Sequence record: NC_047885.1
DNA length: 64,000 bases
Strand: one strand, 5' to 3'
Source of the DNA: Escherichia phage chee24
Shown here: piece by piece, positions 1 to 64,000 of the stretch
How the letters are laid out: each line of letters begins with the position of its first letter
How positions within the stretch are numbered: the stretch's first letter is position 1
Notes under the pieces: model-generated
What the model saw: only the letters and a program-made list of their open reading frames with translations
What the model was told of the DNA's origin: nothing
Databases searched by the model: none
Program-made: the position numbers and the translations under genes

Positions 1-16
1 ATTTCAACTTTAATTA

Positions 17-751
17 TTACGCAACTTTTAATTTCTCAATATATTGTTGCGGGCTGCAACTATATTCTGCGCGTTCTTCTTCGGTCATACCTTCCCAACA
101 TAATTGCAGGCGGTCGGCTAGGAACTGATAATCATTATCATCCTCAAGAGATTCATCAATAAAGGTTTCACCTATCAATGTCACGCCGATTGATAGAATA
201 TCGTTAACGGCTTGTGCGTCCAGCGTTTTAAATCCGTATGACGCTGCCGCTGATAGCACGCCTTTATGATCATCAATCATTGTAAAATCAGCGTTCGGAT
301 ATAATTGTTTGAATAGCCCAAAATAGTAACTTTTATAAACTGCGTCTTTGCTGTGGTATATCTCGCTAACTTTATCAGCCTCAAAATATTTGTGTAGTGT
401 ATCGCGGGAAAATACACGGATATTACTATCACCACGACCGCGCAAGCCTTGTTTGCGCAAATAATAATAGTCCGACTTGCTCATCAGTCGAGCGGTGCAA
501 ATAATGTTTAATGTATTTGCGTCATTCATGCACTGGCGCATATATGTAACAAGGGGCAATAAAGTATCTTGCATTATTAAATCATGTTTGCAGGCTTCAT
601 TTTTATACTTATTTAAATCTAAATTGCCCTCGCTATCAAAGCAAGGCGCTACACGATGGAAAGAATTAATGATAGTGCCGTCCAGATCCCAAATCATGAC
701 GCGGGAAATATGCGGGAAATTACGGGTAATATTCATTTTAACTTGATTCAT
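17..751 (-). CDS. dmp: 5'-deoxyribonucleotidase (Dmp-like HAD-family phosphatase)
   Basis: 244 aa ORF; N-terminal HAD motif IWDLDGTI; first gene of a T5-type pre-early block; RBS-like GGAGAA upstream. Confidence 0.7.
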   Translation of the reverse strand: MNQVKMNITRNFPHISRVMIWDLDGTIINSFHRVAPCFDSEGNLDLNKYKNEACKHDLIMQDTLLPLVTYMRQCMNDANTLNIICTARLMSKSDYYYLRKQGLRGRGDSNIRVFSRDTLHKYFEADKVSEIYHSKDAVYKSYYFGLFKQLYPNADFTMIDDHKGVLSAAASYGFKTLDAQAVNDILSIGVTLIGETFIDESLEDDNDYQFLADRLQLCWEGMTEEERAEYSCSPQQYIEKLKVA

Positions 752-831
752 TTTGTTACGTTCTCCATTAAAGGGATTAGATTAATTCAGCATTACCCGC
801 TATTTATAAGCGGGTAATAATAAATTAACTA

Positions 832-1224
832 TTAAAGACCATACGCCAACGCATCAGCAATAAAACTAATATCTTCACCAGATACACCGGAACGAATCCC
901 CGCACAAGTATATACCTTTGCGCTGGTCAATTGATCATCGAGGCAAGCGGGGCAAGGTGCGACTACTGCGAAAGCTAAACCAGATTTTACCGCGTCAATA
1001 ATGATGGTTTCTTGTTTCACCGTATCAACATAAACGCCTGCGGCCTTAATGTAACTACTTGCGCGGCCTTGCGTATAGGCAAAGGTAGTAACCTGCAAAG
1101 CGTCATTGAAATCTAATAGGTCATCAATAACGTGCCCCGCCTCGACGTGGTAACGTTCGCCATTAGAATAAACCAGAACAATTGAGGATTGAGCGCGATC
1201 GAATGGAATATTTTGCTTTTTCAT
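832..1224 (-). CDS. hypothetical protein (130 aa; HxE and PCxxC motifs)
   Basis: ORF co-directional with pre-early block; HVEAGH and PCPAC motifs, spacing atypical for a deaminase. Confidence 0.5.
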   Translation of the reverse strand: MKKQNIPFDRAQSSIVLVYSNGERYHVEAGHVIDDLLDFNDALQVTTFAYTQGRASSYIKAAGVYVDTVKQETIIIDAVKSGLAFAVVAPCPACLDDQLTSAKVYTCAGIRSGVSGEDISFIADALAYGL

Positions 1225-1262
1225 ATTTATAAAACTCCAATTAGTTTAATAAGGGGTTTAAT

Positions 1263-1553
1263 TTACTTGATAATAATTTGCATTTGATACGGCGTTAATT
1301 CACCGTTTACGGGTAAATTATTATCGCTTAGCCACTCATAAAAAGCACCATCATCATCAAAAGGGACAATATCGTTATCACGGGAATCGACGGAAATAAT
1401 ACCATCCGTATTAGTTTTGGCGGCTAGGATAGGCCCGAAGCTGTAAACTTTATCAGATTCCATTTCATCCGGTGAAATGAATACTTTTTCGTCCAATGTT
1501 TTGGGTAATGTAACTTTCATTTTTTGACTCCTATAATAGCGGCTATATTTCAA
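1263..1553 (-). CDS. hypothetical protein (96 aa)
   Basis: ORF in pre-early block, tight spacing with neighbours. Confidence 0.45.
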   Translation of the reverse strand: MKYSRYYRSQKMKVTLPKTLDEKVFISPDEMESDKVYSFGPILAAKTNTDGIISVDSRDNDIVPFDDDGAFYEWLSDNNLPVNGELTPYQMQIIIK

Positions 1554-1573
1554 GCCGCTAGGGTATTAATTAT

Positions 1574-3238
1574 TTACGCGAAAAATTTACCGTTTTTAAA
1601 GTCGATCAAAGTGCGCTGACCGTTTGCATAGGTAATAACATGCGTTTGCGTCCAGCTTGACGCGCCAACGTTGTAACCCATGTCCAGACTACCAGACACG
1701 CCAGCGGTGTATACGCCGCCGTAAATGCTGGCGGTATGAGTGTGCCCCGTGTTTAATTTGCCCAATTTCTTAAACTGTTTCGGATTGCCACGGCTCCCGT
1801 TTATGCCATTGTGACCGTGTACGCCGCATTCAATACCTGCAATCTTGAAAGATTGATCAGTGGTCAGAAAAATGGCGTTAAATTCACAACCTGCAACCTT
1901 GCGCAGCGCATAATCTAGCACGTTGAAAGTATCGTCATGATCACCGATTGCCGCGTAAATTGCAGCATTTAGGCGGTGATATAGTTCCGCGTTTGCTGGA
2001 TCGTCTTTAATGTTAGCATTACGATCATCTAACCAGCGGGATAGCGCCAGATCATGATTAGACTCAACAATGATTGTTTGCGAAAAATCGCGCTCCATTG
2101 ACTCCAGCACGCGACCGGTATCGATAAGATCATCCAGAACTTTATCACGTCCGGCGGCATACTGTTTTGCTAGGAATACACCCGAAGCGCGGTTGTGATG
2201 GTTGCGTGATGTAAAGTCGTGAACGTCATGGATAAACTGATATTTTGGTTTAAGAATATCAAGCAAGCTATTTTCGCCAGCCCATGACGCAACGGCGCAA
2301 GCGTCATCCAATTTTTCGGCGTGTACGTCGCCATATTGTAAACCTAAAACGTGCCCCGTTGTTTCATAACATCCGGCGGGAGTGGCGCAAACATTCAGAT
2401 CATAAAACACCCCGCTTTCGTCCATTGTTTCAAGCTGGCGCACAAAAAACTCACCGTCTTCGTCGAACTCAACAATCAGCGCCCCGAAATTATGCAGTGC
2501 TTCCGCTTTCTGTCCTGCTTTCTGCTGAATGTAGTTTTTAAGCGTTGCCGTTCCGGTTGAATACATACGGCGCACAATTTCACCTTTTAAAGCTGGAACG
2601 CTTTCGGCGGTAATTTTTGCCGCTCCAATTGCCAGACCTTCGATATTTAAAGCCGTTGCAGTTTCTGCAAATCCAGAAAGCGGATAATCTGCGGTTGGCA
2701 AAACATTAATTTCAGCCATGAAAGCAAAGCGGCGGTTATTTAAAAACACGTTTTTGCTGCAAATATATTTATCGAACGCGGAATCATATTTGATTCCGTC
2801 GGCGCCCTCGCCATTTTGAAAACCGTTTTTATTATAAATATACTTGCTAACTAGCAAATCAGCACCAATAAATTGGGCGTATTGTTCAAGCGAGGCTAAA
2901 AAGTTTTTATGAGGGAACGTATTATTCTGAATCGATGTAATAATAAAGCGTTTACCCTGCTTTACTTCCCATTGTTCAACCGTGCTAGAAACAATCCCCG
3001 CCGCTTCTGGGCGCTCATCGTTTTTAATGGCTTTTGCTACTTTCGCCGCTTTCGGTTTCGCTGGTTTATTTGCTTCCAGCCAATCGCAAATTGCGGTGGA
3101 GTGTTTTGTTGTATCATAAACCGCTTTAGAAATATCGTCGCACACTTCCAGCTTAGTAGCGCGCAGGCGTTTACCGTAGAAATTGAAATCAGCGGCCATT
3201 TTCAGGATAACGGTTTGTTTTTCTGCGGAAATAACCAT
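1574..3238 (-). CDS. A1: A1-like pre-early protein with calcineurin-like metallophosphoesterase domain
   Basis: 554 aa; phosphoesterase motifs GDVHAE and GHTHT; size and position match T5 A1. Confidence 0.75.
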   Translation of the reverse strand: MVISAEKQTVILKMAADFNFYGKRLRATKLEVCDDISKAVYDTTKHSTAICDWLEANKPAKPKAAKVAKAIKNDERPEAAGIVSSTVEQWEVKQGKRFIITSIQNNTFPHKNFLASLEQYAQFIGADLLVSKYIYNKNGFQNGEGADGIKYDSAFDKYICSKNVFLNNRRFAFMAEINVLPTADYPLSGFAETATALNIEGLAIGAAKITAESVPALKGEIVRRMYSTGTATLKNYIQQKAGQKAEALHNFGALIVEFDEDGEFFVRQLETMDESGVFYDLNVCATPAGCYETTGHVLGLQYGDVHAEKLDDACAVASWAGENSLLDILKPKYQFIHDVHDFTSRNHHNRASGVFLAKQYAAGRDKVLDDLIDTGRVLESMERDFSQTIIVESNHDLALSRWLDDRNANIKDDPANAELYHRLNAAIYAAIGDHDDTFNVLDYALRKVAGCEFNAIFLTTDQSFKIAGIECGVHGHNGINGSRGNPKQFKKLGKLNTGHTHTASIYGGVYTAGVSGSLDMGYNVGASSWTQTHVITYANGQRTLIDFKNGKFFA

Positions 3239-3336
3239 AATAATAAAACTCCATTAAAGGGATTAAAAAACGTTTGTTATTGGCAAATATTGCCAAATAT
3301 AACGCCGCTCATTTACAGCGTTATAATTTGCAACAT

Positions 3337-3582
3337 TTAACTAATTGGCACTAGGCTAGAACTAACACCACAAACAACGGCAGCAATAAAACAAAGTAAG
3401 CCCAAACGCTTTGCTAATTTAGATTTACGTTTAAAATAATACGAATCTAAATCATTTTGAAAATAAGCGAACAATAGGGAGGCCGCTACAATAAATAAGC
3501 CTAAAATTAGCGATTCAGTGGGAAAGAAAACCATTTTAATAACTCCAGTCAAAGGGAAATTATAGTGGGGAATATTCCCCAC
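3337..3582 (-). CDS. small hydrophobic membrane protein (81 aa)
   Basis: ORF with two hydrophobic segments; in pre-early operon. Confidence 0.45.
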   Translation of the reverse strand: MGNIPHYNFPLTGVIKMVFFPTESLILGLFIVAASLLFAYFQNDLDSYYFKRKSKLAKRLGLLCFIAAVVCGVSSSLVPIS

Positions 3583-3591
3583 TAATTAAAT

Positions 3592-3999
3592 TTATTCGCC
3601 TGCGGCTTGTTTTACTTCATCGGCAACGCCTAACAGTTGCGCCACGGCGTCCAGCGTTTCTAATTTTGCGCTTTCCAGCGATGCCAGATCGTCGGCGTCT
3701 TTGATAATGCCGGAATCAATAGCATGTTTAGCGATAACGCGCACATAGTGAGCCTTACGAATTGAACTGCCGCCGCCAACTTTGCGCGGCTTATCGCTTT
3801 TCTGGTACGCTTTTGCGCTGGTCAATTTTGAGCGAACAGACACGGGAGAAGCCGCACCAACTGTTTTTGCGATCTCTTTCAGGCCGTCGCTGTTGGCGAA
3901 CTCCAAGCCGTTTTCATTGATCAACTGTTGATACATGGTAACAGCCTGCTGGGTGTTTTCTTCATTCCAAGAGAATTTTGCGGTTTTAGCGTTAGTCAT
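3592..3999 (-). CDS. A2: A2-like pre-early protein (135 aa)
   Basis: 135 aa ORF immediately downstream of A1 on same strand; size and position match T5 A2; no catalytic motif seen. Confidence 0.55.
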   Translation of the reverse strand: MTNAKTAKFSWNEENTQQAVTMYQQLINENGLEFANSDGLKEIAKTVGAASPVSVRSKLTSAKAYQKSDKPRKVGGGSSIRKAHYVRVIAKHAIDSGIIKDADDLASLESAKLETLDAVAQLLGVADEVKQAAGE

Positions 4000-4097
4000 G
4001 ATTATAACTCCTATTGATTTAATTTAAGGGATAAGATTAACATAATGTTAATCGTTATATACCCCGAACTACTGGGGTATATAAAGTTAACACTAAA

Positions 4098-4349
4098 TTA
4101 TAAAACAGCTTCCCATTTTTCGTTGCGCTGGGCAACCTTTACAACGTCGCCGGATTTAACCCGAACGCTATAAATAGTTTTCCCGTTGTTACTCCGTTCC
4201 GTTTCAGCGTATACCGCATCAATTACATCAAACGGCATAAGCGCCGCGCCTTTAATGCGTTCGGCCTTTCCGGTTAATTCGTCCGTTTTAGTAACGAAAG
4301 GAATAAAAACGGATTGACCAATTTTTGGCGCATTAGTAACGTTTTTCAT
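4098..4349 (-). CDS. hypothetical protein (83 aa)
   Basis: ORF in pre-early block. Confidence 0.45.
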   Translation of the reverse strand: MKNVTNAPKIGQSVFIPFVTKTDELTGKAERIKGAALMPFDVIDAVYAETERSNNGKTIYSVRVKSGDVVKVAQRNEKWEAVL

Positions 4350-4577
4350 GGTATAAACTCCAGTTTATTCAGTGGATTGTTCCGCATTACCTGCTAGAAA
4401 GTAGCAGGTAATAAGCAACAATCCGCTCGCCATTATAATCAATTTAAAGAACTCCACTCAGGCCGCTATATCCCAGTTAGGGGGCGGGACACATTATGGT
4501 AAGTGCCGACCGTCAAATTTTATCAAGTTATCGCTCTCATCGAACTGGGTACATCTTAAAGCCTATCGGCTAGGGTG

Positions 4578-4781
4578 TCAAACAGTTTTTTGCAGTTTTT
4601 TATGATTTTCTTTCAGGTCAATCATAATATTGCGCCAGATCATTTCCAAACCTTGCTGGCGGCCTTTCTTGTACTGCATGAATCTGAATTTTACGGATTG
4701 TTGAGCTATTGTCAACAGCTTTCTAGTATTGCCATCCAATTTTTTGGCGGGTTTACCAGTGATTAATAAAGTTTGTTTCAT
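4578..4781 (-). CDS. hypothetical basic protein (67 aa)
   Basis: ORF with GGAGGG RBS; start ATG overlaps stop of upstream small ORF (ATGA). Confidence 0.45.
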   Translation of the reverse strand: MKQTLLITGKPAKKLDGNTRKLLTIAQQSVKFRFMQYKKGRQQGLEMIWRNIMIDLKENHKKLQKTV

Positions 4782-4936
4782 TCCACGCCCTCCAGTGCAT
4801 ACAGACCTTTACCATCATTACAGAATACAACCGCTTCTGAATGGTTGGCGTGATATTCGTTTGCCGCTTTTACCCATTGCTCGATCTTTTCGATCGTGTC
4901 ATGGGTTGCTGGATGATCGTTATATATTGTTTGCAT
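4778..4936 (-). CDS. hypothetical small protein (52 aa)
   Basis: Hand-translated ORF (below track cutoff) with AAGGAA RBS; translationally coupled to 4578-4781. Confidence 0.35.
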   Translation of the reverse strand: MQTIYNDHPATHDTIEKIEQWVKAANEYHANHSEAVVFCNDGKGLYALEGVE

Positions 4937-5372
4937 ATCTGCGATTCCTTATAATGAATAAGTTTACCGCCGATAGACTTTAAGATATACCCAATTTTTA
5001 AAGAGCGCGGCGGTAAACTTCCCGCCGTGTAGTTCGTCATTGCCGCCCTACGTGATAAATAATAGGGTATTCCCGAAAATGGCGCAACCTTATTTTTGTA
5101 AAGAAACGTAAAGAAAGCAACACGTTCGGCGCTCACCTAAGTTTAAAGGAAACGGGCGCGCGAATACCATAAAACCAAGCAGATAGGCAAGTAATTTTTT
5201 CATTTATATTTGCCTTGCCCTACTTGACAAAATCTAAAAAGCTCGTGGTAGCGATAAACGGCTTATCCCCTTATGATGGGATGGCTAAAAACTTCATCGC
5301 GTTCTAGGACGTTTTAGGCGCATTCTAGCCTTGTTGATAACTTATCCCCAAAAGCAAAAATGAAATTTTCCT

Positions 5373-5410
5373 AGTTATCCACTTGACTTTTATTTTCCAG
5401 TGGATAACTA
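5373..5410. repeat. inverted repeat containing two facing DnaA-box-like sequences
   Basis: AGTTATCCAC ... GTGGATAACT, perfect 10-bp arms. Confidence 0.6.
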
Positions 5411-5720
5411 CTTATTTTATAAAATTAATTAATTGACTTTTATTTGTTAGTGTGTATCGGAAAGATAGCAGACTAATAATTGTTAGGATTATAATCATGC
5501 TGGTGGATTGTAACAGCCTGAACTATTAGCAGACTATTAATCTCGGAAAATCTCATTAGCCAACTAACTATTTCATATTATATAATATACATATAAATTA
5601 ATGAGAAATAATAATTATAAGAAATCGTAACCGATAGAAATAATAACTACAAAAATAATCACCGTTATAATAATAACGATAAGAAACTATCGGCCTAAGT
5701 GAGAACCACTATCATTTAAG

Positions 5721-5813
5721 TTATTCACAAAGTTATCCACAGCACAAAATGATTTGACACGATAGGCGGCGATATAAGGACTTATCCACAGACTTATCCA
5801 CATGTTATCCTAC
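5721..5813. promoter_or_regulatory. cluster of five DnaA-box-like 9-mers
   Basis: TTATTCACA, TTATCCACA (x3), TTATCCTAC within about 90 bp. Confidence 0.6.
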
Positions 5814-5828
5814 TGTATATTTATACAG
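5813..5828. repeat. 16-bp perfect palindrome CTGTATATTTATACAG (copy 1)
   Basis: Exact palindrome adjacent to DnaA-box cluster; identical copy at 9368-9383. Confidence 0.7.
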
Positions 5829-6094
5829 GGTAAAAAGGTAGTGTTAACAACTGCAATCAATTTTAAGCGGCCTAAAACGCTTTCTAACGAGCAAAACGCT
5901 ATAGGGTAATATTAAAGTAAAGCCTCAACGCGTCGCCCTGGTGACTTCGCCGTGTTTTGCTCTTTACTATACCGCTGCGCGTTTAACATAAAAATAAGCG
6001 TTAGGCAAGGAAAATAAAAAGGTAAAATAATATTTGCCCCTAGAAAGAAAATACCTTTATCATTCACTCACCGATTAACGAGGGAGGCCAACAA

Positions 6095-7087
6095 ATGCGG
6101 CTATATAAACCAGATAACGCAACCGTCTTAAAAGGTGCGTTGCGTAACCTGCTGGATGGTAGCAGAACAACCAGCATTAAACATTTTGTTTTCAATATTG
6201 AAACACTTCATCGTAATTTTCTTGATGATTACGATGCTTATAATATGAATAGTTTTCTACCGTTATATAATCAAGGGGCAACGCTTGTTTTATATAATCA
6301 GGAATCTCACTTGCTTACTAGTCGAGGGCCAGATACTGATTTTATTATAGTGAAAGGCAGTACAGTAAAAGCCTATGATGCGGGGGCGGGCTTAGAAGTT
6401 TTCACGATAGAAAATTATGAGCCTTATGATAAGGATCTTTATGACGTAGAAAATTTTCTCGATTCATTTTGGCGTTATTTATCAATTGGGTGGAATCGAT
6501 CAGATTATCACGGGTATCGTTTTGCGGCTATAATGGCTTTTGATGATAACGGTAATTTTTTGCTACCGTCGGAATTATACCCGTATGTATATAATGATTT
6601 AATAGAGGAGGCTGGTTTTACTTTCTGGAAAGATGAAGATCAGCCTATTGACAACACGGAAAAACATGCTGTAAATTCTAACACTCAAAGCGTTAACACT
6701 CAAATTACTGAAAACAAAGGAAAAAATACCATGACCAAGATCGCTAATATCGTTGCCGCCAATAAGTCTGCTGTTGTAAATGCTGCAAAACTGGAAGCGG
6801 GTAAAATTGCATTAACTCAAATCACGAAAGTAGCGGCTAAAAAAGCGCCGTTTATGATTAAAGGTTATATTGATACGCCGATTGGTCGGGTAGTTATTGC
6901 CAACCTGCTGAGCGTAGCGGTTGACCAGTACGCCCCAGCTAACCAGAAAGCGAAAGCGGTAGCAGGTGCAGCTATGGAAGCGGCTATGTTAGAAATGGTG
7001 CAAAGTTTTAACATCGCTGAAATGATCGATGAAATGGTGAAAGGTATTGATATTTCTACTTTTACCACTAGCACCGAAAGCGAGTAA
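6095..7087 (+). CDS. hypothetical protein (330 aa, Ala/Lys-rich C-terminal region)
   Basis: ORF with GAGGGAGG RBS; first gene of rightward cassette bounded by inverted DnaA-box/palindrome repeats. Confidence 0.6.
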   Translation: MRLYKPDNATVLKGALRNLLDGSRTTSIKHFVFNIETLHRNFLDDYDAYNMNSFLPLYNQGATLVLYNQESHLLTSRGPDTDFIIVKGSTVKAYDAGAGLEVFTIENYEPYDKDLYDVENFLDSFWRYLSIGWNRSDYHGYRFAAIMAFDDNGNFLLPSELYPYVYNDLIEEAGFTFWKDEDQPIDNTEKHAVNSNTQSVNTQITENKGKNTMTKIANIVAANKSAVVNAAKLEAGKIALTQITKVAAKKAPFMIKGYIDTPIGRVVIANLLSVAVDQYAPANQKAKAVAGAAMEAAMLEMVQSFNIAEMIDEMVKGIDISTFTTSTESE

Positions 7088-7151
7088 TAATATTAAGCGG
7101 GGATTGTTACCCCGCTTTACTATTCCCTTGTTAATTAATAGGAGGCTAATT

Positions 7152-7646
7152 ATGCCAGAAGAAAAATATGGCTTCTCACTGGGAGAAGTGAGTACGGCTA
7201 AACATGATATGATTGTTTTAGTCGATTGCCATACCGGTTATTGCGGGGAAGGGAATACTGAGGAATATTTTGTTCCTGCTGGTACGGATCTCGACGCTTT
7301 CGCCCATGAAATGGCTGTTGATAATGCTTCTCGTTTTGGTAGCGATGGTTACGAAGACGAAGAAACGGGCGATTGGTATGAGAATGATAATGTATATGCA
7401 AGCCTTTATCATTATCAATTAAGTAAATCCGGCACATATGTAAACGGCGGTGATCCTATTAATTCCGTCATGAAATTAATTATTAAATATGGCGGCGTCG
7501 AGATAGTCGATAACAAAGCGGTAATATATGCAAACCGATTAAAACAGCTTGTTTATATCCCTGATAGTACCCGATGGGAGGAATATGCTGTTTTGCATGA
7601 TGAATTAAAACGATGTTTCAATATTGAAACCTTACAAGTAGTTTAA
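7152..7646 (+). CDS. hypothetical protein (164 aa)
   Basis: In-frame ATG with GGAGG RBS inside track ORF 7047-7646; followed by hairpin plus T-run terminator. Confidence 0.6.
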   Translation: MPEEKYGFSLGEVSTAKHDMIVLVDCHTGYCGEGNTEEYFVPAGTDLDAFAHEMAVDNASRFGSDGYEDEETGDWYENDNVYASLYHYQLSKSGTYVNGGDPINSVMKLIIKYGGVEIVDNKAVIYANRLKQLVYIPDSTRWEEYAVLHDELKRCFNIETLQVV

Positions 7647-7661
7647 TGTAAAGTTTTGTAA

Positions 7662-7690
7662 AGGCCGCCTCTTATGGTGGCCTTTTTTGT
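7662..7690 (+). terminator. rho-independent terminator
   Basis: Hairpin AGGCCGCC..GGTGGCCT followed by TTTTTT. Confidence 0.65.
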
Positions 7691-7754
7691 TATAATGCCT
7701 TTACACCGTTTAAGGACGGTTGAAAATTTTCCCAAAAAATTTTGGAGGCTTATA

Positions 7755-7985
7755 ATGGTTGCTTATTCTTCTTCTGACGCTCTTTTCACTGGAAAAGGCT
7801 GGGTATCAAATCGCTGGATCATTCAAGAAATGGTGCAAGAATATGGCATTGCTAAAACTTACACTACCATTCAGGCGCTTTATGATAATGATCAAATTGA
7901 TCAGCAAACGGCGGGCTTTTTGCTGGATACCCTAAAAGCGGAACACTGCACCAAAAAACAAGCTGCAAAAATTGTTTTAATGTAA
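7755..7985 (+). CDS. hypothetical protein (76 aa)
   Basis: In-frame ATG with GGAGG RBS inside track ORF 7674-7985. Confidence 0.5.
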   Translation: MVAYSSSDALFTGKGWVSNRWIIQEMVQEYGIAKTYTTIQALYDNDQIDQQTAGFLLDTLKAEHCTKKQAAKIVLM

Positions 7986-8181
7986 TTAATAAAGGGGGAT
8001 ACTATATCCCCCACTAACTAGAGAGAATAAAAATGGTTATTTTTCGAGCTATTCTAGCAGGTATCTTGGGCGCTATTTTATCACTTTTTGCAATAGCTTT
8101 CGGCGTTCACGCGGTTATTATTGGCGCGGGGATTGCCGTTTTTTCTTATCTGCTGGGCTGCATGAATAAAGGAGAATAAAA

Positions 8182-8394
8182 ATGATCCGCAACGTTTCCC
8201 TTGCCCGCTCCAAAGGCTTTAAGCTGGTGGACGTTAACACGTTTGAGCGGGAGGATTGTAAAATCGAATATGTAGCACGCAACAAAAATGCCTTTCGTGT
8301 TACAGAAAAGAAATTTGACAAGCGCGGCAACGTGATCGCTGAAACGGTTAAACACTTTGCCACCTTTTACGCTGCGTTTCGTGGGGTGTTATAA
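8182..8394 (+). CDS. hypothetical protein (70 aa)
   Basis: ORF with AAGGAG RBS. Confidence 0.5.
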   Translation: MIRNVSLARSKGFKLVDVNTFEREDCKIEYVARNKNAFRVTEKKFDKRGNVIAETVKHFATFYAAFRGVL

Positions 8395-8395
8395 A

Positions 8396-8740
8396 ATGGT
8401 TATTTATGAGGGCAATCGTTTTGTTGCTAATTGCCGTCCGGCATTACTAGCAAACTATTTAAATCAGGTTTCACCTGAATATAAAGGCGTCATTAATATT
8501 TACGAGGGTAAGGCGCACTATAAAATTAATGCGGTCGTTGCCCGTGAATTAGCATTTCAATTTTTGACCTTTGCATCTTGTGACGTTCAGGTTATGGGTG
8601 AAGCATTAATTGCAGAAAATGAAGATGATTTTATTAATATTTTCCGCAAGATATGCACCGAGCGCCTGATCATGAAAGGCGCATATATTCAATCCACTGC
8701 GGATAGCATTGAAACAGCGTTTCGAAAGGTGGCGCAATGA
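8396..8740 (+). CDS. hypothetical protein (114 aa)
   Basis: In-frame ATG overlapping upstream stop (coupled); inside track ORF 8357-8740. Confidence 0.5.
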   Translation: MVIYEGNRFVANCRPALLANYLNQVSPEYKGVINIYEGKAHYKINAVVARELAFQFLTFASCDVQVMGEALIAENEDDFINIFRKICTERLIMKGAYIQSTADSIETAFRKVAQ

Positions 8741-8913
8741 AAAAGTTTTTAATAGCTGGTATGTTTCCTTTGTTGCCTTATGTAATTTGCTGGGCTTTAT
8801 ACGCTCATGGTGCTAGTGTTCCCGGTGTGGCCTCGTTTGGTGTATCGGCTGGTTTTCTAACCGGACTATTGGCAAGCGTATATCTGCGCAAATAATTAAT
8901 AACGGGAGTTATT

Positions 8914-9108
8914 ATGAGCAATAAAATTGTTGTAACCAAAATCAGTACAATGGTTGACGTTTTTTATGTGCCCGATACGCCGGAAAACCGGCAAGCGGTC
9001 GAGCGTGGCGAGTATGATAAAGTGATTTATGATCACGATGGTTACTATCAACATTTGGTGGATTCCTACGGGGAGGGGGAAAAAATCACGCATCGACTAC
9101 CAGACTAG
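8914..9108 (+). CDS. hypothetical protein (64 aa)
   Basis: ORF with GGGAG RBS; last gene of rightward cassette. Confidence 0.45.
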   Translation: MSNKIVVTKISTMVDVFYVPDTPENRQAVERGEYDKVIYDHDGYYQHLVDSYGEGEKITHRLPD

Positions 9109-9367
9109 TAATCACGGGGGCGCAACTACCAGGGAGTGCCCCCAATTCTCAAATGAGAATGATTCTCATTTGACCGCGCCCGCGATGGTTAGCCTGCTAA
9201 TGATTAGGGTGTTACGTGTCGCCTTGTGTGATCGTTAGCAGGCTAACTAATTTTTAAGCCTCCTCCAATTTTGCCCTTGTTTTAGTATCCCCATCAAAAT
9301 TAAACGCGTTAGAATGCGATTCAGGACGTTTTAGGCCTATATTAGAATTATTCACTACATAGGAGTA

Positions 9368-9383
9368 CTGTATATTTATACAG
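9368..9383. repeat. 16-bp perfect palindrome CTGTATATTTATACAG (copy 2)
   Basis: Identical to 5813-5828; followed by reverse-orientation DnaA boxes. Confidence 0.7.
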
Positions 9384-9405
9384 TAGAATAACCTGGGGAT
9401 AAGTC

Positions 9406-9475
9406 TGTGGATAACGCCTCAAAATGGCTAGGATTCTGTCAAGTCAAATCGTGCTGTTGATAAGTCTGTGGATAA
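9406..9475. promoter_or_regulatory. two DnaA-box-like sequences in reverse orientation (TGTGGATAA)
   Basis: Each within the motif GATAAGTCTGTGGATAAC, mirroring 5781-5803. Confidence 0.6.
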
Positions 9476-9500
9476 CTTAAATAACAGTGTTTCTCACTTC

Positions 9501-9680
9501 CATTTTTAAATGCGAATCATTATCATTTGCATTTCACTGTCTAACTGATAATCATTTCACTTTTTAAATGAGAATCATTTCACTTTTTGAATAGTTCTCA
9601 TTCCGCTTTTTAAATGAGAATAATTATCATTCGCATTTCACTTTTTAAATGAGATTGATTCTCATTATCATTCGCATTTA
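9501..9680. repeat. AT-rich repeat array (five copies of CACTTTTTAAATGAGAAT-like unit with palindromic AATGAGAATCATT cores)
   Basis: Visible repeated units at roughly 20-40 bp intervals. Confidence 0.6.
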
Positions 9681-9709
9681 GGCGAGCAGGGCAATTGCCC
9701 TGCGCTTTT

Positions 9710-9932
9710 GTGCAAATCCGACATTGCTCCACGGGTGTTACGTGCGGGCGTGTATGTGCGAATCCGACAATTTTTGGTAGTGTGCGAATCCGACCCGAAA
9801 AATTTTTATAGTGTGCAAATCCGACAATGAATTTTCCCAAAAACTCCAGCAATCTCGAACTGCGTTCGAATCCTGTGGAATTAGCTAGAATATGTGCAAA
9901 TCCGACATGTGTTGAGATGTGCGAATCCGACA
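9710..9932. repeat. iteron array: six direct copies of GTGC(A/G)AATCCGAC(A/C)
   Basis: Copies at 9710, 9756, 9782, 9813, 9894, 9919; irregular spacing. Confidence 0.75.
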
Positions 9933-10261
9933 AGATTTTTGTGACTTCGATTGGAGGGTGTGTGATTGTATGGGTTTGAGGAGAAGGTGAGAGAGCGAGA
10001 GAAATTTTGGTACTAGAAGGGTGTGGGCGCAGGATTGGTGCGGAGCACCTGATTTGCGGGGATTTTGGGGAAGATGTAAGATAATTTGGGAAGATTTGAG
10101 ATAGGTGCAGAAAAAGTGAAATTTTATTAGCAAAATGGGGCAAAATAGCTTGACAAGTGAAAATTCCTGTGGCTCTAAAAACTCAGGCAATCATGGGCCT
10201 TCGGCCCGAAATAATGCTGCTATTTTCAGGGGAGTAAAAGTTCCTAAAAACTTAGGCGTTT

Positions 10262-10310
10262 GTGCAAATCCGACCATAAATTTCTAGAAATGCAGTGTGC
10301 AAATCCGACA
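10262..10310. repeat. two further copies of the GTGCAAATCCGAC iteron
   Basis: Copies at 10262 and 10297, each followed by a TTCTAGAAA or TTCTGGAAA palindrome-like motif. Confidence 0.7.
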
Positions 10311-10339
10311 GTAATTTCTGGAAATGTGTTTTCAAAAAA

Positions 10340-10440
10340 TGTCTTCTAGAAATAACCGCCCTCCCTATAACCGCCCTGTATTAACCGCCTAGTATATGTT
10401 CCTAGAAACTTAGGAGAACCGCCCACTAGAAGTGTGATAT
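10340..10440. repeat. AACCGCC short direct repeats (four copies) interleaved with TTCTAGAA-type palindromes
   Basis: ATAACCGCC, ATAACCGCC, TTAACCGCC, GAACCGCC seen within 100 bp. Confidence 0.55.
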
Positions 10441-10787
10441 TTCGTGAGAACTCTGGAGTTTCTAGGAAAGTGTTATGCCATCCTAGCAGATGAGCGACAA
10501 CAGGTGTATCATCTTGAATGTAAATTATGTGGACAAAAGTTTTACCTTTTATTTAAATAAAAGATCCCCCAATCTCGTAAGTCTGCTGCTCTAGGCGTTC
10601 AAGATCTGTATGCTAATCCCGTGAAAACTGCTGCAGAATACATCCTAACGCCAGGGGCGCTGGTGTACTCTTCGAGTTGGGATAGCAATAATCTTGTTGC
10701 CTAGAGCTAAAAACAGAAGTTGTTTTTAATCTATGAGATTATTATAACATGTGCCTTAATGAGTTGTCAAGAAGATTTTGTTAACGT

Positions 10788-11519
10788 TTATTCCTTCCGC
10801 TTGTATTTGAGAACGATACCCTTCGAGACCATGAAGAGGAAAGTTGCAAGATAGGAATGTGGGGATTTTAGCGCATCATAATCTACAGTTCCGAAAGAAC
10901 CTTCGCCAAATACCTCAGAGTTCTCAAATGTAGGAAGTAAACGTGCCAATCCTACAGCTCCTATAATCTTAAAGAATTGATCCCAGTCATTTAACATTGC
11001 TTTATGTGCAGACTGTAAGATTAATGGCATCTCTAGGTTCTTTTCGAGACATAGATGAACCTGCGCAATCGTAGAAGCAATCCCTAGCAACACTTCATCT
11101 TTTGTATAAGGGAATCCAGTATCTTTTCTTTGGAGTCTAGGAAGATGATCATATTCACAACGTTTAGGTGGGATGAACTTTTCCTCGGGATATAATTCTA
11201 ATGCAACTCTAACGTTTCCTTCTTTAAATACTGGAAGTTCCTGATCTGCAAAGACATGATATGAATCTGCCTTGAACCCTACAATCTTATCACCAACAGA
11301 ATTGATGATCTTTCTCATTGCAATATAAGAAGGGGATAGAGTTACGAATTTTTCTTCTTTATTATATTTAACAATTCCAGCTTCTGTATAAGCTGCGGGA
11401 TGAAACTCAGAACAGAATGCTACTGCATGAGCTTCATCAGGAGTTAGTTCAGAAACACATTTGCCGTCAGCATTCTTAGCCAGCTTAATAATAGTCTTTA
11501 AATTCTCACTAATACTCAT
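10788..11519 (-). CDS. hypothetical early protein (243 aa)
   Basis: ORF; first in a run of tightly packed leftward ORFs. Confidence 0.6.
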   Translation of the reverse strand: MSISENLKTIIKLAKNADGKCVSELTPDEAHAVAFCSEFHPAAYTEAGIVKYNKEEKFVTLSPSYIAMRKIINSVGDKIVGFKADSYHVFADQELPVFKEGNVRVALELYPEEKFIPPKRCEYDHLPRLQRKDTGFPYTKDEVLLGIASTIAQVHLCLEKNLEMPLILQSAHKAMLNDWDQFFKIIGAVGLARLLPTFENSEVFGEGSFGTVDYDALKSPHSYLATFLFMVSKGIVLKYKRKE

Positions 11520-11875
11520 ATATCGCTCGCTTGTTCTTCTAATGGGTTGGTAGGGGAGGTTTTCTTCTGTTGACTAGGTTTCTTAATTGTACTTGGCTGT
11601 TTACCTCTAGAAGTTTCAGCGTTATAAACATCTGCACCTCTGTTTCTAAGAACACTAGCAATCCCTGCTAGTGTTGGCCAAGCATATTCTGGCATTTCAA
11701 CAATCTGAGAAACAATATCTTCCATAACTAGATCTTCTGTAAATACAATATATTGAGGCCAATCTATATCTATCTCATCCTCTTTCCAATATTTATTAAG
11801 CGTCCAGCCATTTTCAGAGAATCTCTCTATTTTGAACTTTCCTTCTTTAATATAGCTTGTTAACTTTTTATTCAT
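11516..11875 (-). CDS. hypothetical protein (119 aa)
   Basis: ORF overlapping neighbours by 1-4 nt (operon-like). Confidence 0.55.
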   Translation of the reverse strand: MNKKLTSYIKEGKFKIERFSENGWTLNKYWKEDEIDIDWPQYIVFTEDLVMEDIVSQIVEMPEYAWPTLAGIASVLRNRGADVYNAETSRGKQPSTIKKPSQQKKTSPTNPLEEQASDI

Positions 11876-12489
11876 TAACTACCTCTCTTATTCTCGTCAA
11901 TAACAGCTCCCAATGCCTCCATAATAGTATCTTCTAAGCTTCCATGTTTACTAGGATTATTAAAATGAATAGTATAAACAGAGTTCCTAGAAACTCCAGC
12001 ATCCGCAGGTGCTACGCTTCGCATATCAGATTCAAAAGCTTCTTGGGTATGTTGCAGCTGTACAGAAGGGCCGTAATCTTCACCAAACTTATATGACTTC
12101 GTACTACTTACCACACCCCCACAAGGAACATTGTGCATATCCGACATTAATCTTTTATCGGAGTTATTCAGCATTGAGATTGTCCCTGACTGCCACGGAT
12201 CTCTAATAGTCACTGGAGTACTAGGGCGGTTCACCTCAGTCTTCACAAGTTTGTATCCTGCATCGATCAGTGCATTAATCAGGTTATCCGCCGGGATGCG
12301 AGCCGTACCAAAAATCTTACGAGCGTCCTCGAGCTTACCTTCAAGATCTTTACATGCTCTAAGGTCAGTGTGTGCAAATGTTAGCTTCATAGATTTGAAT
12401 TGTACAGTAGCAGTCAAATCTTTAAAGCTATAATCCCATGTGTTCAGTTCATGGTCTGGTACTACTTGAATAGGTTGTTGTGTAAACAT
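11875..12489 (-). CDS. hypothetical protein (204 aa)
   Basis: ORF in leftward operon. Confidence 0.6.
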   Translation of the reverse strand: MFTQQPIQVVPDHELNTWDYSFKDLTATVQFKSMKLTFAHTDLRACKDLEGKLEDARKIFGTARIPADNLINALIDAGYKLVKTEVNRPSTPVTIRDPWQSGTISMLNNSDKRLMSDMHNVPCGGVVSSTKSYKFGEDYGPSVQLQHTQEAFESDMRSVAPADAGVSRNSVYTIHFNNPSKHGSLEDTIMEALGAVIDENKRGS

Positions 12490-12674
12490 TATTTATTCTC
12501 CAGTTTGTCTAATAGTTTATGGGCTGCTAGGTTATATTGCTCAAGTTCACGATTAAGGATTTGGTTTTCACACTTTAGCTCTAGATTCTTATTATTAAGA
12601 ATATTGCAGATCAGTAGAAGTGCTAATATAACTAGCAAGGAACCTACGAGCATTAAAATAAAAAGAGTTTCCAT
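12489..12674 (-). CDS. small membrane protein (61 aa)
   Basis: ORF with N-terminal hydrophobic helix. Confidence 0.45.
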   Translation of the reverse strand: METLFILMLVGSLLVILALLLICNILNNKNLELKCENQILNRELEQYNLAAHKLLDKLENK

Positions 12675-12907
12675 TATTTAATTCCCATATAACGTTTGAG
12701 ATATATGATGAAGTCTTCTGCTGTATGCTCTACGCTACCTTGAGCTACAAATAGCTTGAGGGCTTCACGTTGTAGTTTAAGAGCAGCCAACTCACCACGT
12801 AATTTTATTAGATCTTCTGCTAGTTCTCTAGCTCTACGCATAATAGCAAAAGATACAAGTACTACGATGAATAACATAACTACTAAAATAATTGCTATGA
12901 TTTCCAT
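12674..12907 (-). CDS. small membrane protein (77 aa)
   Basis: ORF with N-terminal hydrophobic helix. Confidence 0.45.
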   Translation of the reverse strand: MEIIAIILVVMLFIVVLVSFAIMRRARELAEDLIKLRGELAALKLQREALKLFVAQGSVEHTAEDFIIYLKRYMGIK

Positions 12908-13185
12908 ATTAACATCCAGCTTTTATCACACATTTGGGCATGATCTATCAGTTCATTCATTGATGTATTGTTATCATAAATGCACTCTAGTATATACCTT
13001 CTGTCAAATTCGTCAACCAAATATTCTACATTATTTATTACTACTTTATACAGATCTGGGACTAGAGAGCATGTATTTGGTATTGGTCGACTGCTTAAGT
13101 CTATTTCATTATAGCCCCATGTTGTTTTAAATAGTTTGTTACTAAGTGCTGCTAATGGATTTGACCATATAATATAGCTACTCAC
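12895..13185 (-). CDS. hypothetical protein (96 aa)
   Basis: ORF in leftward operon. Confidence 0.45.
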   Translation of the reverse strand: MSSYIIWSNPLAALSNKLFKTTWGYNEIDLSSRPIPNTCSLVPDLYKVVINNVEYLVDEFDRRYILECIYDNNTSMNELIDHAQMCDKSWMLIWKS

Positions 13186-13726
13186 TACTTATCTCCATTC
13201 TTAGCTTTGAAAACTTATTATACCAAACTATGTGATTATCGTCAATTACAAATTTATGGTAACATGCTGGTACGGTATAAGTTCCATAATCCGTGACACG
13301 CTGCACAACCTTGTGTGCACACAGTCGACAACCATGACCTTCTAAATGAGATCTAGCAGTTTGCCAGTAATAACCATTATGGTCTGGACAATAGATCTCG
13401 ACTTGCTGTTGCATTGTCTTATAATTTACACGCTCATACCCGAAGAAAGCTCCATGAGCTGCAACAGCTTTCTTGATAAATATAAGGTTTAGCGCTTCTT
13501 GCTGGAAGTCGGGATGTAGTTGCTTAATCTTAGTTCTATTAATAGACCCATCCGATTTTACGAATCTATTTATAGGGAAGTTGTTAGCTTCCTCGATTAA
13601 TAATTCATTTACTTTTTCTCTCATACTAAATAGTCTCACAGCTAAGGTGGAAACATTCGTAAGCATCTCCAGTAAACTCTTTATCTTGTAGTATACACTT
13701 AGCCTGGTCTTCCGGTACTCCAACAT
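13178..13726 (-). CDS. hypothetical protein with Cys/His cluster (possible HNH-type nuclease fold)
   Basis: 182 aa; CPDHNGYYW ... GHGCRLCAHK Cys/His motifs. Confidence 0.45.
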   Translation of the reverse strand: MLEYRKTRLSVYYKIKSLLEMLTNVSTLAVRLFSMREKVNELLIEEANNFPINRFVKSDGSINRTKIKQLHPDFQQEALNLIFIKKAVAAHGAFFGYERVNYKTMQQQVEIYCPDHNGYYWQTARSHLEGHGCRLCAHKVVQRVTDYGTYTVPACYHKFVIDDNHIVWYNKFSKLRMEISSE

Positions 13727-13850
13727 CTAATAATTGTTGTTTACTTGGCTTTTCAGCGAATACTTTTACAAAATACTCACCATCCTGATTATACTCATTT
13801 ATATCTCTAGTAAGAACATACACTTGCATTTGAAGTTCCTTGAAACACAA
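13626..13850 (-). CDS. hypothetical protein (74 aa)
   Basis: ORF; overlaps upstream gene end. Confidence 0.4.
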   Translation of the reverse strand: MCFKELQMQVYVLTRDINEYNQDGEYFVKVFAEKPSKQQLLDVGVPEDQAKCILQDKEFTGDAYECFHLSCETI

Positions 13851-13883
13851 AAGGCCAGAACAATTAAGTCCTGGCCTCTAGAA

Positions 13884-14255
13884 TTAATGAAGTTGTTTAC
13901 CACTTCTTAACATAGTGGCCGTTTCCATAAGACCTAGCGTAGCATCACGCTTATTGATCTGTTTACCAAGTTCATCAGTACGTTTACTGATGTAAGCATT
14001 AATAGCCATATTCATAGCTGTAGCGAGATCTTCTTTGGTTATCTCTTCATCGTCTAAAGCTAATTTAGCCAAAGAATCAAATGTGTTAGAGAGTCCTATA
14101 AGATCTGAGGTTTCTCCAGCCAAAATAGGATTAATATTATCTACTGTTACTTCTAGCATGGAGTTGACAATATCTTCACCGTCTATTAGACCAGTTTCAA
14201 TATTACTCTCCCACTCCTTCATCTGCTCCAATAATGGATTTTTCTTTTCTGTCAT
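13884..14255 (-). CDS. hypothetical acidic protein (about 123 aa)
   Basis: Track ORF 13884-14321; internal ATG (MTEKK) preferred because it avoids overlap with 14203-14664; printed text and track differ by one base near 14220. Confidence 0.5.
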   Translation of the reverse strand: MTEKKNPLLEQMKEWESNIETGLIDGEDIVNSMLEVTVDNINPILAGETSDLIGLSNTFDSLAKLALDDEEITKEDLATAMNMAINAYISKRTDELGKQINKRDATLGLMETATMLRSGKQLH

Positions 14256-14664
14256 GGTAGAGGTTTCCTGTGTCAGTCGGTAAGAAGGATGATTGCGTTT
14301 TAGGTGGATGTTGCTTAGCAATCCAGTTAAGAATCAGCACGCGACTAGGAACAATATCGGTGTTATACCAAAAATCGTGAACCCATTGACGAGCGTCTTC
14401 AAACTTACCAAATTTATATGCTTTCTTAAACAATTCAAATCCAAAACAATCTGGTGTAAAGTCTACTTCGCGATATTGAATTACTTTAGAACCAGTTAGG
14501 TCTTGGATCGCTGCATTAATTTCTGTATGTGAGAATTTTGTTTCATGAAACTTATTAAAGAATCGGTAGTTGAAGCGTCCGTTCGTTTCGACAAACAACT
14601 GGATGAAAAGATCGTTAAATTGGTTATCAAACCAGTAATTCTGTAGTTGTTGTAGTGCTGTCAT
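14203..14664 (-). CDS. hypothetical protein (153 aa)
   Basis: ORF in leftward operon. Confidence 0.55.
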   Translation of the reverse strand: MTALQQLQNYWFDNQFNDLFIQLFVETNGRFNYRFFNKFHETKFSHTEINAAIQDLTGSKVIQYREVDFTPDCFGFELFKKAYKFGKFEDARQWVHDFWYNTDIVPSRVLILNWIAKQHPPKTQSSFLPTDTGNLYHDRKEKSIIGADEGVGE

Positions 14665-14861
14665 TTACGAACCCCGTTAATTGCCATAATGATGCCTTCG
14701 TACATAAAAGGAAGTAACCCAGAAGTATAGAATATATTTTCCGTTATTCCTAGATGTCGAAAAAGTATATTAAATAATGCTGTTAGAAATACAATCTGAG
14801 GCAGTAATACAAAATACTCAGTTACAATCTTTGGTGCCTGATAAACAAGACGTTTTACCAT
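14661..14861 (-). CDS. small membrane protein (66 aa)
   Basis: ORF, hydrophobic. Confidence 0.4.
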   Translation of the reverse strand: MVKRLVYQAPKIVTEYFVLLPQIVFLTALFNILFRHLGITENIFYTSGLLPFMYEGIIMAINGVRK

Positions 14862-14960
14862 TGTTTTTAAGTCTCCTTATTACTTTGGCCTGCTCCACAA
14901 TAATGAAAACTGCGAGCACTAATAGTGCTATTAGTCCCGCAGTAACTGGTACTAGATCAA

Positions 14961-15338
14961 TCATGGTAGACGCCATACATAATTAGCTGTCTGTAGAACT
15001 TCGGAAACACCATCATGTTGCATCACTACAGACGTTGGAGAGTAACTATTCGCCAGTTCTGTACGAACCATCTCACGTTCTTCTCCAGTTTCAATATTTT
15101 TAACAACCACCTTCATTTTGAGAGGTGTCAGTTCAGAGAGCGGTTTCCAAGAGTCCTCAATTTCAATTCCTACCTTTTTCTCGATTACCATGAGAACTTC
15201 TAGTGTGTCATCTGGAATACTAATATTATTATTTACAAACTGTAACAGCTCATGCAAAGTATTTAATTCGTTAAAATTAAGTTTCATCTTTAAGAATATC
15301 CTCAACCATATCACAGGACTGTTGCAATTCGTCAGCAA
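14961..15338 (-). CDS. hypothetical protein (125 aa)
   Basis: ORF. Confidence 0.5.
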   Translation of the reverse strand: MLTNCNSPVIWLRIFLKMKLNFNELNTLHELLQFVNNNISIPDDTLEVLMVIEKKVGIEIEDSWKPLSELTPLKMKVVVKNIETGEEREMVRTELANSYSPTSVVMQHDGVSEVLQTANYVWRLP

Positions 15339-15522
15339 TGCGCTTAATATCGGTCTTCGTCACTTTACCGATTAACATCACCAGTAACATAGAAAGTATA
15401 ATAAGTGGGACTGGAATAACAAATAATGCTACCTTAGCTATATTCTTTGGTGTCCATGTGTGATACTTAGTAACTATAACTCCTACCACGATTAGGTAAA
15501 ATGCTAGAATAAACATCATCAT
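15277..15522 (-). CDS. small membrane protein (81 aa)
   Basis: ORF with two hydrophobic helices. Confidence 0.45.
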   Translation of the reverse strand: MMMFILAFYLIVVGVIVTKYHTWTPKNIAKVALFVIPVPLIILSMLLVMLIGKVTKTDIKRIADELQQSCDMVEDILKDET

Positions 15523-15800
15523 TTTTTAATCTCCGTGATTACCTGTGCACGCATTACTTTAGCAGGTAATTTATTATTCCCGACTATTGCTTCTATACTA
15601 TTTAGTTTTTTCTTAAGAATATCCGAGCGTCTTTGTGCTAATTCAATATCTTGCTCTTGCTCTAGTAAGCGGTGGTGTAGTCCATCATTAGTAATAAGCA
15701 TGCTTTCCATGTTTTTTCGTGCGTTTACAATCCCAATAACTCCACCAATCGCTACTAGCGTAGTAAGAATTAGTAACCCAATAAGAATTTCAATCAACAT
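15519..15800 (-). CDS. small membrane protein (93 aa)
   Basis: ORF with N-terminal TM helix then charged region. Confidence 0.45.
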   Translation of the reverse strand: MLIEILIGLLILTTLVAIGGVIGIVNARKNMESMLITNDGLHHRLLEQEQDIELAQRRSDILKKKLNSIEAIVGNNKLPAKVMRAQVITEIKK

Positions 15801-15963
15801 TAAATATCCTTACATTTTTCATTGTTTGGAACTAGGTTACATAACTCCACATTTAACTCGTGGATAGAATTGTCTAGTTCTGCTAAACGTGTGTGAAGAG
15901 AAACTATACTATATATTAACACTCCTAAAAGGAGTGACAACATAAAAATGGATAGTCTTTCCA

Positions 15964-16233
15964 TTATTTCTTACCTTTCAGTTGTTTAACTTCACGCTCA
16001 AAAGATGCCGCACGACGTTCGGCAGTTGCCTGATGCTCTTTAGCAAAACGTGCTTCTTGTTTTGCAAGGTTGAATGCCATAGCATTCTTGTTAAGAGAAT
16101 CGTACATCTTTTTCATTGCCGGAATAGACATCTTCATGAGCTGTCCTTCAAAACCCTGCATATCGAGGAGAATTGCCAGAACGTTAGCCATTTCATTTTT
16201 AGTCATGTTTTCCATTAGAATTTCCTCTCTCAT
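15964..16233 (-). CDS. hypothetical protein (89 aa)
   Basis: ORF preceded by T5-type promoter at 16248-16276. Confidence 0.5.
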   Translation of the reverse strand: MREEILMENMTKNEMANVLAILLDMQGFEGQLMKMSIPAMKKMYDSLNKNAMAFNLAKQEARFAKEHQATAERRAASFEREVKQLKGKK

Positions 16234-16247
16234 TAATTTATGAACTT

Positions 16248-16276
16248 ATTATACAGAATTTTAAGGCTTAAAGCAA
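16248..16276 (-). promoter_or_regulatory. sigma70-type early promoter (-35 TTGCTT, 17-nt spacer, -10 TATAAT)
   Basis: Reverse complement of ATTATA-N17-AAGCAA; A/T-rich upstream tract. Confidence 0.6.
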
Positions 16277-16293
16277 CTGAATTTTTTAATTAT

Positions 16294-16725
16294 TTACCAA
16301 TCGTTAACAACACCAGAGAACTCAGAAGCAAAAACTTTTTCAAATTTTTCTGCAATTTCAGGATGATCTTTACAGATCAACTCAATACATGCTTCTGGAG
16401 TCATTCCTTCGTCTTCAGGATCACCGTAATATTTGTCCCAAAGATCATCAGGGATGATGTGCTCTGCCAAATCTTGGAAAGAGATTAACTGATAACGTTC
16501 TGCTTCCTCGGCGATAAGGATTTCACAAAGATCTTTACCTATATCGCTACGGTAATCAGCAATTAGCAGGGCATTGCAAGCATGACATTCCCAGACCATC
16601 AAACGTTCAGAGATAGGATTAGACTTATCCTGAACGTAAGACTGGAACAAGGTTCGGAAAGTTGCCTTAACTTGTTCAAACTTATCTGCTGCTGCGAAAA
16701 CTAGAGCTTTATCAACTTTGTTCAT
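16294..16725 (-). CDS. hypothetical acidic protein (143 aa)
   Basis: ORF preceded by promoter at 16756-16784. Confidence 0.55.
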   Translation of the reverse strand: MNKVDKALVFAAADKFEQVKATFRTLFQSYVQDKSNPISERLMVWECHACNALLIADYRSDIGKDLCEILIAEEAERYQLISFQDLAEHIIPDDLWDKYYGDPEDEGMTPEACIELICKDHPEIAEKFEKVFASEFSGVVNDW

Positions 16726-16755
16726 TTTGATTCCTTCTCATCAATTTATAAAGTA

Positions 16756-16784
16756 ATTATACAGAAACTTAAGCATTTTAGCAA
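16756..16784 (-). promoter_or_regulatory. sigma70-type early promoter (-35 TTGCTA, -10 TATAAT)
   Basis: ATTATA-N17-TAGCAA on plus strand. Confidence 0.6.
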
Positions 16785-16892
16785 ATAAAACTTTCAATTA
16801 AAATGCCTAACCCTGTACCAACAGCAATACAAATAATTATAAGTATTGCAACTAATTGTACTACTCGTTTAATAATAGCCTCAGCTATATAC

Positions 16893-17414
16893 TTAGACAT
16901 TTAACATCCAGCTAGTTTTACCATGTGAAGTATACTTACCACTCATGATGTCTTCCAGTCGTACTGGTGATTTTGCATACTCAACACAAATGTTAATATA
17001 ACGAGGGTCTCCCATTAACTCAAAGTGAGTATGCCCATGTAAGTTCTTTTTACCCCTCAGCTCCTCTGGATGTACTGGAGCATGGGAAAGCCAAAAGTTT
17101 TTATATTTAACTAGTGATTGTATGTTATCTACAACTCCTACTAAGTCTTTGAAAGATAATCCTTCTCGCTCTAAGTCGTGGTTCCCCAAAACTAATGTAG
17201 TTCTAACATTGCTAAAGAGTTTTTCGAACTTCTCCAAGCCATTTCTAGATACAAATGCATCTCCTAAAATATAAAATACTGTACGCTTATCTTTCATGGA
17301 TGTAATAGTATCCATAATAAATTCATCATGCTCTTCCATAGTAGAGAAGATTGGTCTGAATTTAGTAATATTTGCATGTCCTAAGTGGAGATCACTCCAA
17401 AAGCAAACTTTCAT
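16893..17414 (-). CDS. metallophosphoesterase (calcineurin-like)
   Basis: 173 aa; motifs DLHLGH, GDAF, LGNHD, GHTH. Confidence 0.65.
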   Translation of the reverse strand: MKVCFWSDLHLGHANITKFRPIFSTMEEHDEFIMDTITSMKDKRTVFYILGDAFVSRNGLEKFEKLFSNVRTTLVLGNHDLEREGLSFKDLVGVVDNIQSLVKYKNFWLSHAPVHPEELRGKKNLHGHTHFELMGDPRYINICVEYAKSPVRLEDIMSGKYTSHGKTSWMLNV

Positions 17415-18289
17415 TAAAGAATCCTCTGTATGCCACAGCTATCTTCTCGAAGCGTGGTAAATGTTGTGATTTTCCCAGTTTCATCATTAACTTGCGCAAC
17501 CGTCAACTGCCCGTTGAAAACACCGCCAGTATCTAAGTAAACACGATTTTGGTGTAAAATAGGGTAAGGTACTCCAGTATGTCCATGAAACACAAAGTCT
17601 ACCCCACTAACTGGAGGTACTTCTACCATGTATTTTTCTTTAAACCCAGAATAACGCTGGAAATAGGGGTGTTCCTCACCATTTTTGGACAAATGGAAGC
17701 CTATTTCTTGTACTACATCTCGATCCCATAAATATGGCTCAACATGGTATCCAGGATGGTCATGTGGGTCTTCCTTAGCTGCTTCTACTTGTGCAATAAG
17801 GTTATCCCATACTGGAGTTTCTACTTCGTTACCACATTCTTTGTATGTAAAAGGTACACCACCATGAACAACACCATACTTCTTGCCACGATGCAGCACA
17901 GTCAGAAATACTGGAAGTTTTTCAGCCATGTCTTCGGCAATATTTTTAATGGTATCTGCGTCCAGCTCATTCATAGCCCACATACCACCATTATACATCC
18001 AGTTAGCCCAATCTCCTACAATCATAAACTGGTCATGATTTCCACGAACGCTACAAAAACGTGGATTATATAAGAATTTAGCTAAAACTTGTAGGTTCTG
18101 CGTGCCTCGATCAATTAAGTCACCAACACATACTACGCAATCTTTCTTGCCGTTATAGCCAGCTAATTGTAGGGCATCTTCTAGCAAATCATTGCATCCA
18201 TGAATATCGCCAACAAAGAATAAGTTAACATCATCAGGTACTACTAGTGTTTTATGCACATTAAATTCTTTTTTCATAATTATTCCCAA
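17414..18289 (-). CDS. serine/threonine protein phosphatase-like metallophosphatase
   Basis: 291 aa; motifs GDIHG, GDLIDRG, GNHD typical of PPP-family phosphatases. Confidence 0.7.
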   Translation of the reverse strand: MGIIMKKEFNVHKTLVVPDDVNLFFVGDIHGCNDLLEDALQLAGYNGKKDCVVCVGDLIDRGTQNLQVLAKFLYNPRFCSVRGNHDQFMIVGDWANWMYNGGMWAMNELDADTIKNIAEDMAEKLPVFLTVLHRGKKYGVVHGGVPFTYKECGNEVETPVWDNLIAQVEAAKEDPHDHPGYHVEPYLWDRDVVQEIGFHLSKNGEEHPYFQRYSGFKEKYMVEVPPVSGVDFVFHGHTGVPYPILHQNRVYLDTGGVFNGQLTVAQVNDETGKITTFTTLREDSCGIQRIL

Positions 18290-18525
18290 ATAACATTTAA
18301 AATAGTTGTGCCATATTCATTAGATAGTTGGAGAGTATAACCCTCTTTATAGAGGGTTTTTATAGCTTCATAACTAATTTCGTCACGATTAAGCTGTACA
18401 AAAGAACCTCCAATCTCTACAGAAGATACTATCCTCCGCTTAACCCATCTATACGTTTTCTTTCGGCTCTTAAGGGACGCGGCTCTATTTATCCTAGCTA
18501 AACGTTTTGCTTGTTCCGCTAACAT
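18280..18525 (-). CDS. hypothetical protein (81 aa)
   Basis: ORF. Confidence 0.45.
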   Translation of the reverse strand: MLAEQAKRLARINRAASLKSRKKTYRWVKRRIVSSVEIGGSFVQLNRDEISYEAIKTLYKEGYTLQLSNEYGTTILNVIWE

Positions 18526-18529
18526 TTAA

Positions 18530-18964
18530 TTATCTCCAATGGTTAGTATGTTTTTCAGCCTCTTCATCATTAGGCTCAAATACTACGTGGCAATCTACAG
18601 CTTCCCAAAAGGCTTCACGGATTAAGGAGTTTTTAGCTGAGATATCTAACTCTTCCCACTCCTCCAAAGTCTCTAAGTCTGTATCAACTTCGGTATCACA
18701 GCCAACCAAACCCAGAGACACAACAAGAGTAAGACGATCTTCACGTTCTTCGGGATAAACCTCAGCATACTCCCAAGCAGCTTCTTCAACATAATATTGT
18801 TGTTCCTTTTCTGGAAGTGACTTATACTTTTCCTCTGTAATACCCATCTCAACAGCGCGAGTACCACAAACTACGTTATTATTAATAATTAGATATGCAT
18901 AGTTCATTGGAATACTCCTATTTCTTGTAGTGCGTAGATAGCCCTTAGTATGACTAGAACCCAT
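18530..18964 (-). CDS. hypothetical acidic protein (144 aa)
   Basis: ORF preceded by promoter at 18998-19026. Confidence 0.5.
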   Translation of the reverse strand: MGSSHTKGYLRTTRNRSIPMNYAYLIINNNVVCGTRAVEMGITEEKYKSLPEKEQQYYVEEAAWEYAEVYPEEREDRLTLVVSLGLVGCDTEVDTDLETLEEWEELDISAKNSLIREAFWEAVDCHVVFEPNDEEAEKHTNHWR

Positions 18965-18997
18965 ACGAAGATAGCCTTCTCATCAATTTATACAAAT

Positions 18998-19026
18998 ATT
19001 ATACCAAAATTTTTAGCAAAAAGCAA
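18998..19026 (-). promoter_or_regulatory. sigma70-type early promoter (-35 TTGCTT, -10 TATAAT)
   Basis: ATTATA-N17-AAGCAA on plus strand. Confidence 0.55.
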
Positions 19027-19067
19027 GTAAAATAAAAGCCTGATCCGCTAAGATCAGGCTTGGTTTA

Positions 19068-19358
19068 TTAATCCTCTGGATTATCATCCAGGAAATTTTT
19101 AATAGCTTCGTGCATAGTTTCTTTACGAAGCTGACGTCCAATCAAAATATGATTAGCTTCTACTCGACCATTAGGTAAGCGATCCGCTAGAACTACTACA
19201 GGAACTTGGCGTACGCCAAATTTCTGCATTAATTCTGTATTATCAGTCTCTTTATGGACTTCCAAATTATACTCATTGACTACTTTATCAAATACTGGCT
19301 CAAACATTTTGCAAGGATTGCAAGTAGAACCTTTCAATAGATATACTAATTTACTCAT
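19068..19358 (-). CDS. thioredoxin/glutaredoxin-like protein
   Basis: 96 aa; CxxC redox motif (CNPC); thioredoxin-fold size. Confidence 0.6.
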   Translation of the reverse strand: MSKLVYLLKGSTCNPCKMFEPVFDKVVNEYNLEVHKETDNTELMQKFGVRQVPVVVLADRLPNGRVEANHILIGRQLRKETMHEAIKNFLDDNPED

Positions 19359-19782
19359 AATTATTAATGGCCTCTAAGAAGTTTTTCATAGTTTTTACGG
19401 TTGCGGTGCTCAGATCAAGATTTACACCCAAACACTCGGTTAATGCTTTCTGATAAGGAGCCTTTAATCTGCCTTCTGGGACTTCTACCTTCTTATATTC
19501 TTTATTTTTGACCTTTTTAATCATAGTCTCTAGTACAAGAAGTGGTAATTTAGCACCTTCAATATCAGTACCCAAAAGTTCAGTTAAAATTTTATTAAGA
19601 TCAAGACGAGTTAACTTTTTGCCCTTAGACATAGATGCACCTACCTTTGTATCAATAGATTTTTCCGCTTTCTTTTCGAGCTTTTTGTACTCAGGAGAGT
19701 CATGATCACGGAGTGCAATGTTTAGCTCGTAATGTGGTATACGAAAATGTTCCGCCATTTGAGTGTAGAAACGATCAGACAT
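19351..19782 (-). CDS. hypothetical protein (143 aa)
   Basis: ORF. Confidence 0.5.
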   Translation of the reverse strand: MSDRFYTQMAEHFRIPHYELNIALRDHDSPEYKKLEKKAEKSIDTKVGASMSKGKKLTRLDLNKILTELLGTDIEGAKLPLLVLETMIKKVKNKEYKKVEVPEGRLKAPYQKALTECLGVNLDLSTATVKTMKNFLEAINNYE

Positions 19783-19857
19783 AATATATACCTCTCTTAA
19801 CTAATTTATGTATATATTATATAATAACTAGGGCTAAAAGTCAACTACTTTTTTATC

Positions 19858-20274
19858 TTAATCTACTGCATGTATAAATCTTTTCCTAACTAGATACATA
19901 GTTATTGGGTAAATTGAGTACATAAGTATCGGGGAGAAAAGGGTGAAATACGCTGTAACTCCCCCAGCTAACATCAAAGGTATTAATGCTAGAGTAAGGG
20001 CCATAAGAATCATACCGAATGAAACAGCCAAAGCTATGGATATAGGATTCTCTAGTTCCATCCATAACCAACAATATTTCGTATCTCTATGGCAATTGCA
20101 TTTACAAACGCCGAATGAACCCATAATTATATACTCTAGTCCGTGAATAACCTTTATTAATAAGCTATTTCGGGTAGTTAATGCAACGATAGTAAAGACT
20201 ATCATTAAAACGAATACTACTAGACTTATTTTCCAGATACCTAGTAGCATCATAGTGAATAGTTCTGCAAACAT
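19858..20274 (-). CDS. multi-pass membrane protein (138 aa)
   Basis: ORF with 3-4 hydrophobic helices; directly downstream of endolysin. Confidence 0.5.
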   Translation of the reverse strand: MFAELFTMMLLGIWKISLVVFVLMIVFTIVALTTRNSLLIKVIHGLEYIIMGSFGVCKCNCHRDTKYCWLWMELENPISIALAVSFGMILMALTLALIPLMLAGGVTAYFTLFSPILMYSIYPITMYLVRKRFIHAVD

Positions 20275-20351
20275 GGCTTTCTCCTATCTTCAAAAGTTAT
20301 TAAAGCCCCCTTTGCCTAAAAAGGCGGGAATATTCCCGCCTAAGTTATTAA

Positions 20352-20765
20352 TTAAACTAGTTCGACATGACCGCCATCATAGGTACCACGTTTTATTTCA
20401 TCGTGATAATCTCCCGAAGCATTCCAATCAGCACCAAAACGAAGTTTAATGCCTAGTTCTTTACCTGCTTGTTCAAAAGCCTTTTTAACTGCCCAAAATG
20501 CTTCTAAATCATTCCAATCAATCTTACCATTAATGTATGGAGCAAAATCAAGAGCATCCCCAGTAATATGCTTGCTTTTACTAGGATCTTTTAAGAATGA
20601 AGTACCATTAGCAATATTCTGGGCACTTTGTGCTACTGTACGAATACCCTGTACGATCGTGAAATCATAAGGAGATAATTCTAAAGCTCTACGAGCTACT
20701 TTTTGTAGCTCTGGCTTAACGGTAGCTAATTGTTTTTCGCTATTTTTACCAAATTTAAAACTCAT
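20352..20765 (-). CDS. lys: endolysin, L-alanyl-D-glutamate peptidase
   Basis: 137 aa; peptidase M15-like residues (H..D..H); size matches T5 endolysin; adjacent holin-like gene. Confidence 0.75.
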   Translation of the reverse strand: MSFKFGKNSEKQLATVKPELQKVARRALELSPYDFTIVQGIRTVAQSAQNIANGTSFLKDPSKSKHITGDALDFAPYINGKIDWNDLEAFWAVKKAFEQAGKELGIKLRFGADWNASGDYHDEIKRGTYDGGHVELV

Positions 20766-21418
20766 ATTGATCTACCTAAAGATCTCTGTTGTGGGGAACA
20801 GAGCTTTGTTAAATACTCGTTAAATTTCTCAGAATCGGCTGCATCTACAGGATTATCTTTCCAAGCAATACCAATATATCCAGCATAGATATTGTTTAGA
20901 TTGAAGTACGGACAAGTGTATATGTAATTAAAAGTAACGTTCTTAAACGCAGGTATATTTAACCCCATGTATTTATTTACTTTTACACTTAAATCCGATG
21001 CGTAGTTAAAGCCGTCTAAGTGACGTCTATATAGCTCAGACGTCTTATTTACCGCTTTATCGGCCAAGTCAGCCCTATCTAATTGCGCATTGCTTTCCCA
21101 TGCAATAATGTTAGAATAATCATTAATGGCATCGGGTTTATACTTGACTACAAAAACAGCATCCGCACCCGTTTGGGAAAAAAGCACCATGCTCTTTTCT
21201 CTAGCTACGTTAGGAAAATTACTTATCCTTTGAGTTTGAACATCCTGTAGAACCGCAGACGTGGAGAAAGTCTTTAAGAACGACATCACCTCACTAGTAT
21301 TACTAACAAATAAGAAAATAATGACAGCAACTAAGATAGTTAGCAGACGTTTAAGAAGCGATGCTGGATCTTTCGCTTCTTGGAGCAGTACCGTTAATAA
21401 TTGTAAGAACTTTTCCAA
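20762..21418 (-). CDS. putative holin (single-TM membrane protein)
   Basis: 218 aa; N-terminal TM helix; overlaps endolysin start by 4 nt. Confidence 0.5.
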   Translation of the reverse strand: MEKFLQLLTVLLQEAKDPASLLKRLLTILVAVIIFLFVSNTSEVMSFLKTFSTSAVLQDVQTQRISNFPNVAREKSMVLFSQTGADAVFVVKYKPDAINDYSNIIAWESNAQLDRADLADKAVNKTSELYRRHLDGFNYASDLSVKVNKYMGLNIPAFKNVTFNYIYTCPYFNLNNIYAGYIGIAWKDNPVDAADSEKFNEYLTKLCSPQQRSLGRSI

Positions 21419-21574
21419 TTGTAACCTCCTCTAACCAGTACCATTATACTAATTTTGGAGGAAAATTACAATGTGTTTTTAAAGATCACTTCTGGAGCAT
21501 AAAATTTTGTCGTTGTCAAGAAGAATTTTAGATAAAAGAAAAGCCAGGGTCGTTAAACCCTGGCTTAAAATTAC

Positions 21575-22174
21575 TTACTCTTCGTTATGCTCCTCGGATT
21601 GAGGTAACTGGGCTTTATTATATTGCTCAGATCGATATTTTGCCAAGATTTCAATACGCTTATGGATTTCTTTGCTATCTAGATAGATATTTTTGTTGTC
21701 TTTTACCATCTCGTCGATTTCGTCTATAGAGAAGAACGGATAGTAGACATCTAGCATCATATCTTCTACGAACTTGTTGTAAGATTCATAAGCTTTCTTG
21801 ATTTCTTGACCCTTCTCACAGAATCCGCCAGAGAACGTGTGTCCCATTAGCGTAGCATGTGGATGTACTACCCATCCATGACAGGATAGGAAAATTGTGC
21901 AGTAAGCAGAAGCACTAGGACCAATCAGGTGTCCTATAACTGTTCCACGGCAATTAGCAATTAAGTTAGATAACTGTGCAGCAGTATCAACATAACCACC
22001 AGGGCCATTAATCATCAGATTAATTTCGTCGTCCTCATTTGCTTGCATAAGTACCATTGATAAATCACGGTATTCATCCGGCGGGCCTAATTCTTCATCA
22101 AAGAAAAAGGTATACTCATTAGATTGGCGAATGGAGTGAAACAGGTTAGTCTTTTCTTCTTTTTTATTAGTCAT
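21575..22174 (-). CDS. ClpP-like serine peptidase
   Basis: 199 aa; ClpP-family motif INGPGG plus Ser/His region. Confidence 0.6.
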   Translation of the reverse strand: MTNKKEEKTNLFHSIRQSNEYTFFFDEELGPPDEYRDLSMVLMQANEDDEINLMINGPGGYVDTAAQLSNLIANCRGTVIGHLIGPSASAYCTIFLSCHGWVVHPHATLMGHTFSGGFCEKGQEIKKAYESYNKFVEDMMLDVYYPFFSIDEIDEMVKDNKNIYLDSKEIHKRIEILAKYRSEQYNKAQLPQSEEHNEE

Positions 22175-22186
22175 AGCGATCCTTGA

Positions 22187-22939
22187 TTATCCAACTAGTG
22201 GTTCTAGCTCTAAGTCACAGAAGTTATAAACTTCTAGTTTAAGGTTATTGATACCATCGAATTTATTAACTAATTCGTGAGTAATATATTTTGCAGGAAT
22301 ACCACTTTCAGATGGATGATCTGATTTAATAGTGAACTTCTGCTCAGCGGGTACTACATTTACTATCAAAGAATCCATATCTAAATGATTTGTTTCTCTG
22401 AGTAACTCTCCTTCATTGGGGAATCTAACATCTGTTATTACGGCGACATCTGGGTCGTCTTTAGCGATGGATTGCTCCAGAATTATGAGCCAAATGCGTT
22501 CATGCACCAGCTGCCTTCCTAGCTCTGTTCCTACGAGCTGTAACATTTTTCTCGGAGAAATAAATAAACTATAAAGTCCGTCTTTTTTATTCTCTGAGAT
22601 AAGTTGTTGAGGATTAAGATATTTTTCCTCAAAAATAGGCCAAACGTACGAGAAGTCTTCAAACTTATCGATACCGTACTTAAACCACACATCTCTGGCT
22701 CGCTCCAGTTGAGATTGTGTGACCGTAAACCATTGGTCAATCTCTTTTCCCCTGCGCTCTCCTAGAAACTCTGGAGTTACACCGAGGATTACGGATGCAA
22801 GTTCATAAACGGGCTTAGCAAAACTATAACGACGGGATAAACACGTTGGATACGTGTCATTACACCAATCGATAATTAATTTTGCAACGGTATCTTTTCC
22901 CGAACCAGCTTCACCATGTAAACCGACTAATACTGACAT
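22187..22939 (-). CDS. deoxynucleoside monophosphate kinase
   Basis: 250 aa; P-loop GEAGSGKDT at N-terminus. Confidence 0.65.
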   Translation of the reverse strand: MSVLVGLHGEAGSGKDTVAKLIIDWCNDTYPTCLSRRYSFAKPVYELASVILGVTPEFLGERRGKEIDQWFTVTQSQLERARDVWFKYGIDKFEDFSYVWPIFEEKYLNPQQLISENKKDGLYSLFISPRKMLQLVGTELGRQLVHERIWLIILEQSIAKDDPDVAVITDVRFPNEGELLRETNHLDMDSLIVNVVPAEQKFTIKSDHPSESGIPAKYITHELVNKFDGINNLKLEVYNFCDLELEPLVG

Positions 22940-23292
22940 TAATCTTTCCTATTGTTAATTGGTGGATAATATACTAAACAACGTTTTTCATGCAAATCTT
23001 GGCGGTAGAAGCAAACCATACTTGTCAGTCGTGAGATATATGAATATTCTGCCTCACGGCATTTTGCCAACATATTCCAATCTTTATATGGTACGACTAC
23101 TACTACGCCATCTTCCCCATCTGTAGCTAATTTCTTTTCAAACTTAAAGTCAAAGCTACAAGGTTGAAGTCCTTTAGGCCAATCTACGTGAGCTGTTGGT
23201 AGCTCATGTGTAGGTTCTGGCTTTATTTCTTGTGCACAGCCTGTGATTGTGATTGCGGCTGCGAGCAGTATTCCAAGTTTCCAGTTAAACAT
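22939..23292 (-). CDS. lipoprotein, candidate o-spanin
   Basis: 117 aa; signal peptide with lipobox ITGC; start embedded in end of upstream TM/coiled-coil gene. Confidence 0.4.
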   Translation of the reverse strand: MFNWKLGILLAAAITITGCAQEIKPEPTHELPTAHVDWPKGLQPCSFDFKFEKKLATDGEDGVVVVVPYKDWNMLAKCREAEYSYISRLTSMVCFYRQDLHEKRCLVYYPPINNRKD

Positions 23293-23672
23293 GCTAATCT
23301 TTCCTCGAACTCCTTACTCTGCTTTTTAGCAATTAATGTAACCAATCCAGGCTTTGCAGCTATAATATCTTGACGACTAAGTGCTTTATCAAGCTGATTA
23401 ATTTTCTTGTCTAGATCTGCTTGCGAAACATTATTCATTGTGAAATACTGATTCATTCTAGTCTCACGAAGTTCGCTTTCAGCTTTCACCTTATTGAGGG
23501 AAGTCTCTAGAGAAGAAATCTTTTTAGTAGCTACCGCAAGATCTCCTGCTAAAGTCTCCACTTTATCTACTAAGTGATAAGCACCGAACCCGATGCCTAT
23601 CGCTAGACCTGCTCCCAGGATATACCACTTACCGTGCCATATTCCTGAAAGAAGTTTTTGTATCAAATCCAT
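23223..23672 (-). CDS. TM plus coiled-coil protein, candidate i-spanin
   Basis: 149 aa; N-terminal TM helix then predicted coiled coil; 70-nt overlap with lipoprotein gene. Confidence 0.4.
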   Translation of the reverse strand: MDLIQKLLSGIWHGKWYILGAGLAIGIGFGAYHLVDKVETLAGDLAVATKKISSLETSLNKVKAESELRETRMNQYFTMNNVSQADLDKKINQLDKALSRQDIIAAKPGLVTLIAKKQSKEFEERLACLTGNLEYCSQPQSQSQAVHKK

Positions 23673-24327
23673 GCGCTGCTAACCTGTCTTTATCTGATAC
23701 TTTAATCATATCAGGCTCACCAGTTCCTAGTACACCGAAGATATACTGTTCGAGAACTTGGTGTAAACGGTATAAGTTACTTTCAATTTCCTGCCACGGA
23801 ATACCGGACTGATGGAAACGAATGTTAGTCTGAATTACGAAGTTACGAACATCATCGTTATCGTTCTTCTTAATACCTTTCACATATGCAATTGGTACAC
23901 GCAGTTCGGATAAGATACGTTCTGCTTTAGGTTTTGCTTCAGCGAGCAAATCACGCATTGTTTCACGAACATCTCCGCGACTCTTATCCATTAAGTAAGA
24001 GCGAGCATGTAATCCCATCTCTTCCATTTTATCGAACATAGTGTCGAGGTTGAACGTTTTGAAGCTAAATGCTGGATGCCAGCAGTATAGCTCGTGTAAC
24101 CAGTAAACTTCACCTGCAACAAATAGTGGGTTTACAAAATATTCGAAATCACCACGGAAAGATAGCGAACCATCACGAAATACCTGGCGACTATGCACGA
24201 TGTTCTTTTCTGCATCATCAGTTACTTTAACTAGTAGCTCTTCAGTTTTACGCTCCCAAACACGATCTGGGTCGAACAAACTGTTCTGCAAATCATACAC
24301 ATCGGCGAACTTAGAAATAATCCTCAT
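23629..24327 (-). CDS. hypothetical protein (232 aa)
   Basis: ORF. Confidence 0.55.
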   Translation of the reverse strand: MRIISKFADVYDLQNSLFDPDRVWERKTEELLVKVTDDAEKNIVHSRQVFRDGSLSFRGDFEYFVNPLFVAGEVYWLHELYCWHPAFSFKTFNLDTMFDKMEEMGLHARSYLMDKSRGDVRETMRDLLAEAKPKAERILSELRVPIAYVKGIKKNDNDDVRNFVIQTNIRFHQSGIPWQEIESNLYRLHQVLEQYIFGVLGTGEPDMIKVSDKDRLAAHGFDTKTSFRNMAR

Positions 24328-24481
24328 ATTTAATCCTCTTGCCTCAATCTATAAACATATTATACAAAAGTTTGGGCATCTAAGCAACTAAAATTTTATT
24401 ATAAAAATAGCCCAGTCGCAAAAGTGCAGGCTGGGCTTTGTCATTATTTGCTTTTGCTAGTAAGCTGACTTAGTGTCAATC

Positions 24482-24862
24482 TTATGTAATATTAGTTTTT
24501 CTAGCTTTGTGCAGTACCCCTGCATTTCTCCATAACTTAATATCGTCTACTGTTTCTTTATAAGGAGCTATGGTAAAACCTAGTGGGCCAGCACTAAATA
24601 ATCCTAAGAATCCTATTGCACGCATATAGAATACGCATTCTTCGCCTGTCATTTCTTCAACTGCTTTTCTTTGTTTTTCGTTTTCAAACTCGTGCTCCTT
24701 GTTGTCTATACGAAGGTGTTTAATGAACCATTCAGCAGAATATTCATCTAAATGTCTAAGTATAGCTACTGCATACCCAGCGCCGATTAAAAACCAAGTG
24801 GTAACAAGAATTAGTACTATAGTCATATAATCTCCAGTTAAGGTCAGCGACCAACTCACCAC
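24482..24862 (-). CDS. membrane protein (126 aa)
   Basis: ORF with hydrophobic helices. Confidence 0.5.
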   Translation of the reverse strand: MVSWSLTLTGDYMTIVLILVTTWFLIGAGYAVAILRHLDEYSAEWFIKHLRIDNKEHEFENEKQRKAVEEMTGEECVFYMRAIGFLGLFSAGPLGFTIAPYKETVDDIKLWRNAGVLHKARKTNIT

Positions 24863-24936
24863 TTACCGCACTAAGGGGCACGACTCCCTTATCCGTAACA
24901 GTTGCAGGTGACGCAACTCGGTCCTACGCGAGTTCT

Positions 24937-25221
24937 TTAATTATTCTGCATTTCTGCTTTAAATTTTTTCATATTACGAGTTTTTCGGTAATAGAAAAAT
25001 ACAGATGCTGGTCCTAGCAGAATATCCATAATAAATATCACAGACATACCACATCTTAATAGTGTTTTATCATCAAGAGGTGCTAGATCTAGTGGACGTG
25101 TTTTATGTATAACATATAAAAGTACATCTTTGTTCTTAGAGATATACAGATCATCAATCAAGCTGTAAATAGCAACTATAGACCCAATGACGAACCAAAG
25201 AGCAAATGGAGAGATAATCAT
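24937..25221 (-). CDS. membrane protein (94 aa)
   Basis: ORF with hydrophobic helices. Confidence 0.45.
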   Translation of the reverse strand: MIISPFALWFVIGSIVAIYSLIDDLYISKNKDVLLYVIHKTRPLDLAPLDDKTLLRCGMSVIFIMDILLGPASVFFYYRKTRNMKKFKAEMQNN

Positions 25222-25514
25222 TTCAGATCCTTTTCATTAACTAGAATATTTGTAAATAATGGAGTATTTCCTAAGCACATGGTAGGCCCAAAGGTTTGCA
25301 TAGCTATCCACAACTGCATAGTAATCATACCATCCTTAATCTCTGGATCTTTATACTCCTCAATACGTTTTTTGGCAAAGGCAACTACATCTGGATTATT
25401 TTTATTTTCCTGAATATAGTCATGCCAAAATTGTGTATTCTCACTACGCAGGAATGTTAAGACATCCTTAGTTGCTGGAATCTGCACTGTGCTATTGATG
25501 TTTAGCTTTTTCAC
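25218..25514 (-). CDS. hypothetical protein (98 aa)
   Basis: ORF. Confidence 0.45.
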   Translation of the reverse strand: MKKLNINSTVQIPATKDVLTFLRSENTQFWHDYIQENKNNPDVVAFAKKRIEEYKDPEIKDGMITMQLWIAMQTFGPTMCLGNTPLFTNILVNEKDLK

Positions 25515-25911
25515 GTTCTTCTCTCCGACGTTTGCATTCTTTCATCATATGAGCTGCTACAACTTCATGGTAGTAGTCATTAATGTTATCTTCTGGCAAG
25601 AAATGCTTAATAGTCTCTAGCTGACAAATAACTCGATGAAGATGGTTATTTGGTAGACACAATTTTATACCTGCAACAAATCCAGAGAAGCCTGGAACAC
25701 TGAACATGGGTTGGGCTTCTACTCTACCTTCAGAGTTGATATTAAGCTCAATTGAGATACCCATTTTCATGCTATAAAGCTGGCAATATTCTCCATTACC
25801 AGACCTTGACCAAACGGTGAAGTCCTCATCAATTTGATCTTGGATTTCTGTAATTGCAAATTTAATTCTAGGATCTAAATTATTCATCTTCACCTTCAAA
25901 GTCGCAATCAT
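25492..25911 (-). CDS. hypothetical protein (139 aa)
   Basis: ORF. Confidence 0.5.
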   Translation of the reverse strand: MIATLKVKMNNLDPRIKFAITEIQDQIDEDFTVWSRSGNGEYCQLYSMKMGISIELNINSEGRVEAQPMFSVPGFSGFVAGIKLCLPNNHLHRVICQLETIKHFLPEDNINDYYHEVVAAHMMKECKRRREEREKAKHQ

Positions 25912-26290
25912 AACGACAAGTAAAAGAACTAGAGCTATTAGTACGTTGAGTAGTTATCTCACCACGTTTGCTAACAGTAACAGCCGGAGTAGAGAAGTTT
26001 TTATTAGTATATATTTCTACTTTGCCGTTACGTTCCTTAACATCACGCACTTTACCATACTCAGTAATGATGCCGTTTTGTTGGACTTTAACATTGCCGT
26101 TTTTCATAAAAACTTTGGTAGATGCTAGAGAACCGAAACTAACTGCCGAAACCATCAGTGCAATAATAAACTTATTCATCATGATCTTCCTCATTACAGT
26201 CACGGCATACATCATAATCGTTGAAGGAATGTTCGTGAGCTTCACACCACCAAGAACAAGAATCACAGAGGAATATTTCGGTTTTCTCAA
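25880..26290 (-). CDS. secreted/periplasmic protein (136 aa)
   Basis: ORF with signal-peptide-like hydrophobic N-terminus. Confidence 0.45.
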   Translation of the reverse strand: MRKPKYSSVILVLGGVKLTNIPSTIMMYAVTVMRKIMMNKFIIALMVSAVSFGSLASTKVFMKNGNVKVQQNGIITEYGKVRDVKERNGKVEIYTNKNFSTPAVTVSKRGEITTQRTNSSSSFTCRYDCDFEGEDE

Positions 26291-26453
26291 GTGCTTGGCC
26301 TAAAAGATCATCAGCTTCCTCAGCAGTAATCTTCAATCCACACACATCTGCCACACGTTCTTTAATTAAGCGACCTGCTTCATGGTAAGACATACAGGTT
26401 CCAACAACACTATGCTCGACAACGTGAATAGCACAGTCTAGACGAGTTTTCAT
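26172..26453 (-). CDS. Cys-rich zinc-finger-like protein (93 aa)
   Basis: ORF with CxxC..CxxC arrangement; promoter at 26484-26512. Confidence 0.45.
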   Translation of the reverse strand: MKTRLDCAIHVVEHSVVGTCMSYHEAGRLIKERVADVCGLKITAEEADDLLGQALEKTEIFLCDSCSWWCEAHEHSFNDYDVCRDCNEEDHDE

Positions 26454-26483
26454 TTCAAACCTCTCTCATCAATTTATATAAAT

Positions 26484-26512
26484 ATTATAACAAGAAAAGA
26501 GAGGTTTAGCAA
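26484..26512 (-). promoter_or_regulatory. sigma70-type early promoter (-35 TTGCTA, -10 TATAAT)
   Basis: ATTATA-N17-TAGCAA; shares 27-nt core AATTTATATAAATATTATAACAAGAAA with two other sites. Confidence 0.6.
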
Positions 26513-26529
26513 ATGAATTATTTCAGAAA

Positions 26530-26877
26530 TTAGTCATAGCACCACCATAATCCACGCTTACGCATGTCATGATCGCGATTATAGTCGTAATTTTCTGGAT
26601 CTTTCATCACGCGGTGGAGTTCTTGACGATTTCCTTGACGAACCATTTTATTAGAATGCCACTTAACATTCTTACTAATGGAATTCCAGTTATAACCATC
26701 CTTTTTCTCATTACGAATGGTTGCTTCCTTCATTTCTTTTTTGATGTCGTCCCAGGATTTAGCATAAGTAACACGAATCCAGTAGCCATTTTCTTTGAGG
26801 AAAGAATATTCTTGAGAGAATTGTTCTTTAGACTTCCACCACTGATCACCAGATTGTTTACGATAAGTACGGCTCAT
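26530..26877 (-). CDS. hypothetical protein (115 aa)
   Basis: ORF. Confidence 0.5.
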   Translation of the reverse strand: MSRTYRKQSGDQWWKSKEQFSQEYSFLKENGYWIRVTYAKSWDDIKKEMKEATIRNEKKDGYNWNSISKNVKWHSNKMVRQGNRQELHRVMKDPENYDYNRDHDMRKRGLWWCYD

Positions 26878-26998
26878 ATTACCTCCATTAAGTCTTTTAA
26901 ATTAACCTAATGTGGATGAATTTTATTATACATAAATTATTTACCTGTATATAGAAAAACCCCAGACTACTTATTCAATAGCTGGGGTTTGTTGTTAA

Positions 26999-27313
26999 TT
27001 ACAGATCGGGGTGGTCATCTTCGAAACAGCCTGAGCTAATTCCTTCTCCGAATCCTACGAAGCCATCAAATTCATCATTTGAAATATCCGTAATCATTGC
27101 TTCCATTTTCCTAATCTCCGAGGTTTTCATCCCTGCTTTACTATTCTTAAAGTGTTTGCGAGGATTCCCGCACATCCAACAAGAACAGATACAAGGAGTA
27201 GTAGTGATAATACCTAACCGTTTAGGGCTTTCTTCATGTGGGAAGACTGTCCAATACTTCTTGCGGTTGTTCTTTACACGTTGCCGGTGATGACGTCTTA
27301 ATGCTCGATCCAC
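26999..27313 (-). CDS. Cys-rich protein (104 aa)
   Basis: ORF with CICSCWMC Cys cluster. Confidence 0.45.
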   Translation of the reverse strand: MDRALRRHHRQRVKNNRKKYWTVFPHEESPKRLGIITTTPCICSCWMCGNPRKHFKNSKAGMKTSEIRKMEAMITDISNDEFDGFVGFGEGISSGCFEDDHPDL

Positions 27314-27394
27314 ACATTTCTCCTAAAACTTGGGAGATAAATGGAGTTTGCTCGACTACCTTACGTAGTTCGTAGAAACCGTATCCAAGCCCCA

Positions 27395-27763
27395 TTACAT
27401 CGCCTGAGTAAATGTACGACTAATAACGTCGTTCTGCTGTTCACGCGTCAGTGAGTTAAAACGTACAGCATACCCTGAAACACGGATAGTTAATTGAGGG
27501 TATTTTTCAGGATGTTTCTGTGCATCCAAAAGCTGATCACGACTTAACACATTGACATTTAGGTGCTGACCTCCCTCGATTTGAGGAACTACTTCCACCT
27601 TGACTTCACGGAAGGATTCGGGGTCAAAATGTGGTGTGATACCTTCTAGATCCTCAACTAGAACTTTTTGTTTAAGTTCACCATCTTTAGAGTACAGTTG
27701 AATAATCTGATTATCATGAACAAGATTAATTACGCCAGACTTAAGATTTTGATATGCTTTCAT
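27395..27763 (-). CDS. grcA: autonomous glycyl radical cofactor (GrcA/YfiD-like)
   Basis: 122 aa; C-terminus [11 protein letters not shown]...[32 protein letters not shown] closely matches GrcA as recalled, including the RVSGYA glycyl-radical motif. Confidence 0.8.
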
Positions 27764-27805
27764 TAGCTCTCCCCGATGTTAGAAATTGGCTCAGCTCTTT
27801 ATTCT

Positions 27806-28000
27806 TTATAGTTTACCACGATATACAGAAACTGTCTTACCAGTTTGGTTCATAACGTATGCTACTTCATCTTCTTTTAAGAAGATTGCTTGATCTATTC
27901 CAGAAATAGCTATGCTTTTATTTCTGGGATTAAACCCTACGCTTTTACCAACATGAATCTGCTCACCACCATCAGTGGACATTATTTTAACTGTTAACAT
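27806..28000 (-). CDS. hypothetical protein (64 aa)
   Basis: ORF. Confidence 0.4.
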   Translation of the reverse strand: MLTVKIMSTDGGEQIHVGKSVGFNPRNKSIAISGIDQAIFLKEDEVAYVMNQTGKTVSVYRGKL

Positions 28001-28027
28001 AATTGCTCCTATATTTAGCTATCTCTA

Positions 28028-28104
28028 GCTCTTTTAATGGTAGTTAGTAGTGGATTTGAACCACTATAGTCGCTCCGTATGAAGGAGGTGCATAACCACT
28101 CTGC
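28028..28104 (-). tRNA. tRNA-Met (anticodon CAT; could be fMet, Met or Ile2-type)
   Basis: Hand-folded cloverleaf: 7-bp acceptor, T-loop GGTTCAAATCC, anticodon loop TTCATAC, encoded CCA. Confidence 0.7.
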
Positions 28105-28209
28105 CAACTAACTATTATGTTTTACTAGACTAAGTAAGTATTCTTTGTACTCTTTAGGCCAATTAGCTTTTTTAAACTTTCCTGGACGCATAGTCTTAAT
28201 TCCTAAATT

Positions 28210-28286
28210 TGGTACTCCGGGAGGGATTTAAACCCCCGATCTCTCGGTTATCAGCCGAGTGCTTTAGATCGCTAAGCTACCGAAGC
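28210..28286 (-). tRNA. tRNA-Ile (GAT)
   Basis: Hand-folded; anticodon loop CTGATAA; acceptor with G-U pairs; CCA encoded. Confidence 0.65.
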
Positions 28287-28287
28287 A

Positions 28288-28494
28288 TTAATATTTGGTT
28301 GCAGAACGTTTACCATTTCTAGGCGCACCGGGAAGTCGGGCACATTCCGCCATTTTTCTTTTTATTTTGCGGATGTTTTCAGGTGTTTGATCTTCTGGTT
28401 TTAGGCCAGATACATTACACCATAGTTTACCCTCCCATGCTGTAATGATCATTACGCCGTTACACATAATCTTTTCTGTAAAAGAAATTCTCAT
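28288..28494 (-). CDS. hypothetical protein (68 aa)
   Basis: ORF between tRNA genes. Confidence 0.4.
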   Translation of the reverse strand: MRISFTEKIMCNGVMIITAWEGKLWCNVSGLKPEDQTPENIRKIKRKMAECARLPGAPRNGKRSATKY

Positions 28495-28787
28495 TATCGT
28501 ATCTCGTTTAGGTAAGAAGTATAATGGAATTTAGCTTCTCCAGTCTTATCTATTTCTACCTCAGTTCGTGGTACTTGACGAACTACATCATGAATCATCT
28601 TATAGCGAATGCCTTTAGCTGGTTCATGATCTTTTGGAAATACCTGTTTAACCGTTACTACTTTATACTCTTCACGCGGTGTTAACACAACTACTTGATC
28701 ACCTTCTTTGATTTTCCAAGAAGATGGAAATTCATAGGTATATCTTTGGCCACCAGTTTGGAATACTACAGAAAGATAACGCTTCAT
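28494..28787 (-). CDS. hypothetical protein (97 aa)
   Basis: ORF preceded by promoter at 28818-28846. Confidence 0.5.
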   Translation of the reverse strand: MKRYLSVVFQTGGQRYTYEFPSSWKIKEGDQVVVLTPREEYKVVTVKQVFPKDHEPAKGIRYKMIHDVVRQVPRTEVEIDKTGEAKFHYTSYLNEIR

Positions 28788-28817
28788 TTGGTTTCCCTCC
28801 CATTAATTTATATAAAT

Positions 28818-28846
28818 ATTATAACAAGAAATAAGAGAGAAGGCAA
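28818..28846 (-). promoter_or_regulatory. sigma70-type early promoter (-35 TTGCCT, -10 TATAAT)
   Basis: ATTATA-N17-AGGCAA; same 27-nt conserved core. Confidence 0.55.
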
Positions 28847-28861
28847 ATGAATTTTTAAATT

Positions 28862-28936
28862 TGGTGCTCCCACCAGGAATCGAACCCGGTTCAGATGCTT
28901 ACAAGGCAACTGCATCGCCAGCAATGCTTTAGGAGC
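28862..28936 (-). tRNA. tRNA-Thr (TGT)
   Basis: Hand-folded; T-loop GGTTCGATTCC; anticodon loop CTTGTAA. Confidence 0.65.
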
Positions 28937-29103
28937 GATAATCCCATTATTTCAATGGGATTTCTTTTTCAAATACAGGGGATTTATCTGACATTACTGT
29001 CATTGCCAACTGCTGAAGAAACTCGAAAGTTAGCTTTAAACGTTCTTCGCCTAATTCAATCTCAACGTATTTCTTTTGTTTGTCAACCTTTAATTTTAGG
29101 TTA

Positions 29104-29325
29104 TCAGCCATCTTCGGATTCTCGTTGCTTGGCTACTGCTAGCCAGTCTGGTAAAAGAAACTTAGTACGAAACTCTTCATACGTTTCTTCTGGGTAAAAG
29201 CTAAAACCTCCTTTCTCATCATTCAAGATAACAGAGCCGTCAGTTTGTTCATAAGCTCGGTATGTTTCCCCAATAATGATAACTCGTTTATCGGTACTTT
29301 TATTACGAAACTCAAAAACGTGCAT
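29104..29325 (-). CDS. hypothetical protein (73 aa)
   Basis: ORF between tRNA genes. Confidence 0.4.
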   Translation of the reverse strand: MHVFEFRNKSTDKRVIIIGETYRAYEQTDGSVILNDEKGGFSFYPEETYEEFRTKFLLPDWLAVAKQRESEDG

Positions 29326-29339
29326 AGAGATTCCTTATT

Positions 29340-29414
29340 TGGTGCGGGATACGAGAGTCGAACTCGTGTCTACTGGTTGGAAGCCAGTTATTCTAACCAC
29401 TGAACTAATCACGC
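29340..29414 (-). tRNA. tRNA-Gly (TCC)
   Basis: Hand-folded; anticodon arm ACTGG-CTTCCAA-CCAGT; T-loop TTCGACT. Confidence 0.65.
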
Positions 29415-29421
29415 ATTAATT

Positions 29422-29497
29422 TGGCTGGAGAAGGAGGAATCGAACCTACCATTAACGGAGTCAAAGGCCGTTGTGCTAACCGTTACACTACTCTCCA
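29422..29497 (-). tRNA. tRNA-Gln (TTG)
   Basis: Hand-folded; anticodon loop CTTTGAC; T-loop TTCGATT. Confidence 0.6.
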
Positions 29498-29503
29498 ATA
29501 ATT

Positions 29504-29579
29504 TGGCTGGGATGCCACGGATCGAACGTGGAACCTTCGGAGTCAGAGGCCGACGATCTGCCAATTGATCTACATCCCA
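29504..29579 (-). tRNA. tRNA-Gln (CTG)
   Basis: Hand-folded; anticodon loop CTCTGAC; perfect T-stem CCACG/CGTGG. Confidence 0.65.
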
Positions 29580-29592
29580 ATAATTCTTTACT

Positions 29593-29787
29593 CTACGGAA
29601 GTGGAGTAGTTGGCTCAGGTTCTTCAAGGCGCTTACCTTCATGATCTACTCGAATGACTCCGCATCCTTCGCAAACCACAACTGCACCATAACCTTCTTT
29701 GACTTCGGCTTCTGTAATCAGACCAGATAAGTCACCAGTATCTCTGCCCCACATATCAAGGGAGCATTGCTTGCAGAAATCAGCCAT
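29593..29787 (-). CDS. Cys-rich small protein (64 aa)
   Basis: ORF with CxxC..CxxC; between tRNA genes. Confidence 0.4.
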   Translation of the reverse strand: MADFCKQCSLDMWGRDTGDLSGLITEAEVKEGYGAVVVCEGCGVIRVDHEGKRLEEPEPTTPLP

Positions 29788-29811
29788 ATTTTATTTCCTA
29801 TTTAAGTTAAT

Positions 29812-29889
29812 TTGGGGTGGCTAGTGGAATTCGAATCCACATAGGCCTGATTCACAATCAGGATCATTAACCAATTATGATATAGCCAC
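29812..29889 (-). tRNA. tRNA-His (GTG)
   Basis: Hand-folded; anticodon arm CCTGA-TTGTGAA-TCAGG; extra 5' G typical of tRNA-His. Confidence 0.7.
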
Positions 29890-30117
29890 AATTGAAAACT
29901 CGCAGGGTTAGCGAAACCATCCTCAATTAGCATGTTCTAGAATACTAATCAAGTTATCTCCTATTGCACGCAGCTCAAGACGAGTACGAATTTTCAATTG
30001 TGGCGGCTCTCAGAAACTCTTCTATTCTAGCCCCAGAAGCTTACCCCCGAACGCATGTCGGGAAAGTCTTTCCAAGCGCATCAAATAGCACCGTTACACT
30101 TTGAGCCATTGATATAT

Positions 30118-30203
30118 CAAGGAACAGAAGGAGTTGAACCTTCACGAGATAGACCATTTATCTCAACCGCTTTTAAGGTATATTTCTAGGAGTGGATGTT
30201 CCT
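30118..30203 (-). other. tRNA-like element (perfect acceptor and T-arm, non-canonical D/anticodon region)
   Basis: Acceptor AGGAACA/TGTTCCT, T-arm GAAGG-TTCAACT-CCTTC, internal hairpin GAGATA..TATCTC; no standard anticodon loop found. Confidence 0.35.
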
Positions 30204-30257
30204 AGTAAACCTATTCGGCAGTCCCGTCTACCAATTCCGGCATATTCCAAGAATTTT

Positions 30258-30431
30258 TTATAAACCAGCAGAAGCCTCATTTAAAGCATCAACAATAGCT
30301 TCACGCTGGGTCATTCCGTACCCGGTGGAATCTAGGTGCGGCAAATAAGCCATCCACCCCTTATCTGTTTCATGAAGACATGCTTTAAATTTTTTACCAT
30401 CCTTCATTGTTACAGTAACTGTTTTGCTCAT
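30258..30431 (-). CDS. hypothetical small protein (57 aa)
   Basis: Hand-translated ORF with AAGGAAG RBS. Confidence 0.35.
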   Translation of the reverse strand: MSKTVTVTMKDGKKFKACLHETDKGWMAYLPHLDSTGYGMTQREAIVDALNEASAGL

Positions 30432-30451
30432 AAGACTTCCTTATAGTTAAT

Positions 30452-30541
30452 TGGCAGAAGATAATGGAGTCGAACCATCACCGTATCACTACAGCGGGCT
30501 GGTTTTCAAGACCAGTTACGTACCACTACGTCCTATCTTCT
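30452..30541 (-). tRNA. tRNA-Ser (TGA), class II
   Basis: 90 nt; anticodon arm CTGGT-CTTGAAA-ACCAG; long variable arm. Confidence 0.65.
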
Positions 30542-30554
30542 AGTATTTATTATA

Positions 30555-30902
30555 CTAATAGTCACTCGTACTAGTGAAATCTTCTACTTTTCCACAAATT
30601 TTACAAGTCCTACGATGATAGTAGGTAATTTTTACTTTAGACCAGCCATCGTGATCATTACCTAGGTTTTCTGTTACTCCCCAAGTATGGGAACACTCAT
30701 TTTCAATTTGCTTAGTAAGAGCGTTATAGCGAGTATAAAACTCCTCCTGGGCAATAGCAAACTCTTTCTGTAGTTTATCACGAGCAATAATAGCACGTTC
30801 CAGATATGTTAAATCGGGCATTCCAGCTTTTTCAGCAGCATCTATAACCTTATCTTCATCTAAAGATGCTAAAAACTCTAGAGCTTTATCTTTTGCTAAC
30901 AT
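30555..30902 (-). CDS. hypothetical protein (115 aa)
   Basis: ORF. Confidence 0.5.
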   Translation of the reverse strand: MLAKDKALEFLASLDEDKVIDAAEKAGMPDLTYLERAIIARDKLQKEFAIAQEEFYTRYNALTKQIENECSHTWGVTENLGNDHDGWSKVKITYYHRRTCKICGKVEDFTSTSDY

Positions 30903-30924
30903 TATTATTATTACCTCAAGTGTT

Positions 30925-31015
30925 TGGCGGAAGAGGAGAGATTTGAACTCTCAAGCCGTTTTACCAGTCAGCCACTTTCCAAGCGGTTTTCGTCGCCAAT
31001 TCGATTTGCTCTTCC
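30925..31015 (-). tRNA. tRNA-Ser (GGA), class II
   Basis: 91 nt; perfect T-arm GAGAG-TTCAAAT-CTCTC; anticodon loop TTGGAAA; long variable arm; resembles E. coli tRNA-Ser architecture. Confidence 0.55.
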
Positions 31016-31127
31016 AATAATAAGATGATGCCTCTATCACGCCAGACAGTTACGCCTCGCTGGGATTCGAACCCATTAAAACAGCTCAACCGAGATAGTA
31101 GGTTTAATTTACTCTGACCATCAAATT

Positions 31128-31204
31128 TGGTGCGTGACAAGGGATTCGAACCCTCAAAACCCGACTTCTAAGGACGGTATGTATGCCAATTCCATCAATC
31201 ACGC
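31128..31204 (-). tRNA. tRNA with anticodon TAG (Leu-type anticodon, class I shape)
   Basis: 77 nt; 7-bp acceptor, T-loop TTCGAAT, anticodon loop CTTAGAA, discriminator A; short variable arm. Confidence 0.5.
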
Positions 31205-31209
31205 GTATT

Positions 31210-31288
31210 TGGTGGAGGATAACGAATTCGAATCGTTCTGATGTCCTCGGTGCAAGCGAGGTGTCCACTCCCAGCAGACCCATCCCCC
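31210..31288 (-). tRNA. tRNA-Ala (TGC)
   Basis: Hand-folded; anticodon arm CCTCG-CTTGCAC-CGAGG; G3-U70 pair in acceptor stem. Confidence 0.65.
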
Positions 31289-31546
31289 AAAATCTTTAGT
31301 TTACTAAGGCTATTAGCTCGGCGTAACTACAGCACCTTCGCTTCGAGCGGAAGGAACTGCGTCATCTCGCAAACCCGATACACTATTCAGTTGCCATGAA
31401 TCTAGTGGACTAATCTAGAACTTCTCCCAAATCGTAGGGATCGTGCTTTTTGGCAGCCAGTCCTAGGTCGAGCTAATACCTTAGTGAACTATGATGAGGA
31501 TTTCTCCCCATCAATTTATATAAATATTATAACAAGAAATTAAGCA

Positions 31547-31906
31547 TTAAGCAAGTACATTTTTGCAGATTTCTTGTAATTCCTTTACATCACGAACGTA
31601 AAGGTAGTCTGAACTTCCAGAGTGCATACTTTGCATAAACACACCCTCATCTGGCGCAGTATCCTTCAGAGTAATTCCTAACCAAAAAGCGGCAAAACGA
31701 GGTGTTACCTCACCTTGACTTGCCTTGAATACATCGGCTTCTGTGATCTCCTGACCAGTAGAAAGTCCCATATACGGTACGTTCAGATCAATATCTTTGT
31801 AGAATTCAGCTAGGTCTTGTTCGAAGTCCCAACCTTTAGAGATAGCGAACTCTATTGTTACATGACCGAAATAGCCTTGAACCTTGCTTGATAATTGCAT
31901 TTGCAA
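31547..31906 (-). CDS. hypothetical protein (119 aa)
   Basis: ORF. Confidence 0.5.
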   Translation of the reverse strand: MQMQLSSKVQGYFGHVTIEFAISKGWDFEQDLAEFYKDIDLNVPYMGLSTGQEITEADVFKASQGEVTPRFAAFWLGITLKDTAPDEGVFMQSMHSGSSDYLYVRDVKELQEICKNVLA

Positions 31907-31925
31907 TTCCTTATTTTGAGTTAAT

Positions 31926-31999
31926 TGGTACTCGGTGATAGAATCGAACTATCGCAACCGCCGTGTAAAGACGGGGTTCTCCCATTAAACTAACCGAGC
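31926..31999 (-). tRNA. tRNA-Val (TAC)
   Basis: Hand-folded; perfect T-arm GATAG-TTCGATT-CTATC; anticodon loop TTTACAC. Confidence 0.6.
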
Positions 32000-32132
32000 A
32001 AAAGATTTGCTACTAAAAATGCTTCGAACAGAAATTCACAAAATCCCGCTAAAAACATACCTATTGTAAAATCGGCAGAAAATACATAGGAATCTTTTAT
32101 TTTCTGCTTCATTAAGTAAAACCAGATAGTCA

Positions 32133-32450
32133 TTAAAATCTCTCCATTCTAAAGCCAATGAAGTAAGGTGCATTACACGGAACATGCTTAAGATCTTTAA
32201 GAGTAATTTTACGTCCTAAGCGTCGTTCCATACAAGTGAAACATAGAACAATATCTTTGGGCTGCTCTTTTCTTATCTGATCCCAGACCCAATCTTCAAC
32301 CATACACATTTCATGGTATTGTTCACAGTCTCGACAATAATGACACTGATGTTCTGGTACTTTTTGATTTTTAATACACAGTTCAGTAAAGCGTTTTCCG
32401 GCTCTGCCAGACATTTCTGATATTGTTTCTAGAACTTTGTTAATATTCAT
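32133..32450 (-). CDS. Cys/His-rich protein (105 aa)
   Basis: ORF with several Cys/His clusters. Confidence 0.45.
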   Translation of the reverse strand: MNINKVLETISEMSGRAGKRFTELCIKNQKVPEHQCHYCRDCEQYHEMCMVEDWVWDQIRKEQPKDIVLCFTCMERRLGRKITLKDLKHVPCNAPYFIGFRMERF

Positions 32451-32467
32451 AACAAATTCCTTTAAAT

Positions 32468-32546
32468 TGGTAGATCGCCTGGGACTCGAACCCAGAACCT
32501 TCCGATTAAAAGTCGGATGCTACTAAACCTATTGAGCTAGCGACCT
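32468..32546 (-). tRNA. tRNA-Lys (TTT)
   Basis: Hand-folded; anticodon arm TCCGA-CTTTTAA-TCGGA; T-arm CTGGG-TTCGAGT-CCCAG. Confidence 0.7.
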
Positions 32547-32739
32547 ATTAGTAGCCATTATATACTTCTTTAATAGAATAGACTTTTAGGTAAGAATGAT
32601 TAATCCCAAACTCCGCCATTACTTCTTTTTCATTTTTTCCATAATGTGCAAGTAAGAATCTTGAGGTATTATTACCTAAACGTTTGTCACTTACTACTAA
32701 TCGAAATACTTTCATTTCGAAATCCTCTATTAAAAGGGA

Positions 32740-32813
32740 AGCGGGTGCAGGAATCGAACCTACCTCTTTCTAGCTTATGAGACTAGCGATCTCTACCAGA
32801 GATCTAACCCGCA
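32740..32813 (-). tRNA. tRNA-Met/Ile2 (CAT)
   Basis: Hand-folded; anticodon arm CTAGT-CTCATAA-GCTAG; CCA not encoded; acceptor register uncertain. Confidence 0.55.
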
Positions 32814-32819
32814 ATTGTT

Positions 32820-32895
32820 TGGTCAGTGCGGCAGGACTCGAACCTGCGACCCGAAGCATCCAAGGCTCCCACGCTACCAACTGCGCTACGCACTG
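32820..32895 (-). tRNA. tRNA-Pro (TGG)
   Basis: Hand-folded; perfect acceptor; D-arm GCGC-AGTTGGTA-GCGT; anticodon loop CTTGGAT. Confidence 0.7.
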
Positions 32896-33347
32896 TTAAT
32901 TTTGTTAACTCACTTTATAAGATATATTATACAGAGAATTAAGTAAAATAGCAAATGAATTTTTAATAAATTTACTTATTATGTAGGCCGCCTGGAGGCT
33001 ACCAACCCCACGGCTGACAAAGAAGTTTGCGAGACTTCTCTTAAAAGCCAGAATAGACCCGCCGGTCTATCGGAACCTACATAATAAGTAAACTTTATAG
33101 TGTCATTCTAGGCAGGACTCGAACCTGCTATCACTTGTGCGGACTTACGAGAACCATTCTTTCACTCGAATCGAACGAGCTTCTGCCCTCGCCAAGCTGG
33201 TTTCCCCCATCAACCACGCTAGAATGTTAGATTGTTTTCAGTGCAAGAGTCCGAGTCTTGGACACGACCGCTTCGCAAGTACATAGGCAGCTTATCATGA
33301 GTCAGCACTTCCGAATTGCTAGCTCCGTGTTCTGCACTGAAATTTTA

Positions 33348-33695
33348 TTAGTTTAATCGTAAAGTATTATCTACTTCACCATTAATTGTTCGGCATTCCT
33401 CTGGAATTGCCGGGGTGGCCTTGTATTCCCACCATTCAGCACCGTCATATTCCCCACGTTCTAGCCAAGTTCCATCGGCAAACCATACATTACCATAAAG
33501 TAATTGTCCGCCGTATCCAGAATCATATTCAAAGTCTAGGTTATTAAGAAAATCCTCAATATCTTCTTCTGTATAGCCTAAAGGTAATACCCAGACTTTT
33601 TTGTCCCCATAATACCCAAATTCTATTTTAATACACTTAACTTCAGAATTAGTATTTTTTAAGGCAAGTAACAGCTCTTCTTTAGCATTACGCAT
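33348..33695 (-). CDS. hypothetical protein (115 aa)
   Basis: ORF. Confidence 0.5.
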   Translation of the reverse strand: MRNAKEELLLALKNTNSEVKCIKIEFGYYGDKKVWVLPLGYTEEDIEDFLNNLDFEYDSGYGGQLLYGNVWFADGTWLERGEYDGAEWWEYKATPAIPEECRTINGEVDNTLRLN

Positions 33696-33720
33696 AATAT
33701 ATTCTCATACTGAATTAATT

Positions 33721-33797
33721 TGGCGCGACCGATGGGATTTGAACCCACATTCTCTCCCGTGACAGGGGAGTACCATTACCAAGCCAGCCCCGGTCGC
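33721..33797 (-). tRNA. tRNA-Asp (GTC)
   Basis: Hand-folded; anticodon arm CTCCC-CTGTCAC-GGGAG; T-loop TTCAAAT. Confidence 0.7.
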
Positions 33798-33806
33798 ATA
33801 ATTTAT

Positions 33807-33992
33807 TTACTCAGCTTTGAGTTTTTCAATAGCTGCATTAAGTTCTTTAAGAAACTCTTTTCGTACATTAAGACGATTGAGACTTACTAGTATATCATGT
33901 TTAAGTTCTTCGATGTATTTCTTCTCAACTTCAATATTGTTGATAGTACTATCACGATGAACTTCTAGCTGCGCAATCACATTCTTGGACAT
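33807..33992 (-). CDS. hypothetical protein (61 aa)
   Basis: ORF. Confidence 0.4.
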   Translation of the reverse strand: MSKNVIAQLEVHRDSTINNIEVEKKYIEELKHDILVSLNRLNVRKEFLKELNAAIEKLKAE

Positions 33993-34094
33993 GCTTGTTT
34001 CCTCAGTTATTAATGAAAATGGTATCTGTGGCTGAATTCGATGTCAGCAATGATAGCTGGTTGGCTACCGGTTTACTTAACTCTACACAGAATT

Positions 34095-34172
34095 TGGCGG
34101 TTCCTGCTGGATTCGAACCAGCAACCCTCAACTTAACAAGATGCCGCTCTAACCAATTAGAGCTAAGGAACC
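34095..34172 (-). tRNA. tRNA-Asn (GTT)
   Basis: Hand-folded; perfect T-arm GCTGG-TTCGAAT-CCAGC; anticodon loop TTGTTAA; anticodon stem imperfect. Confidence 0.55.
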
Positions 34173-34667
34173 ATATAAGTCAGAACTAGAGTTAATACGT
34201 CCTAGATATTTACTAAGATCCCTAGAATTTATACTAAACCACTCATGTTCTTTTAAATCTTTGAAATACTGGTGAATTAGTTTTTCACCTTTTCGTTTGT
34301 CAAACCAAAAAGACCAATGCTCTAACTTATAATCCCTATAGGGGGAATAAGTCTGATATTGAGCTAATCTCTCTTTTGGATTTTGACTCATACCTATTTT
34401 ATACTGATTTTTCCATGCAGGATTACTAATACAGTATACAAAACCTTCGGAAATAGGAAGTTTATTTTCCTGCTTAAACTTTATAAAGGAAAGTGCAGCA
34501 AGTTTTCTTGAATACATAGTATTCGTATTCTTTTTGGTATTACCATTGGTTCCTGAAAGATTTATATATTCTTCTATAAATCTCTGGATTAGTTCTGCGG
34601 TTATATAGAAGGGCTCATTAGTAACAACGCCTTTCTTTACCAAACTATCAAAAACTTTTGTATGCAC
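34149..34667 (-). CDS. T5orf172-domain (GIY-YIG-like) protein
   Basis: 172 aa; the Pfam T5orf172 family is named after a 172-aa ORF of phage T5; 3' end overlaps tRNA-Asn call by about 24 nt. Confidence 0.6.
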   Translation of the reverse strand: MHTKVFDSLVKKGVVTNEPFYITAELIQRFIEEYINLSGTNGNTKKNTNTMYSRKLAALSFIKFKQENKLPISEGFVYCISNPAWKNQYKIGMSQNPKERLAQYQTYSPYRDYKLEHWSFWFDKRKGEKLIHQYFKDLKEHEWFSINSRDLSKYLGRINSSSDLYGSLALIG

Positions 34668-34688
34668 TACTTCTTTCCTTTAGTAATT

Positions 34689-34764
34689 TGGACGACCGCA
34701 TGAGATTTGAACTCACATAAAAAGGATTTGCAATCCTTCGCCTAAGCCATTCAGCCAACGGTCG
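34689..34764 (-). tRNA. tRNA-Cys (GCA)
   Basis: Hand-folded; anticodon arm AAGGA-TTGCAAA-TCCTT; T-loop TTCAAAT. Confidence 0.7.
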
Positions 34765-34942
34765 ATTTATCTTGTTTTTCGAGATCTTCAAATTCTAAAT
34801 CATTGAAGTTCCCTAGAGTACGGGAGTAGAACCCGTCTCCTACGTCATAGCCTGATTTACCACAATCACACATTTTAAACTCTCTATAACGAGTGAAAAT
34901 ATGTTCAGAACCACAACACTTAAATTTAACTAACATTTTCAT
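34751..34942 (-). CDS. Cys-containing small protein (63 aa)
   Basis: ORF. Confidence 0.4.
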   Translation of the reverse strand: MKMLVKFKCCGSEHIFTRYREFKMCDCGKSGYDVGDGFYSRTLGNFNDLEFEDLEKQDKSTVG

Positions 34943-35181
34943 TTAACACGCTCCGGTAAATCTTCGAGTTTATATTGGGTAGCCACATTAGCAGCATCTA
35001 GTAACAAACCCATATGTTTAAGAATCCTGGTGATAGCCTCGCCTTCTGCTTCTTCTACAAAGCAACGTAGATTAACGAAGTCAATACCACCATCCATACC
35101 AGAGAAAATGTTTAGTAAGCGAAACATTACCAGCTTACGTTCTTTCAATTCTTGTTCTGTCATGTTGCTTCTCCAGTTCAA
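34939..35181 (-). CDS. hypothetical protein (80 aa)
   Basis: ORF. Confidence 0.45.
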   Translation of the reverse strand: MNWRSNMTEQELKERKLVMFRLLNIFSGMDGGIDFVNLRCFVEEAEGEAITRILKHMGLLLDAANVATQYKLEDLPERVK

Positions 35182-35213
35182 TTTATGTAATTATTATATA
35201 GAACTTTTGGAAA

Positions 35214-35501
35214 CTAAGCAACTACATTTTTTAGGAATTTGATCCCTTTCTTTTTCTTCTTATATTTCCACGTTAATGGATTCTGTCGATTATGAACGCT
35301 TGAGATCTTTGTCTCGTCAAAGTTCTTCAATATCATGTAATCACAGGATAATTGTTCTAGTGGAATGTGATCACCGTCAAAAGCGTATACATAAGGCTGT
35401 TGACTAGCACGATAATGATAGACTTTGTTAATTCTACGTTTCAGCGACTTATCCGCGCAGTAAATAAAGAAGTTTTCAGGATGCATCAGCATCTCCTTCA
35501 A
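35214..35501 (-). CDS. hypothetical protein (95 aa)
   Basis: ORF. Confidence 0.45.
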   Translation of the reverse strand: MKEMLMHPENFFIYCADKSLKRRINKVYHYRASQQPYVYAFDGDHIPLEQLSCDYMILKNFDETKISSVHNRQNPLTWKYKKKKKGIKFLKNVVA

Positions 35502-35503
35502 TT

Positions 35504-35578
35504 TGGTGCACCCTGTTCGTATCGAACGAACCTCTCAAGCTCTTCAGGCAAGCGCTAATCCATCTCAGCTAAAGGTGC
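35504..35578 (-). tRNA. tRNA-Phe (GAA)
   Basis: Hand-folded; anticodon loop CTGAAGA; T-arm GTTCG-TTCGATA-CGAAC; anticodon stem has mismatches. Confidence 0.5.
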
Positions 35579-35584
35579 AAATTT

Positions 35585-35660
35585 TGGCAAACCCACTAGG
35601 ACTCGAACCTAGACCGTACGGTTTTGGAGACCGACATGCTGTCCAGTAACACTCTAGGAA
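35585..35660 (-). other. tRNA-Trp-like 3' portion (anticodon CCA) lacking a pairing 5' acceptor strand
   Basis: T-arm CTAGG-TTCGAGT-CCTAG, CCA end and CGGTCTCCAAAACCG anticodon region resembling tRNA-Trp; no complementary 5' acceptor found. Confidence 0.35.
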
Positions 35661-35669
35661 TGCAGAAAT

Positions 35670-35763
35670 TGGTACACCCACGGAGAATTGAACTCCGATT
35701 CTCAGATTGAACTCCGATTCTCAGATTGAAATCCTGATGTCCTAGCCATTAGACGATAGGTGT
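35670..35763 (-). tRNA. tRNA-Glu (TTC) carrying a 19-nt tandem duplication
   Basis: 94 nt; acceptor, D-arm and anticodon arm TCAGG-ATTTCAA-TCTGA intact; unit ATTGAACTCCGATTCTCAG repeated at 35687-35705 and 35706-35724. Confidence 0.5.
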
Positions 35764-35771
35764 ATTAAATT

Positions 35772-35859
35772 TGGTGGGCGTTAATGGAGTCGAACCACTC
35801 GAGTCGCAATGACCAGGGATTTACAATCCCCTCCGCTACCACTTACGGAATAAACGCCC
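35772..35859 (-). tRNA. tRNA-Tyr (GTA), class II
   Basis: 88 nt; anticodon arm GGGGA-TTGTAAA-TCCCT; long variable arm; perfect acceptor. Confidence 0.65.
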
Positions 35860-35987
35860 ATATTTAGAAGCATTCAAATACTTGTTTAAACACTTTTAAA
35901 TATGTTTCCGAATTAGATAACTATTATACCAAGTTTTAAGGCACTGAGCAAGTCAAATTTTAAAGAACTTGCTCAGTGCTGTATTAG

Positions 35988-36263
35988 TTAGTCGAACTTA
36001 GGAGTGATAGTTAAGGAGAACGGAAGTTCGAAAACTTCTTCGCCCTCATTACTAACGGTAACTACACGACCTTTAAGTTCAGACATTAAAATATCAATAT
36101 CAGCTTTTGCATCTGGAGCCATGCCAGCTTCAATACATTTAGCTTTAACTTCCGGTAAAAGCTCTACGTTATAGAGATAGAGCCACTCAATCTCACCTTC
36201 CCAGTCTTCCCAGGATTTGCAGATTGCACTTTCAATACCAGTTGCTACAACACGATTTTGCAT
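35988..36263 (-). CDS. hypothetical protein (91 aa)
   Basis: ORF. Confidence 0.5.
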   Translation of the reverse strand: MQNRVVATGIESAICKSWEDWEGEIEWLYLYNVELLPEVKAKCIEAGMAPDAKADIDILMSELKGRVVTVSNEGEEVFELPFSLTITPKFD

Positions 36264-36353
36264 TAATTAACTCCTTCATCAATTTATATAACTATTATAC
36301 CAGAAATTTAAAGTAAAAGGCAAGTACATTTTTAAAAATTCTGTTTGGAGGAG

Positions 36354-36560
36354 CTAAACTCCAGATTTTTCGGCCAAGTCTAGACTAATAAGAGTTATAG
36401 CCATAATTGCTGCACCGTGTTCTTTTTCTCCGGTGTTTTTAGCAGAGTCTATAATATCCTTAATCTGTTCGTAATAACTTTTTACTTCTTGTTCAATGCC
36501 TGCCTCGGCTATCATGCCTTTAGCCATGAATCGTTGCATGGTAATTTCAGGATTAGCCAT
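36354..36560 (-). CDS. hypothetical protein (68 aa)
   Basis: ORF. Confidence 0.4.
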   Translation of the reverse strand: MANPEITMQRFMAKGMIAEAGIEQEVKSYYEQIKDIIDSAKNTGEKEHGAAIMAITLISLDLAEKSGV

Positions 36561-36735
36561 GTTGTTTCTCCAGTTTCATTTTTAATAGTTTACAGATGAA
36601 ATCAACGTCTTCATCTGTGCCTAAGTCTCTATCCTCAAGGGTCGCCTTGAAGTTTTTCGTCAATTCCATGAGGATGACTTCCCTAGAACGACGTGTTGGC
36701 GGAGGTGGATGTCTATACATCTTATTTCCTTAATT

Positions 36736-36812
36736 TGGTAGGGGTGGTGGGATTCGAACCCACAAAACCTGAATTTTAAGTCCAGTACCTATGCCAATTC
36801 GATTACACCCCC
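36736..36812 (-). tRNA. tRNA with anticodon TAA (Leu-type anticodon, class I shape)
   Basis: Hand-folded; acceptor GGGGGTG/CACCCCT, T-arm GTGGG-TTCGAAT-CCCAC, anticodon arm CTGGA-CTTAAAA-TTCAG, discriminator A. Confidence 0.5.
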
Positions 36813-37107
36813 ATGTAATCAGTTTATTAGTTGATACATATTATAGCCTAAAGAAAACCCTACTACTAATCCTACGAACCAACCAATATAATAATCTTTT
36901 AATTTCACGGGTGTCAACCTCGTTCAATATCTAGAGAAATACCACAGGTAGGATTAATGCCTGTGCCTTTGCACGTCGGACAAACCCAGATATTACAGAA
37001 TGTATCCCCTGCTTCTGCATCAGAACTTTTCCAACTCCTAGACAGTTAGGACAGGCACATTCTTCTAGCTCTTGCTTGAGTTCTTGAAACTTAGACATAT
37101 AGTTTCC

Positions 37108-37296
37108 TTATTCAATTACTTTTGAGGCTTCAAGGGAGTCGATATAGTGTACGTTTTCTACCATGATCATATAATCTGCCACTTTATCCATAGCCTGAGC
37201 TTCAGAGGTAGCCCTGGCTAACCTATATCCTTTTTTATATTCATCCGGGTATTCCCTATCTGGAATAAACACAACACAAACTAGGTATAGTTCCAC
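37108..37296 (-). CDS. hypothetical protein (62 aa)
   Basis: ORF. Confidence 0.4.
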   Translation of the reverse strand: MELYLVCVVFIPDREYPDEYKKGYRLARATSEAQAMDKVADYMIMVENVHYIDSLEASKVIE

Positions 37297-37317
37297 TTGT
37301 AACCTCTCTAATCAAGA

Positions 37318-37395
37318 TGGTGGCTCCCCGAGGATTCGAACCTACGTACCTTCCGGTTATGAGCCGGATGCTCATACCATATGAGCTTGAGAACC
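37318..37395 (-). tRNA. tRNA-Met/Ile2 (CAT)
   Basis: Hand-folded; perfect anticodon arm TCCGG-CTCATAA-CCGGA; D-arm GCTC..GAGC; T-stem weak. Confidence 0.6.
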
Positions 37396-37401
37396 AGAAT
37401 T

Positions 37402-37490
37402 TGGCGGAAGAAGTGGGAATCGAACCCACAAGGCTATATTTCAAACCGACAGATTAGCAATCTGCTGCAATACCGTTATGCTATTCTTCC
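37402..37490 (-). tRNA. tRNA-Ser (GCT), class II
   Basis: 89 nt; perfect acceptor GGAAGAA/TTCTTCC; anticodon arm GCAGA-TTGCTAA-TCTGT; long variable arm. Confidence 0.65.
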
Positions 37491-37511
37491 GAATTTATAA
37501 GATATATTATA

Positions 37512-38030
37512 TTAGAAATTTAGCTTCATAGCAAGAAAATTTTTCAAGTTTTCGGTAGACATCTCATCCACATCTACAGGAGAAACAAATCCATTTAATT
37601 GTCTAGCAAATTTTTCACCAGCAGGATCATTATCCCCAACAGCTACCAATTTAAAAGGTAGTAATTTCAATTGCTTTAACAACGCTTTTCCTGGAGAAGA
37701 ACCCAACATTGCCAGGGCTGGATAACCAGCGTTATGTAATGCTACGGCCTTAAATACAGATTCCGCAACCAATACTACTTTTTCATCCCCATTGAGAGTT
37801 TCCAGCCCCCATACACACTGTGTAGTAGAATAAGTAAAATACTTAGCTTCAAAAGGAGATTTACCATGACCTTTTGGAGCAGAAGGATTATAAGTCTGAT
37901 AGCCTCTCAACATCCCAGAGAAGTCATACAATGGGACTGTTAGCCATCCTTCCGGACTTAACCAGCAATGATATTTATCTGTATCAAACCCTCTAGATAA
38001 GAGATGTTCTGTTAGTTCATCAACAGTCAT
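37512..38030 (-). CDS. Toprim-like domain protein
   Basis: 172 aa; VVLVAES ... VAVGDNDPAGEKFARQL resembles Toprim acidic motifs; promoter at 38059-38087. Confidence 0.5.
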   Translation of the reverse strand: MTVDELTEHLLSRGFDTDKYHCWLSPEGWLTVPLYDFSGMLRGYQTYNPSAPKGHGKSPFEAKYFTYSTTQCVWGLETLNGDEKVVLVAESVFKAVALHNAGYPALAMLGSSPGKALLKQLKLLPFKLVAVGDNDPAGEKFARQLNGFVSPVDVDEMSTENLKNFLAMKLNF

Positions 38031-38058
38031 ATTAGATTCCTCTCAAATTTATAAATAT

Positions 38059-38087
38059 ATTATACAGAGGATTTAGCATTCAAGCAA
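38059..38087 (-). promoter_or_regulatory. sigma70-type early promoter (-35 TTGCTT, -10 TATAAT)
   Basis: ATTATA-N17-AAGCAA; drives 37512-38030. Confidence 0.6.
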
Positions 38088-38203
38088 TTGAATTTTTTAA
38101 CTTTTTAGAGGAAAATCACAGGATGCTTACGGGTAGCAGGTAAGTGGTCAGGACCGAAATTTGTGACCCCACTAAAAATCTGGGGTCAATTTTTAAAGAC
38201 CCC

Positions 38204-38232
38204 TTGACATTTTTGCCGGGGTAGTGTAAAGT
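38204..38232 (+). promoter_or_regulatory. sigma70 promoter (-35 TTGACA, 17-nt spacer, -10 TAAAGT)
   Basis: Consensus -35; preceded by overlapping GACCCC/GGGGTC hairpins. Confidence 0.55.
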
Positions 38233-38294
38233 ATATGTTATGGATGAGTGATCAAAGAGACACACATTTTCTATATACTAGGAGGTGTCAAAAA

Positions 38295-39275
38295 ATGACA
38301 GAAGAAGTAGCTAAGAGTCCTGAAACCGTCGCTAGCGTAGCAGCAGAACTGCATCGTCACGAGGAATCAGATAAGAAAAAGTGGGAGAAAGTCAAAGCCT
38401 ACGAAGAAGAACATCGTGAACACGATGATAAAGATGAAGAAGATGACGATGATGAACATTGTCATAAATATGGAAAACATAAAATGCAAGAACCAGTAAA
38501 CGTATTTACTAATGGCTTCCCTGGCATGGGTGCATTCCCAGCTAACGCAAGTGCTTTCGGTGGAGAAGGTATGGGTCTATTCGGAGCTATCCTAATCGGT
38601 GCTCTATTAACAGGCGGATTTGGTGGTTTTGGTGGTTTTGGCCGTGGTGCTGGCGTTGCCGCTGAAGGGACTGCTGTGGACGCGATCCTTTCTAACCAAG
38701 ATACTGCAAGTATTCTAGCTGCAATCAATACTACTCGTACAGAAGCTAACCAGGGCACTGGGGCTGTTCTAAGCGCAGTAAACGGTGTGGGAGCTGCTCA
38801 AGCTGCTAGCACTCAGCAAGTTCTGACTACTATCTACGGTACAGGTGCTAATCTGTCAAACCAGATCTGTGCTGAAACTCGTAACGTTATTCAGGGTCAG
38901 TTCGATCTTTCTCGTCAGATGGATCAATCTTTCGCTGCTAACCAGATCGCACGTGCTCAAGATAAGTTTGACTCTGCTCAGATTGCTTTCCAGCAGTCTA
39001 TTCAGACCAATAACCAGTTTGCCGCTGTTCAGGCTCAGATGTGTGCTAACCAGAATGCTATAGAGCGTCAGCTTGCTGAATGTTGCTGTGAACTTCAGAC
39101 TGCGATCGCTGGTGTAACTACTGCGCGTATCCAGGACGAACTGAATGAATGCCGTCTGCGTGAAGCAATCGCTCAAGGTAGTGGTGCTAACGGTCAGGTA
39201 ATTAACCAAATCGCTGTAAGTCTTGGTGCTATCACTCAGACTCTGGCTGGTCTGCAGGCTAAACTGCCGGCTTAA
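38295..39275 (+). CDS. low-complexity protein: acidic N-terminus, Gly-rich hydrophobic segment, Gln/Ala-rich C-terminus
   Basis: 326 aa from ATG with AGGAGG RBS inside track ORF 38235-39275; consensus promoter at 38204-38232. Confidence 0.6.
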   Translation: MTEEVAKSPETVASVAAELHRHEESDKKKWEKVKAYEEEHREHDDKDEEDDDDEHCHKYGKHKMQEPVNVFTNGFPGMGAFPANASAFGGEGMGLFGAILIGALLTGGFGGFGGFGRGAGVAAEGTAVDAILSNQDTASILAAINTTRTEANQGTGAVLSAVNGVGAAQAASTQQVLTTIYGTGANLSNQICAETRNVIQGQFDLSRQMDQSFAANQIARAQDKFDSAQIAFQQSIQTNNQFAAVQAQMCANQNAIERQLAECCCELQTAIAGVTTARIQDELNECRLREAIAQGSGANGQVINQIAVSLGAITQTLAGLQAKLPA

Positions 39276-39296
39276 AATTAAGGGGAGGAGCCCATT

Positions 39297-39713
39297 ATGA
39301 GTAAATATGGTTTTGTAAACAACGGATTTAATCAACAAATGGGCTCCCAGCAGCCCGTTCCGGGTCTGGATAATCCTTACCTACAACAGTTGCAACAGCG
39401 TTTAGCAGAAGCGCAACAGATGCAGCAACAACTCCAGCAAAACCCTGGAAGTGTGAGTCCTATGCAAATGATGCAGCAAATGAGCGGGCAGTCGCAAATG
39501 CCTCAACAAATGCAGCAACAGGTGCCTCAGCAGCAAGTTCAGCAACAAACCCAACAACCGCAGGTTTCTGCGGAAGGACAGGCAGTACTAGCTCTTTTCG
39601 AAGATTTCGCAAAGACAGAGGATGGGAAACAGCTTGTATCACTTATGGGTAAGTTTAATAGCTTCTGCCAAAGCCAGGTTGCAAAAGCTCAAAATGGTGA
39701 TAATAACTCCTAA
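39297..39713 (+). CDS. glutamine-rich protein (138 aa)
   Basis: ORF with GGGGAGGAG RBS; second gene of rightward operon. Confidence 0.55.
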   Translation: MSKYGFVNNGFNQQMGSQQPVPGLDNPYLQQLQQRLAEAQQMQQQLQQNPGSVSPMQMMQQMSGQSQMPQQMQQQVPQQQVQQQTQQPQVSAEGQAVLALFEDFAKTEDGKQLVSLMGKFNSFCQSQVAKAQNGDNNS

Positions 39714-39722
39714 GGAGGAATT

Positions 39723-39917
39723 ATGTGTTGCAGAAAATCTGTTTCGTGCTGCCCAATGCCTGTAGCACGTTGTTGCTCTCCAGCAATGTTTACACAAATA
39801 CCGGCGTTCAATCCCTTTGCCTTTAAGCCTACTCTTATCCTGCCCCCTAGAGTAGATTTTCAGTCAAGATTGGCCTCCCGTATGGGTGGTTGCTGTAACA
39901 AGAGTATATGGTTCTAA
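39723..39917 (+). CDS. Cys-rich small protein (64 aa)
   Basis: ORF with AAGGAGG RBS; contains 8 Cys including CC pairs; followed by hairpin terminators. Confidence 0.5.
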   Translation: MCCRKSVSCCPMPVARCCSPAMFTQIPAFNPFAFKPTLILPPRVDFQSRLASRMGGCCNKSIWF

Positions 39918-39933
39918 AGAACCAATAATAAAA

Positions 39934-39968
39934 AGCCCCTAGTCGAAAGACTTAGGGGCTTTTCTCTT
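39934..39968 (+). terminator. rho-independent terminator (possibly bidirectional)
   Basis: Hairpin AGCCCCTAGTC..GACTTAGGGGCT flanked by AAAA upstream and TTTT downstream. Confidence 0.65.
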
Positions 39969-39984
39969 ATCTTAAATACAGAAA

Positions 39985-40016
39985 AGCCCTGCGCTCTCCA
40001 GGGAACGCAGGGCTTA
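39985..40016 (-). terminator. rho-independent terminator for leftward SPFH gene
   Basis: Hairpin AGCCCTGCG..CGCAGGGCT with T-run on minus strand. Confidence 0.6.
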
Positions 40017-40038
40017 CTTCGAATATTACGTGTGGGTA

Positions 40039-40986
40039 TTACTTGTTACGCATATCCATAATCATCTGGCCATCATAACCAGTGCCAACCACAGTCTGCG
40101 GTACACCACCTTGATACTTCTGAGCACGAATCATTTCAACTTCTAGTTGCTTCCAGCGAATCATCTCAGGAGTAATGGTACGTTGCAGAGCAGCGTTAGC
40201 TTCAGCTTCTTTCTTAGCTGCATACAGTTTAGCATCTGCATCACGTTCGTTTGCAATAGCTTGGTTGTTACGAGCTTCACGATCTGCTTCTGCTTGTTTA
40301 ACCTTCTGCTGTGCTTCTTGTTCAACGCGAGCTAATTCAGCTTTCGCAGCATTAACTTGTTCTTCGCGAACTTTGGTATTCTGTACCTGTTCCATAATTA
40401 CCGGTGGCAATGTAATATCCTGAAGGAACACTTGCTTAACTGTGTAACCATAGGGGCGTGCATACTCTTCAACTTCCTGTTGAATTGCAGTTTGCAATTG
40501 TGCTTGAATTTTAGCATCAAACAAATCTTGTGCTTTAGGTACAGACTTACCAAACTCACGAATAGTAGACAGTAATTTTTCAGTTACATACTTATCTAGA
40601 GCCTGATCTTGAGTACCCGCATTAATACGGTTGATCGGTGCCTTAGAACCATCAAACTGCAACATAACAGTCAGGTCAACAGTGGATTTAAACTTATCCT
40701 GGCTAGGAACCTGAAGTTTATCTAATTTTACAGCAATATCTTTTGTACTAAAAGTATCGAAAGATGCAAATGGGTTTACAAGATGGAAACCAGGTAATAC
40801 TGGGTTAGGATCTACTTTACCTAGAAATGTTTGGGTTTTAACCGTACCATCAGAAACAATAGTATATGAATTAAAAGCTAGGATTAAACCTGCTAAACCA
40901 ACTACAGCACCAATACTCCAACGTTTAATAGTGCGAATTACTTTTTGCTCAGAAGTCAGTTCTTTCATATTTTTAGTATTAGACAT
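40039..40986 (-). CDS. SPFH/band-7 (prohibitin/HflC-like) membrane protein
   Basis: 315 aa; N-terminal TM helix, SPFH-like core, charged coiled-coil C-terminus. Confidence 0.6.
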   Translation of the reverse strand: MSNTKNMKELTSEQKVIRTIKRWSIGAVVGLAGLILAFNSYTIVSDGTVKTQTFLGKVDPNPVLPGFHLVNPFASFDTFSTKDIAVKLDKLQVPSQDKFKSTVDLTVMLQFDGSKAPINRINAGTQDQALDKYVTEKLLSTIREFGKSVPKAQDLFDAKIQAQLQTAIQQEVEEYARPYGYTVKQVFLQDITLPPVIMEQVQNTKVREEQVNAAKAELARVEQEAQQKVKQAEADREARNNQAIANERDADAKLYAAKKEAEANAALQRTITPEMIRWKQLEVEMIRAQKYQGGVPQTVVGTGYDGQMIMDMRNK

Positions 40987-41020
40987 ATATTTCCTTTGTT
41001 TTAGTTACAGTTAATAAAAT

Positions 41021-41095
41021 TGGCCGAGGTGACAGGATTCGAACCTGCATAAAGGAATTTAGAAGACTCCTGCCTCTCCCTTAGACTACACCCCG
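41021..41095 (-). tRNA. tRNA-Arg (TCT)
   Basis: Hand-folded; anticodon arm GGAGT-CTTCTAA-ATTCC; T-arm GCAGG-TTCGAAT-CCTGT. Confidence 0.65.
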
Positions 41096-41597
41096 TTTAA
41101 GTATTTTTAAGAACTCTCGTAAAAACTCTTAAAAATACAGACGATACCGGGAGAGTCATAAGTCTCACTCATTAAGTATTTCAAGACAAAATACAGTAAC
41201 GTCTATTATTTTCCAGTTTAAGTCAAGGTGACTTAGTGGTTATGTCCTGCGGTATACTGAGGACTAGGTTAGGTTAGGGTCATGACTCCCCACCTTTTTG
41301 CTGCTACTCAACAGGAGTTATCGCGAATTACCTGTGCTATTGTGCACCATTAGTGGCATCTCTCATGCCAGCATTTCCCACTTTGTGGATAGTTTGAAAA
41401 ACTACTCCGATATGGAGAAAGAACTTCACTATCCTAGAATACCTTCTAAAGTTCTTCTTTAGCCTGGACATAGTTAAATCGTAATAAAACTATTCAGCAG
41501 ACTGGTTGGTTAGTCTGGAACCAACTACCGCGTGGTTTAGGCAGTGCGCAACTAACCTCGGAAGCTTTTACATTAAAAGCACCAGTTATCCAGTTCT

Positions 41598-41670
41598 TAC
41601 CGACCGTAGGATTCGAACCTACATCTTCCACCAGTTACGGCTTGATAATACCGTTTTATACTAGATCGGC
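41598..41670 (-). other. tRNA-like element (acceptor and perfect T-arm; anticodon arm unresolved)
   Basis: T-arm GTAGG-TTCGAAT-CCTAC and acceptor GCCGATC/GGTCGGT; CCA not encoded. Confidence 0.35.
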
Positions 41671-41893
41671 AGTGTTACTACATAAGTGATTTCCACACCC
41701 CACTATCAGTAAATTAGAGAAGAGTTTAGGGGAGAGGTTTCAGACGCCCCATTTTACACGTTCTAGCCACTAACCGGGATTGCCGCCCCCTGTGTACTAG
41801 TTTTCCAACTAACCCACCGACTCTATTCAATGCGCTCCGGTTGGGATTCTGCACTCAGCGTAATCGGCTCGCTGTTCTCTAATTTATGAATAT

Positions 41894-41922
41894 ATTATAC
41901 AGAATTTATAAGCATTTAGCAA
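41894..41922 (-). promoter_or_regulatory. sigma70-type early promoter (-35 TTGCTA, -10 TATAAT) facing an ORF-free region
   Basis: ATTATA-N17-TAGCAA; downstream leftward region 41100-41880 has no ORF of 60 aa or more. Confidence 0.6.
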
Positions 41923-41930
41923 ATAAATTT

Positions 41931-42374
41931 TTAATTAAATTCGCCAGCAATCTGAGCAGCAGTACCACCATCATAACGCCCAGGAAATTCTTCCTTAATC
42001 GCTTTCATCAGCATACCTTTTGTAATTCCAGGGTTTAGCTTAACTAATTCTGCAAAGTATTTACGAATCTCAGTATCAGATAACTGAGGAGGCAGATACT
42101 CCTGCAACCACTTATTTAGAATGTATTCATACTGAGTGGACTGCAAGCTATAACTATCAAGATCTTGACCATGAAGTTTAGCTTTCATCTGGTTAATGCT
42201 TTTTAGTTGAGCTTTGAGATAAGACACAAATTGTTCAGAAGTGATGAAATCTTTATCAATACGCTGAAGATCCCCGATTATGGTCTGATAGCTTTTAGCG
42301 ACTTCTTTATCAGAACCATTAAACTTAGAATCCTGCAAAGCTCTACGCAAAACATCTAAAATATTCTCTTCCAT
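41931..42374 (-). CDS. hypothetical protein (147 aa)
   Basis: ORF; T5-type promoter motif upstream near 42560-42600. Confidence 0.5.
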   Translation of the reverse strand: MEENILDVLRRALQDSKFNGSDKEVAKSYQTIIGDLQRIDKDFITSEQFVSYLKAQLKSINQMKAKLHGQDLDSYSLQSTQYEYILNKWLQEYLPPQLSDTEIRKYFAELVKLNPGITKGMLMKAIKEEFPGRYDGGTAAQIAGEFN

Positions 42375-42612
42375 TATTTCATTCCTAACGCTTGGTTAAA
42401 AGATTGTTCTGTCATAACTGCTGAGACTTTGGCGAAATCAAACTTTTTAGGGTTCGTAGTGATCTCAGCAACGTTGGAAGTTTTAACAGTTTTCGTAGTA
42501 CGAATACCGCGAGTATTAACACCAATAATTACAACTGATTTCATATTTCGCTTCCTCTCATTAATTTATGAAAGTATTATACAGAAGTTTAAGTATTTAA
42601 GCAAATAAATTT

Positions 42613-43080
42613 TTAAGTTTTAGTGACAACAGGCTTATAAAATGTATGTCCCTTAATCTTAGTTGTTTTCTTAAACTTCTTTGTCCAGTATGGTTTATCT
42701 TTACCACTATGGAAGTATAAAGCTCCATGTGTAGGATCTTGTGGTAAATCAACGTAGTATATCACTCTAGCTAAATTCTTGGCGGTTTGCCAAGCCTCAT
42801 CAGTTTTATCAACTTTTGGTCTCTTAGATACCCAAGAGAACTGGTTAGACTGATATACTACTTTACAGTAGGAATCTGGGAATTTACCGGAGTTTACACG
42901 GTTTTTAGTAACATGTGCAATCGCCGTCATTCCCTTTATGCCCTCACCACGACTTTCGAAATAGATATTTTTAGCAATGCAATCTATTTCTTTTGCATCG
43001 TGCGATGCCTGACTACTAAAGCTGAAGGTAAGGGCAGCTACTAAAAGCAAAGCTGCCTTCATTCTTTTTACTCCTGCCAA
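42613..43080 (-). CDS. secreted cell-wall hydrolase (SleB-like)
   Basis: 155 aa; signal peptide; SleB-like hydrolase signature. Confidence 0.6.
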   Translation of the reverse strand: MAGVKRMKAALLLVAALTFSFSSQASHDAKEIDCIAKNIYFESRGEGIKGMTAIAHVTKNRVNSGKFPDSYCKVVYQSNQFSWVSKRPKVDKTDEAWQTAKNLARVIYYVDLPQDPTHGALYFHSGKDKPYWTKKFKKTTKIKGHTFYKPVVTKT

Positions 43081-43385
43081 TCATATTCAACACGATTGGG
43101 ATTTTCTTTATACCCTAAGTCAAGCAAATCATTACGCATAGTTTGCTTAGCTACGGGATTCGAGGTTACTAGTACCACTTTCTTTGGTCTCTGCCCAAAT
43201 TCTAAGAGTAAACGAAGAATTTGATAACCTTCCATACCATCTACAGCCAAGTCATTATCCATATAAACAAAGTGGCCTGTGGTATCAGTTTTATTCAGAA
43301 ACTCGACAGCGGCTTCTGGGGTTCGAATGATAATGTCCATTCCATGAAGATTACGCACATCATCAATCAAAATATGAAAAGTCAT
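43068..43385 (-). CDS. receiver-like domain protein (105 aa)
   Basis: ORF; ILIDDV ... DGMEGYQIL resembles CheY-like receiver fold. Confidence 0.45.
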   Translation of the reverse strand: MTFHILIDDVRNLHGMDIIIRTPEAAVEFLNKTDTTGHFVYMDNDLAVDGMEGYQILRLLLEFGQRPKKVVLVTSNPVAKQTMRNDLLDLGYKENPNRVEYDWQE

Positions 43386-43827
43386 AATAGCCTCGTTTCA
43401 TCAATTTAAAAATATATTATACAGAAAACTTAATAAATTAGCAAATACATTTTTAAATTGTGAAACTAGTAAACCGATAAACAGCCTAGAGGCGCCACAG
43501 GCCATATCTTACGAGCCATGTACCTTTGATCTAGGGTTTGAATCATCAACGAATACTTTGCATCTTTTAGCTTTAGAAGTTTAGAAGTTTGAGTTCTTTA
43601 AACTTTTCAGCTTTCATACTTAAATGTTGATCTTTGAAGTTGTGTCGGTAATATCAACGACGCTTTGTTTTTACGTGTCAGATTAAATGTCTGATGTAAT
43701 AAACATAATCTCCAATAGATTATACTTTATAGTATGGTCAGCGGTCTTATTTAACCTCGTATTTCAACCGCTGCTGCGAGGTAAGATGCTTGGGCTTTCG
43801 TCTACCGATTTACTAGCTTTTAAATTA

Positions 43828-44466
43828 TTACTCTACTTCAATGAAGGTAGAGGCGTTAGACTCGGACAGAACAAAGTCAACATTTGTTGCAAAGTCCTGA
43901 TATTCCTCGTCATGCTGCTTAATCAGCTTCTCCAGTTCCAGCGGATCAATCAAGAATGGAGTATTCTTGAGTTCCAGCAGGTTGAGCTGCATTTTAACTT
44001 CATCTTCGGAAGTTTTCTTATCGCGGGTAGCCATGCTATCCTGCAAACGCTCATATTTAGCATCAAACTGTGCTTTCTGCGTATTAAACTTAACCGTAGC
44101 GGCATGGAACTGCTTACGCATGTTAGCCAGCAGCTGAGCTTTAAGCTCCATAGAACGCTTAGCTTCAATTGCTTCCGCAACAGTCATCTTACGAGAACCA
44201 ATCTCAACTACTGTTTCCGCATTGCTCTTAATCAGAGCAGCTTTGATACGATCACGCTTGGACATCATATCCATGAGAGATTGGAAATCTGCCTTAATAC
44301 GTGCAGACAGATCGTCTACTTCGATTGCAGCGCCAACTACAACCTTATTTTTATCCTTACCTTCACCAACAGCGATCAGAAGCTGTTGTTCAGTAGCTTT
44401 ACGGATTTTAGCTTCCAGAGATTTGATAGTTGCCAGAGCGCGAGTTTTAGAGATACGAGTAGTCAT
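43828..44466 (-). CDS. hypothetical coiled-coil protein (212 aa)
   Basis: ORF with protein-like composition; antisense ORF 43687-44499 rejected. Confidence 0.55.
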   Translation of the reverse strand: MTTRISKTRALATIKSLEAKIRKATEQQLLIAVGEGKDKNKVVVGAAIEVDDLSARIKADFQSLMDMMSKRDRIKAALIKSNAETVVEIGSRKMTVAEAIEAKRSMELKAQLLANMRKQFHAATVKFNTQKAQFDAKYERLQDSMATRDKKTSEDEVKMQLNLLELKNTPFLIDPLELEKLIKQHDEEYQDFATNVDFVLSESNASTFIEVE

Positions 44467-44519
44467 TATTTGCTTCCTTATATGAAGTTTGAGATTTGAA
44501 TTTGTTTAAATTTGGTATA

Positions 44520-44702
44520 TTACAGACCAATTGCCAGCAGAGTGCGCAGAACAGTATCATTACTGTTATCAATTTTAGGATTAGCACGATTTAACAGATC
44601 AAAGATTTTCTGGATACCTGATTGACGTTCAGCCATACGACGTATACCAAGATTACGAGTAGCTTTCTTACCATTTTTACGAACATTTTTAGATACTGGC
44701 AT
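44520..44702 (-). CDS. hypothetical basic protein (60 aa)
   Basis: ORF; promoter at 44743-44771. Confidence 0.4.
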   Translation of the reverse strand: MPVSKNVRKNGKKATRNLGIRRMAERQSGIQKIFDLLNRANPKIDNSNDTVLRTLLAIGL

Positions 44703-44742
44703 ATTTGTTTTCCTTTTATTGTTTTCTCAAATTTATGAATAT

Positions 44743-44771
44743 ATTATACAGAATTTTGGAGCCGGAAGCAA
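44743..44771 (-). promoter_or_regulatory. sigma70-type early promoter (-35 TTGCTT, -10 TATAAT)
   Basis: ATTATA-N17-AAGCAA. Confidence 0.6.
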
Positions 44772-44772
44772 A

Positions 44773-45474
44773 TCAAATTTTCATTTTTTCGATCATAGCT
44801 GCAACACAATAGCTTTCAACTAAGGCATCAAATGCAGGATCATGCTTAACCGGATATATCCCATAACGAATGGTGTCCATCTTCTCCATTTTAGCTATTG
44901 CCCAGCTAACACCTTCGGTCTCTAGAGCCTTATAACTGTATCCAGCTTGCATCCAGAGATTACGAAGAGATCGAACATTACCCAAATTCCAGAATTTCCA
45001 CGGAACTACCTCTTCATTGGTTCCAGCATGGAACGTGTTTGCAGAGTAGATAGTCATATCAAACTCTGGGCCATTGCCATAATACAAAGCATTTTCGCCT
45101 AGAGCCAACTCCATAATATTTTGGGCCATAGAGAAGGCAGCATAGTTTGAGCCTAATTTATTAGTGCAATGATGTTTACCATTTTGGAAGGCAATCAGTT
45201 TTGGATTACGTTCCTTCATAGCTTCCATAATATGTAGAGCTGATGGGCTATTCTTAGCTTGATCCATCCAGAATGCTAGAGTAGATGCCGTAACTTTAGC
45301 TCCAGAATTAAGCTGATCCTGCACATCCAAAGTAACAAATACTAAGTCAGGGTCTTTATCAATCCCATGCATAGCCACAAAAGCGAAAGAAGGCATTGCG
45401 ATATGAGTAGTACCACAATCTCCTGGAGTTCCTAGAGATTCAATATCTAGCATACCAAATGGTTTTACTTTCAT
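44773..45474 (-). CDS. DEDD-type 3'-5' exonuclease-like protein
   Basis: 233 aa; N-terminal MLDIESLG resembles DnaQ-like Exo I motif. Confidence 0.5.
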   Translation of the reverse strand: MKVKPFGMLDIESLGTPGDCGTTHIAMPSFAFVAMHGIDKDPDLVFVTLDVQDQLNSGAKVTASTLAFWMDQAKNSPSALHIMEAMKERNPKLIAFQNGKHHCTNKLGSNYAAFSMAQNIMELALGENALYYGNGPEFDMTIYSANTFHAGTNEEVVPWKFWNLGNVRSLRNLWMQAGYSYKALETEGVSWAIAKMEKMDTIRYGIYPVKHDPAFDALVESYCVAAMIEKMKI

Positions 45475-45502
45475 AACTTATCCTTTATTGTGTAGAAAAC
45501 TA

Positions 45503-45739
45503 TTAAAGAGCTGTCTCTTTAATAGACTCCCACTTCTTGGGGTCTTTAAAACCAGGAAGCATATCCTCACTGACATCCCAGTTCTCTTCCATAGAGAAGT
45601 CGGGCCATTCATTCCAGCTACCTTCCAGCTCTTCATAACAGGTATCCATTACCTCATGACTAGAAAGTCGTGTATAATCCCTAGCTGACTTATGGGTGCT
45701 AGCACGGTTAAAATCATTCTTTGCTACAAAATTACGCAT
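45503..45739 (-). CDS. hypothetical protein (78 aa)
   Basis: ORF. Confidence 0.45.
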   Translation of the reverse strand: MRNFVAKNDFNRASTHKSARDYTRLSSHEVMDTCYEELEGSWNEWPDFSMEENWDVSEDMLPGFKDPKKWESIKETAL

Positions 45740-45780
45740 AGTTTCTCCAAATAAGAGGGGCTTTCGCCCCCTGATTTAAA

Positions 45781-45996
45781 TTACTTGCCCAGCAGTTTAA
45801 GGATATTTTCCATAATAGTTTGGGCAGATTTTTCACTCTTGTTGGTTTCAGCCAACTTTAAAGCGAGTTCTTCCTGCTGTTTCTGAATATCCGCAGCAAT
45901 TTTTTGATCAGCCTCAATACGAGCTTGAAGCTCATCAGTGATAGTGGTAAAGGAAGCAACGATTTCAGTAACGGAACGTGGTTTCTTAGAGAACAT
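45781..45996 (-). CDS. hypothetical protein (71 aa)
   Basis: ORF. Confidence 0.45.
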   Translation of the reverse strand: MFSKKPRSVTEIVASFTTITDELQARIEADQKIAADIQKQQEELALKLAETNKSEKSAQTIMENILKLLGK

Positions 45997-46060
45997 AAAA
46001 AATATCCTTGATTAGTTAGAGAATCAGTAGATTCTAGGGGCTCTCGCCCCTATTTATCTA

Positions 46061-46576
46061 TTACTTCGCTTTACGCTTGCGAGCTGGTTTAGCAGATTTA
46101 CGAGCAGAATCACCCGTGAACTTAATGCCTACACCGTAACACAGAGCACGAACATTATCTTTACTATACTCTACGCCAAAGATATTTGGCTTAACAGAAC
46201 CAAACTGTCCACGAGTATCACGCAATACATCTGCTGTTGGTTTACGCTTCTGGTTAACTGCCTTCTCATAGTCTTTCATAGACATACCATTACGAGAGAA
46301 CAATTCAGCCCCAGCGTTGAAGCTCAGGGAAACTGGGACAGATTTGTGGCCGTAATTTTCTACATACATAACCATTTTGTAGGATTTACGGGTAGCATTT
46401 TTAGCTTTAGGCTTCTGACGAATCGGAGCCGGATTATTCAGTGCTTGCGCAGCCTGAGCATCGGTAGGATGCTTACGCAGGTGACGTTCCAGGCGAGCTT
46501 TGCGATTAGCCTCAGTCTTCGGGAAAGTTTTAACTGCCGGAGCTGCTTGAGTTTTTGCGTTTTTCTGCTTAGCCAT
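46061..46576 (-). CDS. hypothetical basic protein (171 aa), possible nucleic-acid binding
   Basis: ORF with Lys/Arg-rich termini. Confidence 0.5.
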   Translation of the reverse strand: MAKQKNAKTQAAPAVKTFPKTEANRKARLERHLRKHPTDAQAAQALNNPAPIRQKPKAKNATRKSYKMVMYVENYGHKSVPVSLSFNAGAELFSRNGMSMKDYEKAVNQKRKPTADVLRDTRGQFGSVKPNIFGVEYSKDNVRALCYGVGIKFTGDSARKSAKPARKRKAK

Positions 46577-46659
46577 TATTTATTTTCCTTTTTGTTTATC
46601 AATTTATGAAGTATATTATACGAGAATTTGAAGCGTTTAGCAACTGAATTTTTTAAAAA

Positions 46660-46938
46660 TTATCTACCAACCATCTTGGCTTGTTCTGCATCGGAAACAT
46701 ATTGATACGCTCCTTTATTATACGCTGGAGCAGTACACATTTTCTTACGCTCAATCTCTTCTTGAGCTTTTCTTTCGCGTTCAGCTAATTCTTCATCCAG
46801 ATAAACTAAACGTTGTTCTGGAGGAGGTGGAAGACGTGTTTCTGGCTCACCAATATTAGCCTTTCTTATTTGACGAGGTGATTGTGCACGTTTTCTCAAC
46901 GGTTTAAATCCTAATGAATTTGAGTTATAAATTCGCAT
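46660..46938 (-). CDS. hypothetical protein (92 aa)
   Basis: ORF. Confidence 0.45.
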   Translation of the reverse strand: MRIYNSNSLGFKPLRKRAQSPRQIRKANIGEPETRLPPPPEQRLVYLDEELAERERKAQEEIERKKMCTAPAYNKGAYQYVSDAEQAKMVGR

Positions 46939-47014
46939 AAAGCCCTCCTCACTTTCAATACGAATATTATACTAAATTAGAGGGCTTTAAGCAAGAAGAT
47001 TTTTAATTTATTTA

Positions 47015-47503
47015 TCACATCTCGGCCATTTCAGCTTCAGTAATAACTGTGTTACACAGTGCATCTACAGCTTCATTACCACTAATACCAGAATGTCCTT
47101 TAACCTTAATAAAGGTAGGATTAGTATTATGAAAGTTGATATACTTCTGTGTTAATTTAAATGCTTCCTGCCAAAGTTCTAGATTAAGAGGAACTTCACC
47201 ATCTGCTTTCTTCCAGCCTTTCCTTTGCCAAGAAAACATCCAACTTTCCATACCATTTTTGCAATAAGCAGAGTCAGTATAGATAATAATTGGTCTATTA
47301 TCTTTTTTAACGGACCAACGTAGAGCTTCTACAATAGCTGTGAGTTCCATCTCATTATTTGTAGTTTTAGGACTATAACCAGATTTAGAGCCTAAACGAT
47401 CATCGTTATCATCATAGACAATAAAGCCCCAAGCACCCGGGCCAGGGTTGGACTTACAAGCACCATCTGTGTAAATGTGGAAAACCGACATTATACCTCC
47501 CAA
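47015..47503 (-). CDS. rnhA: ribonuclease H
   Basis: 162 aa; RNase HI motifs YTDGAC, ELTAI, YTDS, GHSG. Confidence 0.8.
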   Translation of the reverse strand: MGGIMSVFHIYTDGACKSNPGPGAWGFIVYDDNDDRLGSKSGYSPKTTNNEMELTAIVEALRWSVKKDNRPIIIYTDSAYCKNGMESWMFSWQRKGWKKADGEVPLNLELWQEAFKLTQKYINFHNTNPTFIKVKGHSGISGNEAVDALCNTVITEAEMAEM

Positions 47504-47772
47504 CTAATTTTAAGACCCATGTCTACAAAGGCGGCTTCTCGGTAGTATTGTGAGAGATGATACCCCTTATCCGATAAGGTTTTTAGTACCGATTTAGCGG
47601 CTCCTGGCATTTCTCTAGGATTATATAGCCACCTAGCGTAAGGATTATCTCGAATAATTACTTCTGTATTTCCAGACTTAGCAGCTTCTACAATCTTTTC
47701 TTCTATAAACTTTAGAAATGCGGGTACTTCTGTTAATCCTGCAAGTTCTTGGGCTTCTTTGGCTGAAATCAT
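47491..47772 (-). CDS. hypothetical protein (93 aa)
   Basis: ORF. Confidence 0.45.
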   Translation of the reverse strand: MISAKEAQELAGLTEVPAFLKFIEEKIVEAAKSGNTEVIIRDNPYARWLYNPREMPGAAKSVLKTLSDKGYHLSQYYREAAFVDMGLKISWEV

Positions 47773-47865
47773 TGTATACCTCCAATTTATAAAATATATT
47801 ATATTTAAATTTCACTAAATAAGCAAATGAAATTTAAATATAATAGCCCCGAAGGGCTATTTAAG

Positions 47866-48705
47866 TTAAGAGGACATTTTAGCTTTAAGAGCTGGATGAG
47901 GATCGTACCCCTCTAAATGGAATGACCATGCTGCCGTATTATTTTCTAGTAAGTCGTAAAGATCTACAAACTCTGGCATTACTAGAGTTGGCAGAGGGCG
48001 TGGCTTGCGTTTTACCTGTTCTTCTACCTGTTCCATGTGGTCATTATAGATATGAGTATCACCGCCACTAAAGATAAGATAACGAGGTTTTAATCCTGTC
48101 AGTTTTGCTAATATATGCGTTAATAAAGCATAACTAGCAATATTGAAAGGTAAACCGAGGAAACAATCCACAGAGCGTTGTGTCCATTTAAGATCTAGGT
48201 ATCCATCGTTACTTACATAGCACTGGAAGCCATAGTGACACGGTGGTAGTGCCATTTTATCAAGTTCAGCTACGTTCCACGCAGAAACTAGGTGTCTACG
48301 ACCATGTGGATTATTCTTGAGTCCCTCAATGAGTTCTAAAATCTGATCTCGTCCGCCAAAGTTGCGCCATTGTTTACCATATACTGGTCCTAGATTACCA
48401 TTGTCATAACCCATGCTTATAGCTTGGTCTTCATAATTTGGGGTCCAGATAGTCCACTGTCCTTCGTCACGCCCAAATGTGAATATACGCAGATCATGGA
48501 GATTTGTAGACCCAGATAGGAACCATAAGAGTTCTCCAACTACCGATTTCCAAGCTAGACGTTTAGTGGTTACGGCAGGGAATCCCTCACGTAGATCGAA
48601 CTTAGCATAGGAATCAAAAATTGAAACTGTGCCTGTTCCTGTACGGTCATTACGGGGTTCACCTAGTAAAATTACATCTGTCAAAATTTTTAAGTATTGT
48701 TGCAT
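47866..48705 (-). CDS. thyA: thymidylate synthase
   Basis: 279 aa; ThyA N-terminal signature NDRTGTGT and conserved core. Confidence 0.9.
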   Translation of the reverse strand: MQQYLKILTDVILLGEPRNDRTGTGTVSIFDSYAKFDLREGFPAVTTKRLAWKSVVGELLWFLSGSTNLHDLRIFTFGRDEGQWTIWTPNYEDQAISMGYDNGNLGPVYGKQWRNFGGRDQILELIEGLKNNPHGRRHLVSAWNVAELDKMALPPCHYGFQCYVSNDGYLDLKWTQRSVDCFLGLPFNIASYALLTHILAKLTGLKPRYLIFSGGDTHIYNDHMEQVEEQVKRKPRPLPTLVMPEFVDLYDLLENNTAAWSFHLEGYDPHPALKAKMSS

Positions 48706-49238
48706 TAATAAGTAACCAATTCCTGTACAAATCGCAGGCTGTTATCACTGTTTGCGCCAACTGCATAGACTAATCGAGTGGATTCATAGTTATAATCCAG
48801 TATCATACTATCTAGGTATGTATCTGCCTCTAGCTTCTGTTCGCTAAAGATTGTAGATACAAAAGCACTTTCAATATGCCCATGTTGGTACATTTCTAGA
48901 AGAAGATTAGCTCCACCTAGAACTACTGTTTGCTGATCTTTTAGAAAAGTAGGTAATGTATCACCTATCATTGATATGGGAGTGTAAATATCGTGTGTAA
49001 TATCATCTGGCAGTGGACGATCAGCACGAATAAATAGGTCAGAAGCTCCAATCATACGTTCCCTAACGGCGTATGGAAGAGCTAAATAAGTACCTGCCCC
49101 AATAATAATATTATCAGGATTTAGTACATCTAATTGTGAATAAAAAGCATCTAGTTCTTCTTTAAAAGAACCCCAGGGAAGCTTACCTCGGAGGCCGAAC
49201 TCCCCATTCGGCCCAACTGCATACATTGCTGTAATCAT
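48705..49238 (-). CDS. dihydrofolate reductase
   Basis: 177 aa; DHFR-like GKLPW and VLGGANLL motifs; between thyA and nrdB. Confidence 0.7.
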   Translation of the reverse strand: MITAMYAVGPNGEFGLRGKLPWGSFKEELDAFYSQLDVLNPDNIIIGAGTYLALPYAVRERMIGASDLFIRADRPLPDDITHDIYTPISMIGDTLPTFLKDQQTVVLGGANLLLEMYQHGHIESAFVSTIFSEQKLEADTYLDSMILDYNYESTRLVYAVGANSDNSLRFVQELVTY

Positions 49239-50380
49239 AGGAAATCTCCAAATTCATTGCCCAGATCTTTCAGAGTATCAGTAGAGGTCTCAGTTACCTG
49301 ACCTACACGGTAAGCTGCACCAATCTGGATTTCTTGTGGAGCAGGCTGTAGAGAAGTAGTATCCAACCAGTTCATGATCCACGGAATAGGGTTTTTGGTG
49401 ATTACTGGTAAGTGACTAGGCCATTCTACACCAATGTGCATAAATGCGTTACGTCCCACAAAGTACAAGTATTCTTCTAGAAGTTCTGCATTCAAACCAA
49501 TCAGACTACGACCTTTGAAGATGAAATGACCCCATTCAATTTCAGTTTTCAGAGTTTTCAGGAGCTGTGCTGGTGCTTTAGCCACTGCTTCATCTACCAG
49601 ATCTTTGTCAAACTGCTGGAACATAATCTGGATGATTGTTTTAGACATCTGAGTATGTAGGGCTTCATCTTTAGCAATCAATTGCAGATTTTTAGCAATA
49701 CCTTGCAGAATATCGTTCTCTGCTAACGCAAAGGTACATGCAAAGGATGCGTAGAACTGCATTGCTTCCAGACCGTAGATTGCAAAATAAGCATCTAACA
49801 GTTTAGCCTGAGTTTCACGCTTAACTTCAGGGAACTCAGTTTCTGGATATGTATTGTCACCACGATGATCACGTACTGCAATGAAATACTGACCTAACTG
49901 GTACAGTTCATCAAACAGTTCAACAGAATCTGCGATACGTGCAAATGCTTCTTGGTTTTTAGTTACAGAATCAATAAATTCTGCCGGATCAGTCAGCACA
50001 TTACGGATAATGTTGCTATACGCACGGCTATGCAGGTCTTCGAAGTAGCTCCACTGTTTTAGCATTCCTTCCAGTTCAGGGCGGCTTACAAGCGGCATAA
50101 TAGCTGCTTCAGGCGCTCGACTGATAAAGGAATCAGTTTGAGTCTGCCATGCTAAGTTCAGGAGTGTAATTTCCTGAATTTCACGTGGGAGGTTAGGCCA
50201 TTGTTTCTTATCTGCTTCCAGACTGATTTCAGTTTCAGTCCAAAATTGAGAGCGTTGCAGAAGTGCCAGACGCTCTAATTCTGGATGTGCTACACGTACA
50301 TAATCTGCGATACCTAGAGAATCGCCCAGGAAAAGATCAGCGTTAGTATGATCCCAATTCAGGTTTAGTAAAGTAGTCAT
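49235..50380 (-). CDS. nrdB: ribonucleotide reductase class Ia small subunit
   Basis: 381 aa; ferritin-like R2 fold; adjacent to nrdA. Confidence 0.85.
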   Translation of the reverse strand: MTTLLNLNWDHTNADLFLGDSLGIADYVRVAHPELERLALLQRSQFWTETEISLEADKKQWPNLPREIQEITLLNLAWQTQTDSFISRAPEAAIMPLVSRPELEGMLKQWSYFEDLHSRAYSNIIRNVLTDPAEFIDSVTKNQEAFARIADSVELFDELYQLGQYFIAVRDHRGDNTYPETEFPEVKRETQAKLLDAYFAIYGLEAMQFYASFACTFALAENDILQGIAKNLQLIAKDEALHTQMSKTIIQIMFQQFDKDLVDEAVAKAPAQLLKTLKTEIEWGHFIFKGRSLIGLNAELLEEYLYFVGRNAFMHIGVEWPSHLPVITKNPIPWIMNWLDTTSLQPAPQEIQIGAAYRVGQVTETSTDTLKDLGNEFGDFL

Positions 50381-50487
50381 TGATTTTCCTCTTTCTCACT
50401 ATTTCAGGAATATTATAGCAAATCAGGTAGCGATTAGCAAGTAAAATTTCAAAGAAAAAGGAGACCCGAAGATCTCCTTGTTTTTTA

Positions 50488-52818
50488 TTATAACTGGCAA
50501 CCACCAGAAGCACAACCCGCTGCTTCTTCACCAGCTCCTCCACCATTCGCAGTGTTAAAGTTAGCATAATACCAAGTTTTTATACCGTACTTAACAGCAG
50601 TCATGAAATCACGAACTACTACTGGGCCAGGGATGATTTCATTCTCGAATTTAGAGTAATCATAATACATCTGGAAACTTGATGACTGATTCAAGAATTT
50701 TTGGTAAACGGCGTTCCACTTGATCCACTCAGTGCGATCAATATCATAGGCCAGTTTATAGCTCATGAGAGTATCCCAATCGGTTGCACCTGGAGCAATT
50801 GCAATTACTTTATTCACTGCACTACCCTTGATAGATACAATCTTACGAGGTGGCTCAATTGAGTTGGTAACACCCAATAGTACAGAAGAGCTTTCTCCCG
50901 GCATCTGCGCAGTCAGAACAGAGTTACGCATACCGTATTTCAGAATATCTGCACGCAGAGATTCCCAGTCCATTTCTAGACCTACGGATACCAGTTCATC
51001 AACAGTTTTCTTGTACGTGTCGATTACCAGAGTTCCTTTAGATGGTTTAGTACGATCGAACCATTCACATGCACCTTGCTCTTTGGCTAGACGTACAGAG
51101 GCTTTATGCAGGAAGTAAGACAGTTTTTCAGCCTCACGATGAATCCAGTTACGTGCTTCAACACCTTCGTAGGCCAAACCTTCCGCCGCCATTGCACCTG
51201 CTGCGTTCATCAGACCAATACCAACATTACGACGTTTCTTAGCCGTATATTCCATAGTTGGGAACGGATAATCCTGAATTTCAATGATGGTATCAACGAA
51301 TTTCAGAAGAATATAGCAAGTCTTTTCCCACTCAGCCAGAGATTCCATGCGTCCTAGTACAACACCACCTAAGTTACACAGAGATACTTCCCCAATATCC
51401 TCCGGCTTCATTTGATCAAGTTGTTCTTTTGTTTTATACAGCTCTGTAATGTGGTGGAATGGGCGTGTAGGCTGAGTAATTTCAACACAAAGGTTTGTCA
51501 TACGGATTGGATCAAGGAAGTTACCGTGACGATTAGATTCCCCGATGTGGTGCGCATACATACGTCCTGTTTCCATTCGGATACGTAGCCAGGTATCTAG
51601 GATTTCTTTTGCAGAGACTTTAGGAGCTGCTGGAACTGTTTTTCCTTCGTGGTCGATCTTTGTAAGAGATGCCACACGTTTCTCCGCTGCCACATAAATT
51701 TCTTCAAATTTAGCCTCGTCATCACTATAAAACGCTTCATGAACTTCTGGAGCATAGAAGTATGACATTAGCGTAATATCTTCATTTTTCAGATAACGTT
51801 TTAACAAAAGATTGTTGAAGCTCAGAGAATAATCCATCTTATCGATTTTATTCTCGTCTGTAGCACGTTGTTGCTTAACCTGCATCAACTGGATGATTTC
51901 AGGGTCAAAGTAAGGATAGGATACAGTAGCAGAACCACCACGAGTTTGCTGAGTATTAGCCTTTACTGATCGGTCAATGTGTCGATAATATGGCAGTTTT
52001 CCGGAATGCGGGAATGCCCCATTTCGCACCGGATCAGCAATTGATCGGCTTTCAAGATGATACCCGATTCCCGCTCTGGCTGCGACCATTTTAAAAACGA
52101 TGTGCTCGGCTGTGTCGATTGAATCCAATGTGTCAGTGGAATCAACGAGGCAACAACTAGCAAATCCACGATCACTAGAGCGCAAGCCAACCAATGGCGG
52201 CGTAGGAACGTTGATCTTGTGGAGCGACATTGCATTGTAGAGATCGATTGCATCTAGAATTGTCCAGTTAGGTTGAGATAACATCGCCATTGCCATACCC
52301 ATATAGGCGAATTGCGGAGTTTCGTAAATTTCTCCAGTTGCTATATTACGGCGAGAATACTTATCAAAGAATTGTTTCAGTCCTCCACTAGTGAAAAGAC
52401 GGTCACGATCATGGTCAATAACCTGATTCAAAGCCTCAAACTGCTCATCGGTAATCCATGCACTCATGTCTTCCCATGCACCTACACTAACCATATGATC
52501 ATGGAAGAAGCGTAGAGAAGGTGGTTCAAAGGAATCATAAAGGCGTTTACGCATCTGCGCAAGACGTAATTCCTTTGCTGGCACGTCGTATGCTGGATTA
52601 TCTTTGATAAGACTTTCAGCAGCCTTAATTAAAGCATCCATCAGAGTGTCGGAATCTACAACCCCTTTGGGCAGAGTTTTTTGAGCAGCCATAGTAATGG
52701 CTGACCAACTTACATCAACTGTTTTGCAACCATACTCCGCCCAACCATTGAGTTTTTCAGGAGCAAAGTCTTCTACAGTACCGTCACGTTTAATTACTTT
52801 TTCAATGCGATGGCTCAT
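50488..52818 (-). CDS. nrdA: ribonucleotide reductase class Ia large subunit
   Basis: Start at internal ATG (MSHRIEKVIKRDG, ATP-cone) with AAGGAAA RBS; track ORF extends to 52923; C-terminal Cys pair. Confidence 0.9.
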   Translation of the reverse strand: MSHRIEKVIKRDGTVEDFAPEKLNGWAEYGCKTVDVSWSAITMAAQKTLPKGVVDSDTLMDALIKAAESLIKDNPAYDVPAKELRLAQMRKRLYDSFEPPSLRFFHDHMVSVGAWEDMSAWITDEQFEALNQVIDHDRDRLFTSGGLKQFFDKYSRRNIATGEIYETPQFAYMGMAMAMLSQPNWTILDAIDLYNAMSLHKINVPTPPLVGLRSSDRGFASCCLVDSTDTLDSIDTAEHIVFKMVAARAGIGYHLESRSIADPVRNGAFPHSGKLPYYRHIDRSVKANTQQTRGGSATVSYPYFDPEIIQLMQVKQQRATDENKIDKMDYSLSFNNLLLKRYLKNEDITLMSYFYAPEVHEAFYSDDEAKFEEIYVAAEKRVASLTKIDHEGKTVPAAPKVSAKEILDTWLRIRMETGRMYAHHIGESNRHGNFLDPIRMTNLCVEITQPTRPFHHITELYKTKEQLDQMKPEDIGEVSLCNLGGVVLGRMESLAEWEKTCYILLKFVDTIIEIQDYPFPTMEYTAKKRRNVGIGLMNAAGAMAAEGLAYEGVEARNWIHREAEKLSYFLHKASVRLAKEQGACEWFDRTKPSKGTLVIDTYKKTVDELVSVGLEMDWESLRADILKYGMRNSVLTAQMPGESSSVLLGVTNSIEPPRKIVSIKGSAVNKVIAIAPGATDWDTLMSYKLAYDIDRTEWIKWNAVYQKFLNQSSSFQMYYDYSKFENEIIPGPVVVRDFMTAVKYGIKTWYYANFNTANGGGAGEEAAGCASGGCQL

Positions 52819-53161
52819 TTGGCTTTCCTTTTTATGGTTATCAGGATTTAAGGAATATTCTACTTTATTATTGGTCATTAGGCAAATAAAATTTTCTGAT
52901 AGAAAAGGCCCGAGTATTTTCATACCCAGGCCTTCTGTGTTGTCAGTCTAGTTTTTGGCCACTTAAGTTCTCAGCAGAATATCTATTGAGGTACTTAGTT
53001 CATTATAATTGAAGGGCCGATTTGGATTTGAGGTTACAATTTTCCACGCTAGGGTAGTCTTAGGACTTTCTTCCCCTTCCTTACGTGTAATCATATTAGC
53101 AGCACTCAGTGAAGTACGATGTATTTTAGTTTTACGGTGTAGATGTACAACGTCTCCCATA

Positions 53162-53923
53162 TTACACCTTCCCCATGTCTTTAAAAATATCGTAGAATGC
53201 TTTAGACTCAACAGAACGAACGTTATCAATCAATTCGATCATTGAGAATGGAGCATTTTCATATTTCTCATAAACTTCCATAAGAAGTGCTAGACCTGAG
53301 TCACCTTTAATGTCTTTCTGAGCTATATCCCCGCAGATAATTAAACGGCAGTCTTGTCCTACACGAGTTAGGAGACAAATCATTGCCTCAACGGAAATAT
53401 TCTGAGCTTCATCGACAATTACATAGGAGTTGTTGAAAGTTCTGCCACGAGCATGTTCTATAGCCAAAAATTTAATTTTCTGACGTTCGACATACCCCTT
53501 ATAGGCATGATCACCGATGGCCCATTTCATACCATCAGCTATTGGCTCTAACCAAGGCTCTAGCTTTTCTGCTAGATCACCAGGAAGCATACCAAGAGAC
53601 TTACCTAGAGGTTCATTAGGACGTACGAGGATCACTTGCTCAATATCTGAGTGAATGTCTACGAGTTCCTGAGCTGCAAGAACAGACGGGATAAAGGTTT
53701 TACCAGTACCTGGCTCACCAATACCCACAGTCACTGTGTTGTTCTTGATCATATTGATATATGATTTTTGCTCTCGGTTTTTACCTACTAGGGATTTAGC
53801 AACTGGGTTAGCGTAATCATTAGAAAAATCAGCCTGAATTACGTTATTCTCATATTTGTTGCCACGCTTTCTTGAACCATTGCGGTTCTCTCTTTTTTGA
53901 CGTGCTTTTCCCATAAATAACAC
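53162..53923 (-). CDS. phoH: PhoH-like ATPase
   Basis: 253 aa; Walker A GEPGTGKT and PhoH-like core. Confidence 0.8.
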   Translation of the reverse strand: MLFMGKARQKRENRNGSRKRGNKYENNVIQADFSNDYANPVAKSLVGKNREQKSYINMIKNNTVTVGIGEPGTGKTFIPSVLAAQELVDIHSDIEQVILVRPNEPLGKSLGMLPGDLAEKLEPWLEPIADGMKWAIGDHAYKGYVERQKIKFLAIEHARGRTFNNSYVIVDEAQNISVEAMICLLTRVGQDCRLIICGDIAQKDIKGDSGLALLMEVYEKYENAPFSMIELIDNVRSVESKAFYDIFKDMGKV

Positions 53924-54226
53924 TCCTATAGTGTACTTCGCTAACAGAGGATCAACAAAAAGATCTTGTTTATCAACTTACAAATATATTATACCAGTAT
54001 ATGCAGTAAAAAGCAACTACAATTTTAAATAAGCCTATGATATTGCATTTAAATAAAAAATTTGCTTGCTTTTAACGGGAAATGTATGGTATTAGATAAT
54101 CATTTTATACCGCGTACATAGGCGCGTGATTATACTATTTTAAGTACAAAATAGCAAATAAATTTTTTAACAATTTGCTAACCTTTTAGCACAGATCAAA
54201 ATACAATATCTAAGAGAAAAATTATA

Positions 54227-54255
54227 TTGACATTTGCCCTTGAATAAGCTATAAT
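54227..54255 (+). promoter_or_regulatory. consensus sigma70 promoter (TTGACA-N17-TATAAT) for nrdD
   Basis: Perfect -35 and -10 hexamers with 17-nt spacer, about 30 nt upstream of nrdD ATG. Confidence 0.75.
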
Positions 54256-54284
54256 AGTAGTCTTAGTTAGAGAAGGAGAGTATA

Positions 54285-56159
54285 ATGAATCGTAATGAAG
54301 AACTAAAGTATAAAGAAATGCAGGCGTTAATTAGAAACTGCAAAGAGATTATCGAAGGATCAGCAGATGAAGAGCTGCTGTTTAATAATGCCAATAAACC
54401 CTCAGAACGTTTCCCTACACAAAGGGATATGCTTGCAGGTGAATTGAGTAAGTATCTGATTCTAGAAGAAATGCCAATTCAGATTCGAAATGCTCATATG
54501 ATTGGGGATATTCATTTCCATGATGCTGATTATGCCGCGTTAGGCATGACTAACTGTTGTCTGGTAGCTCTGGAAGATATGTTGAAGAATGGTATGAAGG
54601 TTGGTAATGCTGAAATTAGCACTCCAAACTCTATCACTACTGCTGCTGCTATTACAGCTCAGATTATCACACAGGTTAGCTCCCATCAGTATGGTGGTAC
54701 TTCTGTAGACCGATTAGATGAAGTATTAGCCCCTTATGTTCGTAAGTCCTATGATAAAAATCATGCGTTTGCAAAACGTTGGACTAAGGATGAAGCCAAA
54801 GCATCCGTAATGGCTACGGAGATGACTGAAAAAGAAGTCTATGACGCTTGTCAGGGTTTAGAATATGAAATCAATACCATGTTCAACTCTAATGGTCAGA
54901 GTCCATTTATTACCTTTGGTTTTGGTCTAGGAACTTCTTGGGAAGCACGTCTAGTACAGAGGGCAATACTGAAAGTACGCATGGATGGTTTAGGTATCAA
55001 TAAACGTACAGCTATCTTTCCTAAACTGGTATTTGTACTTCGTGATGGCGTAAATATGAAACCAGGAGATGTTAATTATGACATCAAGAAGTTAGCTATG
55101 AAATGTACTGCTGAACGTATGTATCCAGATTATATCAGCTATGACAAAGTTGTAGAAGTTACTGGAGACTACAAAGTTTCTATGGGCTGCCGTTCATTCC
55201 TAGCTGCTGCAGAAGATGGTGAAACTGCTGGCCGTAATAACTTAGGTGTTGTTTCTGTAAACTTGCCTAGAATTGCTATCGAAGCTGAAGGAAATATTGA
55301 TCTATTCTTTGATTTGCTTGAGCTACGTGTGGATACAGCGTTAAAAGCATTGGAGTGGAGAGTTGATCGCTTAAAATACATCCAAGCTAAAGCTGCACCC
55401 ATCCTCTATATGTCAGGAGCCTTTGGGTTACGCTTGGAGCCTGATGAATATGTATTTGATCATTTTTATAACCGTGCTTCTGTATCTCTGGGGTATATTG
55501 GTTGCCATGAAATGCTACAGTTCATGTTTGGCAAAGATGTAGACACAATGTCCGAGACCTGCATCAAGTTTGTTCAGCGTGTATTGCAGTACATGCGGGA
55601 TAGAGTCGATCAGAAGAAGGAAGAAACTAAGTTAGGTTATAGCCTGTATGCTACACCATCAGAATCCCTATGTGACCGTTTTTGTCGTCTAGACCGTGAA
55701 TATTTCCCGGAGCATGAAGATATTCTGTCCAAAGGATACTACACTAACTCTCACCACCTTGATGTGGAACGTAAAGTTGCTCCTAACGTGAAATTTGATT
55801 ATGAATCTAATTTTACTCCAATTGCATCTGGTGGGTGTATTTCCTACGTGGAATTACCAGACATGAAACGATTCCCGGATGCACTGGAATGGGTTATTAA
55901 CTATGCTGCTAGTAAGGTTCATTACTTTGGTATTAATACTCCAGTGGATTCTTGTGGTAAATGTGGATTCTTGGGTGAGACAGTAGCATCCGAAGATGGA
56001 TTTAAGTGCCCTATCTGTGGTAATCATGACCCTGAAACTCTTGAAGTAACTCGTCGAGTTTGTGGGTATCTTGGAAATCCAGGCGCTCGTCCGTTTAACC
56101 CAGGCAAACAACATGAGGTTATGGGCAGGGTGAAACATCAGGATATTCGAGCTAAATAA
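54285..56159 (+). CDS. nrdD: anaerobic ribonucleoside-triphosphate reductase (class III)
   Basis: 624 aa; C-terminal Cys cluster and glycyl-radical motif RRVCGY; consensus promoter and RBS upstream. Confidence 0.85.
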   Translation: MNRNEELKYKEMQALIRNCKEIIEGSADEELLFNNANKPSERFPTQRDMLAGELSKYLILEEMPIQIRNAHMIGDIHFHDADYAALGMTNCCLVALEDMLKNGMKVGNAEISTPNSITTAAAITAQIITQVSSHQYGGTSVDRLDEVLAPYVRKSYDKNHAFAKRWTKDEAKASVMATEMTEKEVYDACQGLEYEINTMFNSNGQSPFITFGFGLGTSWEARLVQRAILKVRMDGLGINKRTAIFPKLVFVLRDGVNMKPGDVNYDIKKLAMKCTAERMYPDYISYDKVVEVTGDYKVSMGCRSFLAAAEDGETAGRNNLGVVSVNLPRIAIEAEGNIDLFFDLLELRVDTALKALEWRVDRLKYIQAKAAPILYMSGAFGLRLEPDEYVFDHFYNRASVSLGYIGCHEMLQFMFGKDVDTMSETCIKFVQRVLQYMRDRVDQKKEETKLGYSLYATPSESLCDRFCRLDREYFPEHEDILSKGYYTNSHHLDVERKVAPNVKFDYESNFTPIASGGCISYVELPDMKRFPDALEWVINYAASKVHYFGINTPVDSCGKCGFLGETVASEDGFKCPICGNHDPETLEVTRRVCGYLGNPGARPFNPGKQHEVMGRVKHQDIRAK

Positions 56160-56166
56160 GCTAATC

Positions 56167-56200
56167 AGCCGGGTTGCTAGTCGACCTGGCTTTTATTTTA
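56167..56200 (+). terminator. rho-independent terminator after nrdD
   Basis: Hairpin AGCCGGG..CCTGGCT followed by TTTTATTTTA. Confidence 0.55.
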
Positions 56201-56201
56201 T

Positions 56202-56230
56202 TTGCTTTCAGCTAAAAATATATGTATAAT
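56202..56230 (+). promoter_or_regulatory. sigma70 promoter (TTGCTT-N17-TATAAT)
   Basis: Upstream of 56258 ORF; preceded by A/T tract. Confidence 0.6.
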
Positions 56231-56257
56231 AGATTTATAAATTTGAGAGGAGGGTAT

Positions 56258-56617
56258 ATGGAACTAAAACCATTTATTGTTGTATCTAAGTTAGGACATT
56301 ATCACTTAGGAGTAGATACTATTCAGGAAGCTATTTTTGCTGCTACAGGTGATTACTCATTACTAGAAGGTATTGGATATCCTACATTACTAGGTGACTT
56401 TGTAGAGCAAGAATTAGATATTACTGTCTATAATCCTATATATGAAGAACCTGAAGACTTAAAAGAGACTCTAGAATTTGTATATTGGAACCACTTACAA
56501 GTATTTAATGTTACCACCAATGGCACAGAGGATTTCTCTTCTGCTATTAAATATCATATTAAGCAAGTTTACTACGATTACTTCTATGAGGATATTGGAG
56601 CGGAGCTAAAAGTATGA
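56258..56617 (+). CDS. hypothetical acidic protein (119 aa)
   Basis: ATG (MELKPF) with GAGAGGAGGG RBS inside track ORF 56222-56617; promoter at 56202-56230. Confidence 0.55.
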   Translation: MELKPFIVVSKLGHYHLGVDTIQEAIFAATGDYSLLEGIGYPTLLGDFVEQELDITVYNPIYEEPEDLKETLEFVYWNHLQVFNVTTNGTEDFSSAIKYHIKQVYYDYFYEDIGAELKV

Positions 56618-56844
56618 AAAACGTAAAACATCTTAAATATCGCTTAATCTATAACGGACGTATGGAAACTGAAGAGCTAGCTCAATTAGCTATTAACTCT
56701 AATGAGGTTATGGTGCGTGCGCTGGCAATTGAAAAGTTGCGGGCTTCTTATGAAAGCCGTATTATGCGGCTGGAGGAAACCCTTTATGGACTTCTTGAAT
56801 CAGAAGCTAAAAGCAACCCAGAGGACAGGCCTACTAAGCAATAG
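56614..56844 (+). CDS. hypothetical protein (76 aa)
   Basis: ORF overlapping upstream stop by 4 nt. Confidence 0.45.
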   Translation: MKNVKHLKYRLIYNGRMETEELAQLAINSNEVMVRALAIEKLRASYESRIMRLEETLYGLLESEAKSNPEDRPTKQ

Positions 56845-56898
56845 AAGGTATGCATATAGGGAATAATTTTACTCCCAAAACATTATCGAAGGATTTAA

Positions 56899-57738
56899 GT
56901 GAGGAATTGTACAGTGCGTAGATTAATTATTATCAGTGGTGCAGGTTTGAGTGTTGAAAGTGGTGTACGAGCCTTCCGTACTGATACTGCTAGTGGTAAA
57001 GCATTGTGGGATGATTATGACTTAGAAGAGGTATGTAATATTCATGCCTTTCGTGGTAACTTTTATCATAAAACCCATATGTTTTACAACAAGCGACGTG
57101 AAGAGCTAGAAACTGTTGAACCTAACCTTGCGCATCTTCGTATTGGTGAGTGGTATAAGAAATATCCGGGTCAAGTAGTAAATTTGACTACTAACGTTGA
57201 TGACCTTATTGAGCGTGCTGGTGTTCCCCATAATGATATTCTCCACATTCATGGATACTTAAAGGAGGTTGTTGTAGCTGATAGCTATAATAGTAGCAAT
57301 AAACGAGTTATTGATGTTGGGTATAGCTCTATTGACCCAGATGATTATAAATGGGTTAAACCTAATGTAATCTTCTTTGGTGAGCATGCTCCAGCGTACG
57401 CAGAAATGTACAATATTTTTGATGGTATTACTAGTCAAGATATGATCGTTGTAGTTGGTTGCTCTAACCAAGTAATTAATTTCTACTGGGAATTATTTCC
57501 TATTCTTAACCGTACTGCTGCGAAACTTATGGTGGTTAACTACTACGATAGTGCCCTAGCGGCAGAACCAGGCTATCAAGGTATGACTCGTAGTGATATG
57601 TACCAGTTGGAAGATCGTGGTATTCCTTACTGGAGTAAAGGTGCGGTAGATGCTTTCAGTGATCCTGGTTTTATTGCTCGTGTAGAAGCTCATCTAGAGG
57701 GTAGACCTTATATGCCGGGAAAACAAATATGTCCATAG
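56899..57738 (+). CDS. Sir2-family NAD-dependent deacetylase/ADP-ribosyltransferase-like protein
   Basis: 279 aa; N-terminal Rossmann motif GAGLSVESGVRAFR matches sirtuin GAGIS.ESG..FR; true start may be GTG at 56914 (RBS GAGGAA). Confidence 0.7.
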   Translation: MRNCTVRRLIIISGAGLSVESGVRAFRTDTASGKALWDDYDLEEVCNIHAFRGNFYHKTHMFYNKRREELETVEPNLAHLRIGEWYKKYPGQVVNLTTNVDDLIERAGVPHNDILHIHGYLKEVVVADSYNSSNKRVIDVGYSSIDPDDYKWVKPNVIFFGEHAPAYAEMYNIFDGITSQDMIVVVGCSNQVINFYWELFPILNRTAAKLMVVNYYDSALAAEPGYQGMTRSDMYQLEDRGIPYWSKGAVDAFSDPGFIARVEAHLEGRPYMPGKQICP

Positions 57739-57897
57739 TTAAATCTGTATATACACATCCCGATGATATATTTGTATGGGCGGATGGTAGTTGGTGCTAT
57801 CGATGTGAGCTATGGGAAATGGACTATAAATCCGATGACTATGGTGTCATATATGTTGATACGGTTGAGTATGATACGTTCTTAGAAAGGGACAAAA

Positions 57898-58404
57898 ATG
57901 GAAATAAGTAATACTCCAATTATTTTTCTAGATATTGATGGGGTGCTCAACTCTAGCATCTCCCATCACCATGCACCTGATGATGAGAAGATTTTCTTCG
58001 GAAGTGACTGGGTTTTTAAGCCGCTTCTCAAGGCTTTTCAGGACTTTATTCGTCCTTCTCCAATAATGATTGTTGGGGTATCTTCATGGTTCTCTGTCAG
58101 GAATGAGATGGAGAACGTTCAGATTATGACCGGATTAGATCTTATCGATCGTTTTCTTGGTACAACGGATTTTACTGGTGGTGGGCTATCTAGGGGTAAT
58201 TCTGTTCTTCGCTTCGTTGAAAAGCATAAGCTCAAACATTGGTGTGTGCTGGATGACGCTGGTGCTATGATGTATCAGTATCCAACGGTTATAGTCAACG
58301 GTAGAACTGGAATAAATCTTCAAGATTTAAGAGCTGTTAGCTATATGTTAGAATTTAGTCCAGATCTTGAAATGTGTAAAGCCCTACAACAATTTAAGGT
58401 GTAA
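57898..58404 (+). CDS. HAD-superfamily phosphatase-like protein
   Basis: 168 aa; N-terminal motif IIFLDIDGVLN (DxDG) and C-terminal WCVLDD. Confidence 0.6.
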   Translation: MEISNTPIIFLDIDGVLNSSISHHHAPDDEKIFFGSDWVFKPLLKAFQDFIRPSPIMIVGVSSWFSVRNEMENVQIMTGLDLIDRFLGTTDFTGGGLSRGNSVLRFVEKHKLKHWCVLDDAGAMMYQYPTVIVNGRTGINLQDLRAVSYMLEFSPDLEMCKALQQFKV

Positions 58405-58406
58405 AT

Positions 58407-58835
58407 ATGTTCAATAATGTATTTTCTAAAGAAGCTAACCCAATATTGGTTAATTTTTGGCGTACTCTTCCAGCCAATCTGTACAATGAGGCTATTAACT
58501 CCTTGAAAATATGGTGTGAGAATAACGAAATCTCCTTTGCTTTTAAAGATGATATTGATGAGGCTCCCTGTATTGGTTTAATTGTTCAGGTAGAGGAGGG
58601 TCTTGAAGAAATTGTCGGTTGGAAAGAGTTAGATGAAATGGGCTTAGTTTTTGCGTTAAACTATAAGCTGTTTATGCCTGCTAAGCATCGCCTCGTTGTT
58701 AACTATAAAACTAGTGAATCTCCTGGTTTTCAGGTTAATGAACGTTATGGTTGGTCTTACTCACCGGAAGAAGTAAATGAGGGGATTCAGAAACTTCGAC
58801 ATTTCGGGTATATGATCCCAGGTTTAACTGCTTAA
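58407..58835 (+). CDS. hypothetical protein, paralog A (142 aa)
   Basis: ORF; shares DDxPCIG, ELxxMGLxxALN, YxPGL motifs with the next ORF. Confidence 0.55.
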   Translation: MFNNVFSKEANPILVNFWRTLPANLYNEAINSLKIWCENNEISFAFKDDIDEAPCIGLIVQVEEGLEEIVGWKELDEMGLVFALNYKLFMPAKHRLVVNYKTSESPGFQVNERYGWSYSPEEVNEGIQKLRHFGYMIPGLTA

Positions 58836-58844
58836 GGAGGCAGA

Positions 58845-59237
58845 ATGGAACAAGTATATTGGCGTCAGATTGACCCTAGTTTGGTGAAACGTGCGGAGAA
58901 GCTGCTACAACGTTGGTTGGGGGTAAGACAAGTCTCCTTCACTTTTCCGGAGCAGCAAACGGATGATCCATGCATTGGCGTTTTCCTGTCTGGATATGCC
59001 GGGGAATGGGAATTGGATTGGAATGAATTGTCTGCTATGGGCTTGATTGTTGCCCTAAACTTCTCTTTGTTCCATCCACGTGGTTTGGCCATATGTCGTG
59101 TGCCTGATGATGGTTGTTCGCCCCATCTTTTACAGGTGGAAGATGATATTTGGGAGTACACTCCAGATATTCTCACAGAAGCTAAAGAACAATTAAATCG
59201 TGTTGGGATTTATGTTCCGGGCTTAAATGATGAATGA
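58845..59237 (+). CDS. hypothetical protein, paralog B (130 aa)
   Basis: ORF with AAGGAGG RBS; paralog of 58407-58835. Confidence 0.55.
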   Translation: MEQVYWRQIDPSLVKRAEKLLQRWLGVRQVSFTFPEQQTDDPCIGVFLSGYAGEWELDWNELSAMGLIVALNFSLFHPRGLAICRVPDDGCSPHLLQVEDDIWEYTPDILTEAKEQLNRVGIYVPGLNDE

Positions 59238-59328
59238 TTTTTATTAGCTGAACTCTGATTACCGAGTCATTTTGGCTCGGTTTTATCCGTACTCAAGACC
59301 AATGATAGCACCATCCGGAAAATTTTAC

Positions 59329-59357
59329 TTGCATGATGCCCAAAATCTTGATATAAT
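59329..59357 (+). promoter_or_regulatory. sigma70 promoter (TTGCAT-N17-TATAAT)
   Basis: Starts a 500-nt ORF-poor leader upstream of the helicase-like gene. Confidence 0.55.
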
Positions 59358-59856
59358 ATTTATATTGAATTGAGAGACATTAGTAAAAATTGATTTTGCT
59401 AATTTTTCTTGTTTACAATCCGCGATACGGAACAGTTAGGCTGCCCCATTAAGGGTTGTTTTAACTGTTACGTGTTAGTTTTTAAACAAATAGTTAATAG
59501 AATACTTAGCGATCTGCGTCCCGTAGGAACCCTGGTAAGGCCTCGAAGCAACCTAGATAGAGGTGGTTGTGAAGTGAGACGGGAGGAGTGAAAAACTCCG
59601 AGACGTGATTCTGTAAGTTATATTGCATCTAGTATGAGCTAGTATATGAAGCATTAGGTGAGCAAATCTGGCTTAGCGGCCATCCTCAAGGATTTGTGCG
59701 GTATAGCAAAGCAGCAGCGCAGCGTGAAAGTGGAAGTTGCCACCCCACTTCAGTATTTGCGATTAATTTGTTGAGAAATTGACAGTAACAGTTGTTCTAT
59801 TCTTTCTGAATAGTCCTAAAGAAAACTTATTTCATTTCCAACACAGGAGTATTGTT

Positions 59857-62646
59857 GTGTTTTCAATCCTACAAGGTCATGCAGGATTTCATCGCGATTT
59901 AGCCACAGGCAATTGGCGAGAAGTTAAAGCAGAAGATTATCTTTTTGCTAAAAGATTTTCCTCAAAGCATCCTGAAGGTAAACCAGCTTCAATGCCCTTC
60001 AAGTTTGATGTAATTGACGAAGTTGATCCTCAAACCCTAGTAGAAATGCTTCCTCTTATGAGACGTTTAACGTCTGACCCTCATATCGTTGCGGTACGAG
60101 GTCGATGTCTTGCACCTAAAAATAATGTGCGACGTAAGAAGGGCAACTTTAATGTATCTAATCCAAGTCATATAATCGCAATGGATGTGGATGGTATTGT
60201 AGATACAGGAGGTTGTAACAAGTTTGATCTTGTTGGCATGGCGCGTCATATTATTAGGATGTTGAATAGTATTAGTGAGGATATGTTTCCTCTTGATGCA
60301 GGGTTTATTGCTCATGCATCATCTTCGGCTGGACTAAAACCAGGTATCCGAATGCACTTAATACTAGAATCTAATGTTAAAGTTACACAGGGCCAGATCA
60401 AGTTCTTATTTACATCTATCAACGAAAGTAGTAGACAAAAGTATGGTTTTGATATTGCCGACTTAGCTTATTACTCTTCCGTACAGCTCCACTATTTTGC
60501 AGATCCTTTATTTACTGATGGTATAGTTGATCCGTTTAAAGCGGAGAGTGCTTCACGTCTGGTATTTGTTAAAGGCTCAAAAGTAAATTTACCTAATAAT
60601 CTAGTTGACTATGAAACAACTAGAGGAGAGTTTAAAGAGGAATTCTACTCTTTACTCGATCAAATTAAAGGTAAAAAAGCTGCCTCTGATAAAGTAGAGG
60701 AAACTATCAGTGAGCTAGAAGAGGCTGATGATGGGGTATACTTACGTATTATTCCAAAGCTATATCACCGAGCGTTAGAGGATGGGGTAGATTTTGGTTG
60801 GCTAGAGAAAGAAATCCGCCCAGCTTTATCAGAATATATTGCAACTAAAGATAATAGCCGTAATATTCAGGATTATTTCAATAACGGACGGAAGCAGGCA
60901 TTAAAAGCCTTTGTGAATAACTCTAAGCGTGAGATCCCTGAAGTATTAAAAGGTATCCCCCTTAAAAAGCTAGAAACTAACTCACTAGAGACCGACAACT
61001 TCTTGAAATTAAATACTGTACCACCAGAAGGCTATATGACTTTTGTAAAAGCAAGTCTAGGTACAGGTAAAACCACGGCTGTTGTTCGTTGGCTGGATTC
61101 AGGGGTTATTAAAGGTAATTTCTTAGCAATTACCAATACTAGGGCACTAGTGTCTTCAAATGCTAAGAAATTTAGCGCAGGTCAATATGATAAATCTGTA
61201 GATATGCTCAACTTTAAACGTGGGGCTATTGATCGTATGTCCACAACCATTCACTCTTTGCATAAGTTTAAGAGTTTTATTGGTCAAATTGATGCAATCT
61301 TTATAGATGAATGTGATGCAGTAATGAATGACCTATTATTCGCCCCGGTTGTTAAGCAACGTCGCGAGTGTATTCAGGTTCTTCGAGATATTCTTGCAAC
61401 TGCAAAAATAATTATATTATCTGATGGAGATATTAGTGCAGAAACAATTGAAGCATATGGTTCTTTGATTGAGTTTGATAAACCAGTTGCATTTTACAAT
61501 CACCACCGTAAAATGTTATCAAAGGCTCATGCTTATGAGTTTCCTGATGAATCCAGTATTTGGGTTGCACTTCAAACATCACTAGAGATGGGTGAGAAAT
61601 CTATTCTAGTATCTGATTGTGGCCCTGATGAGCTGAATGAGAAGGGTATGGCACTACGTCGTAATACTGGTGCGTTAGTTAAGGAAATCCATTCAAACTC
61701 TACCTCAGATGTGGATATTCGACGTATTCTGGATTATACAACTAATGAGCTAATTGATCAACAAATTGATTGCTTATTATGTAGTCCATCCGTAACGAGT
61801 GGTGTTGACTTCAACTATTTTGATAACGTATTCGTTATTACTAGAACCAGTAATCAAGCGCCAAACATGCGTTTTCAAGCAATCAGGCGCGACCGTGGTG
61901 CTCAGAACATCTATTATTTTATTGATAAATCCACTAGTGGATTCTCCGCAGGTTCTGAACAATATAATATTGATGAAGGTTGGCTGGAGTTAGCACAGCA
62001 ATTATACGCACGTCGCAGGGAGCTGGAATCTAGAAACTATACTAGTACCTTACGTTATTACTTGCTTGATCAGGGTGCAACTATTGATATTTTCAGCGAA
62101 AGCTGGGGAACTATTGAAGGTGCTGGTAAAGAGTACACAGAAGAGCGAATCAAAGCTATTCTACATTCAACCCCGGATTATTGTGCTCCACGTCATGCGG
62201 ATGCGTATGAAGCTAAACTACTTCTTGTTCGCTATTATCATCTTGAGTCTATTAAAGATGTAACAGTTGAGCATGTTGAACAATATATCAAAGATAAACC
62301 GAATGATCGAGCTGCATTCTTCCATAAGATGCACGAGATGTTCTGGGAAGATATTAAGAAGTGTTCAAATATAACCATTAAACCATTCATAGAAGCTCTA
62401 AAAGGTAAGAAAAAGGACTTCTTCCTTAAAACAGGTCAGAGTGCTAACCCAAAATATGCTAGAATGTATCTTGGTATGATGGGTATCGGTAAGGATATGA
62501 ACACTGAAAATATCGTAGACTGGTATAGAACCTACTGCAAAATCGAGTGTATGCCAATTCCTTATAAGTTCATGACTGATGAGGAAAAACATATGCACGA
62601 TGAAGCAATGTCAGAACTAGGTGCTAGAAATGACAGTGAAGAATAA
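59857..62646 (+). CDS. P-loop NTPase/helicase-like protein (candidate replication origin-binding helicase)
   Basis: GTG start with AGGAG RBS inside track ORF 59779-62646; Walker A GTGKTT and Walker B FIDECD in central region. Confidence 0.65.
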   Translation: MFSILQGHAGFHRDLATGNWREVKAEDYLFAKRFSSKHPEGKPASMPFKFDVIDEVDPQTLVEMLPLMRRLTSDPHIVAVRGRCLAPKNNVRRKKGNFNVSNPSHIIAMDVDGIVDTGGCNKFDLVGMARHIIRMLNSISEDMFPLDAGFIAHASSSAGLKPGIRMHLILESNVKVTQGQIKFLFTSINESSRQKYGFDIADLAYYSSVQLHYFADPLFTDGIVDPFKAESASRLVFVKGSKVNLPNNLVDYETTRGEFKEEFYSLLDQIKGKKAASDKVEETISELEEADDGVYLRIIPKLYHRALEDGVDFGWLEKEIRPALSEYIATKDNSRNIQDYFNNGRKQALKAFVNNSKREIPEVLKGIPLKKLETNSLETDNFLKLNTVPPEGYMTFVKASLGTGKTTAVVRWLDSGVIKGNFLAITNTRALVSSNAKKFSAGQYDKSVDMLNFKRGAIDRMSTTIHSLHKFKSFIGQIDAIFIDECDAVMNDLLFAPVVKQRRECIQVLRDILATAKIIILSDGDISAETIEAYGSLIEFDKPVAFYNHHRKMLSKAHAYEFPDESSIWVALQTSLEMGEKSILVSDCGPDELNEKGMALRRNTGALVKEIHSNSTSDVDIRRILDYTTNELIDQQIDCLLCSPSVTSGVDFNYFDNVFVITRTSNQAPNMRFQAIRRDRGAQNIYYFIDKSTSGFSAGSEQYNIDEGWLELAQQLYARRRELESRNYTSTLRYYLLDQGATIDIFSESWGTIEGAGKEYTEERIKAILHSTPDYCAPRHADAYEAKLLLVRYYHLESIKDVTVEHVEQYIKDKPNDRAAFFHKMHEMFWEDIKKCSNITIKPFIEALKGKKKDFFLKTGQSANPKYARMYLGMMGIGKDMNTENIVDWYRTYCKIECMPIPYKFMTDEEKHMHDEAMSELGARNDSEE

Positions 62647-62863
62647 AAAATGGGAAACAAGGAAGTTTCCAGTGAAAGAGCGTAAAGTTCCTGTTTATGA
62701 TACTTCGGAAAAGCTATGTAGGGTGGTACCACATAGATTAGCTGGTATCCCTAACATATCCGAGTGGTTACTTAAACAACGGAGGACTAACGTATCTCTT
62801 CGCATAGGGTTTGAGTTAGATAAAGTATATGCTGAACTTTCTTCTTTGCTCAAGGAATCGTAA
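62621..62863 (+). CDS. hypothetical protein (80 aa)
   Basis: ORF overlapping end of helicase-like gene. Confidence 0.4.
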   Translation: MLEMTVKNKKWETRKFPVKERKVPVYDTSEKLCRVVPHRLAGIPNISEWLLKQRRTNVSLRIGFELDKVYAELSSLLKES

Positions 62864-62871
62864 AAATTTAT

Positions 62872-62900
62872 TTGCTTTCAGGAAAATTTTTCTGTATAAT
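62872..62900 (+). promoter_or_regulatory. sigma70 promoter (TTGCTT-N17-TATAAT)
   Basis: Near-identical to promoter at 56202-56230 including flanking AAAATTTATTTGCTTTCAG. Confidence 0.6.
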
Positions 62901-62931
62901 AGATTCATAAATTTGAGAGAGGAGTTTAAAT

Positions 62932-63636
62932 ATGGCTGGTTCTCGCAGAAAGAAACATATCCATGAAATCCCTGATGAAGTCTTTAAAAAAGTTATAGAG
63001 CATCTGGAGAACGGTGGTACCAAGAAAGCAGCTTGTGAAATGCTCGGCGTATCATCCAATCCAACTATGGAAAGGATGATTGAAGAATGGCAAGATCGCC
63101 AAATTCAAGTTGCCGAGATGAAGAAAAAGAAACGTGGTACACTCATTGAAGGTATTGAGTTGGCCAACGTTATTGAACAGTATCTATCTGGCGATTCTTT
63201 TGAAGAGATTGCCGATCGTAATTACCGCTCTGTAGCAATGGTTAAATCTGTTCTGGAACGATATGGTGCTCTACTTCGTTTGAACGATATTGTAGACCCA
63301 TTGAATCCTCCAATTATCCCTGACGATGCTGTAGCAGAAGAATTTGAAGTTGGAGAACTAGTTTGGGTTCCTGGATACCAGTGTATCGGTGAAATCAAAA
63401 AAGCAATGGATAATCCTGTTGGTTGTTATCGAGTCTGGTTACTATCGGAAGGAAAACAACAGAACGTTCATTATATGAATTACGAGCTGGCTTCTGTTAA
63501 ACATCTGGAAAAGTTAGGGGTTGACGTAAAATCTCTGGGGTACAAGTGGACTCGTGAAGAAGTTATTACGTTGATTAATGAAGCTGTTAAGGCTGCCTTG
63601 AAACTTGATAAAGAAAAAGGAAAACGCCGTGAGTAG
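62932..63636 (+). CDS. putative DNA-binding protein with helix-turn-helix (234 aa)
   Basis: ORF with GAGAGGAG RBS; HTH-like segment KKAACEMLGVSSNPTMERMI; promoter at 62872-62900. Confidence 0.55.
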   Translation: MAGSRRKKHIHEIPDEVFKKVIEHLENGGTKKAACEMLGVSSNPTMERMIEEWQDRQIQVAEMKKKKRGTLIEGIELANVIEQYLSGDSFEEIADRNYRSVAMVKSVLERYGALLRLNDIVDPLNPPIIPDDAVAEEFEVGELVWVPGYQCIGEIKKAMDNPVGCYRVWLLSEGKQQNVHYMNYELASVKHLEKLGVDVKSLGYKWTREEVITLINEAVKAALKLDKEKGKRRE

Positions 63637-63880
63637 ACTAACTGATTTACTTAAAGATGGAGAAGTAAAAACTCTGTATCGTAGAAGCTGGGATAATGAT
63701 AATAATGGCTTAGTGTTACTAACTTTAGATGCTGACTCGGATGTAGCTACTCAGCATACCTGGGTAGCCGGTAACTATCCATATAGCGAGGTTGTTTCAT
63801 TAACAGTATGCGAAGCTATTGCAGACGATTGGGAGGTTGCCAGCATCGAGGATATGCTCGCTGTTGGCCTGGTGGAGTAA
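63605..63880 (+). CDS. hypothetical protein (91 aa)
   Basis: ORF overlapping upstream gene end. Confidence 0.45.
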   Translation: MIKKKENAVSRLTDLLKDGEVKTLYRRSWDNDNNGLVLLTLDADSDVATQHTWVAGNYPYSEVVSLTVCEAIADDWEVASIEDMLAVGLVE

Positions 63881-63897
63881 CTACTTAAAAATTTCAG

Positions 63898-63926
63898 TTG
63901 CTTAATCCTATAATTCTTGATATAAT
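63898..63926 (+). promoter_or_regulatory. sigma70 promoter (TTGCTT-N17-TATAAT)
   Basis: Upstream of ATG at about 63984, start of a gene running off the window. Confidence 0.55.
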
Positions 63927-64000
63927 ATTCTCATAGTTTGAAAGAACTATTCTGTTTAATTCTTAATTAAGGAAATATAAAATATGACTACTCCAACTCA

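What the first reader, a model, noticed from the sequence alone, without database searches (positions are those of the whole stretch)
22939..23672. Candidate two-component spanin pair 2 kb from the holin-endolysin genes
A 149-aa TM plus coiled-coil protein overlaps by 70 nt a 117-aa lipoprotein with lipobox ITGC and several periplasmic cysteines. This architecture is typical of i-spanin/o-spanin pairs. They are separated from holin (20762-21418) and endolysin (20352-20765) by ClpP-like and dNMP kinase genes.
Basis: partly seen in the sequence, partly recalled or inferred. Interest (0 to 1): 0.5.

Follow-up and report, generated by a model that had tools for sequence, protein, structure and literature searches.

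The report
Known T5-type overlapping spanin gene pair
These two overlapping genes are the already catalogued outer-membrane-disrupting "spanin" pair of phage T5 and its relatives, so the finding is correct but ordinary; its only new value is that the public record of this phage annotates both genes badly.

Summary
The window matches the first 64 kb of T5-like phages pork29/saus47N, with 100% identity over the 1.2 kb tested and the same coordinates.

- **The genes.** ORF 23223-23672(-) encodes 149 aa with one N-terminal transmembrane segment and a helical, heptad-patterned periplasmic domain. It overlaps ORF 22939-23292(-) by exactly 70 nt. That ORF encodes 117 aa with lipobox ITG|C19, Ala at +2 and four further cysteines.
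- **Identity to T5.** The two proteins are 95% and 98% identical to T5 genes T5.045 and T5.044. Kongari et al. 2018 (PMC6139136) describe these as the "T5 family" of two-component spanins, overlapping by 70 bp.
- **Link to tested spanins.** Both proteins fall in PHROG 739 and 812, as do T4 PseT.3 and PseT.2, which complement lambda Rz/Rz1. The two cysteines essential in T4 PseT.2 are invariant here.
- **Gene order.** i-spanin, o-spanin, dNMP kinase, ClpP-like protease, terminator, promoter, holin, endolysin. This order is kept across four Demerecviridae lineages.
- **Small additions.** The deposited record omits the o-spanin and starts the i-spanin after its membrane segment. T5-like spanins carry extra cysteine pairs that T4's lack. 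Homing endonucleases occupy different junctions of this locus in relatives.
- **Gap.** I found no direct lysis experiment on T5 spanins.

The parts
23223..23672 (-). i-spanin gene (149 aa), homologue of T5 T5.045 and T4 PseT.3
   Evidence: ORF. PHROG 739 'Rz-like spanin' E 5.5e-38. 95% identical to T5.045. 28% identical to T4 PseT.3, pairwise E 8e-6.
23568..23627 (-). Codons for the single N-terminal transmembrane segment of the i-spanin (about residues 16-35, WYILGAGLAIGIGFGAYHLV)
   Evidence: Highest 19-residue Kyte-Doolittle mean, 1.55, at residue 17. Helical in the AlphaFold model. The deposited record starts the gene at GTG Val38 (window 23561), which removes this segment (sequence).
23484..23567 (-). 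Heptad-repeat (coiled-coil-like) start of the periplasmic domain, residues 36-63
   Evidence: All eight a/d positions are hydrophobic (V,L,L,A,I,L,L,V). Score 0.85 against shuffle mean 0.52 (sd 0.09); 6 of 2000 shuffles reach it.
23340..23357 (-). Conserved AKPGLV motif of the i-spanin (residues 106-111); K107, P108 and L110 are invariant from T5-likes to T4
   Evidence: Alignment A2.
23223..23292 (-). 70-nt dual-coding overlap. It encodes the i-spanin C-terminal tail (A127-K149, including C128 and C136) and, in the +2 frame, the o-spanin signal peptide and lipobox
   Evidence: The same 70-bp overlap is reported for T5 in PMC6139136 and seen in T5 coordinates 22802-22871.
22939..23292 (-). o-spanin gene (117 aa precursor, 99 aa mature lipoprotein), homologue of T5 T5.044 and T4 PseT.2
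   Evidence: ORF. PHROG 812 'Rz-like spanin' E 8.8e-30. 98% identical to T5.044. 28% identical to T4 PseT.2, pairwise E 8e-8. Preceded by a GAGGA Shine-Dalgarno about 9 nt upstream. Not annotated in the source record.
23236..23292 (-). Lipoprotein signal peptide and lipobox ITG|C19 of the o-spanin
   Evidence: Regex and hydropathy. G18-C19 is invariant in seven sequences spanning 22-98% identity.
22978..23013 (-). Codons for C94...C105 (VCFYRQDLHEKRC), aligned with C87/C98 of T4 PseT.2
   Evidence: Invariant columns in alignment A1 and the pairwise alignment. Both T4 cysteines are essential for lysis according to PMC6139136.
24393..24421 (-). Promoter-like site upstream of the 232-aa ORF that precedes the i-spanin; probable start of the transcription unit holding the spanin genes
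   Evidence: Consensus match, 9 of 12. This is weak on its own, since the scan found no more promoter-like sites in this region than in shuffled sequence. A promoter is annotated at the equivalent T5 position.
21541..21566 (-). Intrinsic terminator hairpin (11-bp stem plus T-run) after the ClpP-like gene; it separates the spanin/dnk unit from the holin-endolysin unit
   Evidence: A terminator is annotated at the equivalent T5 position, followed by a promoter for the holin. Window promoter-like site 21443-21471, 10 of 12.
20352..21418 (-). Functional partners: T-type holin (20762-21418) and M15-type peptidase endolysin (20352-20765)
   Evidence: Pfam PF11031 E 4.8e-113. PHROG 860 holin and PHROG 465 endolysin.

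Best explanation
The pair is the two-component spanin of a T5-like phage (Tequintavirus), orthologous to T5 T5.045/T5.044.

Shown here: sequence, architecture, homology and conserved gene order.

Inferred from the lambda Rz/Rz1 and T4 PseT.3/PseT.2 literature:
- The 149-aa protein inserts in the inner membrane by its N-terminal segment and extends a helical, coiled-coil-prone domain into the periplasm.
- The 117-aa precursor is lipidated on Cys19 and cleaved by signal peptidase II. Because residue +2 is Ala, the Lol system sorts it to the inner leaflet of the outer membrane.
- The two periplasmic domains bind each other, and the complex threads through the peptidoglycan mesh. It accumulates harmlessly from the early phase, being co-transcribed with dnk.
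- When the T-type holin triggers and the endolysin destroys the murein, the complexes are free to oligomerise and change conformation. They then fuse the inner and outer membranes, which removes the last barrier to phage release.
- C94/C105 of the o-spanin probably form the homotypic disulfide links that are essential in T4 PseT.2.
For: - The window is 100% identical over 1.2 kb to T5-like phages pork27/29, saus47N/111K and poul124.
- Both ORFs and the 70-nt overlap are present.
- PHROG 739 and 812 'Rz-like spanin' match at E 5.5e-38 and 8.8e-30. T4 PseT.3 and PseT.2 hit the same two families at E 1.3e-37 and 5e-42.
- The proteins are 95% and 98% identical to T5.045 and T5.044. RefSeq annotates these as Rz-like spanins, with notes of similarity to PseT.2.
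- Kongari et al. 2018 list the T5 spanin family and its 70-bp overlap, and show that T4 PseT.3/PseT.2 complement lambda RzamRz1am and need both PseT.2 cysteines.
- The lipobox Gly-Cys, C94 and C105, and the i-spanin motif K-P-x-L are invariant across T5-like, Klebsiella, Proteus and T4-like members.
- The order i-spanin, o-spanin, dnk, ClpP-like, holin, endolysin is conserved in Tequintavirus, Epseptimavirus, Klebsiella T5-likes and Novosibvirus.
- Supporting features are the transmembrane segment, the heptads and the helical model.
Against: - I found no direct experiment on T5-type spanins. Only one paper in the searchable library discusses them, and it is bioinformatic for T5.
- There are no Pfam or NCBIfam family hits and no solved structures, so the support is homology to T4 plus architecture.
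- Single-sequence structure models are of low confidence (pLDDT 65 and 49).
- Lipidation, outer-membrane sorting, complex formation and membrane fusion are all inferred.
- The Shine-Dalgarno of the i-spanin is weak (AGG, 11 nt upstream).
Confidence: 0.93

Rival explanations
1. The genes are true spanin homologues but are dispensable or redundant for lysis in T5-like phages. Another factor, or shear forces, would do the outer-membrane step, and the pair would be retained for another reason, such as a role early in infection given its early-operon position.
For: The genes sit in a transcription unit with dnk, separated from the holin-endolysin unit by a terminator and a promoter. I found no published T5 spanin phenotype.
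Against: T4 has the same split layout, with its spanin genes far from t and e, and its pair is functional. The lipobox and the essential cysteines are strongly conserved down to 22-25% identity. The genes are kept intact even where homing endonucleases have inserted at their borders.
Confidence: 0.04
2. The 117-aa lipoprotein is mainly a surface-modifying or exclusion lipoprotein, like T5 Llp, which blocks the FhuA receptor. The upstream membrane protein would then be an unrelated partner.
For: It is an early-expressed lipoprotein in a phage known to encode another lipoprotein with such a role (Llp is mentioned in PMC4342426). At 99 aa mature it is larger than lambda Rz1.
Against: Its only family match is the PseT.2-type spanin family PHROG 812. 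It is always paired with a PseT.3-type membrane protein immediately upstream. The C-terminal C-x10-C motif essential for T4 spanin function is invariant. No direct sequence comparison with Llp was made, because Llp lies outside the window.
Confidence: 0.02
3. The overlapping 117-aa ORF is a chance open frame inside and next to real genes, which is how the deposited annotation implicitly treats it.
For: MF431731 and its sister records do not annotate it.
Against: The frame is open and conserved in 562 phage records, down to 25% identity. The lipobox is invariant in the seven diverse sequences aligned. It has its own GAGGA ribosome-binding site. It stays intact as a separate gene in phiR201, where an endonuclease gene splits the pair.
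Confidence: 0.01

Closest known systems
Phage T5 T5.045 / T5.044 (T5 spanin family of Kongari et al. 2018; overlapped class)
   Same: The proteins are 95% and 98% identical. They share the 70-nt overlap, the lipobox ITGC, the same cysteines and the same downstream neighbours dnk, ClpP-like, holin and lys.
   Different: The first ~10 cytoplasmic residues of the i-spanin differ. T5 has the HNH homing endonuclease gene hegF inserted between the upstream 232-aa gene and the i-spanin. In the window that gene is absent, and the i-spanin start overlaps the upstream gene by 44 nt.
Phage T4 PseT.3 / PseT.2 (separated class; experimentally validated)
   Same: They fall in the same PHROG families 739 and 812. 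Identity is about 28% for both pairs. The AKPGLV motif, the lipobox and the C-terminal C-x10-C of the o-spanin are conserved. In both phages the spanin genes lie apart from the T-type holin and the endolysin.
   Different: The T4 genes abut, sharing 4 nt, whereas these overlap by 70 nt. The T4 i-spanin is 117 aa, lacks cysteines and ends before the C-x7-C tail seen here. The T4 o-spanin lacks C45 and C78.
Yersinia phage phiR201 / Salmonella phage Shivani spanins (T5 family, separated by a homing endonuclease)
   Same: The proteins are orthologous, 80% (i-spanin) and 86% (o-spanin) identical to the window's. The flanking genes are the same.
   Different: A ~700-bp endonuclease gene lies between the i- and o-spanin genes, so the pair is no longer overlapped. 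The i-spanin tail after C136 and the first residues of the o-spanin signal peptide are replaced.
Lambda Rz / Rz1 (embedded class) and P2 LysB / LysC (overlapped prototype)
   Same: The predicted topology and division of labour are the same, and so, presumably, is the membrane-fusion mechanism. P2 LysB/LysC is the published prototype of the overlapped arrangement (PMC6139136).
   Different: The scans returned no Pfam family at all, so none of the lambda-type spanin models matched. Lambda Rz1 is wholly embedded in Rz and, from general knowledge, is short (40 aa mature) and proline-rich. This o-spanin is 99 aa mature with 8% proline. The window's spanin genes are not contiguous with the holin and endolysin genes.

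Membership tests
Two-component spanin, overlapped architecture (criteria of Summer et al. 2007 / Kongari et al. 2018) | i-spanin with a single N-terminal transmembrane domain (type II, N-in/C-out) | tested here: met
   One hydrophobic segment at residues ~16-35, KD19 1.55, helical in the model. Orientation itself was not testable.
Two-component spanin, overlapped architecture (criteria of Summer et al. 2007 / Kongari et al. 2018) | Periplasmic domain of the i-spanin predicted alpha-helical or coiled-coil | tested here: met
   The AlphaFold single-sequence model has helices 2-79, 84-99, 107-116 and 120-129 (pLDDT 65). Four perfect heptads at residues 36-63; 6 of 2000 shuffles reach the score.
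Two-component spanin, overlapped architecture (criteria of Summer et al. 2007 / Kongari et al. 2018) | o-spanin with a signal peptidase II signal and lipobox, and no inner-membrane retention residue (Asp) at +2 | tested here: met
   MFNWKLGILLAAAITITG|CA: lipobox ITGC, Cys19, Ala20. G-C is invariant in 7 diverse homologues. No dedicated lipoprotein predictor was available.
Two-component spanin, overlapped architecture (criteria of Summer et al. 2007 / Kongari et al. 2018) | o-spanin gene starts inside the i-spanin gene in another frame and extends beyond its stop | tested here: met
   70-nt overlap at 23223-23292, +2 frame; the o-spanin continues 284 nt past the i-spanin stop.
Two-component spanin, overlapped architecture (criteria of Summer et al. 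2007 / Kongari et al. 2018) | At least one periplasmic cysteine available for homotypic intermolecular disulfide bonding | tested here: met
   i-spanin has C128 and C136. o-spanin has C45, C78, C94 and C105. Actual disulfide formation was not testable.
Two-component spanin, overlapped architecture (criteria of Summer et al. 2007 / Kongari et al. 2018) | Required for outer-membrane disruption: null mutants arrest as spherical cells; the two subunits form a complex | not testable with these tools
   Needs genetics and biochemistry. I found no published test for T5-type spanins.
T5 spanin family (Kongari 2018) / PHROG 739 + PHROG 812 | Significant full-length sequence similarity to family members for both subunits | tested here: met
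   PHROG E 5.5e-38 and 8.8e-30. 95% and 98% identity to T5.045 and T5.044.
T4 PseT.3/PseT.2 spanin family (separated class) | Homology to PseT.3/PseT.2, including the two essential C-terminal cysteines of PseT.2 | tested here: met
   Pairwise E 8e-6 and 8e-8 at 28% identity. C94/C105 align with the T4 cysteines. Same PHROGs.
T4 PseT.3/PseT.2 spanin family (separated class) | Separated gene architecture and a cysteine-free i-spanin | tested here: not met
   The genes overlap by 70 nt, and the i-spanin carries C128/C136 in a C-terminal extension that T4-like members lack. It is therefore a sister subfamily, not a T4-type member.
Lambda Rz/Rz1 (embedded class) | Sequence membership in the Rz/Rz1 protein families, with the o-spanin gene wholly embedded in the i-spanin gene | tested here: not met
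   No Pfam hit for either protein at E <= 0.01. The o-spanin extends beyond the i-spanin stop.
Unimolecular spanin (T1 gp11 type) | [quoted passage not shown] | tested here: not met
   The lipoprotein has no hydrophobic segment outside its signal peptide. Its C-terminus is ...CLVYYPPINNRKD.

The most novel reading that the evidence does not exclude
T5-like (Demerecviridae) spanins may use a disulfide scheme different from both lambda and T4. Compared with their T4 homologues they have gained a cysteine pair in the o-spanin (C45/C78). They have also gained a C-x7-C tail on the i-spanin (C128/C136), and this tail is encoded exactly in the stretch that also encodes the o-spanin signal peptide. 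This could mean a covalent i-spanin dimer in addition to the T4-type o-spanin links, or even a heterotypic i-o link. The overlap would then tie the evolution of the i-spanin tail to the lipoprotein signal.
Probability: 0.2. Interest if true: 0.25.

Novelty: already known. Interest (0 to 1): 0.07.

Why it matters
It matters little for discovery, because the T5 spanin pair, its 70-bp overlap and its kinship to T4 PseT.3/PseT.2 are already in RefSeq annotation and in the 2018 spanin census.

The practical value is in annotation. In the deposited records of this phage group (MF431731-MF431735) the o-spanin is not called, and in MF431731, the one record examined in detail, the i-spanin is started at an internal GTG that removes its membrane anchor. 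Automated lysis-gene inventories of these candidate biocontrol phages would therefore miss the outer-membrane step.

The locus is also a tidy natural series for studying how homing endonucleases reshape overlapping genes. It occurs with no insert (this window), with an HNH gene upstream (T5) and with a GIY-YIG gene between the two genes (phiR201 and Shivani).

Tried and rejected
- **Pfam and NCBIfam scans of both proteins.** Neither gave a family above threshold. The only hit was a sub-threshold FtsL-like match for the i-spanin (20.8 bits against a cut-off of 50). I put it down to a generic transmembrane-plus-coiled-coil resemblance and rejected it.
- **Sequence search of the PDB.** Nothing scored better than E 0.047, so there is no solved relative.
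- **Single-sequence AlphaFold models.** The i-spanin model is helical but of low confidence (pLDDT 65). The o-spanin model is unreliable (pLDDT 49), so I drew no fold conclusions and ran no fold search.
- **Large homologue searches not run.** I did not run the search for homologous proteins, the search of protein representatives or metagenome scans, because the identity of the pair was already settled and they could not change the verdict.
- **Promoter and terminator scan.** Promoter-like hits are no more frequent than in shuffles (16 against 16.8). I therefore cite only the sites that coincide with T5's annotated promoters and terminators.
- **GCGC and nick-motif check.** Local dinucleotide content explains most of the apparent enrichment of GCGC in the first 11 kb.

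Full report
**1. What the window is**

A 1.2-kb query around the finding is 100% identical to five T5-like phages from meat products (pork27, pork29, saus47N, saus111K, poul124; MF431731-MF431735). For pork29 and saus47N the coordinates are identical to the window's, so the window is probably the first 64 kb of one of those genomes. These phages are classified in Demerecviridae, Tequintavirus.

**2. The observation**

- Two minus-strand ORFs exist exactly as described: 23223-23672 (149 aa) and 22939-23292 (117 aa).
- They share 70 nt. The downstream ATG straddles the Ala127/Cys128 codons of the upstream gene and reads in the +2 frame.
- The upstream protein has one hydrophobic segment at about residues 16-35.
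- That segment is followed by four perfect a/d heptads at residues 36-63, a pattern reached by 6 of 2000 shuffles.
- A low-confidence single-sequence AlphaFold model (pLDDT 65) shows an almost wholly helical protein.
- The downstream protein begins MFNWKLGILLAAAITITG|CA. It has a canonical lipobox, Cys19 and Ala at +2, so there is no Asp retention signal. Four more cysteines lie in the 99-aa mature part (C45, C78, C94, C105). It has its own GAGGA ribosome-binding site.
- Its stop overlaps the start of the dNMP kinase gene (TAATG).
- The stated neighbours are all confirmed:
  - dNMP kinase, 22187-22939.
  - ClpP-like protease, 21575-22174.
  - T-type holin, 20762-21418 (PF11031, E 5e-113).
  - M15-type endolysin, 20352-20765.
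- The holin lies 1.5 kb from the o-spanin stop.

**3. What it is**

- Both proteins match PHROG families labelled 'Rz-like spanin': phrog_739 at E 5.5e-38 and phrog_812 at E 8.8e-30.
- They are 95% and 98% identical to T5 T5.045 and T5.044. RefSeq annotates both as Rz-like spanins, with notes of similarity to T4/RB69/Aeh1 PseT.2. In T5 they overlap at 22802-22871, which is also 70 nt.
- Kongari et al. 2018 (PMC6139136) list a 'T5 family' for both i- and o-spanins. They state that the T5 spanins overlap by 70 bp. They also state that in phiR201 and Shivani a ~700-bp GIY-YIG homing-endonuclease gene separates the pair.
- The finding is therefore a correct rediscovery of a catalogued gene pair.

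**4. Link to tested spanins**

- T4 PseT.3 and PseT.2 fall in the same PHROGs, at E 1.3e-37 and 5e-42.
- They align to the window proteins at 28% identity, with pairwise E 8e-6 and 8e-8.
- According to PMC6139136, the T4 pair complements lambda RzamRz1am, and both PseT.2 cysteines (C87, C98) are essential.
- I aligned seven sequences of each subunit: the window, T5, phiR201, a Klebsiella T5-like phage, a Proteus Novosibvirus, the Proteus T4-like phage PM2, and T4.
  - In the o-spanin, the lipobox Gly-Cys is invariant, and so are the two C-terminal cysteines, C94 and C105 here.
  - In the i-spanin, K107, P108 and L110 of the AKPGLV motif are invariant.
- The extra cysteines C45 and C78 of the o-spanin occur only in the Demerecviridae members. 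The same is true of the C-x7-C tail (C128/C136) of the i-spanin. T4-type i-spanins end before that tail.

**5. Context and expression**

- The order i-spanin, o-spanin, dnk, ClpP-like, holin, endolysin is conserved in Tequintavirus (T5, VSe12), Epseptimavirus (phiR201), Klebsiella T5-like phages and Proteus Novosibvirus.
- In the window a strong hairpin terminator (21541-21566) follows the ClpP-like gene, and a promoter-like site (21443-21471) precedes the holin.
- Another promoter-like site (24393-24421) precedes the 232-aa gene upstream of the i-spanin.
- These sites coincide with promoters and terminators annotated in T5. Promoter-like matches in general are no more frequent here than in shuffled sequence, so I rely on the coincidence with T5, not on the scan alone.
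- The spanin genes thus appear to be transcribed with dnk, separately from the holin-endolysin unit. This parallels T4, where pseT.3 and pseT.2 lie far from t and e.

**6. Mechanism**

The mechanism is inferred from the lambda and T4 literature. Only sequence features are shown here.

- The i-spanin is anchored in the inner membrane.
- The o-spanin is lipidated on Cys19 and sorted to the outer membrane.
- Their periplasmic domains form a complex through the murein mesh.
- After the holin triggers and the endolysin degrades the murein, the complexes oligomerise, collapse and fuse the two membranes.
- C94/C105 probably form the homotypic links seen in T4.
- The role of the additional cysteines is unknown.

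**7. Annotation problem**

- MF431731, the one source record examined in detail, has no o-spanin gene.
- That record starts the i-spanin at GTG Val38 (window 23561). This deletes the membrane anchor and leaves a 'hypothetical protein' (sequence).
- The four sister records also show only two hypothetical proteins and the kinase under the 1.2-kb query.
- In a spread sample of 40 of the 562 matching records, labels under the o-spanin match vary widely. They range from 'o-spanin' to 'hypothetical protein', 'putative terminase' or nothing.

**8. Mobile-element variation**

- T5 carries the HNH endonuclease gene hegF between the upstream 232-aa gene and the i-spanin. Its i-spanin has a different N-terminal ~10 residues.
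- The window lacks hegF, and its i-spanin start overlaps the upstream gene by 44 nt.
- phiR201 has an endonuclease gene between the two spanin genes.

**9. Dead ends**

- Pfam, NCBIfam and PDB sequence searches gave nothing usable.
- The o-spanin structure model was unreliable (pLDDT 49), so I ran no fold search.
- I found no paper reporting a genetic test of T5-type spanins.

**10. Verdict**

The novelty class is 'already known', and interest is low. The residual points of mild interest are the mis-annotation in the source record and the lineage-specific cysteines.

Noticed in passing
window 19858-20274 (-): A 138-aa ORF with several hydrophobic segments lies directly downstream of the endolysin. 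It is the homologue of T5.039, which T5's record notes 'contains four transmembrane domains'. In T5 it sits between the terminator after lys and the next promoter. It is not annotated in MF431731 and has no NCBIfam hit. It could be a further lysis-cassette membrane protein.
   Followed up: partly
window 23629-24327 (-): A 232-aa protein of unknown function (PHROG 4243, no Pfam hit) overlaps the i-spanin start by 44 nt. Homologues occupy the same position in VSe12, T5, phiR201 and a Klebsiella T5-like phage; the Proteus Novosibvirus has a shorter (141-aa) ORF there with a similar N-terminus. T5 has the HNH endonuclease gene hegF inserted between it and the i-spanin.
   Followed up: partly
window 22754-22758 (-) and 23673-23677 (-): The AGCGC inside dnk aligns exactly with the site T5's record annotates as a major single-chain interruption (nick; consensus PuGCGC). 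A second AGCGC on the same strand abuts the i-spanin ATG.
   Followed up: partly
window 1-12000 versus 12001-64000: GCGC occurs 58 times in the first 12 kb (Markov-1 expectation 55) but only 44 times in the remaining 52 kb (expectation about 75). GC content is similar in both parts (0.37-0.42). This marks a dinucleotide-composition boundary near 11-12 kb, presumably the end of the terminal-repeat/pre-early region, with mild GCGC avoidance beyond it.
   Followed up: partly
window 28038-41671 (-): A cluster of 26 tRNA genes, all on the minus strand, as expected for a T5-like phage. It includes an unusually long 94-nt tRNA-Glu call (35670-35763) and a tRNA-Ser call with the odd anticodon ACT (41597-41671).
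   Followed up: no
L009 (Yersinia phage phiR201) 1903-2334: The RefSeq i-spanin of phiR201 is annotated from an internal Met (locus 1957), which cuts into the transmembrane segment. The full ORF from 1903 restores an N-terminus like the window's. The Klebsiella phage vB_Kpn_K7_rec4 o-spanin is likewise annotated as a 51-aa fragment (L006 3175-3330), whereas the 109-aa ORF from 3001 carries the lipobox.
   Followed up: partly

What the first reader, a model, noticed from the sequence alone, without database searches (positions are those of the whole stretch)
26471..31540. Reiterated, nearly identical early promoters that could drive recombination
More than fifteen intergenic sites share the layout A/T tract, TTGCT(A/T), 17 nt, TATAAT. 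Three of them (26471-26497, 28805-28831, 31509-31535) share an identical 27-nt core AATTTATATAAATATTATAACAAGAAA. Such direct repeats are substrates for deletions or duplications across the tRNA region and suggest modular promoter-gene cassettes.
Basis: partly seen in the sequence, partly recalled or inferred. Interest (0 to 1): 0.4.

Follow-up and report, generated by a model that had tools for sequence, protein, structure and literature searches.

The report
Known T5 phage early promoters, repeated
These repeats are the well-known strong early promoters of a T5-like phage, so they are ordinary for this family, although relatives show that two of them have occasionally served as crossover points for deletions in the tRNA region.

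Summary
The window is bases 1-64000 of T5-like phage pork29 (MF431732.1, 100% identity). TTGCTW-N17-TATAAT occurs 23 times against 0.07 expected. The 27-mer occurs exactly three times, and the third copy is at 31513-31539, not 31509-31535. The motifs read on the minus strand, the coding strand here. The 27-mer is the end of the spacer, the -10 hexamer, the discriminator and the first transcribed bases. The three sites are orthologues of promoters annotated in the T5 RefSeq record: an unnamed promoter upstream of T5.053, P11 and P13b. The layout is the published consensus for T5-like promoters, and the site at 62872-62900 contains PN25 verbatim. The promoter identification is therefore already known. 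The recombination idea is partly supported. Two natural hybrid-promoter junctions exist. One is a 4.5-kb deletion between the copy 1 and copy 3 orthologues, found in one record of about 444. The other is a P11 x P13b fusion shared by phages Shivani, SHSML-45 and vB_SLGBLB0002. No duplication junctions were found. Most indel boundaries in this region lie at tRNA gene ends, and the classical T5st0 deletion used a 10-bp repeat inside ORFs. In read-through RNA, copies 1 and 2 would also fold into hairpins that cover the downstream ribosome-binding site.

The parts
26471..26497 (-). 27-mer copy 1. On the minus strand it reads TTTCTTGT|TATAAT|ATTTATATAAATT, which is the end of the spacer, the -10 hexamer, the discriminator and the first transcribed bases.
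   Evidence: Exact match; reading on the coding strand.
26484..26512 (-). Core promoter copy 1: -35 TTGCTA (26512-26507), 17-nt spacer, -10 TATAAT (26489-26484). The inferred start is about 26477. It is the orthologue of the unnamed T5 promoter upstream of T5.053 (NC_005859 26722-26796).
26513..26535 (-). A/T-rich upstream tract of copy 1 (GAAATAATTCAT), a UP-element-like -43 block.
   Evidence: Literature on the N25 UP element and the AKFV33 consensus AAAAATT.
26172..26453 (-). 93-aa ORF driven by copy 1 (T5.053 homologue). The SD GAGAGAGG and the ATG follow a leader of about 24 nt.
   Evidence: Homologues at 83-97% identity.
28805..28831 (-). 27-mer copy 2.
28818..28846 (-). Core promoter copy 2: -35 TTGCCT, 17-nt spacer, -10 TATAAT. 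The inferred start is about 28811. It is the orthologue of T5 'promoter P11' (NC_005859 28597-28671).
28494..28787 (-). 97-aa ORF driven by copy 2 (T5.058 homologue), followed by the ORF at 28288-28494, tRNA-Ile and tRNA-Met.
31513..31539 (-). 27-mer copy 3.
31526..31554 (-). Core promoter copy 3: -35 TTGCTT, 17-nt spacer, -10 TATAAT. The inferred start is about 31519. It is the orthologue of T5 'promoter P13b' (NC_005859 32001-32075).
31290..31519 (-). Non-coding transcript region downstream of copy 3. It is homologous to T5 RNA2H ('stable RNA with unknown functions') and is followed by tRNA-Ala and tRNA-Leu.
   Evidence: 96.5% identical to the T5 RNA2H region. No SD-ORF. No Rfam family.
26449..26517 (-). 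Hairpin predicted for read-through RNA across copy 1. The 5' arm is the UP/-35 region plus the CU-rich spacer, the 3' arm is the SD plus AUG of the downstream ORF, and the loop is the 27-mer.
   Evidence: -23.9 kcal/mol, z = -6.5. Kept in divergent lineages with changes on both arms.
28783..28851 (-). Equivalent hairpin predicted across copy 2.
   Evidence: -23.3 kcal/mol, z = -5.3.
16248..16276 (-). Family member (exact layout).
16756..16784 (-). Family member (exact layout).
18998..19026 (-). Family member (exact layout).
24359..24387 (-). Family member; orthologue of the T5 promoter at NC_005859 24443-24517.
32926..32954 (-). Family member; orthologue of T5 P13a. tRNA-Pro starts about 24 nt downstream of the inferred start.
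35193..35221 (-). Family member; orthologue of T5 P14b.
35923..35951 (-). Family member (-35 TTGCTC); orthologue of T5 P14a, upstream of the tRNA-Tyr cluster.
36294..36323 (-). Family member with an 18-nt spacer; orthologue of T5 P15c.
37506..37534 (-). Family member; orthologue of T5 P15b, 9 nt upstream of tRNA-Ser.
38059..38087 (-). Family member; orthologue of T5 P15a. P15A gave an early-class primer-extension product in vivo (Klimuk et al. 2020).
41894..41922 (-). Family member; orthologue of T5 P16-17.
42576..42604 (-). Family member; orthologue of T5 P-D/E33.
43416..43444 (-). Family member; orthologue of the T5 promoter at NC_005859 43067-43141.
44743..44771 (-). Family member (exact layout).
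46615..46643 (-). Family member (exact layout).
46966..46994 (-). Family member. Its spacer AAAGCCCTCT is complementary to its own SD GGAGGGCTTT, giving a third promoter-spanning hairpin.
47798..47826 (-). Family member (exact layout).
50412..50440 (-). Family member (exact layout).
53988..54016 (-). Family member (exact layout).
54129..54157 (-). Family member (exact layout).
56202..56230 (+). Family member on the plus strand.
62872..62900 (+). Family member whose 29-nt core (-35 through -10) is identical to the classical T5 PN25 promoter used in expression vectors; the published PN25 primer sequence continues to match its flanks from -45 to about +25.
   Evidence: sequence compared with the PN25 primer sequence in PMC4447248.
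63898..63926 (+). Family member on the plus strand.

Best explanation
The repeats are sigma-70-dependent early promoters of a T5-like phage (Tequintavirus; the window is pork29 bases 1-64000). They are read by unmodified host RNA polymerase. Each consists of an A/T-rich UP-like tract at about -43, a -35 TTGCTW, a 17-nt spacer, a consensus -10 TATAAT, an AT-rich discriminator, and an AT-rich initial transcribed sequence (ATAAATTGATGAGAGG) that runs directly into a Shine-Dalgarno sequence. The three sites that share the 27-mer head three transcription units of the tRNA region. Copy 1 drives the T5.053-like small-protein operon. Copy 2 (P11) drives a T5.058-like gene followed by tRNA-Ile and tRNA-Met. 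Copy 3 (P13b) drives the stable RNA2H followed by tRNA-Ala and tRNA-Leu. I infer that their near-identity reflects common descent plus purifying selection on a strong promoter core. It also makes them dispersed direct repeats, and together with tRNA gene ends they are the main such repeats in the early region. Occasional recombination between them has therefore deleted the DNA in between and left functional-looking hybrid promoters. Shown here: the sequence layout and its enrichment, orthology to annotated T5 promoters, and the two hybrid junctions. Inferred: the transcription start positions and the early timing in this particular phage.
For: The window is 100% identical to MF431732.1. There are 23 exact layout matches against 0.07 expected. 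All are co-oriented with the genes, and most have a stereotyped 19-34 nt leader to an SD plus ORF, or lie just upstream of tRNA or stable-RNA genes. T5 RefSeq annotates promoters at the orthologous positions of all three copies and of at least ten other family members (P11, P13b, P13a, P14a/b, P15a/b/c, P16-17, P-D/E33). The published consensus for the T5-like phage AKFV33 is TTGCTw, 17-18 bp, TATAATA, with AAAAATT at -43 and TAAATT at +1, across 32 promoters. The site at 62872-62900 contains PN25 verbatim. N25 architecture, including its UP element, is described. Primer extension in T5-infected cells detected 11 of 19 promoters defined in vitro, including early P15A. The promoter family is the largest dispersed direct-repeat family in the window, with 17 copies of 65 nt. 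For recombination, OR896837.1 lacks 4531 bp relative to LR027384.1. Its junction is a hybrid with the P13b-type -35 and spacer joined to the copy 1 RBS and gene, and the two alignments overlap by 34 nt. In Shivani, SHSML-45 and vB_SLGBLB0002, the P13b upstream context is fused at AAAAAyTCATTTGCTT to the P11 spacer, -10 and gene, and the intervening tRNA block is absent.
Against: No transcription-start data exist for pork29, so start sites and timing rest on orthology and literature. A generic sigma-70 scan is not enriched in this AT-rich region (28 found, 27 expected); only the T5-specific layout is. The -35 of copy 2 is TTGCCT, one mismatch from TTGCTW. Klimuk et al. call a promoter named 'P11' pre-early, and I could not verify that it is the P11 annotated at 28.6 kb. 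Recombination at promoters is rare. The copy 1 x copy 3 junction occurs in 1 of about 444 records. No precise deletion or duplication junction built from pork29 flanks was found. Promoter zones are not significantly enriched among indel boundaries (p = 0.056). The hybrid junctions are inferred to be deletions from comparison alone, and no parent-offspring pair was observed.
Confidence: 0.92

Rival explanations
1. The exact identity of the three cores is maintained by ongoing gene conversion or recent duplication among the promoters (concerted evolution), rather than by independent purifying selection on each.
For: The exact 27-mer is patchy at individual loci. T5 has it at copy 1 and P13b but not P11. 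BF23 has it at P11 and P13b but not copy 1. mar004NP2 has it only at P13b. The two hybrid junctions show that the copies can recombine.
Against: At copy 1, the form ATTTATATAAATT occurs both in the closest relatives (T5, L040) and in the most divergent lineages (L060-L063, 83-85% protein identity). ATATTTATAAATT and ATGTTTATAAATT occur in an intermediate group. That pattern fits an ancestral state with one derived clade and needs no conversion. The flanks outside the 27-31 nt are locus-specific and stable in every genome. No conversion tract longer than the shared core was seen.
Confidence: 0.15
2. For copies 1 and 2, and for the site at 46966-46994, an additional RNA-level element is under selection. 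In transcripts that read through from upstream promoters, the -35 and spacer sequence pairs with the SD and AUG of the downstream gene and hides them. Transcripts that start at the promoter itself lack the 5' arm and can be translated. An alternative role for the same hairpin is as an RNase III processing site. This does not exclude the promoter function.
For: Predicted hairpins of -23.9 and -23.3 kcal/mol with z = -6.5 and -5.3. Copy 3, which has no ORF downstream, has none (z = -1.5). Only 3 of about 30 promoters have spacers complementary to their own SD. Divergent lineages changed both arms and kept the hairpin. Native arm pairs give -18.4 to -23.9 kcal/mol, cross-lineage chimeras -14.9 to -18.6, and 2 pairs show changes on both sides. 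One genome extended the stem to a 21-nt perfect inverted repeat.
Against: Covariation is thin: 2 compensated pairs among 13 closely related sequences. Part of the pairing comes for free from family consensus motifs (TTCATTTG against CAAATGAA). The energy gap between native and chimeric arms is modest. There are no expression data. Read-through into these promoters is assumed, not shown.
Confidence: 0.3
3. The promoters are PeSL-like mobile regulatory cassettes whose main evolutionary role is to act as linkers for modular shuffling of the tRNA and accessory-gene region.
For: Two hybrid-promoter junctions exist. The DNA directly upstream of P13b differs between genomes, with at least four contexts: a 119-aa gene, tRNA-Val, tRNA-Lys or a tRNA-like RNA. 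Homing-endonuclease genes are inserted directly upstream of copy 1 in some genomes.
Against: Promoter zones hold 10 of 83 boundary clusters against 6.8% of the sequence (p = 0.056), while tRNA edges hold 33 of 83 (p = 4e-14). Among clean deletions with at least 14 nt of junction homology, only one is promoter-promoter and several are tRNA-tRNA. Most junctions have 7 nt of homology or less, or are endonuclease-gene insertions. No terminator stem-loop adjoins the three promoters. No duplications or swaps at the 27-mer were found in about 440 genomes.
Confidence: 0.12
4. The similarity is chance in AT-rich DNA, or the sites are targets for another factor (for example a homing-endonuclease site or transposon end) and not promoters.
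For: The region is AT-rich and generic promoter-like matches are at background level.
Against: None of 100 shuffles gives even one 27-mer match, and there are 23 layout matches against 0.07 expected. Position and orientation relative to genes are fixed. The sites are orthologous to experimentally named T5 promoters and one is identical to PN25.
Confidence: 0.01

Closest known systems
Bacteriophage T5 early promoters (Gentz & Bujard 1985 class; annotated in NC_005859 as P11, P13b, P13a, P14a/b, P15a/b/c and others; PN25 is the best-known member)
   Same: The same -35 TTGCTW, 17-nt spacer, TATAAT, A/T block at -43 and AT-rich transcribed start. The three copies sit at the orthologous positions of the T5 promoter upstream of T5.053, P11 and P13b. 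In T5 the first and third carry the identical 27-mer. The site at 62872-62900 contains PN25 verbatim.
   Different: Nothing essential differs. In T5 itself P11 departs from the 27-mer at three positions (TTTATTGC...AAGTT), whereas pork29 has all three identical.
Promoter consensus reported for T5-like phage AKFV33 (Niu et al. 2012, PMC3326045)
   Same: The published consensus is TTGCTw (-35), TATAATA (-10), a 17-18 bp spacer, AAAAATT upstream of -43 and TAAATT at +1, across 32 promoters.
   Different: That paper does not discuss the promoters as recombination substrates.
PeSL cassettes (promoter-early stem-loop) of T4-type phages (Arbiol et al. 2010, PMC2839356; Comeau et al. 2014, PMC4122927)
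   Same: They are reiterated strong sigma-70-like early promoters in a plastic, accessory-gene-rich region, and recombination between copies produces deletions and module exchange. The hybrid promoters found here are the T5-family counterpart.
   Different: PeSLs are composite promoter-plus-terminator stem-loops, and no terminator adjoins the three copies. Recombination between PeSLs explains much of the RB49/phi1 divergence, whereas here promoter junctions are a small minority and tRNA ends dominate. Mini-circles were not testable.
T5st0 heat-stable deletion mutant (AY692264)
   Same: It is an 8.5-kb deletion in the same tRNA and accessory region, annotated as arising at a short direct repeat ('recombination site for st0 deletion mutant'). 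It shows that repeat-mediated deletion in this region is tolerated and already documented.
   Different: The repeat is 10 bp inside two ORFs, not a promoter.
T4 genes whose ribosome-binding site is hidden by a hairpin in read-through early transcripts but free in transcripts started from a promoter inside the hairpin (gene e lysozyme, soc, I-TevI). This comparison rests on my own knowledge and was not checked here.
   Same: The logic is the same as that proposed for the hairpins across copies 1 and 2: the 5' arm lies upstream of the start site and the 3' arm is the SD and AUG.
   Different: In T4 the internal promoter is a late or middle promoter, which gives temporal control. Here both the upstream and the internal promoters would be early sigma-70 promoters, and nothing has been tested experimentally.

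Membership tests
T5-type early sigma-70 promoter | -35 hexamer TTGCTW, 17-18 bp spacer, -10 TATAAT | tested here: met
   Copies 1 and 3 match exactly. Copy 2 has TTGCCT, one mismatch. There are 23 exact sites against 0.07 expected.
T5-type early sigma-70 promoter | A/T-rich block around -43 (AAAAATT; UP-like) | tested here: met
   Copy 1 has GAAATAATTCAT, copy 2 TTTAAAAATTCAT and copy 3 GCAAAAATGTAC directly upstream of the -35. The consensus is and the N25 UP element.
T5-type early sigma-70 promoter | AT-rich discriminator and initial transcribed sequence (ATATT-type discriminator; TAAATT at +1) | tested here: met
   All three read TATAAT-ATTTAT-ATAAATT. Most family members read TATAAT-ATATTy-ATAAATT. 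Klimuk et al. report that all known early promoters contain ATATT in the discriminator, and the three copies carry the close variant ATTTAT.
T5-type early sigma-70 promoter | Located upstream of, and co-oriented with, early genes, tRNA genes or stable-RNA genes | tested here: met
   The leader to SD plus ATG is 24 nt for copies 1 and 2. Copy 3 lies upstream of the RNA2H homologue and tRNA-Ala.
T5-type early sigma-70 promoter | Orthology to a promoter mapped or named in T5 | tested here: met
   Flanks are 95-96% identical to T5. The T5 record annotates promoters at 26722-26796, 28597-28671 (P11) and 32001-32075 (P13b).
T5-type early sigma-70 promoter | Transcription start and early kinetics demonstrated in infected cells | not testable with these tools
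   No RNA data exist for pork29. Literature gives primer extension for T5 P15A (early) and for a promoter named P11, but I could not confirm that this P11 is the annotated one.
PeSL-type mobile regulatory cassette (T4-type phages) | Strong sigma-70-like early promoter reiterated in a hyperplastic region | tested here: met
   The region is highly variable among relatives.
PeSL-type mobile regulatory cassette (T4-type phages) | Adjacent stem-loop that acts as a transcription terminator | tested here: not met
   No terminator-like hairpin lies next to the three promoters on the minus strand. The hairpins found span the promoter and lack a U-tract.
PeSL-type mobile regulatory cassette (T4-type phages) | Recombination between copies accounts for much of the indel and replacement differences between relatives | tested here: not met
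   Two promoter-promoter junctions were found, but they are a small minority (1 of about 80 clean-deletion junction classes). Promoter zones are not significantly enriched (p = 0.056), whereas tRNA edges are (p = 4e-14).
PeSL-type mobile regulatory cassette (T4-type phages) | Excised mini-circles formed by exchange between nearby copies | not testable with these tools
   This needs PCR or sequencing of phage DNA preparations.

The most novel reading that the evidence does not exclude
T5-family early promoters have two roles beyond transcription. First, together with tRNA gene ends, they are the homology patches through which Tequintavirus genomes shed blocks of the tRNA and anti-defence island, leaving working hybrid promoters (as in the Shivani lineage and OR896837.1). 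Second, a subset (copy 1, copy 2 and the site at 46966-46994) is built into a hairpin that hides the downstream ribosome-binding site in read-through mRNA, so that translation of the gene is tied to initiation at its own promoter.
Probability: 0.25. Interest if true: 0.4.

Novelty: already known. Interest (0 to 1): 0.18.

Why it matters
The main result is a negative for novelty. The flagged repeats are the classical T5 promoters, some of the strongest E. coli promoters known and the source of PN25 in expression vectors. This finding can be closed as explained. Two things of modest value came out of the check. First, there is direct comparative evidence that these promoters have served as deletion crossover points in nature. 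This bears on how T5-like phages gain and lose tRNA and anti-defence genes, and on the genetic stability of T5-like phages used for therapy or biocontrol. Second, three of the promoters sit inside hairpins that would mask the downstream ribosome-binding site in read-through RNA. That would be a cheap way to couple translation to promoter choice and could easily be tested.

Tried and rejected
1. I built chimeric 'deletion junction' queries (250 nt left flank, the 27-mer, 250 nt right flank) for copies 1-2, 2-3 and 1-3 from pork29 flanks. Against about 450 T5-like records, none showed a precise junction. The single 2-3 candidate (KKP_3831) turned out to be a 2.6-kb deletion with 10-nt homology (GTGCTCCCAC, tRNA 3'-end sequence) at its junction, not at the 27-mer.

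2. The three 'duplication junction' chimeras gave no hit.

3. A generic sigma-70 and terminator scan was uninformative in this AT-rich DNA.

4. An Rfam search of 24-44 kb found only tRNAs and no family for the stable-RNA stretches.

5. Literature searches for T5 deletion endpoints at promoters found nothing in the held library. Kammerer et al. 1986 is not held. The Klimuk et al. supplement does not contain the promoter alignment as text.

6. I considered gene conversion as the cause of the identity and judged it unnecessary, because the variants can be explained by descent.

7. RNAalifold on the copy 1 orthologues gave only 2 compensated pairs, and MAFFT could not handle the register shifts. 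I supplemented it with native-versus-chimeric arm folding. I treat the hairpin as suggestive only.

Full report
**Identity of the window.** The 6-kb stretch around the finding is 100% identical to T5-like phages pork27, pork29, saus47N, saus111K and poul124. For pork29 (MF431732.1, Tequintavirus chee24) the coordinates coincide, so the window is bases 1-64000 of that genome. Between about 16 and 54 kb all genes and all 26 tRNA genes lie on the minus strand.

**Checking the observation.**
- The 27-mer AATTTATATAAATATTATAACAAGAAA occurs exactly three times, at 26471-26497, 28805-28831 and 31513-39. No further site appears even when three mismatches are allowed, and 100 shuffles gave none.
31509 is where a longer 31-nt identity between copies 1 and 3 starts.
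- The layout TTGCTW-N17-TATAAT has 23 exact matches against 0.07 expected, and 28 with one mismatch against 2.4 expected.
- The motif reads on the minus strand here. On that strand the 27-mer is TTTCTTGT|TATAAT|ATTTATATAAATT, which is the last 8 nt of the spacer, the -10 hexamer, the discriminator and the first transcribed bases.
- In a slightly relaxed set of 26 sites, about 20 are followed after a 19-34 nt leader by a Shine-Dalgarno sequence and an ORF. Another 4-5 lie just upstream of tRNA or stable-RNA genes.
- A repeat search finds this family as the largest dispersed direct repeat in the window (17 copies of 65 nt at 60% identity or more). tRNA 3' portions come second.

**What it is.** The T5 RefSeq record annotates promoters at the orthologous positions of all three copies.
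- An unnamed promoter at 26722-26796 lies upstream of T5.053.
- 'Promoter P11' is at 28597-28671.
- 'Promoter P13b' is at 32001-32075, and drives the stable RNA2H followed by tRNA-Ala and tRNA-Leu.

The flanks are 95-96% identical. In T5 itself the 27-mer is present at the first and third of these sites. At least ten further window sites match named T5 promoters almost base for base: P13a, P14a/b, P15a/b/c, P16-17 and P-D/E33. The BF23 record annotates 'hypothetical early promoter' at the copy 1 and copy 2 orthologues.

The layout is also published. For the T5-like phage AKFV33 the consensus was given as TTGCTw, a 17-18 bp spacer, TATAATA, AAAAATT upstream of -43 and TAAATT at +1, across 32 promoters. 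The core (-35 through -10) of the site at 62872-62900 is identical to PN25, and its flanks continue to match the published PN25 sequence. The UP element, near-consensus hexamers and escape-limiting transcribed sequence of N25 are a standard model system. Primer extension in T5-infected cells detected 11 of 19 promoters defined in vitro, including early P15A. The authors noted that all known early promoters carry ATATT in the discriminator. The promoter interpretation is therefore correct and already known. Start sites and timing in pork29 itself are inferred, not measured.

**Why the three are so alike.**
- Orthologues gathered by protein similarity, and so not biased towards the 27-mer, show that each locus keeps its own -35, spacer and flanks across lineages whose downstream proteins are 83-99% identical. 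The -10 hexamer, discriminator and transcribed start barely change.
- At copy 1 the form ATTTATATAAATT occurs in both the closest and the most distant lineages. ATATTT and ATGTTT occur in an intermediate group, which fits descent with one derived clade.
- I therefore favour common origin plus purifying selection. Gene conversion is possible but not required.

**Testing the recombination idea.**
- Chimeric junction queries built from pork29 flanks found no precise deletion and no duplication among about 440-450 T5-like records.
- The first search did, however, expose a natural variant. OR896837.1 (98.7 kb) and LR027384.1 (107.6 kb) are both assigned to Tequintavirus mar004NP2 and are 98.6-99.8% identical. 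They differ by a 4531-bp deletion whose junction lies inside the promoter repeat.
- The junction is a hybrid. It has the P13b-type -35 and spacer (TTGCTTGATGCTTAATTTCTTGT), then TATAAT and ATTTATATAAATTGATG, then the copy 1 RBS and gene (GGAGAGGTTTGAAATG...). The two alignments overlap by 34 nt. The junction is unique to that record among 444.
- A second hybrid appeared among the copy 2 orthologues. In SHSML-45, Shivani and vB_SLGBLB0002, the upstream context of P13b (a tRNA-like RNA ending ...GGAACCCGCTACCA, then ATTTCAAGAAAAACTCATTTGCTT) is fused to the P11 spacer, -10 and gene. The crossover lies in the UP-proximal/-35 segment.
- Shivani has only 8 tRNA genes in this region. It lacks the whole block from tRNA-Thr to tRNA-Pro. 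Because the junction is shared by three independently isolated phages, it is not an assembly artefact.

**How important this is.**
- I ran an all-against-all survey of clean deletions among 37 related loci. With 14 nt or more of junction homology it found one promoter-promoter event and several tRNA-tRNA events.
- The tRNA-tRNA events include a 26-31 nt shared 3' half of tRNA-Asp and tRNA-Lys(CTT), seen in many genomes, plus a 25-nt and a 17-nt tRNA-derived repeat.
- Most other junctions had 7 nt of microhomology or less, or were homing-endonuclease gene insertions.
- Mapped on the window (23-38.2 kb), 83 boundary clusters were found. Ten fall in promoter zones covering 6.8% of the sequence (p = 0.056). 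Thirty-three fall within 15 nt of a tRNA gene end, covering 9% (p = 4e-14).
- These counts are rough. HSP ends are imprecise, the loci are related, and part of them were collected through the 27-mer itself.
- The classical T5st0 deletion is annotated as recombination at a 10-bp repeat inside two ORFs.
- Promoters are thus real but minor recombination substrates. The 'modules' of the tRNA region are bounded mostly by tRNA ends.
- The closest described analogue, the PeSL cassettes of T4-type phages, differs in having an attached terminator stem-loop, which is absent here. PeSLs also dominate the indel landscape of their phages.

**A by-product.**
- On the transcribed strand the DNA of copies 1 and 2 would fold, in RNA reading through from upstream, into hairpins of about 70 nt: -23.9 and -23.3 kcal/mol, z = -6.5 and -5.3.
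- The 5' arm is the UUCAUUUG of the UP/-35 region plus a CU-rich spacer. The 3' arm is the Shine-Dalgarno sequence plus AUG of the downstream gene. The loop is the 27-mer.
- Copy 3, which has no ORF downstream, lacks such a hairpin.
- Only three of about 30 family members have spacers complementary to their own SD, the third being at 46966-46994.
- Divergent lineages changed both arms and kept the fold: AAACCTCTCT/AGAGAGGTTT, then AAAACCCTCTC/GAGAGGGCTTT, then GAGCCTCTTTAT/ATAGAGAGGGCT. Native arm pairs fold at -18.4 to -23.9 kcal/mol and cross-lineage chimeras at -14.9 to -18.6. RNAalifold counted two pairs changed on both sides.
- One metagenomic genome extended the stem to a 21-nt perfect inverted repeat (-38 kcal/mol), next to an endonuclease-gene insertion.
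- A transcript started at the promoter itself would lack the 5' arm. I infer that translation of these genes may be coupled to initiation at their own promoter, or that the hairpin is an RNase III site. This is suggestive only.

**Verdict.** The promoter interpretation is correct but long established. The recombination suggestion is partly supported by two natural deletion junctions, with no duplications seen and tRNA ends far more important as boundaries. Novelty: already known. Interest: low.

Noticed in passing
window 26449-26517, 28783-28851 and about 46936-46992 (minus strand): Three promoters have spacers complementary to the Shine-Dalgarno sequence and AUG of their own downstream gene. 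Read-through RNA would form a hairpin of about -24 kcal/mol that hides the ribosome-binding site, and transcripts started at the promoter would lack the 5' arm. Divergent lineages keep the hairpin with changes on both arms.
   Followed up: partly
L053/L023 (IMGVR_UViG_3300045988_054024), orthologue of window 26449-26517: In this genome the copy 1 spacer has been rewritten into a 21-nt perfect inverted repeat (ACCTCTCTCATCAATTTATAA) centred on the -10, giving a predicted -38 kcal/mol. It looks like a quasi-palindrome 'correction' by template switching. It sits next to a 516-bp endonuclease-gene insertion directly upstream of the promoter.
   Followed up: partly
window 23000-38200: Indel boundaries between T5-like genomes concentrate at tRNA gene ends: 33 of 83 boundary clusters lie within 15 nt of a tRNA end (p = 4e-14). 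Several clean deletions have 17-31 nt of tRNA-derived homology at the junction. One example is the shared 3' half of tRNA-Asp and tRNA-Lys(CTT) at window 33718-33745.
   Followed up: partly
window 29890-30257 and 31290-31519 (minus strand): These are non-coding stretches homologous to the T5 stable RNAs RNAIII, RNAI, RNA1 and RNA2H, which the T5 RefSeq record annotates as 'stable RNA with unknown functions'. No Rfam family matches them. RNA2H begins with a 9-bp hairpin about 8 nt downstream of the inferred P13b start.
   Followed up: no
window 26172-26453 (minus strand): The GenBank CDS P29_0047 is annotated as 26172..26393. The ORF with a strong SD (GAGAGAGG) starts at 26453, as in T5.053 and BF23_00055 (282 nt), so the pork29 start appears to be annotated 60 nt too far downstream.
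   Followed up: partly
window 30925-31015 and 31040-31127 (minus strand): GenBank annotates a second tRNA-Ser at 30925-31015. Neither ARAGORN nor the Rfam search called it. The next 90 nt contain a T-arm-like motif (TGGGATTCGAACCC, 31061-31080) with no tRNA called, possibly a tRNA remnant or tRNA-like RNA.
   Followed up: no
window 41597-41671 (minus strand): ARAGORN calls a 'tRNA-Ser' with the odd anticodon ACT. Rfam scores it weakly (34.5 bits), and a feature at the corresponding position of the related mar004NP2 record (orthology not tested) is labelled 'tRNA-OTHER'. It lies in the region T5 annotates as the long stable RNA 'RNAX'.
   Followed up: no
window 26523-26534; also 23631-23638 and 25525-25887: Homing (HNH) endonuclease genes are present or absent at these points among relatives. 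One of them is inserted exactly between the upstream edge of promoter copy 1 and the stop codon of the preceding gene (KKP_3831 and an IMG/VR contig).
   Followed up: partly
window 10261-10317 and 12132-12153: There are three copies of a 22-nt repeat (TGTGCAAATCCGAC...) between about 10.2 and 12.2 kb. The first two (10261-10317) are at the position where the BF23 paper describes a repeat-rich non-coding region (8.6-10.3 kb in BF23) between the first-step-transfer DNA and the rest of the genome.
   Followed up: no
L091 (AY692264.1 33674-33683): The T5st0 record annotates a 10-bp 'recombination site for st0 deletion mutant' inside two disrupted ORFs. This documents that short-repeat-mediated deletion in this region is already known for T5.
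   Followed up: yes

What the first reader, a model, noticed from the sequence alone, without database searches (positions are those of the whole stretch)
27395..56159. Two glycyl-radical proteins (GrcA-like and NrdD) with no activating enzyme in the window
The 122-aa GrcA-like ORF (27395-27763) keeps the RVSGYAVRF glycyl-radical motif, and NrdD (54285-56159) ends with RRVCGY. No radical-SAM activase (CxxxCxxC, NrdG/PflA-like) is present in these 64 kb. The phage may rely on host activases, which suggests adaptation to anaerobic gut growth.
Basis: partly seen in the sequence, partly recalled or inferred. Interest (0 to 1): 0.5.

Follow-up and report, generated by a model that had tools for sequence, protein, structure and literature searches.

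The report
T5-like phage borrows host radical activases
This T5-family phage carries two oxygen-sensitive glycyl-radical proteins (an anaerobic ribonucleotide reductase and a small spare part for the host's pyruvate formate-lyase) but no enzyme to switch them on, so it almost certainly uses the host's activating enzymes; this is a real but already documented feature of T5-like phages.

Summary
The window is the first 64 kb of a T5-like phage (Tequintavirus chee24; one base different from MF431732.1). ORF 27395-27763(-) is a 122-aa GrcA/YfiD-like glycyl-radical protein. ORF 54285-56159(+) is a complete class III ribonucleotide reductase, NrdD. I retrieved the other 56 kb of the genome and searched all 120.6 kb, and also the complete genomes of T5 and an Epseptimavirus. 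None encodes a radical-SAM activase. Both genes are under strong purifying selection (dN/dS 0.03-0.05) and keep every catalytic residue. nrdD has its own consensus promoter and terminator. Host nrdG and pflA occur in 5426 of 5426 complete E. coli genomes. Dependence on host activases is therefore the best explanation. For the GrcA-like protein there is direct precedent: T4 Y06I/Vs.6, 54% identical, is activated by E. coli PFL-activase. None of this is new. T5's 2005 record annotates both genes, and a 2013 survey noted nrdD-only phages, including the T5 group. The one literal CxxxCxxC motif lies in the 104-aa ORF next to grcA, which is a small Cys-His protein and not an activase. One extra lead: in several jumbo phages the GrcA-like gene lies inside RNR operons (nrdD-grcA-nrdG), which suggests a formate-supply link.

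The parts
27395..27763 (-). GrcA/YfiD-like autonomous glycyl-radical protein (122 aa). It is the homologue of T4 Vs.6/Y06I and of T5 AAX11991, 'putative formate acetyltransferase'.
   Evidence: ORF. Pfam Gly_radical 4.7e-18. 54% identical over its full length to T4 Vs.6; the C-terminal 61 aa are 82% identical to E. coli PflB 700-760 and 76% to GrcA. Best solved-structure matches are YfiD 6owr and PFL. dN/dS 0.03-0.05.
27458..27484 (-). RVSGYAVRF glycyl-radical motif (aa 94-102). The radical glycine is Gly97, codon 27473-27475.
   Evidence: The motif is invariant in 44 aligned GrcA-like proteins and identical to the PflB and GrcA motif.
54285..56159 (+). Class III (anaerobic) ribonucleoside-triphosphate reductase NrdD, 624 aa, with no ATP-cone.
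   Evidence: Pfam NRDD 3.9e-172. NCBIfam NF006732 844 bits, above the 657 cut-off. 52% identical to E. coli NrdD 87-705. PDB matches 9d3x and T4 1h78. dN/dS 0.029 at dS 0.74.
54552..54560 (+). NCC segment holding the active-site Cys that corresponds to T4 C79 and E. coli C175.
   Evidence: Alignment columns; coordinates.
55182..55199 (+). MGCRSF finger-loop segment. The Met and the thiyl-radical Cys correspond to E. coli M382/C384 and T4 C290, a signature of formate-dependent NrdD.
55953..56018 (+). Cys4 zinc ribbon (CGKC ... CPIC) of the C-terminal domain, the proposed contact surface for the activase.
   Evidence: All four Cys are conserved against E. coli C644/647/662/665. The role in NrdG contact was conjectured in PMC4493059.
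56052..56069 (+). RRVCGY glycyl-radical motif (aa 590-595). The radical glycine is Gly594, equivalent to T4 G580 and E. coli G681.
54227..54255 (+). Consensus sigma-70 promoter (TTGACA-17-TATAAT, 12 of 12 matches) 30 nt upstream of the nrdD start codon.
56167..56191 (+). Intrinsic terminator (10-bp stem followed by a T-run) 8 nt after the nrdD stop codon. It makes nrdD monocistronic, with no co-transcribed nrdG.
   Evidence: T5's record annotates a terminator at the same relative place.
49235..52923 (-). Context: class Ia (aerobic) ribonucleotide reductase genes nrdB (49235-50380) and nrdA (50488-52818 as annotated). They are the oxygen-requiring counterpart of NrdD.
   Evidence: Annotation of MF431732.1; ORFs.

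Best explanation
The phage encodes two glycyl-radical proteins that are switched on after translation by host radical-SAM activases already present in the infected cell.

(1) NrdD is a complete, formate-type class III ribonucleotide reductase. It is expressed from its own early promoter. Host NrdG, using SAM and reduced flavodoxin, abstracts a hydrogen from Gly594. The enzyme then makes dNTPs for phage DNA synthesis when oxygen is too low for the phage's class Ia NrdAB.

(2) The 122-aa GrcA-like protein is a 'spare part'. Host PflA (PFL-activase) puts a radical on Gly97. The small protein then docks onto host pyruvate formate-lyase whose own glycyl-radical domain was cut off by oxygen. That restores conversion of pyruvate to acetyl-CoA plus formate.

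Shown here: gene identity, intact catalytic residues, purifying selection, absence of any phage activase in three complete genomes, and presence of both host activases in every complete E. coli genome.

Inferred: that host NrdG accepts the phage NrdD, that host PflA accepts this particular GrcA variant, and that the two proteins are linked through formate, which PFL makes and NrdD uses as reductant.
For: - Identity and integrity. NrdD matches Pfam and NCBIfam above their cut-offs. All T4 and E. coli catalytic residues are present: C79/C175, C290/C384, M382, N311, G580/G681 and the Zn Cys4. The GrcA-like C-terminal half has 40 invariant columns, including RVSGYAVRF.
- In use. dN/dS is 0.029 for nrdD (dS 0.74) and 0.03-0.05 for the grcA-like gene. 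nrdD has a 12/12 consensus promoter and its own terminator.
- No phage activase. The complete genomes of this phage, T5 and mar003J3 were negative, with positive controls working.
- Host supply is reliable. nrdG and pflA are each in 5426 of 5426 complete E. coli genomes.
- Precedent. T4 Y06I (=Vs.6) is activated by E. coli PFL-AE and restores oxygen-cleaved PFL (PMC8683613 citing Wagner 2001). The protein here is 54% identical to Vs.6 along its whole length and shares the N-terminal MKAYQ.
- Formate link. The reductant of characterised class III RNRs is formate (PMC4493059). The Met/Cys signature is conserved. GrcA-like genes lie inside or beside RNR operons in six other phage contexts.
- Among the E. 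coli phages compared, T5-like NrdD has the most host-like C-terminal glycyl-radical domain: 63-64% identity, against 48% for T4, 56% for phAPEC8, 53% for Makalu003 and 35% for P54.
Against: - There is no experimental evidence that E. coli or Salmonella NrdG activates a T5-type NrdD. I found no paper that tests it.
- Phages such as T4 keep their own NrdG although the host has one, so host NrdG may not serve every phage NrdD.
- The test 'C-terminal domain more host-like than the core' does not separate phages with and without their own NrdG. phAPEC8 and Dax, which encode NrdG, show the same pattern, and the single comparisons are not significant (p about 0.06-0.1).
- The GrcA-like protein scores below NCBIfam's GrcA equivalog cut-off (122 < 170 bits), and its first ~50 residues do not resemble E. 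coli GrcA. The validated T4 protein also falls below that cut-off (153 bits).
- In this genome the two genes are 26.5 kb apart and not co-transcribed, so the formate link here rests on synteny in other phages.
Confidence: 0.75

Rival explanations
1. One or both genes are non-functional leftovers. Having lost (or never gained) an activase, NrdD and the GrcA-like protein can never carry a radical and do nothing for the phage.
For: No activase in the phage genome. Some T5 relatives have nrdD interrupted or flanked by homing endonuclease genes.
Against: dN/dS is 0.029 for nrdD across two genera at dS 0.74, and 0.03-0.05 for the grcA-like gene. Every catalytic residue is intact. The genes are full length in about 440 T5-like records. 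nrdD has a consensus promoter and a terminator.
Confidence: 0.05
2. The phage encodes an unrecognised, non-canonical activase. The obvious candidate is the 104-aa ORF 26999-27313(-), which carries CICSCWMC and lies immediately downstream of the GrcA-like gene.
For: It holds the only CxxxCxxC in an ORF-sized frame of the whole genome, it is adjacent to the grcA-like gene, and it is conserved in T5, VSe12 and mar003J3.
Against: It has no Radical_SAM, Fer4_12 or any other Pfam or NCBIfam hit. All 89 homologues are 58-121 aa, well below the 154-246 aa of NrdG and PflA. The invariant pattern is CSCxMC plus R-H-H, and the first Cys of the CxxxCxxC is lost in distant members. The family also occurs in Erwinia, Ralstonia, Rhizobium, Acinetobacter and Psychrobacter phages. 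It is absent next to T4 vs.6. The other Cys-cluster ORFs have no radical-SAM similarity either.
Confidence: 0.04
3. The GrcA-like protein is not a repair part. It is a decoy that titrates host PflA or blocks host PFL, redirecting host fermentation for the phage's benefit.
For: The N-terminal ~50 aa are phage-specific, shared with T4 Vs.6 and not with E. coli GrcA. It scores below the GrcA equivalog cut-off.
Against: The T4 homologue restores PFL activity in vitro. The C-terminal 61 aa are 82% identical to the PflB segment they would replace, with all contact residues invariant. A decoy would not need that conservation. Synteny with RNR genes fits a supply role.
Confidence: 0.08
4. NrdD is activated by a host glycyl-radical activase other than NrdG (for example PflA or another paralogue).
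For: Nothing direct. E. coli carries several such activases, and PflA is present in every genome.
Against: The NrdD glycyl loop and zinc ribbon are of the NrdD type and 63-71% identical to E. coli NrdD. The zinc domain is the proposed NrdG contact, and PFL lacks it. From general knowledge, activases are specific for their partner.
Confidence: 0.05

Closest known systems
Bacteriophage T4 Y06I (gene vs.6), a phage-encoded autonomous glycyl-radical cofactor
   Same: A small stand-alone protein of 120-122 aa with the same N-terminal start (MKAYQ). It is 54% identical over its full length and has an identical RVSGYAVRF motif. T4 encodes no PFL-type activase (it has only its RNR activase NrdG), so it too depends on host PFL-AE, as shown biochemically.
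   Different: The C-terminal 60 aa of T4 Vs.6 are identical to E. coli GrcA. The T5-like protein is closer to PflB itself (82%, against 76% to GrcA), and its residues 10-50 are more divergent. It has not been tested experimentally.
E. coli GrcA (YfiD), the spare part for oxygen-damaged pyruvate formate-lyase
   Same: The same glycyl-radical domain, 76% identical over 74 aa. It is the best solved-structure match by sequence and by fold (6owr).
   Different: The N-terminal ~50 aa are unrelated in sequence. The phage protein is below NCBIfam's GrcA equivalog cut-off (122 against 170 bits; E. coli GrcA scores 234). It is encoded by a lytic phage in a tRNA-rich early region, not under host regulation.
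Bacteriophage T4 NrdD/NrdG anaerobic ribonucleotide reductase
   Same: NrdD without an ATP-cone (~605-624 aa), about 48-50% identical, with all catalytic and zinc-site residues conserved.
   Different: T4 carries its own activase nrdG close to nrdD. T5-like phages have none anywhere in the genome. T4 nrdD has a group I intron, and this one is uninterrupted.
nrdD-only phages described by Dwivedi et al. 2013 (PMC3653736), including the T5/EPS7/SPC35 cluster
   Same: This is exactly that arrangement: nrdD plus nrdAB, phoH between them, and no nrdG (window annotation).
   Different: None in kind; this phage is another member. That paper did not discuss which enzyme activates NrdD and did not mention the GrcA-like gene.
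Vibrio phage Dax (Demerecviridae, Ermolyevavirinae)
   Same: It belongs to the same virus family and has NrdD plus a tRNA-rich region.
   Different: It encodes NrdG three genes downstream of nrdD, 57% identical to E. coli NrdG. Within the family, absence of nrdG was seen here only in the enterobacterial T5-like members examined (subfamily Markadamsvirinae).

Membership tests
Class III ribonucleotide reductase catalytic subunit (NrdD, formate-type) | NRDD domain scoring above curated family cut-offs | tested here: met
   Pfam PF13597 574 bits (cut-off 26); NCBIfam NF006732 844 bits (cut-off 657); TIGR02487 588 bits (cut-off 326).
Class III ribonucleotide reductase catalytic subunit (NrdD, formate-type) | C-terminal glycyl-radical motif RVCGY with the radical Gly (T4 G580 / E. 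coli G681) | tested here: met
   RRVCGY at aa 590-595; Gly594 aligns with G580/G681.
Class III ribonucleotide reductase catalytic subunit (NrdD, formate-type) | Finger-loop thiyl Cys, the second active-site Cys, and the Met that partners it in formate-dependent enzymes (E. coli C384, C175, M382) | tested here: met
   All three are conserved in the window, T5 and mar003J3 NrdD. The assignment of M382/C175 to formate chemistry comes from my knowledge of the E. coli enzyme literature.
Class III ribonucleotide reductase catalytic subunit (NrdD, formate-type) | Cys4 zinc ribbon in the C-terminal domain | tested here: met
   CGKC ... CPIC aligns with E. coli C644/647/662/665.
Class III ribonucleotide reductase system (NrdD + NrdG) | A cognate radical-SAM activase NrdG encoded by the same genome | tested here: not met
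   No NrdG in 120.6 kb, nor in T5 or mar003J3. nrdD is monocistronic. The system is therefore incomplete in the phage and must be completed by the host.
Class III ribonucleotide reductase system (NrdD + NrdG) | Glycyl radical formation and NTP reduction with formate | not testable with these tools
   Requires anaerobic biochemistry (EPR, activity assay).
GrcA/YfiD autonomous glycyl-radical cofactor (PFL spare part) | Small stand-alone protein consisting essentially of a PFL-type glycyl-radical domain with RVSGYAV | tested here: met
   122 aa; Pfam Gly_radical over aa 62-103; the motif is identical to PflB and GrcA and invariant in the family alignment.
GrcA/YfiD autonomous glycyl-radical cofactor (PFL spare part) | Score above NCBIfam TIGR04365 (equivalog) cut-off | tested here: not met
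   122 bits against a cut-off of 170. The experimentally validated T4 Vs.6 also fails (153 bits), while E. coli GrcA scores 234. The cut-off therefore delimits bacterial GrcA, not the function.
GrcA/YfiD autonomous glycyl-radical cofactor (PFL spare part) | Fold of the glycyl-radical domain as in YfiD and the PFL C-terminus | tested here: met
   The AlphaFold2 model (mean pLDDT 70) has a helix, a beta-hairpin with Gly97 at its tip, and a second helix. The best Foldseek matches are 6owr (E=3.7e-6) and PFL 2pfl/1cm5/1mzo. Confidence is moderate, and only the C-terminal ~60 aa are matched.
GrcA/YfiD autonomous glycyl-radical cofactor (PFL spare part) | Radical installed by PFL-activase, and rescue of oxygen-cleaved PFL | not testable with these tools
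   Shown only for E. coli YfiD and T4 Y06I.
Radical-SAM glycyl-radical activase (NrdG/PflA), considered for ORF 26999-27313 | Radical_SAM/Fer4_12 domain of about 150 aa or more, with a conserved CxxxCxxC cluster motif | tested here: not met
   No Pfam or NCBIfam hit. 104 aa, and all homologues are 58-121 aa. The first Cys of the motif is not conserved; the invariant pattern is CSCxMC.

The most novel reading that the evidence does not exclude
The two glycyl-radical proteins are not independent accessories. They form a coupled 'formate module' for making DNA precursors at low oxygen. The phage GrcA-like protein keeps host pyruvate formate-lyase running after oxygen damage, specifically to supply formate, the reductant that the phage's NrdD consumes. 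Both proteins draw on the host's pre-existing activase pool, because T5 destroys host DNA early in infection. The support is that GrcA-like genes with a PFL-type motif lie inside or beside ribonucleotide reductase operons in other phages: nrdD-grcA-nrdG in Salmonella phage SE_PL and a 44-kb metagenomic contig, nrdD-grcA-DUF4326-nrdG in a K64-1-like Klebsiella jumbo phage, and nrdA-nrdB-grcA in Vibrio phage D479. I did not find this linkage described in the searchable literature.
Probability: 0.35. Interest if true: 0.5.

Novelty: already known. Interest (0 to 1): 0.22.

Why it matters
It matters little as a discovery. Both genes were annotated in the original T5 genome record. Phage GrcA homologues that depend on host PFL-activase were demonstrated for T4 in 2001. 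Phages with nrdD but no nrdG, including the T5 group, were catalogued in 2013.

The practical point is that anaerobic replication of T5-like phages is predicted to depend on two host genes, nrdG and pflA. These phages are widely used in phage therapy and food-safety cocktails against E. coli and Salmonella. The prediction is easy to test with existing knockout strains and bears on phage efficacy in the oxygen-poor gut.

The side observation could explain why phages carry a spare part for PFL at all. GrcA-like genes are embedded in RNR operons of unrelated phages, which fits a role in keeping up the supply of formate for anaerobic dNTP synthesis.

Tried and rejected
(1) ORF 26999-27313 as a mini-activase. 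Rejected on size, lack of any radical-SAM similarity, a non-conserved first Cys, and its occurrence in phages of aerobic hosts.

(2) Other Cys-cluster ORFs anywhere in the genome (32133-32450, 19858-20274, 9610-10143, L003:5208-5645 and others). None has radical-SAM similarity.

(3) A remnant of nrdG downstream of nrdD. The two ORFs there (56222-56617, 56614-56844) match only PHROGs families of unknown function, and a terminator follows nrdD.

(4) The test that an NrdD relying on host NrdG should have a C-terminal domain more host-like than its core. T5-like NrdD shows this (63% against 52%) and T4 shows the opposite (48% against 60%). But phAPEC8 and Dax, which encode NrdG, also show C-terminus above core, and the individual Fisher tests give p = 0.06-0.11. 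The result is inconclusive.

(5) Literature on whether E. coli NrdG can activate T4 or T5 NrdD. Nothing was found in the searchable library, and Young 1994, Wagner 2001 and the T4 genome review are not held. My recollection that L. lactis and E. coli NrdD/NrdG cross-activate could not be verified and is not used.

(6) NCBIfam GrcA equivalog membership as a functional test. Rejected as a criterion because the validated T4 protein also fails it.

(7) I could not intersect the list of 2273 NrdG-positive phage records with the ~440 T5-like records, because the tool lists at most 60 rows. I checked three complete genomes from two genera instead.

Full report
**What the window is.** A 1.2-kb and a 5-kb piece of the window match five 'Bacteriophage T5-like' genomes from meat at 100% identity and in the same coordinates. 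About 440 T5-like phages of E. coli and Salmonella match at 80-99%. The window differs from MF431732.1 (pork29; Demerecviridae, Markadamsvirinae, Tequintavirus chee24) by one base in 64,000. It is the left 64 kb of a 120,622-bp linear genome with 9,968-bp terminal repeats.

**Check of the observation.**
- ORF 27395-27763 lies on the minus strand and encodes 122 aa. It matches Pfam Gly_radical at E=4.7e-18. RVSGYAVRF is at aa 94-102, with the radical glycine at Gly97.
- ORF 54285-56159(+) encodes 624 aa. It matches Pfam NRDD at E=3.9e-172 plus Gly_radical and exceeds the curated NCBIfam cut-offs for NrdD. RRVCGY is at aa 590-595, with 29 residues after it.
- Aligned with T4 and E. coli NrdD, every residue known to matter is present: the two active-site cysteines, the Asn, the radical Gly, the four zinc-ribbon cysteines and the Met next to the thiyl Cys. 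The protein lacks the N-terminal ATP-cone, as T4 NrdD does.
- In an alignment of 44 GrcA-like proteins from phages and bacteria, 40 columns of the C-terminal half are invariant.
- The motifs are therefore genuine and conserved.

**Is there an activase?**
- Within the window there is no NrdG- or PflA-like sequence.
- Over the whole genome, tblastn with E. coli NrdG and PflA gives nothing better than E=0.5.
- A profile built from four NrdG proteins (E. coli, T4, Vibrio phages VMJ710 and Dax) and a PflA phmmer search, both with filters off, were run against all six-frame segments of 40 aa or more. They give nothing better than E=0.54. The same PflA query picks out T4 NrdG at 3e-12, and the Vibrio phage NrdGs at about 1e-8.
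- A scan for CxxxCxxC and four related spacings finds one hit in a real ORF.
- Of 83 ORFs of unknown function of 110 aa or more, 33 have three or more cysteines. The ten annotated or otherwise plausible ORFs among them have no radical-SAM, Fer4_12 or Fer4_14 similarity.
- The complete genomes of T5 (AY587007) and of Epseptimavirus mar003J3 are equally negative.
- nrdD is a self-contained unit. A 12/12 consensus sigma-70 promoter ends 30 nt before the ATG, and a strong terminator begins 8 nt after the stop codon. T5's own annotation shows the same layout. No nrdG is co-transcribed.
- By contrast, Vibrio phage Dax, from the same virus family but a different subfamily, has NrdG three genes after NrdD. 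NrdG is found in 2273 phage records overall.

**The one CxxxCxxC.**
- T5 (ORF053) and VSe12 annotate it as a 104-aa protein. pork29's annotation truncates it to 43 aa, which removes the motif.
- It belongs to PHROGs family 4499, of unknown function, and has no Pfam or NCBIfam match.
- All 89 detectable relatives are 58-121 aa.
- The invariant features are an N-terminal basic R-x-x-x-R-H-H stretch and CSCxMC. The first Cys of the 'radical-SAM' spacing is lost in distant members.
- The family also occurs in phages of Erwinia, Ralstonia, Rhizobium, Acinetobacter and Psychrobacter. It is not next to vs.6 in T4.
- It is most likely a small zinc-binding, nucleic-acid-binding protein, and it is not an activase.

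**Are the genes in use?**
- Between this phage and mar003J3 (a different genus), nrdD has dS=0.74 but dN=0.022, so dN/dS is 0.029.
- The grcA-like gene has dN/dS of 0.03-0.05 against T5 and VSe12.
- Both are intact in hundreds of T5-like genomes.
- Selection this strong excludes the 'dead relic' reading.

**What the GrcA-like protein is.**
- It is 54% identical along its whole length to T4 Vs.6, with which it shares the N-terminal MKAYQ.
- Its last 61 residues are 82% identical to E. coli PflB 700-760 and 76% identical to E. coli GrcA.
- Vs.6 is the protein known in the literature as Y06I. That equation comes from my own knowledge; the 120-aa T4 sequence and its GrcA-identical C-terminus fit it.
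- According to PMC8683613, which cites Wagner et al. 2001, YfiD and T4 Y06I are the only validated 'spare part' proteins. PFL-activase installs the radical on them, and they restore activity to oxygen-cleaved PFL.
- T4 has no PFL-type activase of its own, so host dependence is already the accepted picture for the phage homologue.
- The T5-like protein falls below NCBIfam's GrcA equivalog cut-off (122 against 170 bits), but so does T4 Vs.6 (153 bits; E. coli GrcA scores 234).
- An AlphaFold2 model of moderate confidence (pLDDT 70) shows an N-terminal beta-sheet, then a helix, a hairpin with Gly97 at its tip, and a second helix. Its best structural matches are the YfiD NMR structure and PFL.

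**Host side.** nrdG and pflA are each present in 5426 of 5426 complete E. coli genomes. From established knowledge:
- T5 pre-early functions shut off host gene expression and degrade host DNA (the A1 gene is at 1574-3238).
- nrdDG is induced by FNR under anaerobiosis.
- PflA is made constitutively.
- Activases act catalytically.

I infer that the phage uses whatever NrdG and PflA protein is already in the cell. That supply is present exactly when an oxygen-sensitive reductase is useful.

**Did NrdD adapt to the host activase?**
- The C-terminal domain, including the zinc ribbon, has been proposed as the NrdG contact (PMC4493059).
- T5-like NrdD is 52% identical to E. coli NrdD in the core, 63-64% in the C-terminal 75 residues and 71% around the glycine. 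T4 NrdD shows the reverse: 60%, 48% and 50%.
- When I added more phages that encode their own NrdG, the pattern did not discriminate. phAPEC8 and Dax also have C-terminus above core, and the individual contrasts are not significant.
- What remains is that, among the E. coli phages compared, T5-like NrdD has the most host-like glycyl-radical domain. That is compatible with use of host NrdG but does not prove it.

**A link between the two proteins.**
- Characterised class III reductases take their reducing equivalents from formate. The Met/Cys signature of the E. coli enzyme is conserved here. In enterobacteria, PFL is the source of formate.
- In other phages, GrcA-like genes with the invariant PFL-type motif often sit in ribonucleotide reductase operons:
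  - nrdD-grcA-nrdG with a 4-nt overlap in Salmonella jumbo phage SE_PL;
  - nrdD-grcA-DUF4326-nrdG in a K64-1-like Klebsiella phage;
  - nrdD-grcA-nrdG on a 44-kb metagenomic contig;
  - within 4 kb of nrdD and nrdG on a 330-kb contig;
  - nrdA-nrdB-grcA in Vibrio phage D479;
  - divergent from nrdAB on a 73-kb contig.
- There is no such linkage in T4 (17 kb apart), in this phage (26.5 kb apart), or on one probably bacterial contig. In E. coli, grcA lies between eamB and ung.
- This recurrent synteny suggests that the phage spare part serves dNTP synthesis, most simply by keeping up the formate supply. I found no paper that makes this link. The sample is small and not corrected for relatedness.

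**Comparison with what is known, and verdict.**
- T5's 2005 GenBank record already lists 'nrdD' and 'putative formate acetyltransferase' at the homologous positions, and no nrdG.
- Dwivedi et al. 2013 state that many phages contain only nrdD together with nrdAB. [quoted passage not shown] That is exactly the layout here.
- Many deposited T5-like genomes annotate the small gene as 'autonomous glycyl radical cofactor GrcA'.
- What is still untested is the biochemical step of host NrdG acting on T5 NrdD. The formate-module idea is the only part with some novelty.

Noticed in passing
window 26999-27313 (-): A 104-aa ORF directly downstream of the GrcA-like gene carries the only ORF-sized CxxxCxxC of the genome (CICSCWMC, nt 27170-27193). 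It is a conserved small basic protein (T5 ORF053, PHROGs 4499) with invariant R-H-H and CSCxMC, and all homologues are 58-121 aa. It also occurs in Erwinia, Ralstonia, Rhizobium, Acinetobacter and Psychrobacter phages. It is probably a zinc-binding, nucleic-acid-binding protein of unknown function. The pork29 annotation truncates it to 43 aa (26999-27130), which loses the motif.
   Followed up: yes
L023:4177-6824 (Salmonella phage SE_PL); L024:3185-6163; L030:2185-4842; L028:1-4366; L026:1656-5372; L029:411-4378: GrcA-like genes with the PFL-type RVSGYAVRF motif are embedded in or adjacent to ribonucleotide reductase operons in other phages: nrdD-grcA-nrdG, nrdD-grcA-DUF4326-nrdG, nrdA-nrdB-grcA, and grcA divergent from nrdAB. 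This suggests a functional link between the PFL spare part and dNTP synthesis, possibly through formate supply. I did not find it described in the searchable literature.
   Followed up: partly
L009:3883-9483 (Vibrio phage Dax, Demerecviridae/Ermolyevavirinae): A member of the same virus family encodes NrdG (annotated 'hypothetical protein', 57% identical to E. coli NrdG) three genes downstream of a 724-aa NrdD. Within the family, lack of nrdG was seen here only in the enterobacterial T5-like members examined (subfamily Markadamsvirinae).
   Followed up: partly
window 27395-27763 (-) compared with L007:23547-23909 (T4 vs.6): The last 60 residues of T4 Vs.6 are identical to E. coli GrcA. The T5-like protein's C-terminus is instead closer to PflB (82%, ending TFTQAM like PflB's TFTQSM) than to GrcA (76%). 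Yet the two phage proteins share an N-terminal domain (MKAYQ...). This points to separate recombination or gene conversion with host grcA and pflB after a common phage origin.
   Followed up: no
window 19858-20274 (-): A 138-aa ORF with a CxCxCx6C cluster lies in a gap of the pork29 annotation, between P29_0035 and the endolysin gene. T5's record annotates a CDS of matching size in the corresponding place (ORF035). It has no Pfam match.
   Followed up: partly
window 54227-54255 (+) and 56167-56191 (+): nrdD is flanked by a perfect 12/12 sigma-70 consensus promoter and a strong intrinsic terminator, so it is an autonomous early transcription unit read by unmodified host RNA polymerase.
   Followed up: yes
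L012:3736-4422 (mar003J3); records KY677846, MK373796; L020:1404-4504 (phage nomo): In relatives, the nrdD locus is a hot spot for homing endonuclease genes. There is a Hef-like endonuclease between nrdD and the next ORF in mar003J3, an HNH gene in phiLLS, a split nrdD in HdH2, and a split nrdD in Vequintavirus nomo. The window's copy is uninterrupted.
   Followed up: no
window 56899-57738 (+) and 53162-53923 (-): nrdD is bracketed by a PhoH-like ATPase gene and a Sir2-family (NAD-dependent deacetylase-like) gene. Both are conserved in T5-like phages, so the region is a cluster of auxiliary metabolic genes.
   Followed up: no
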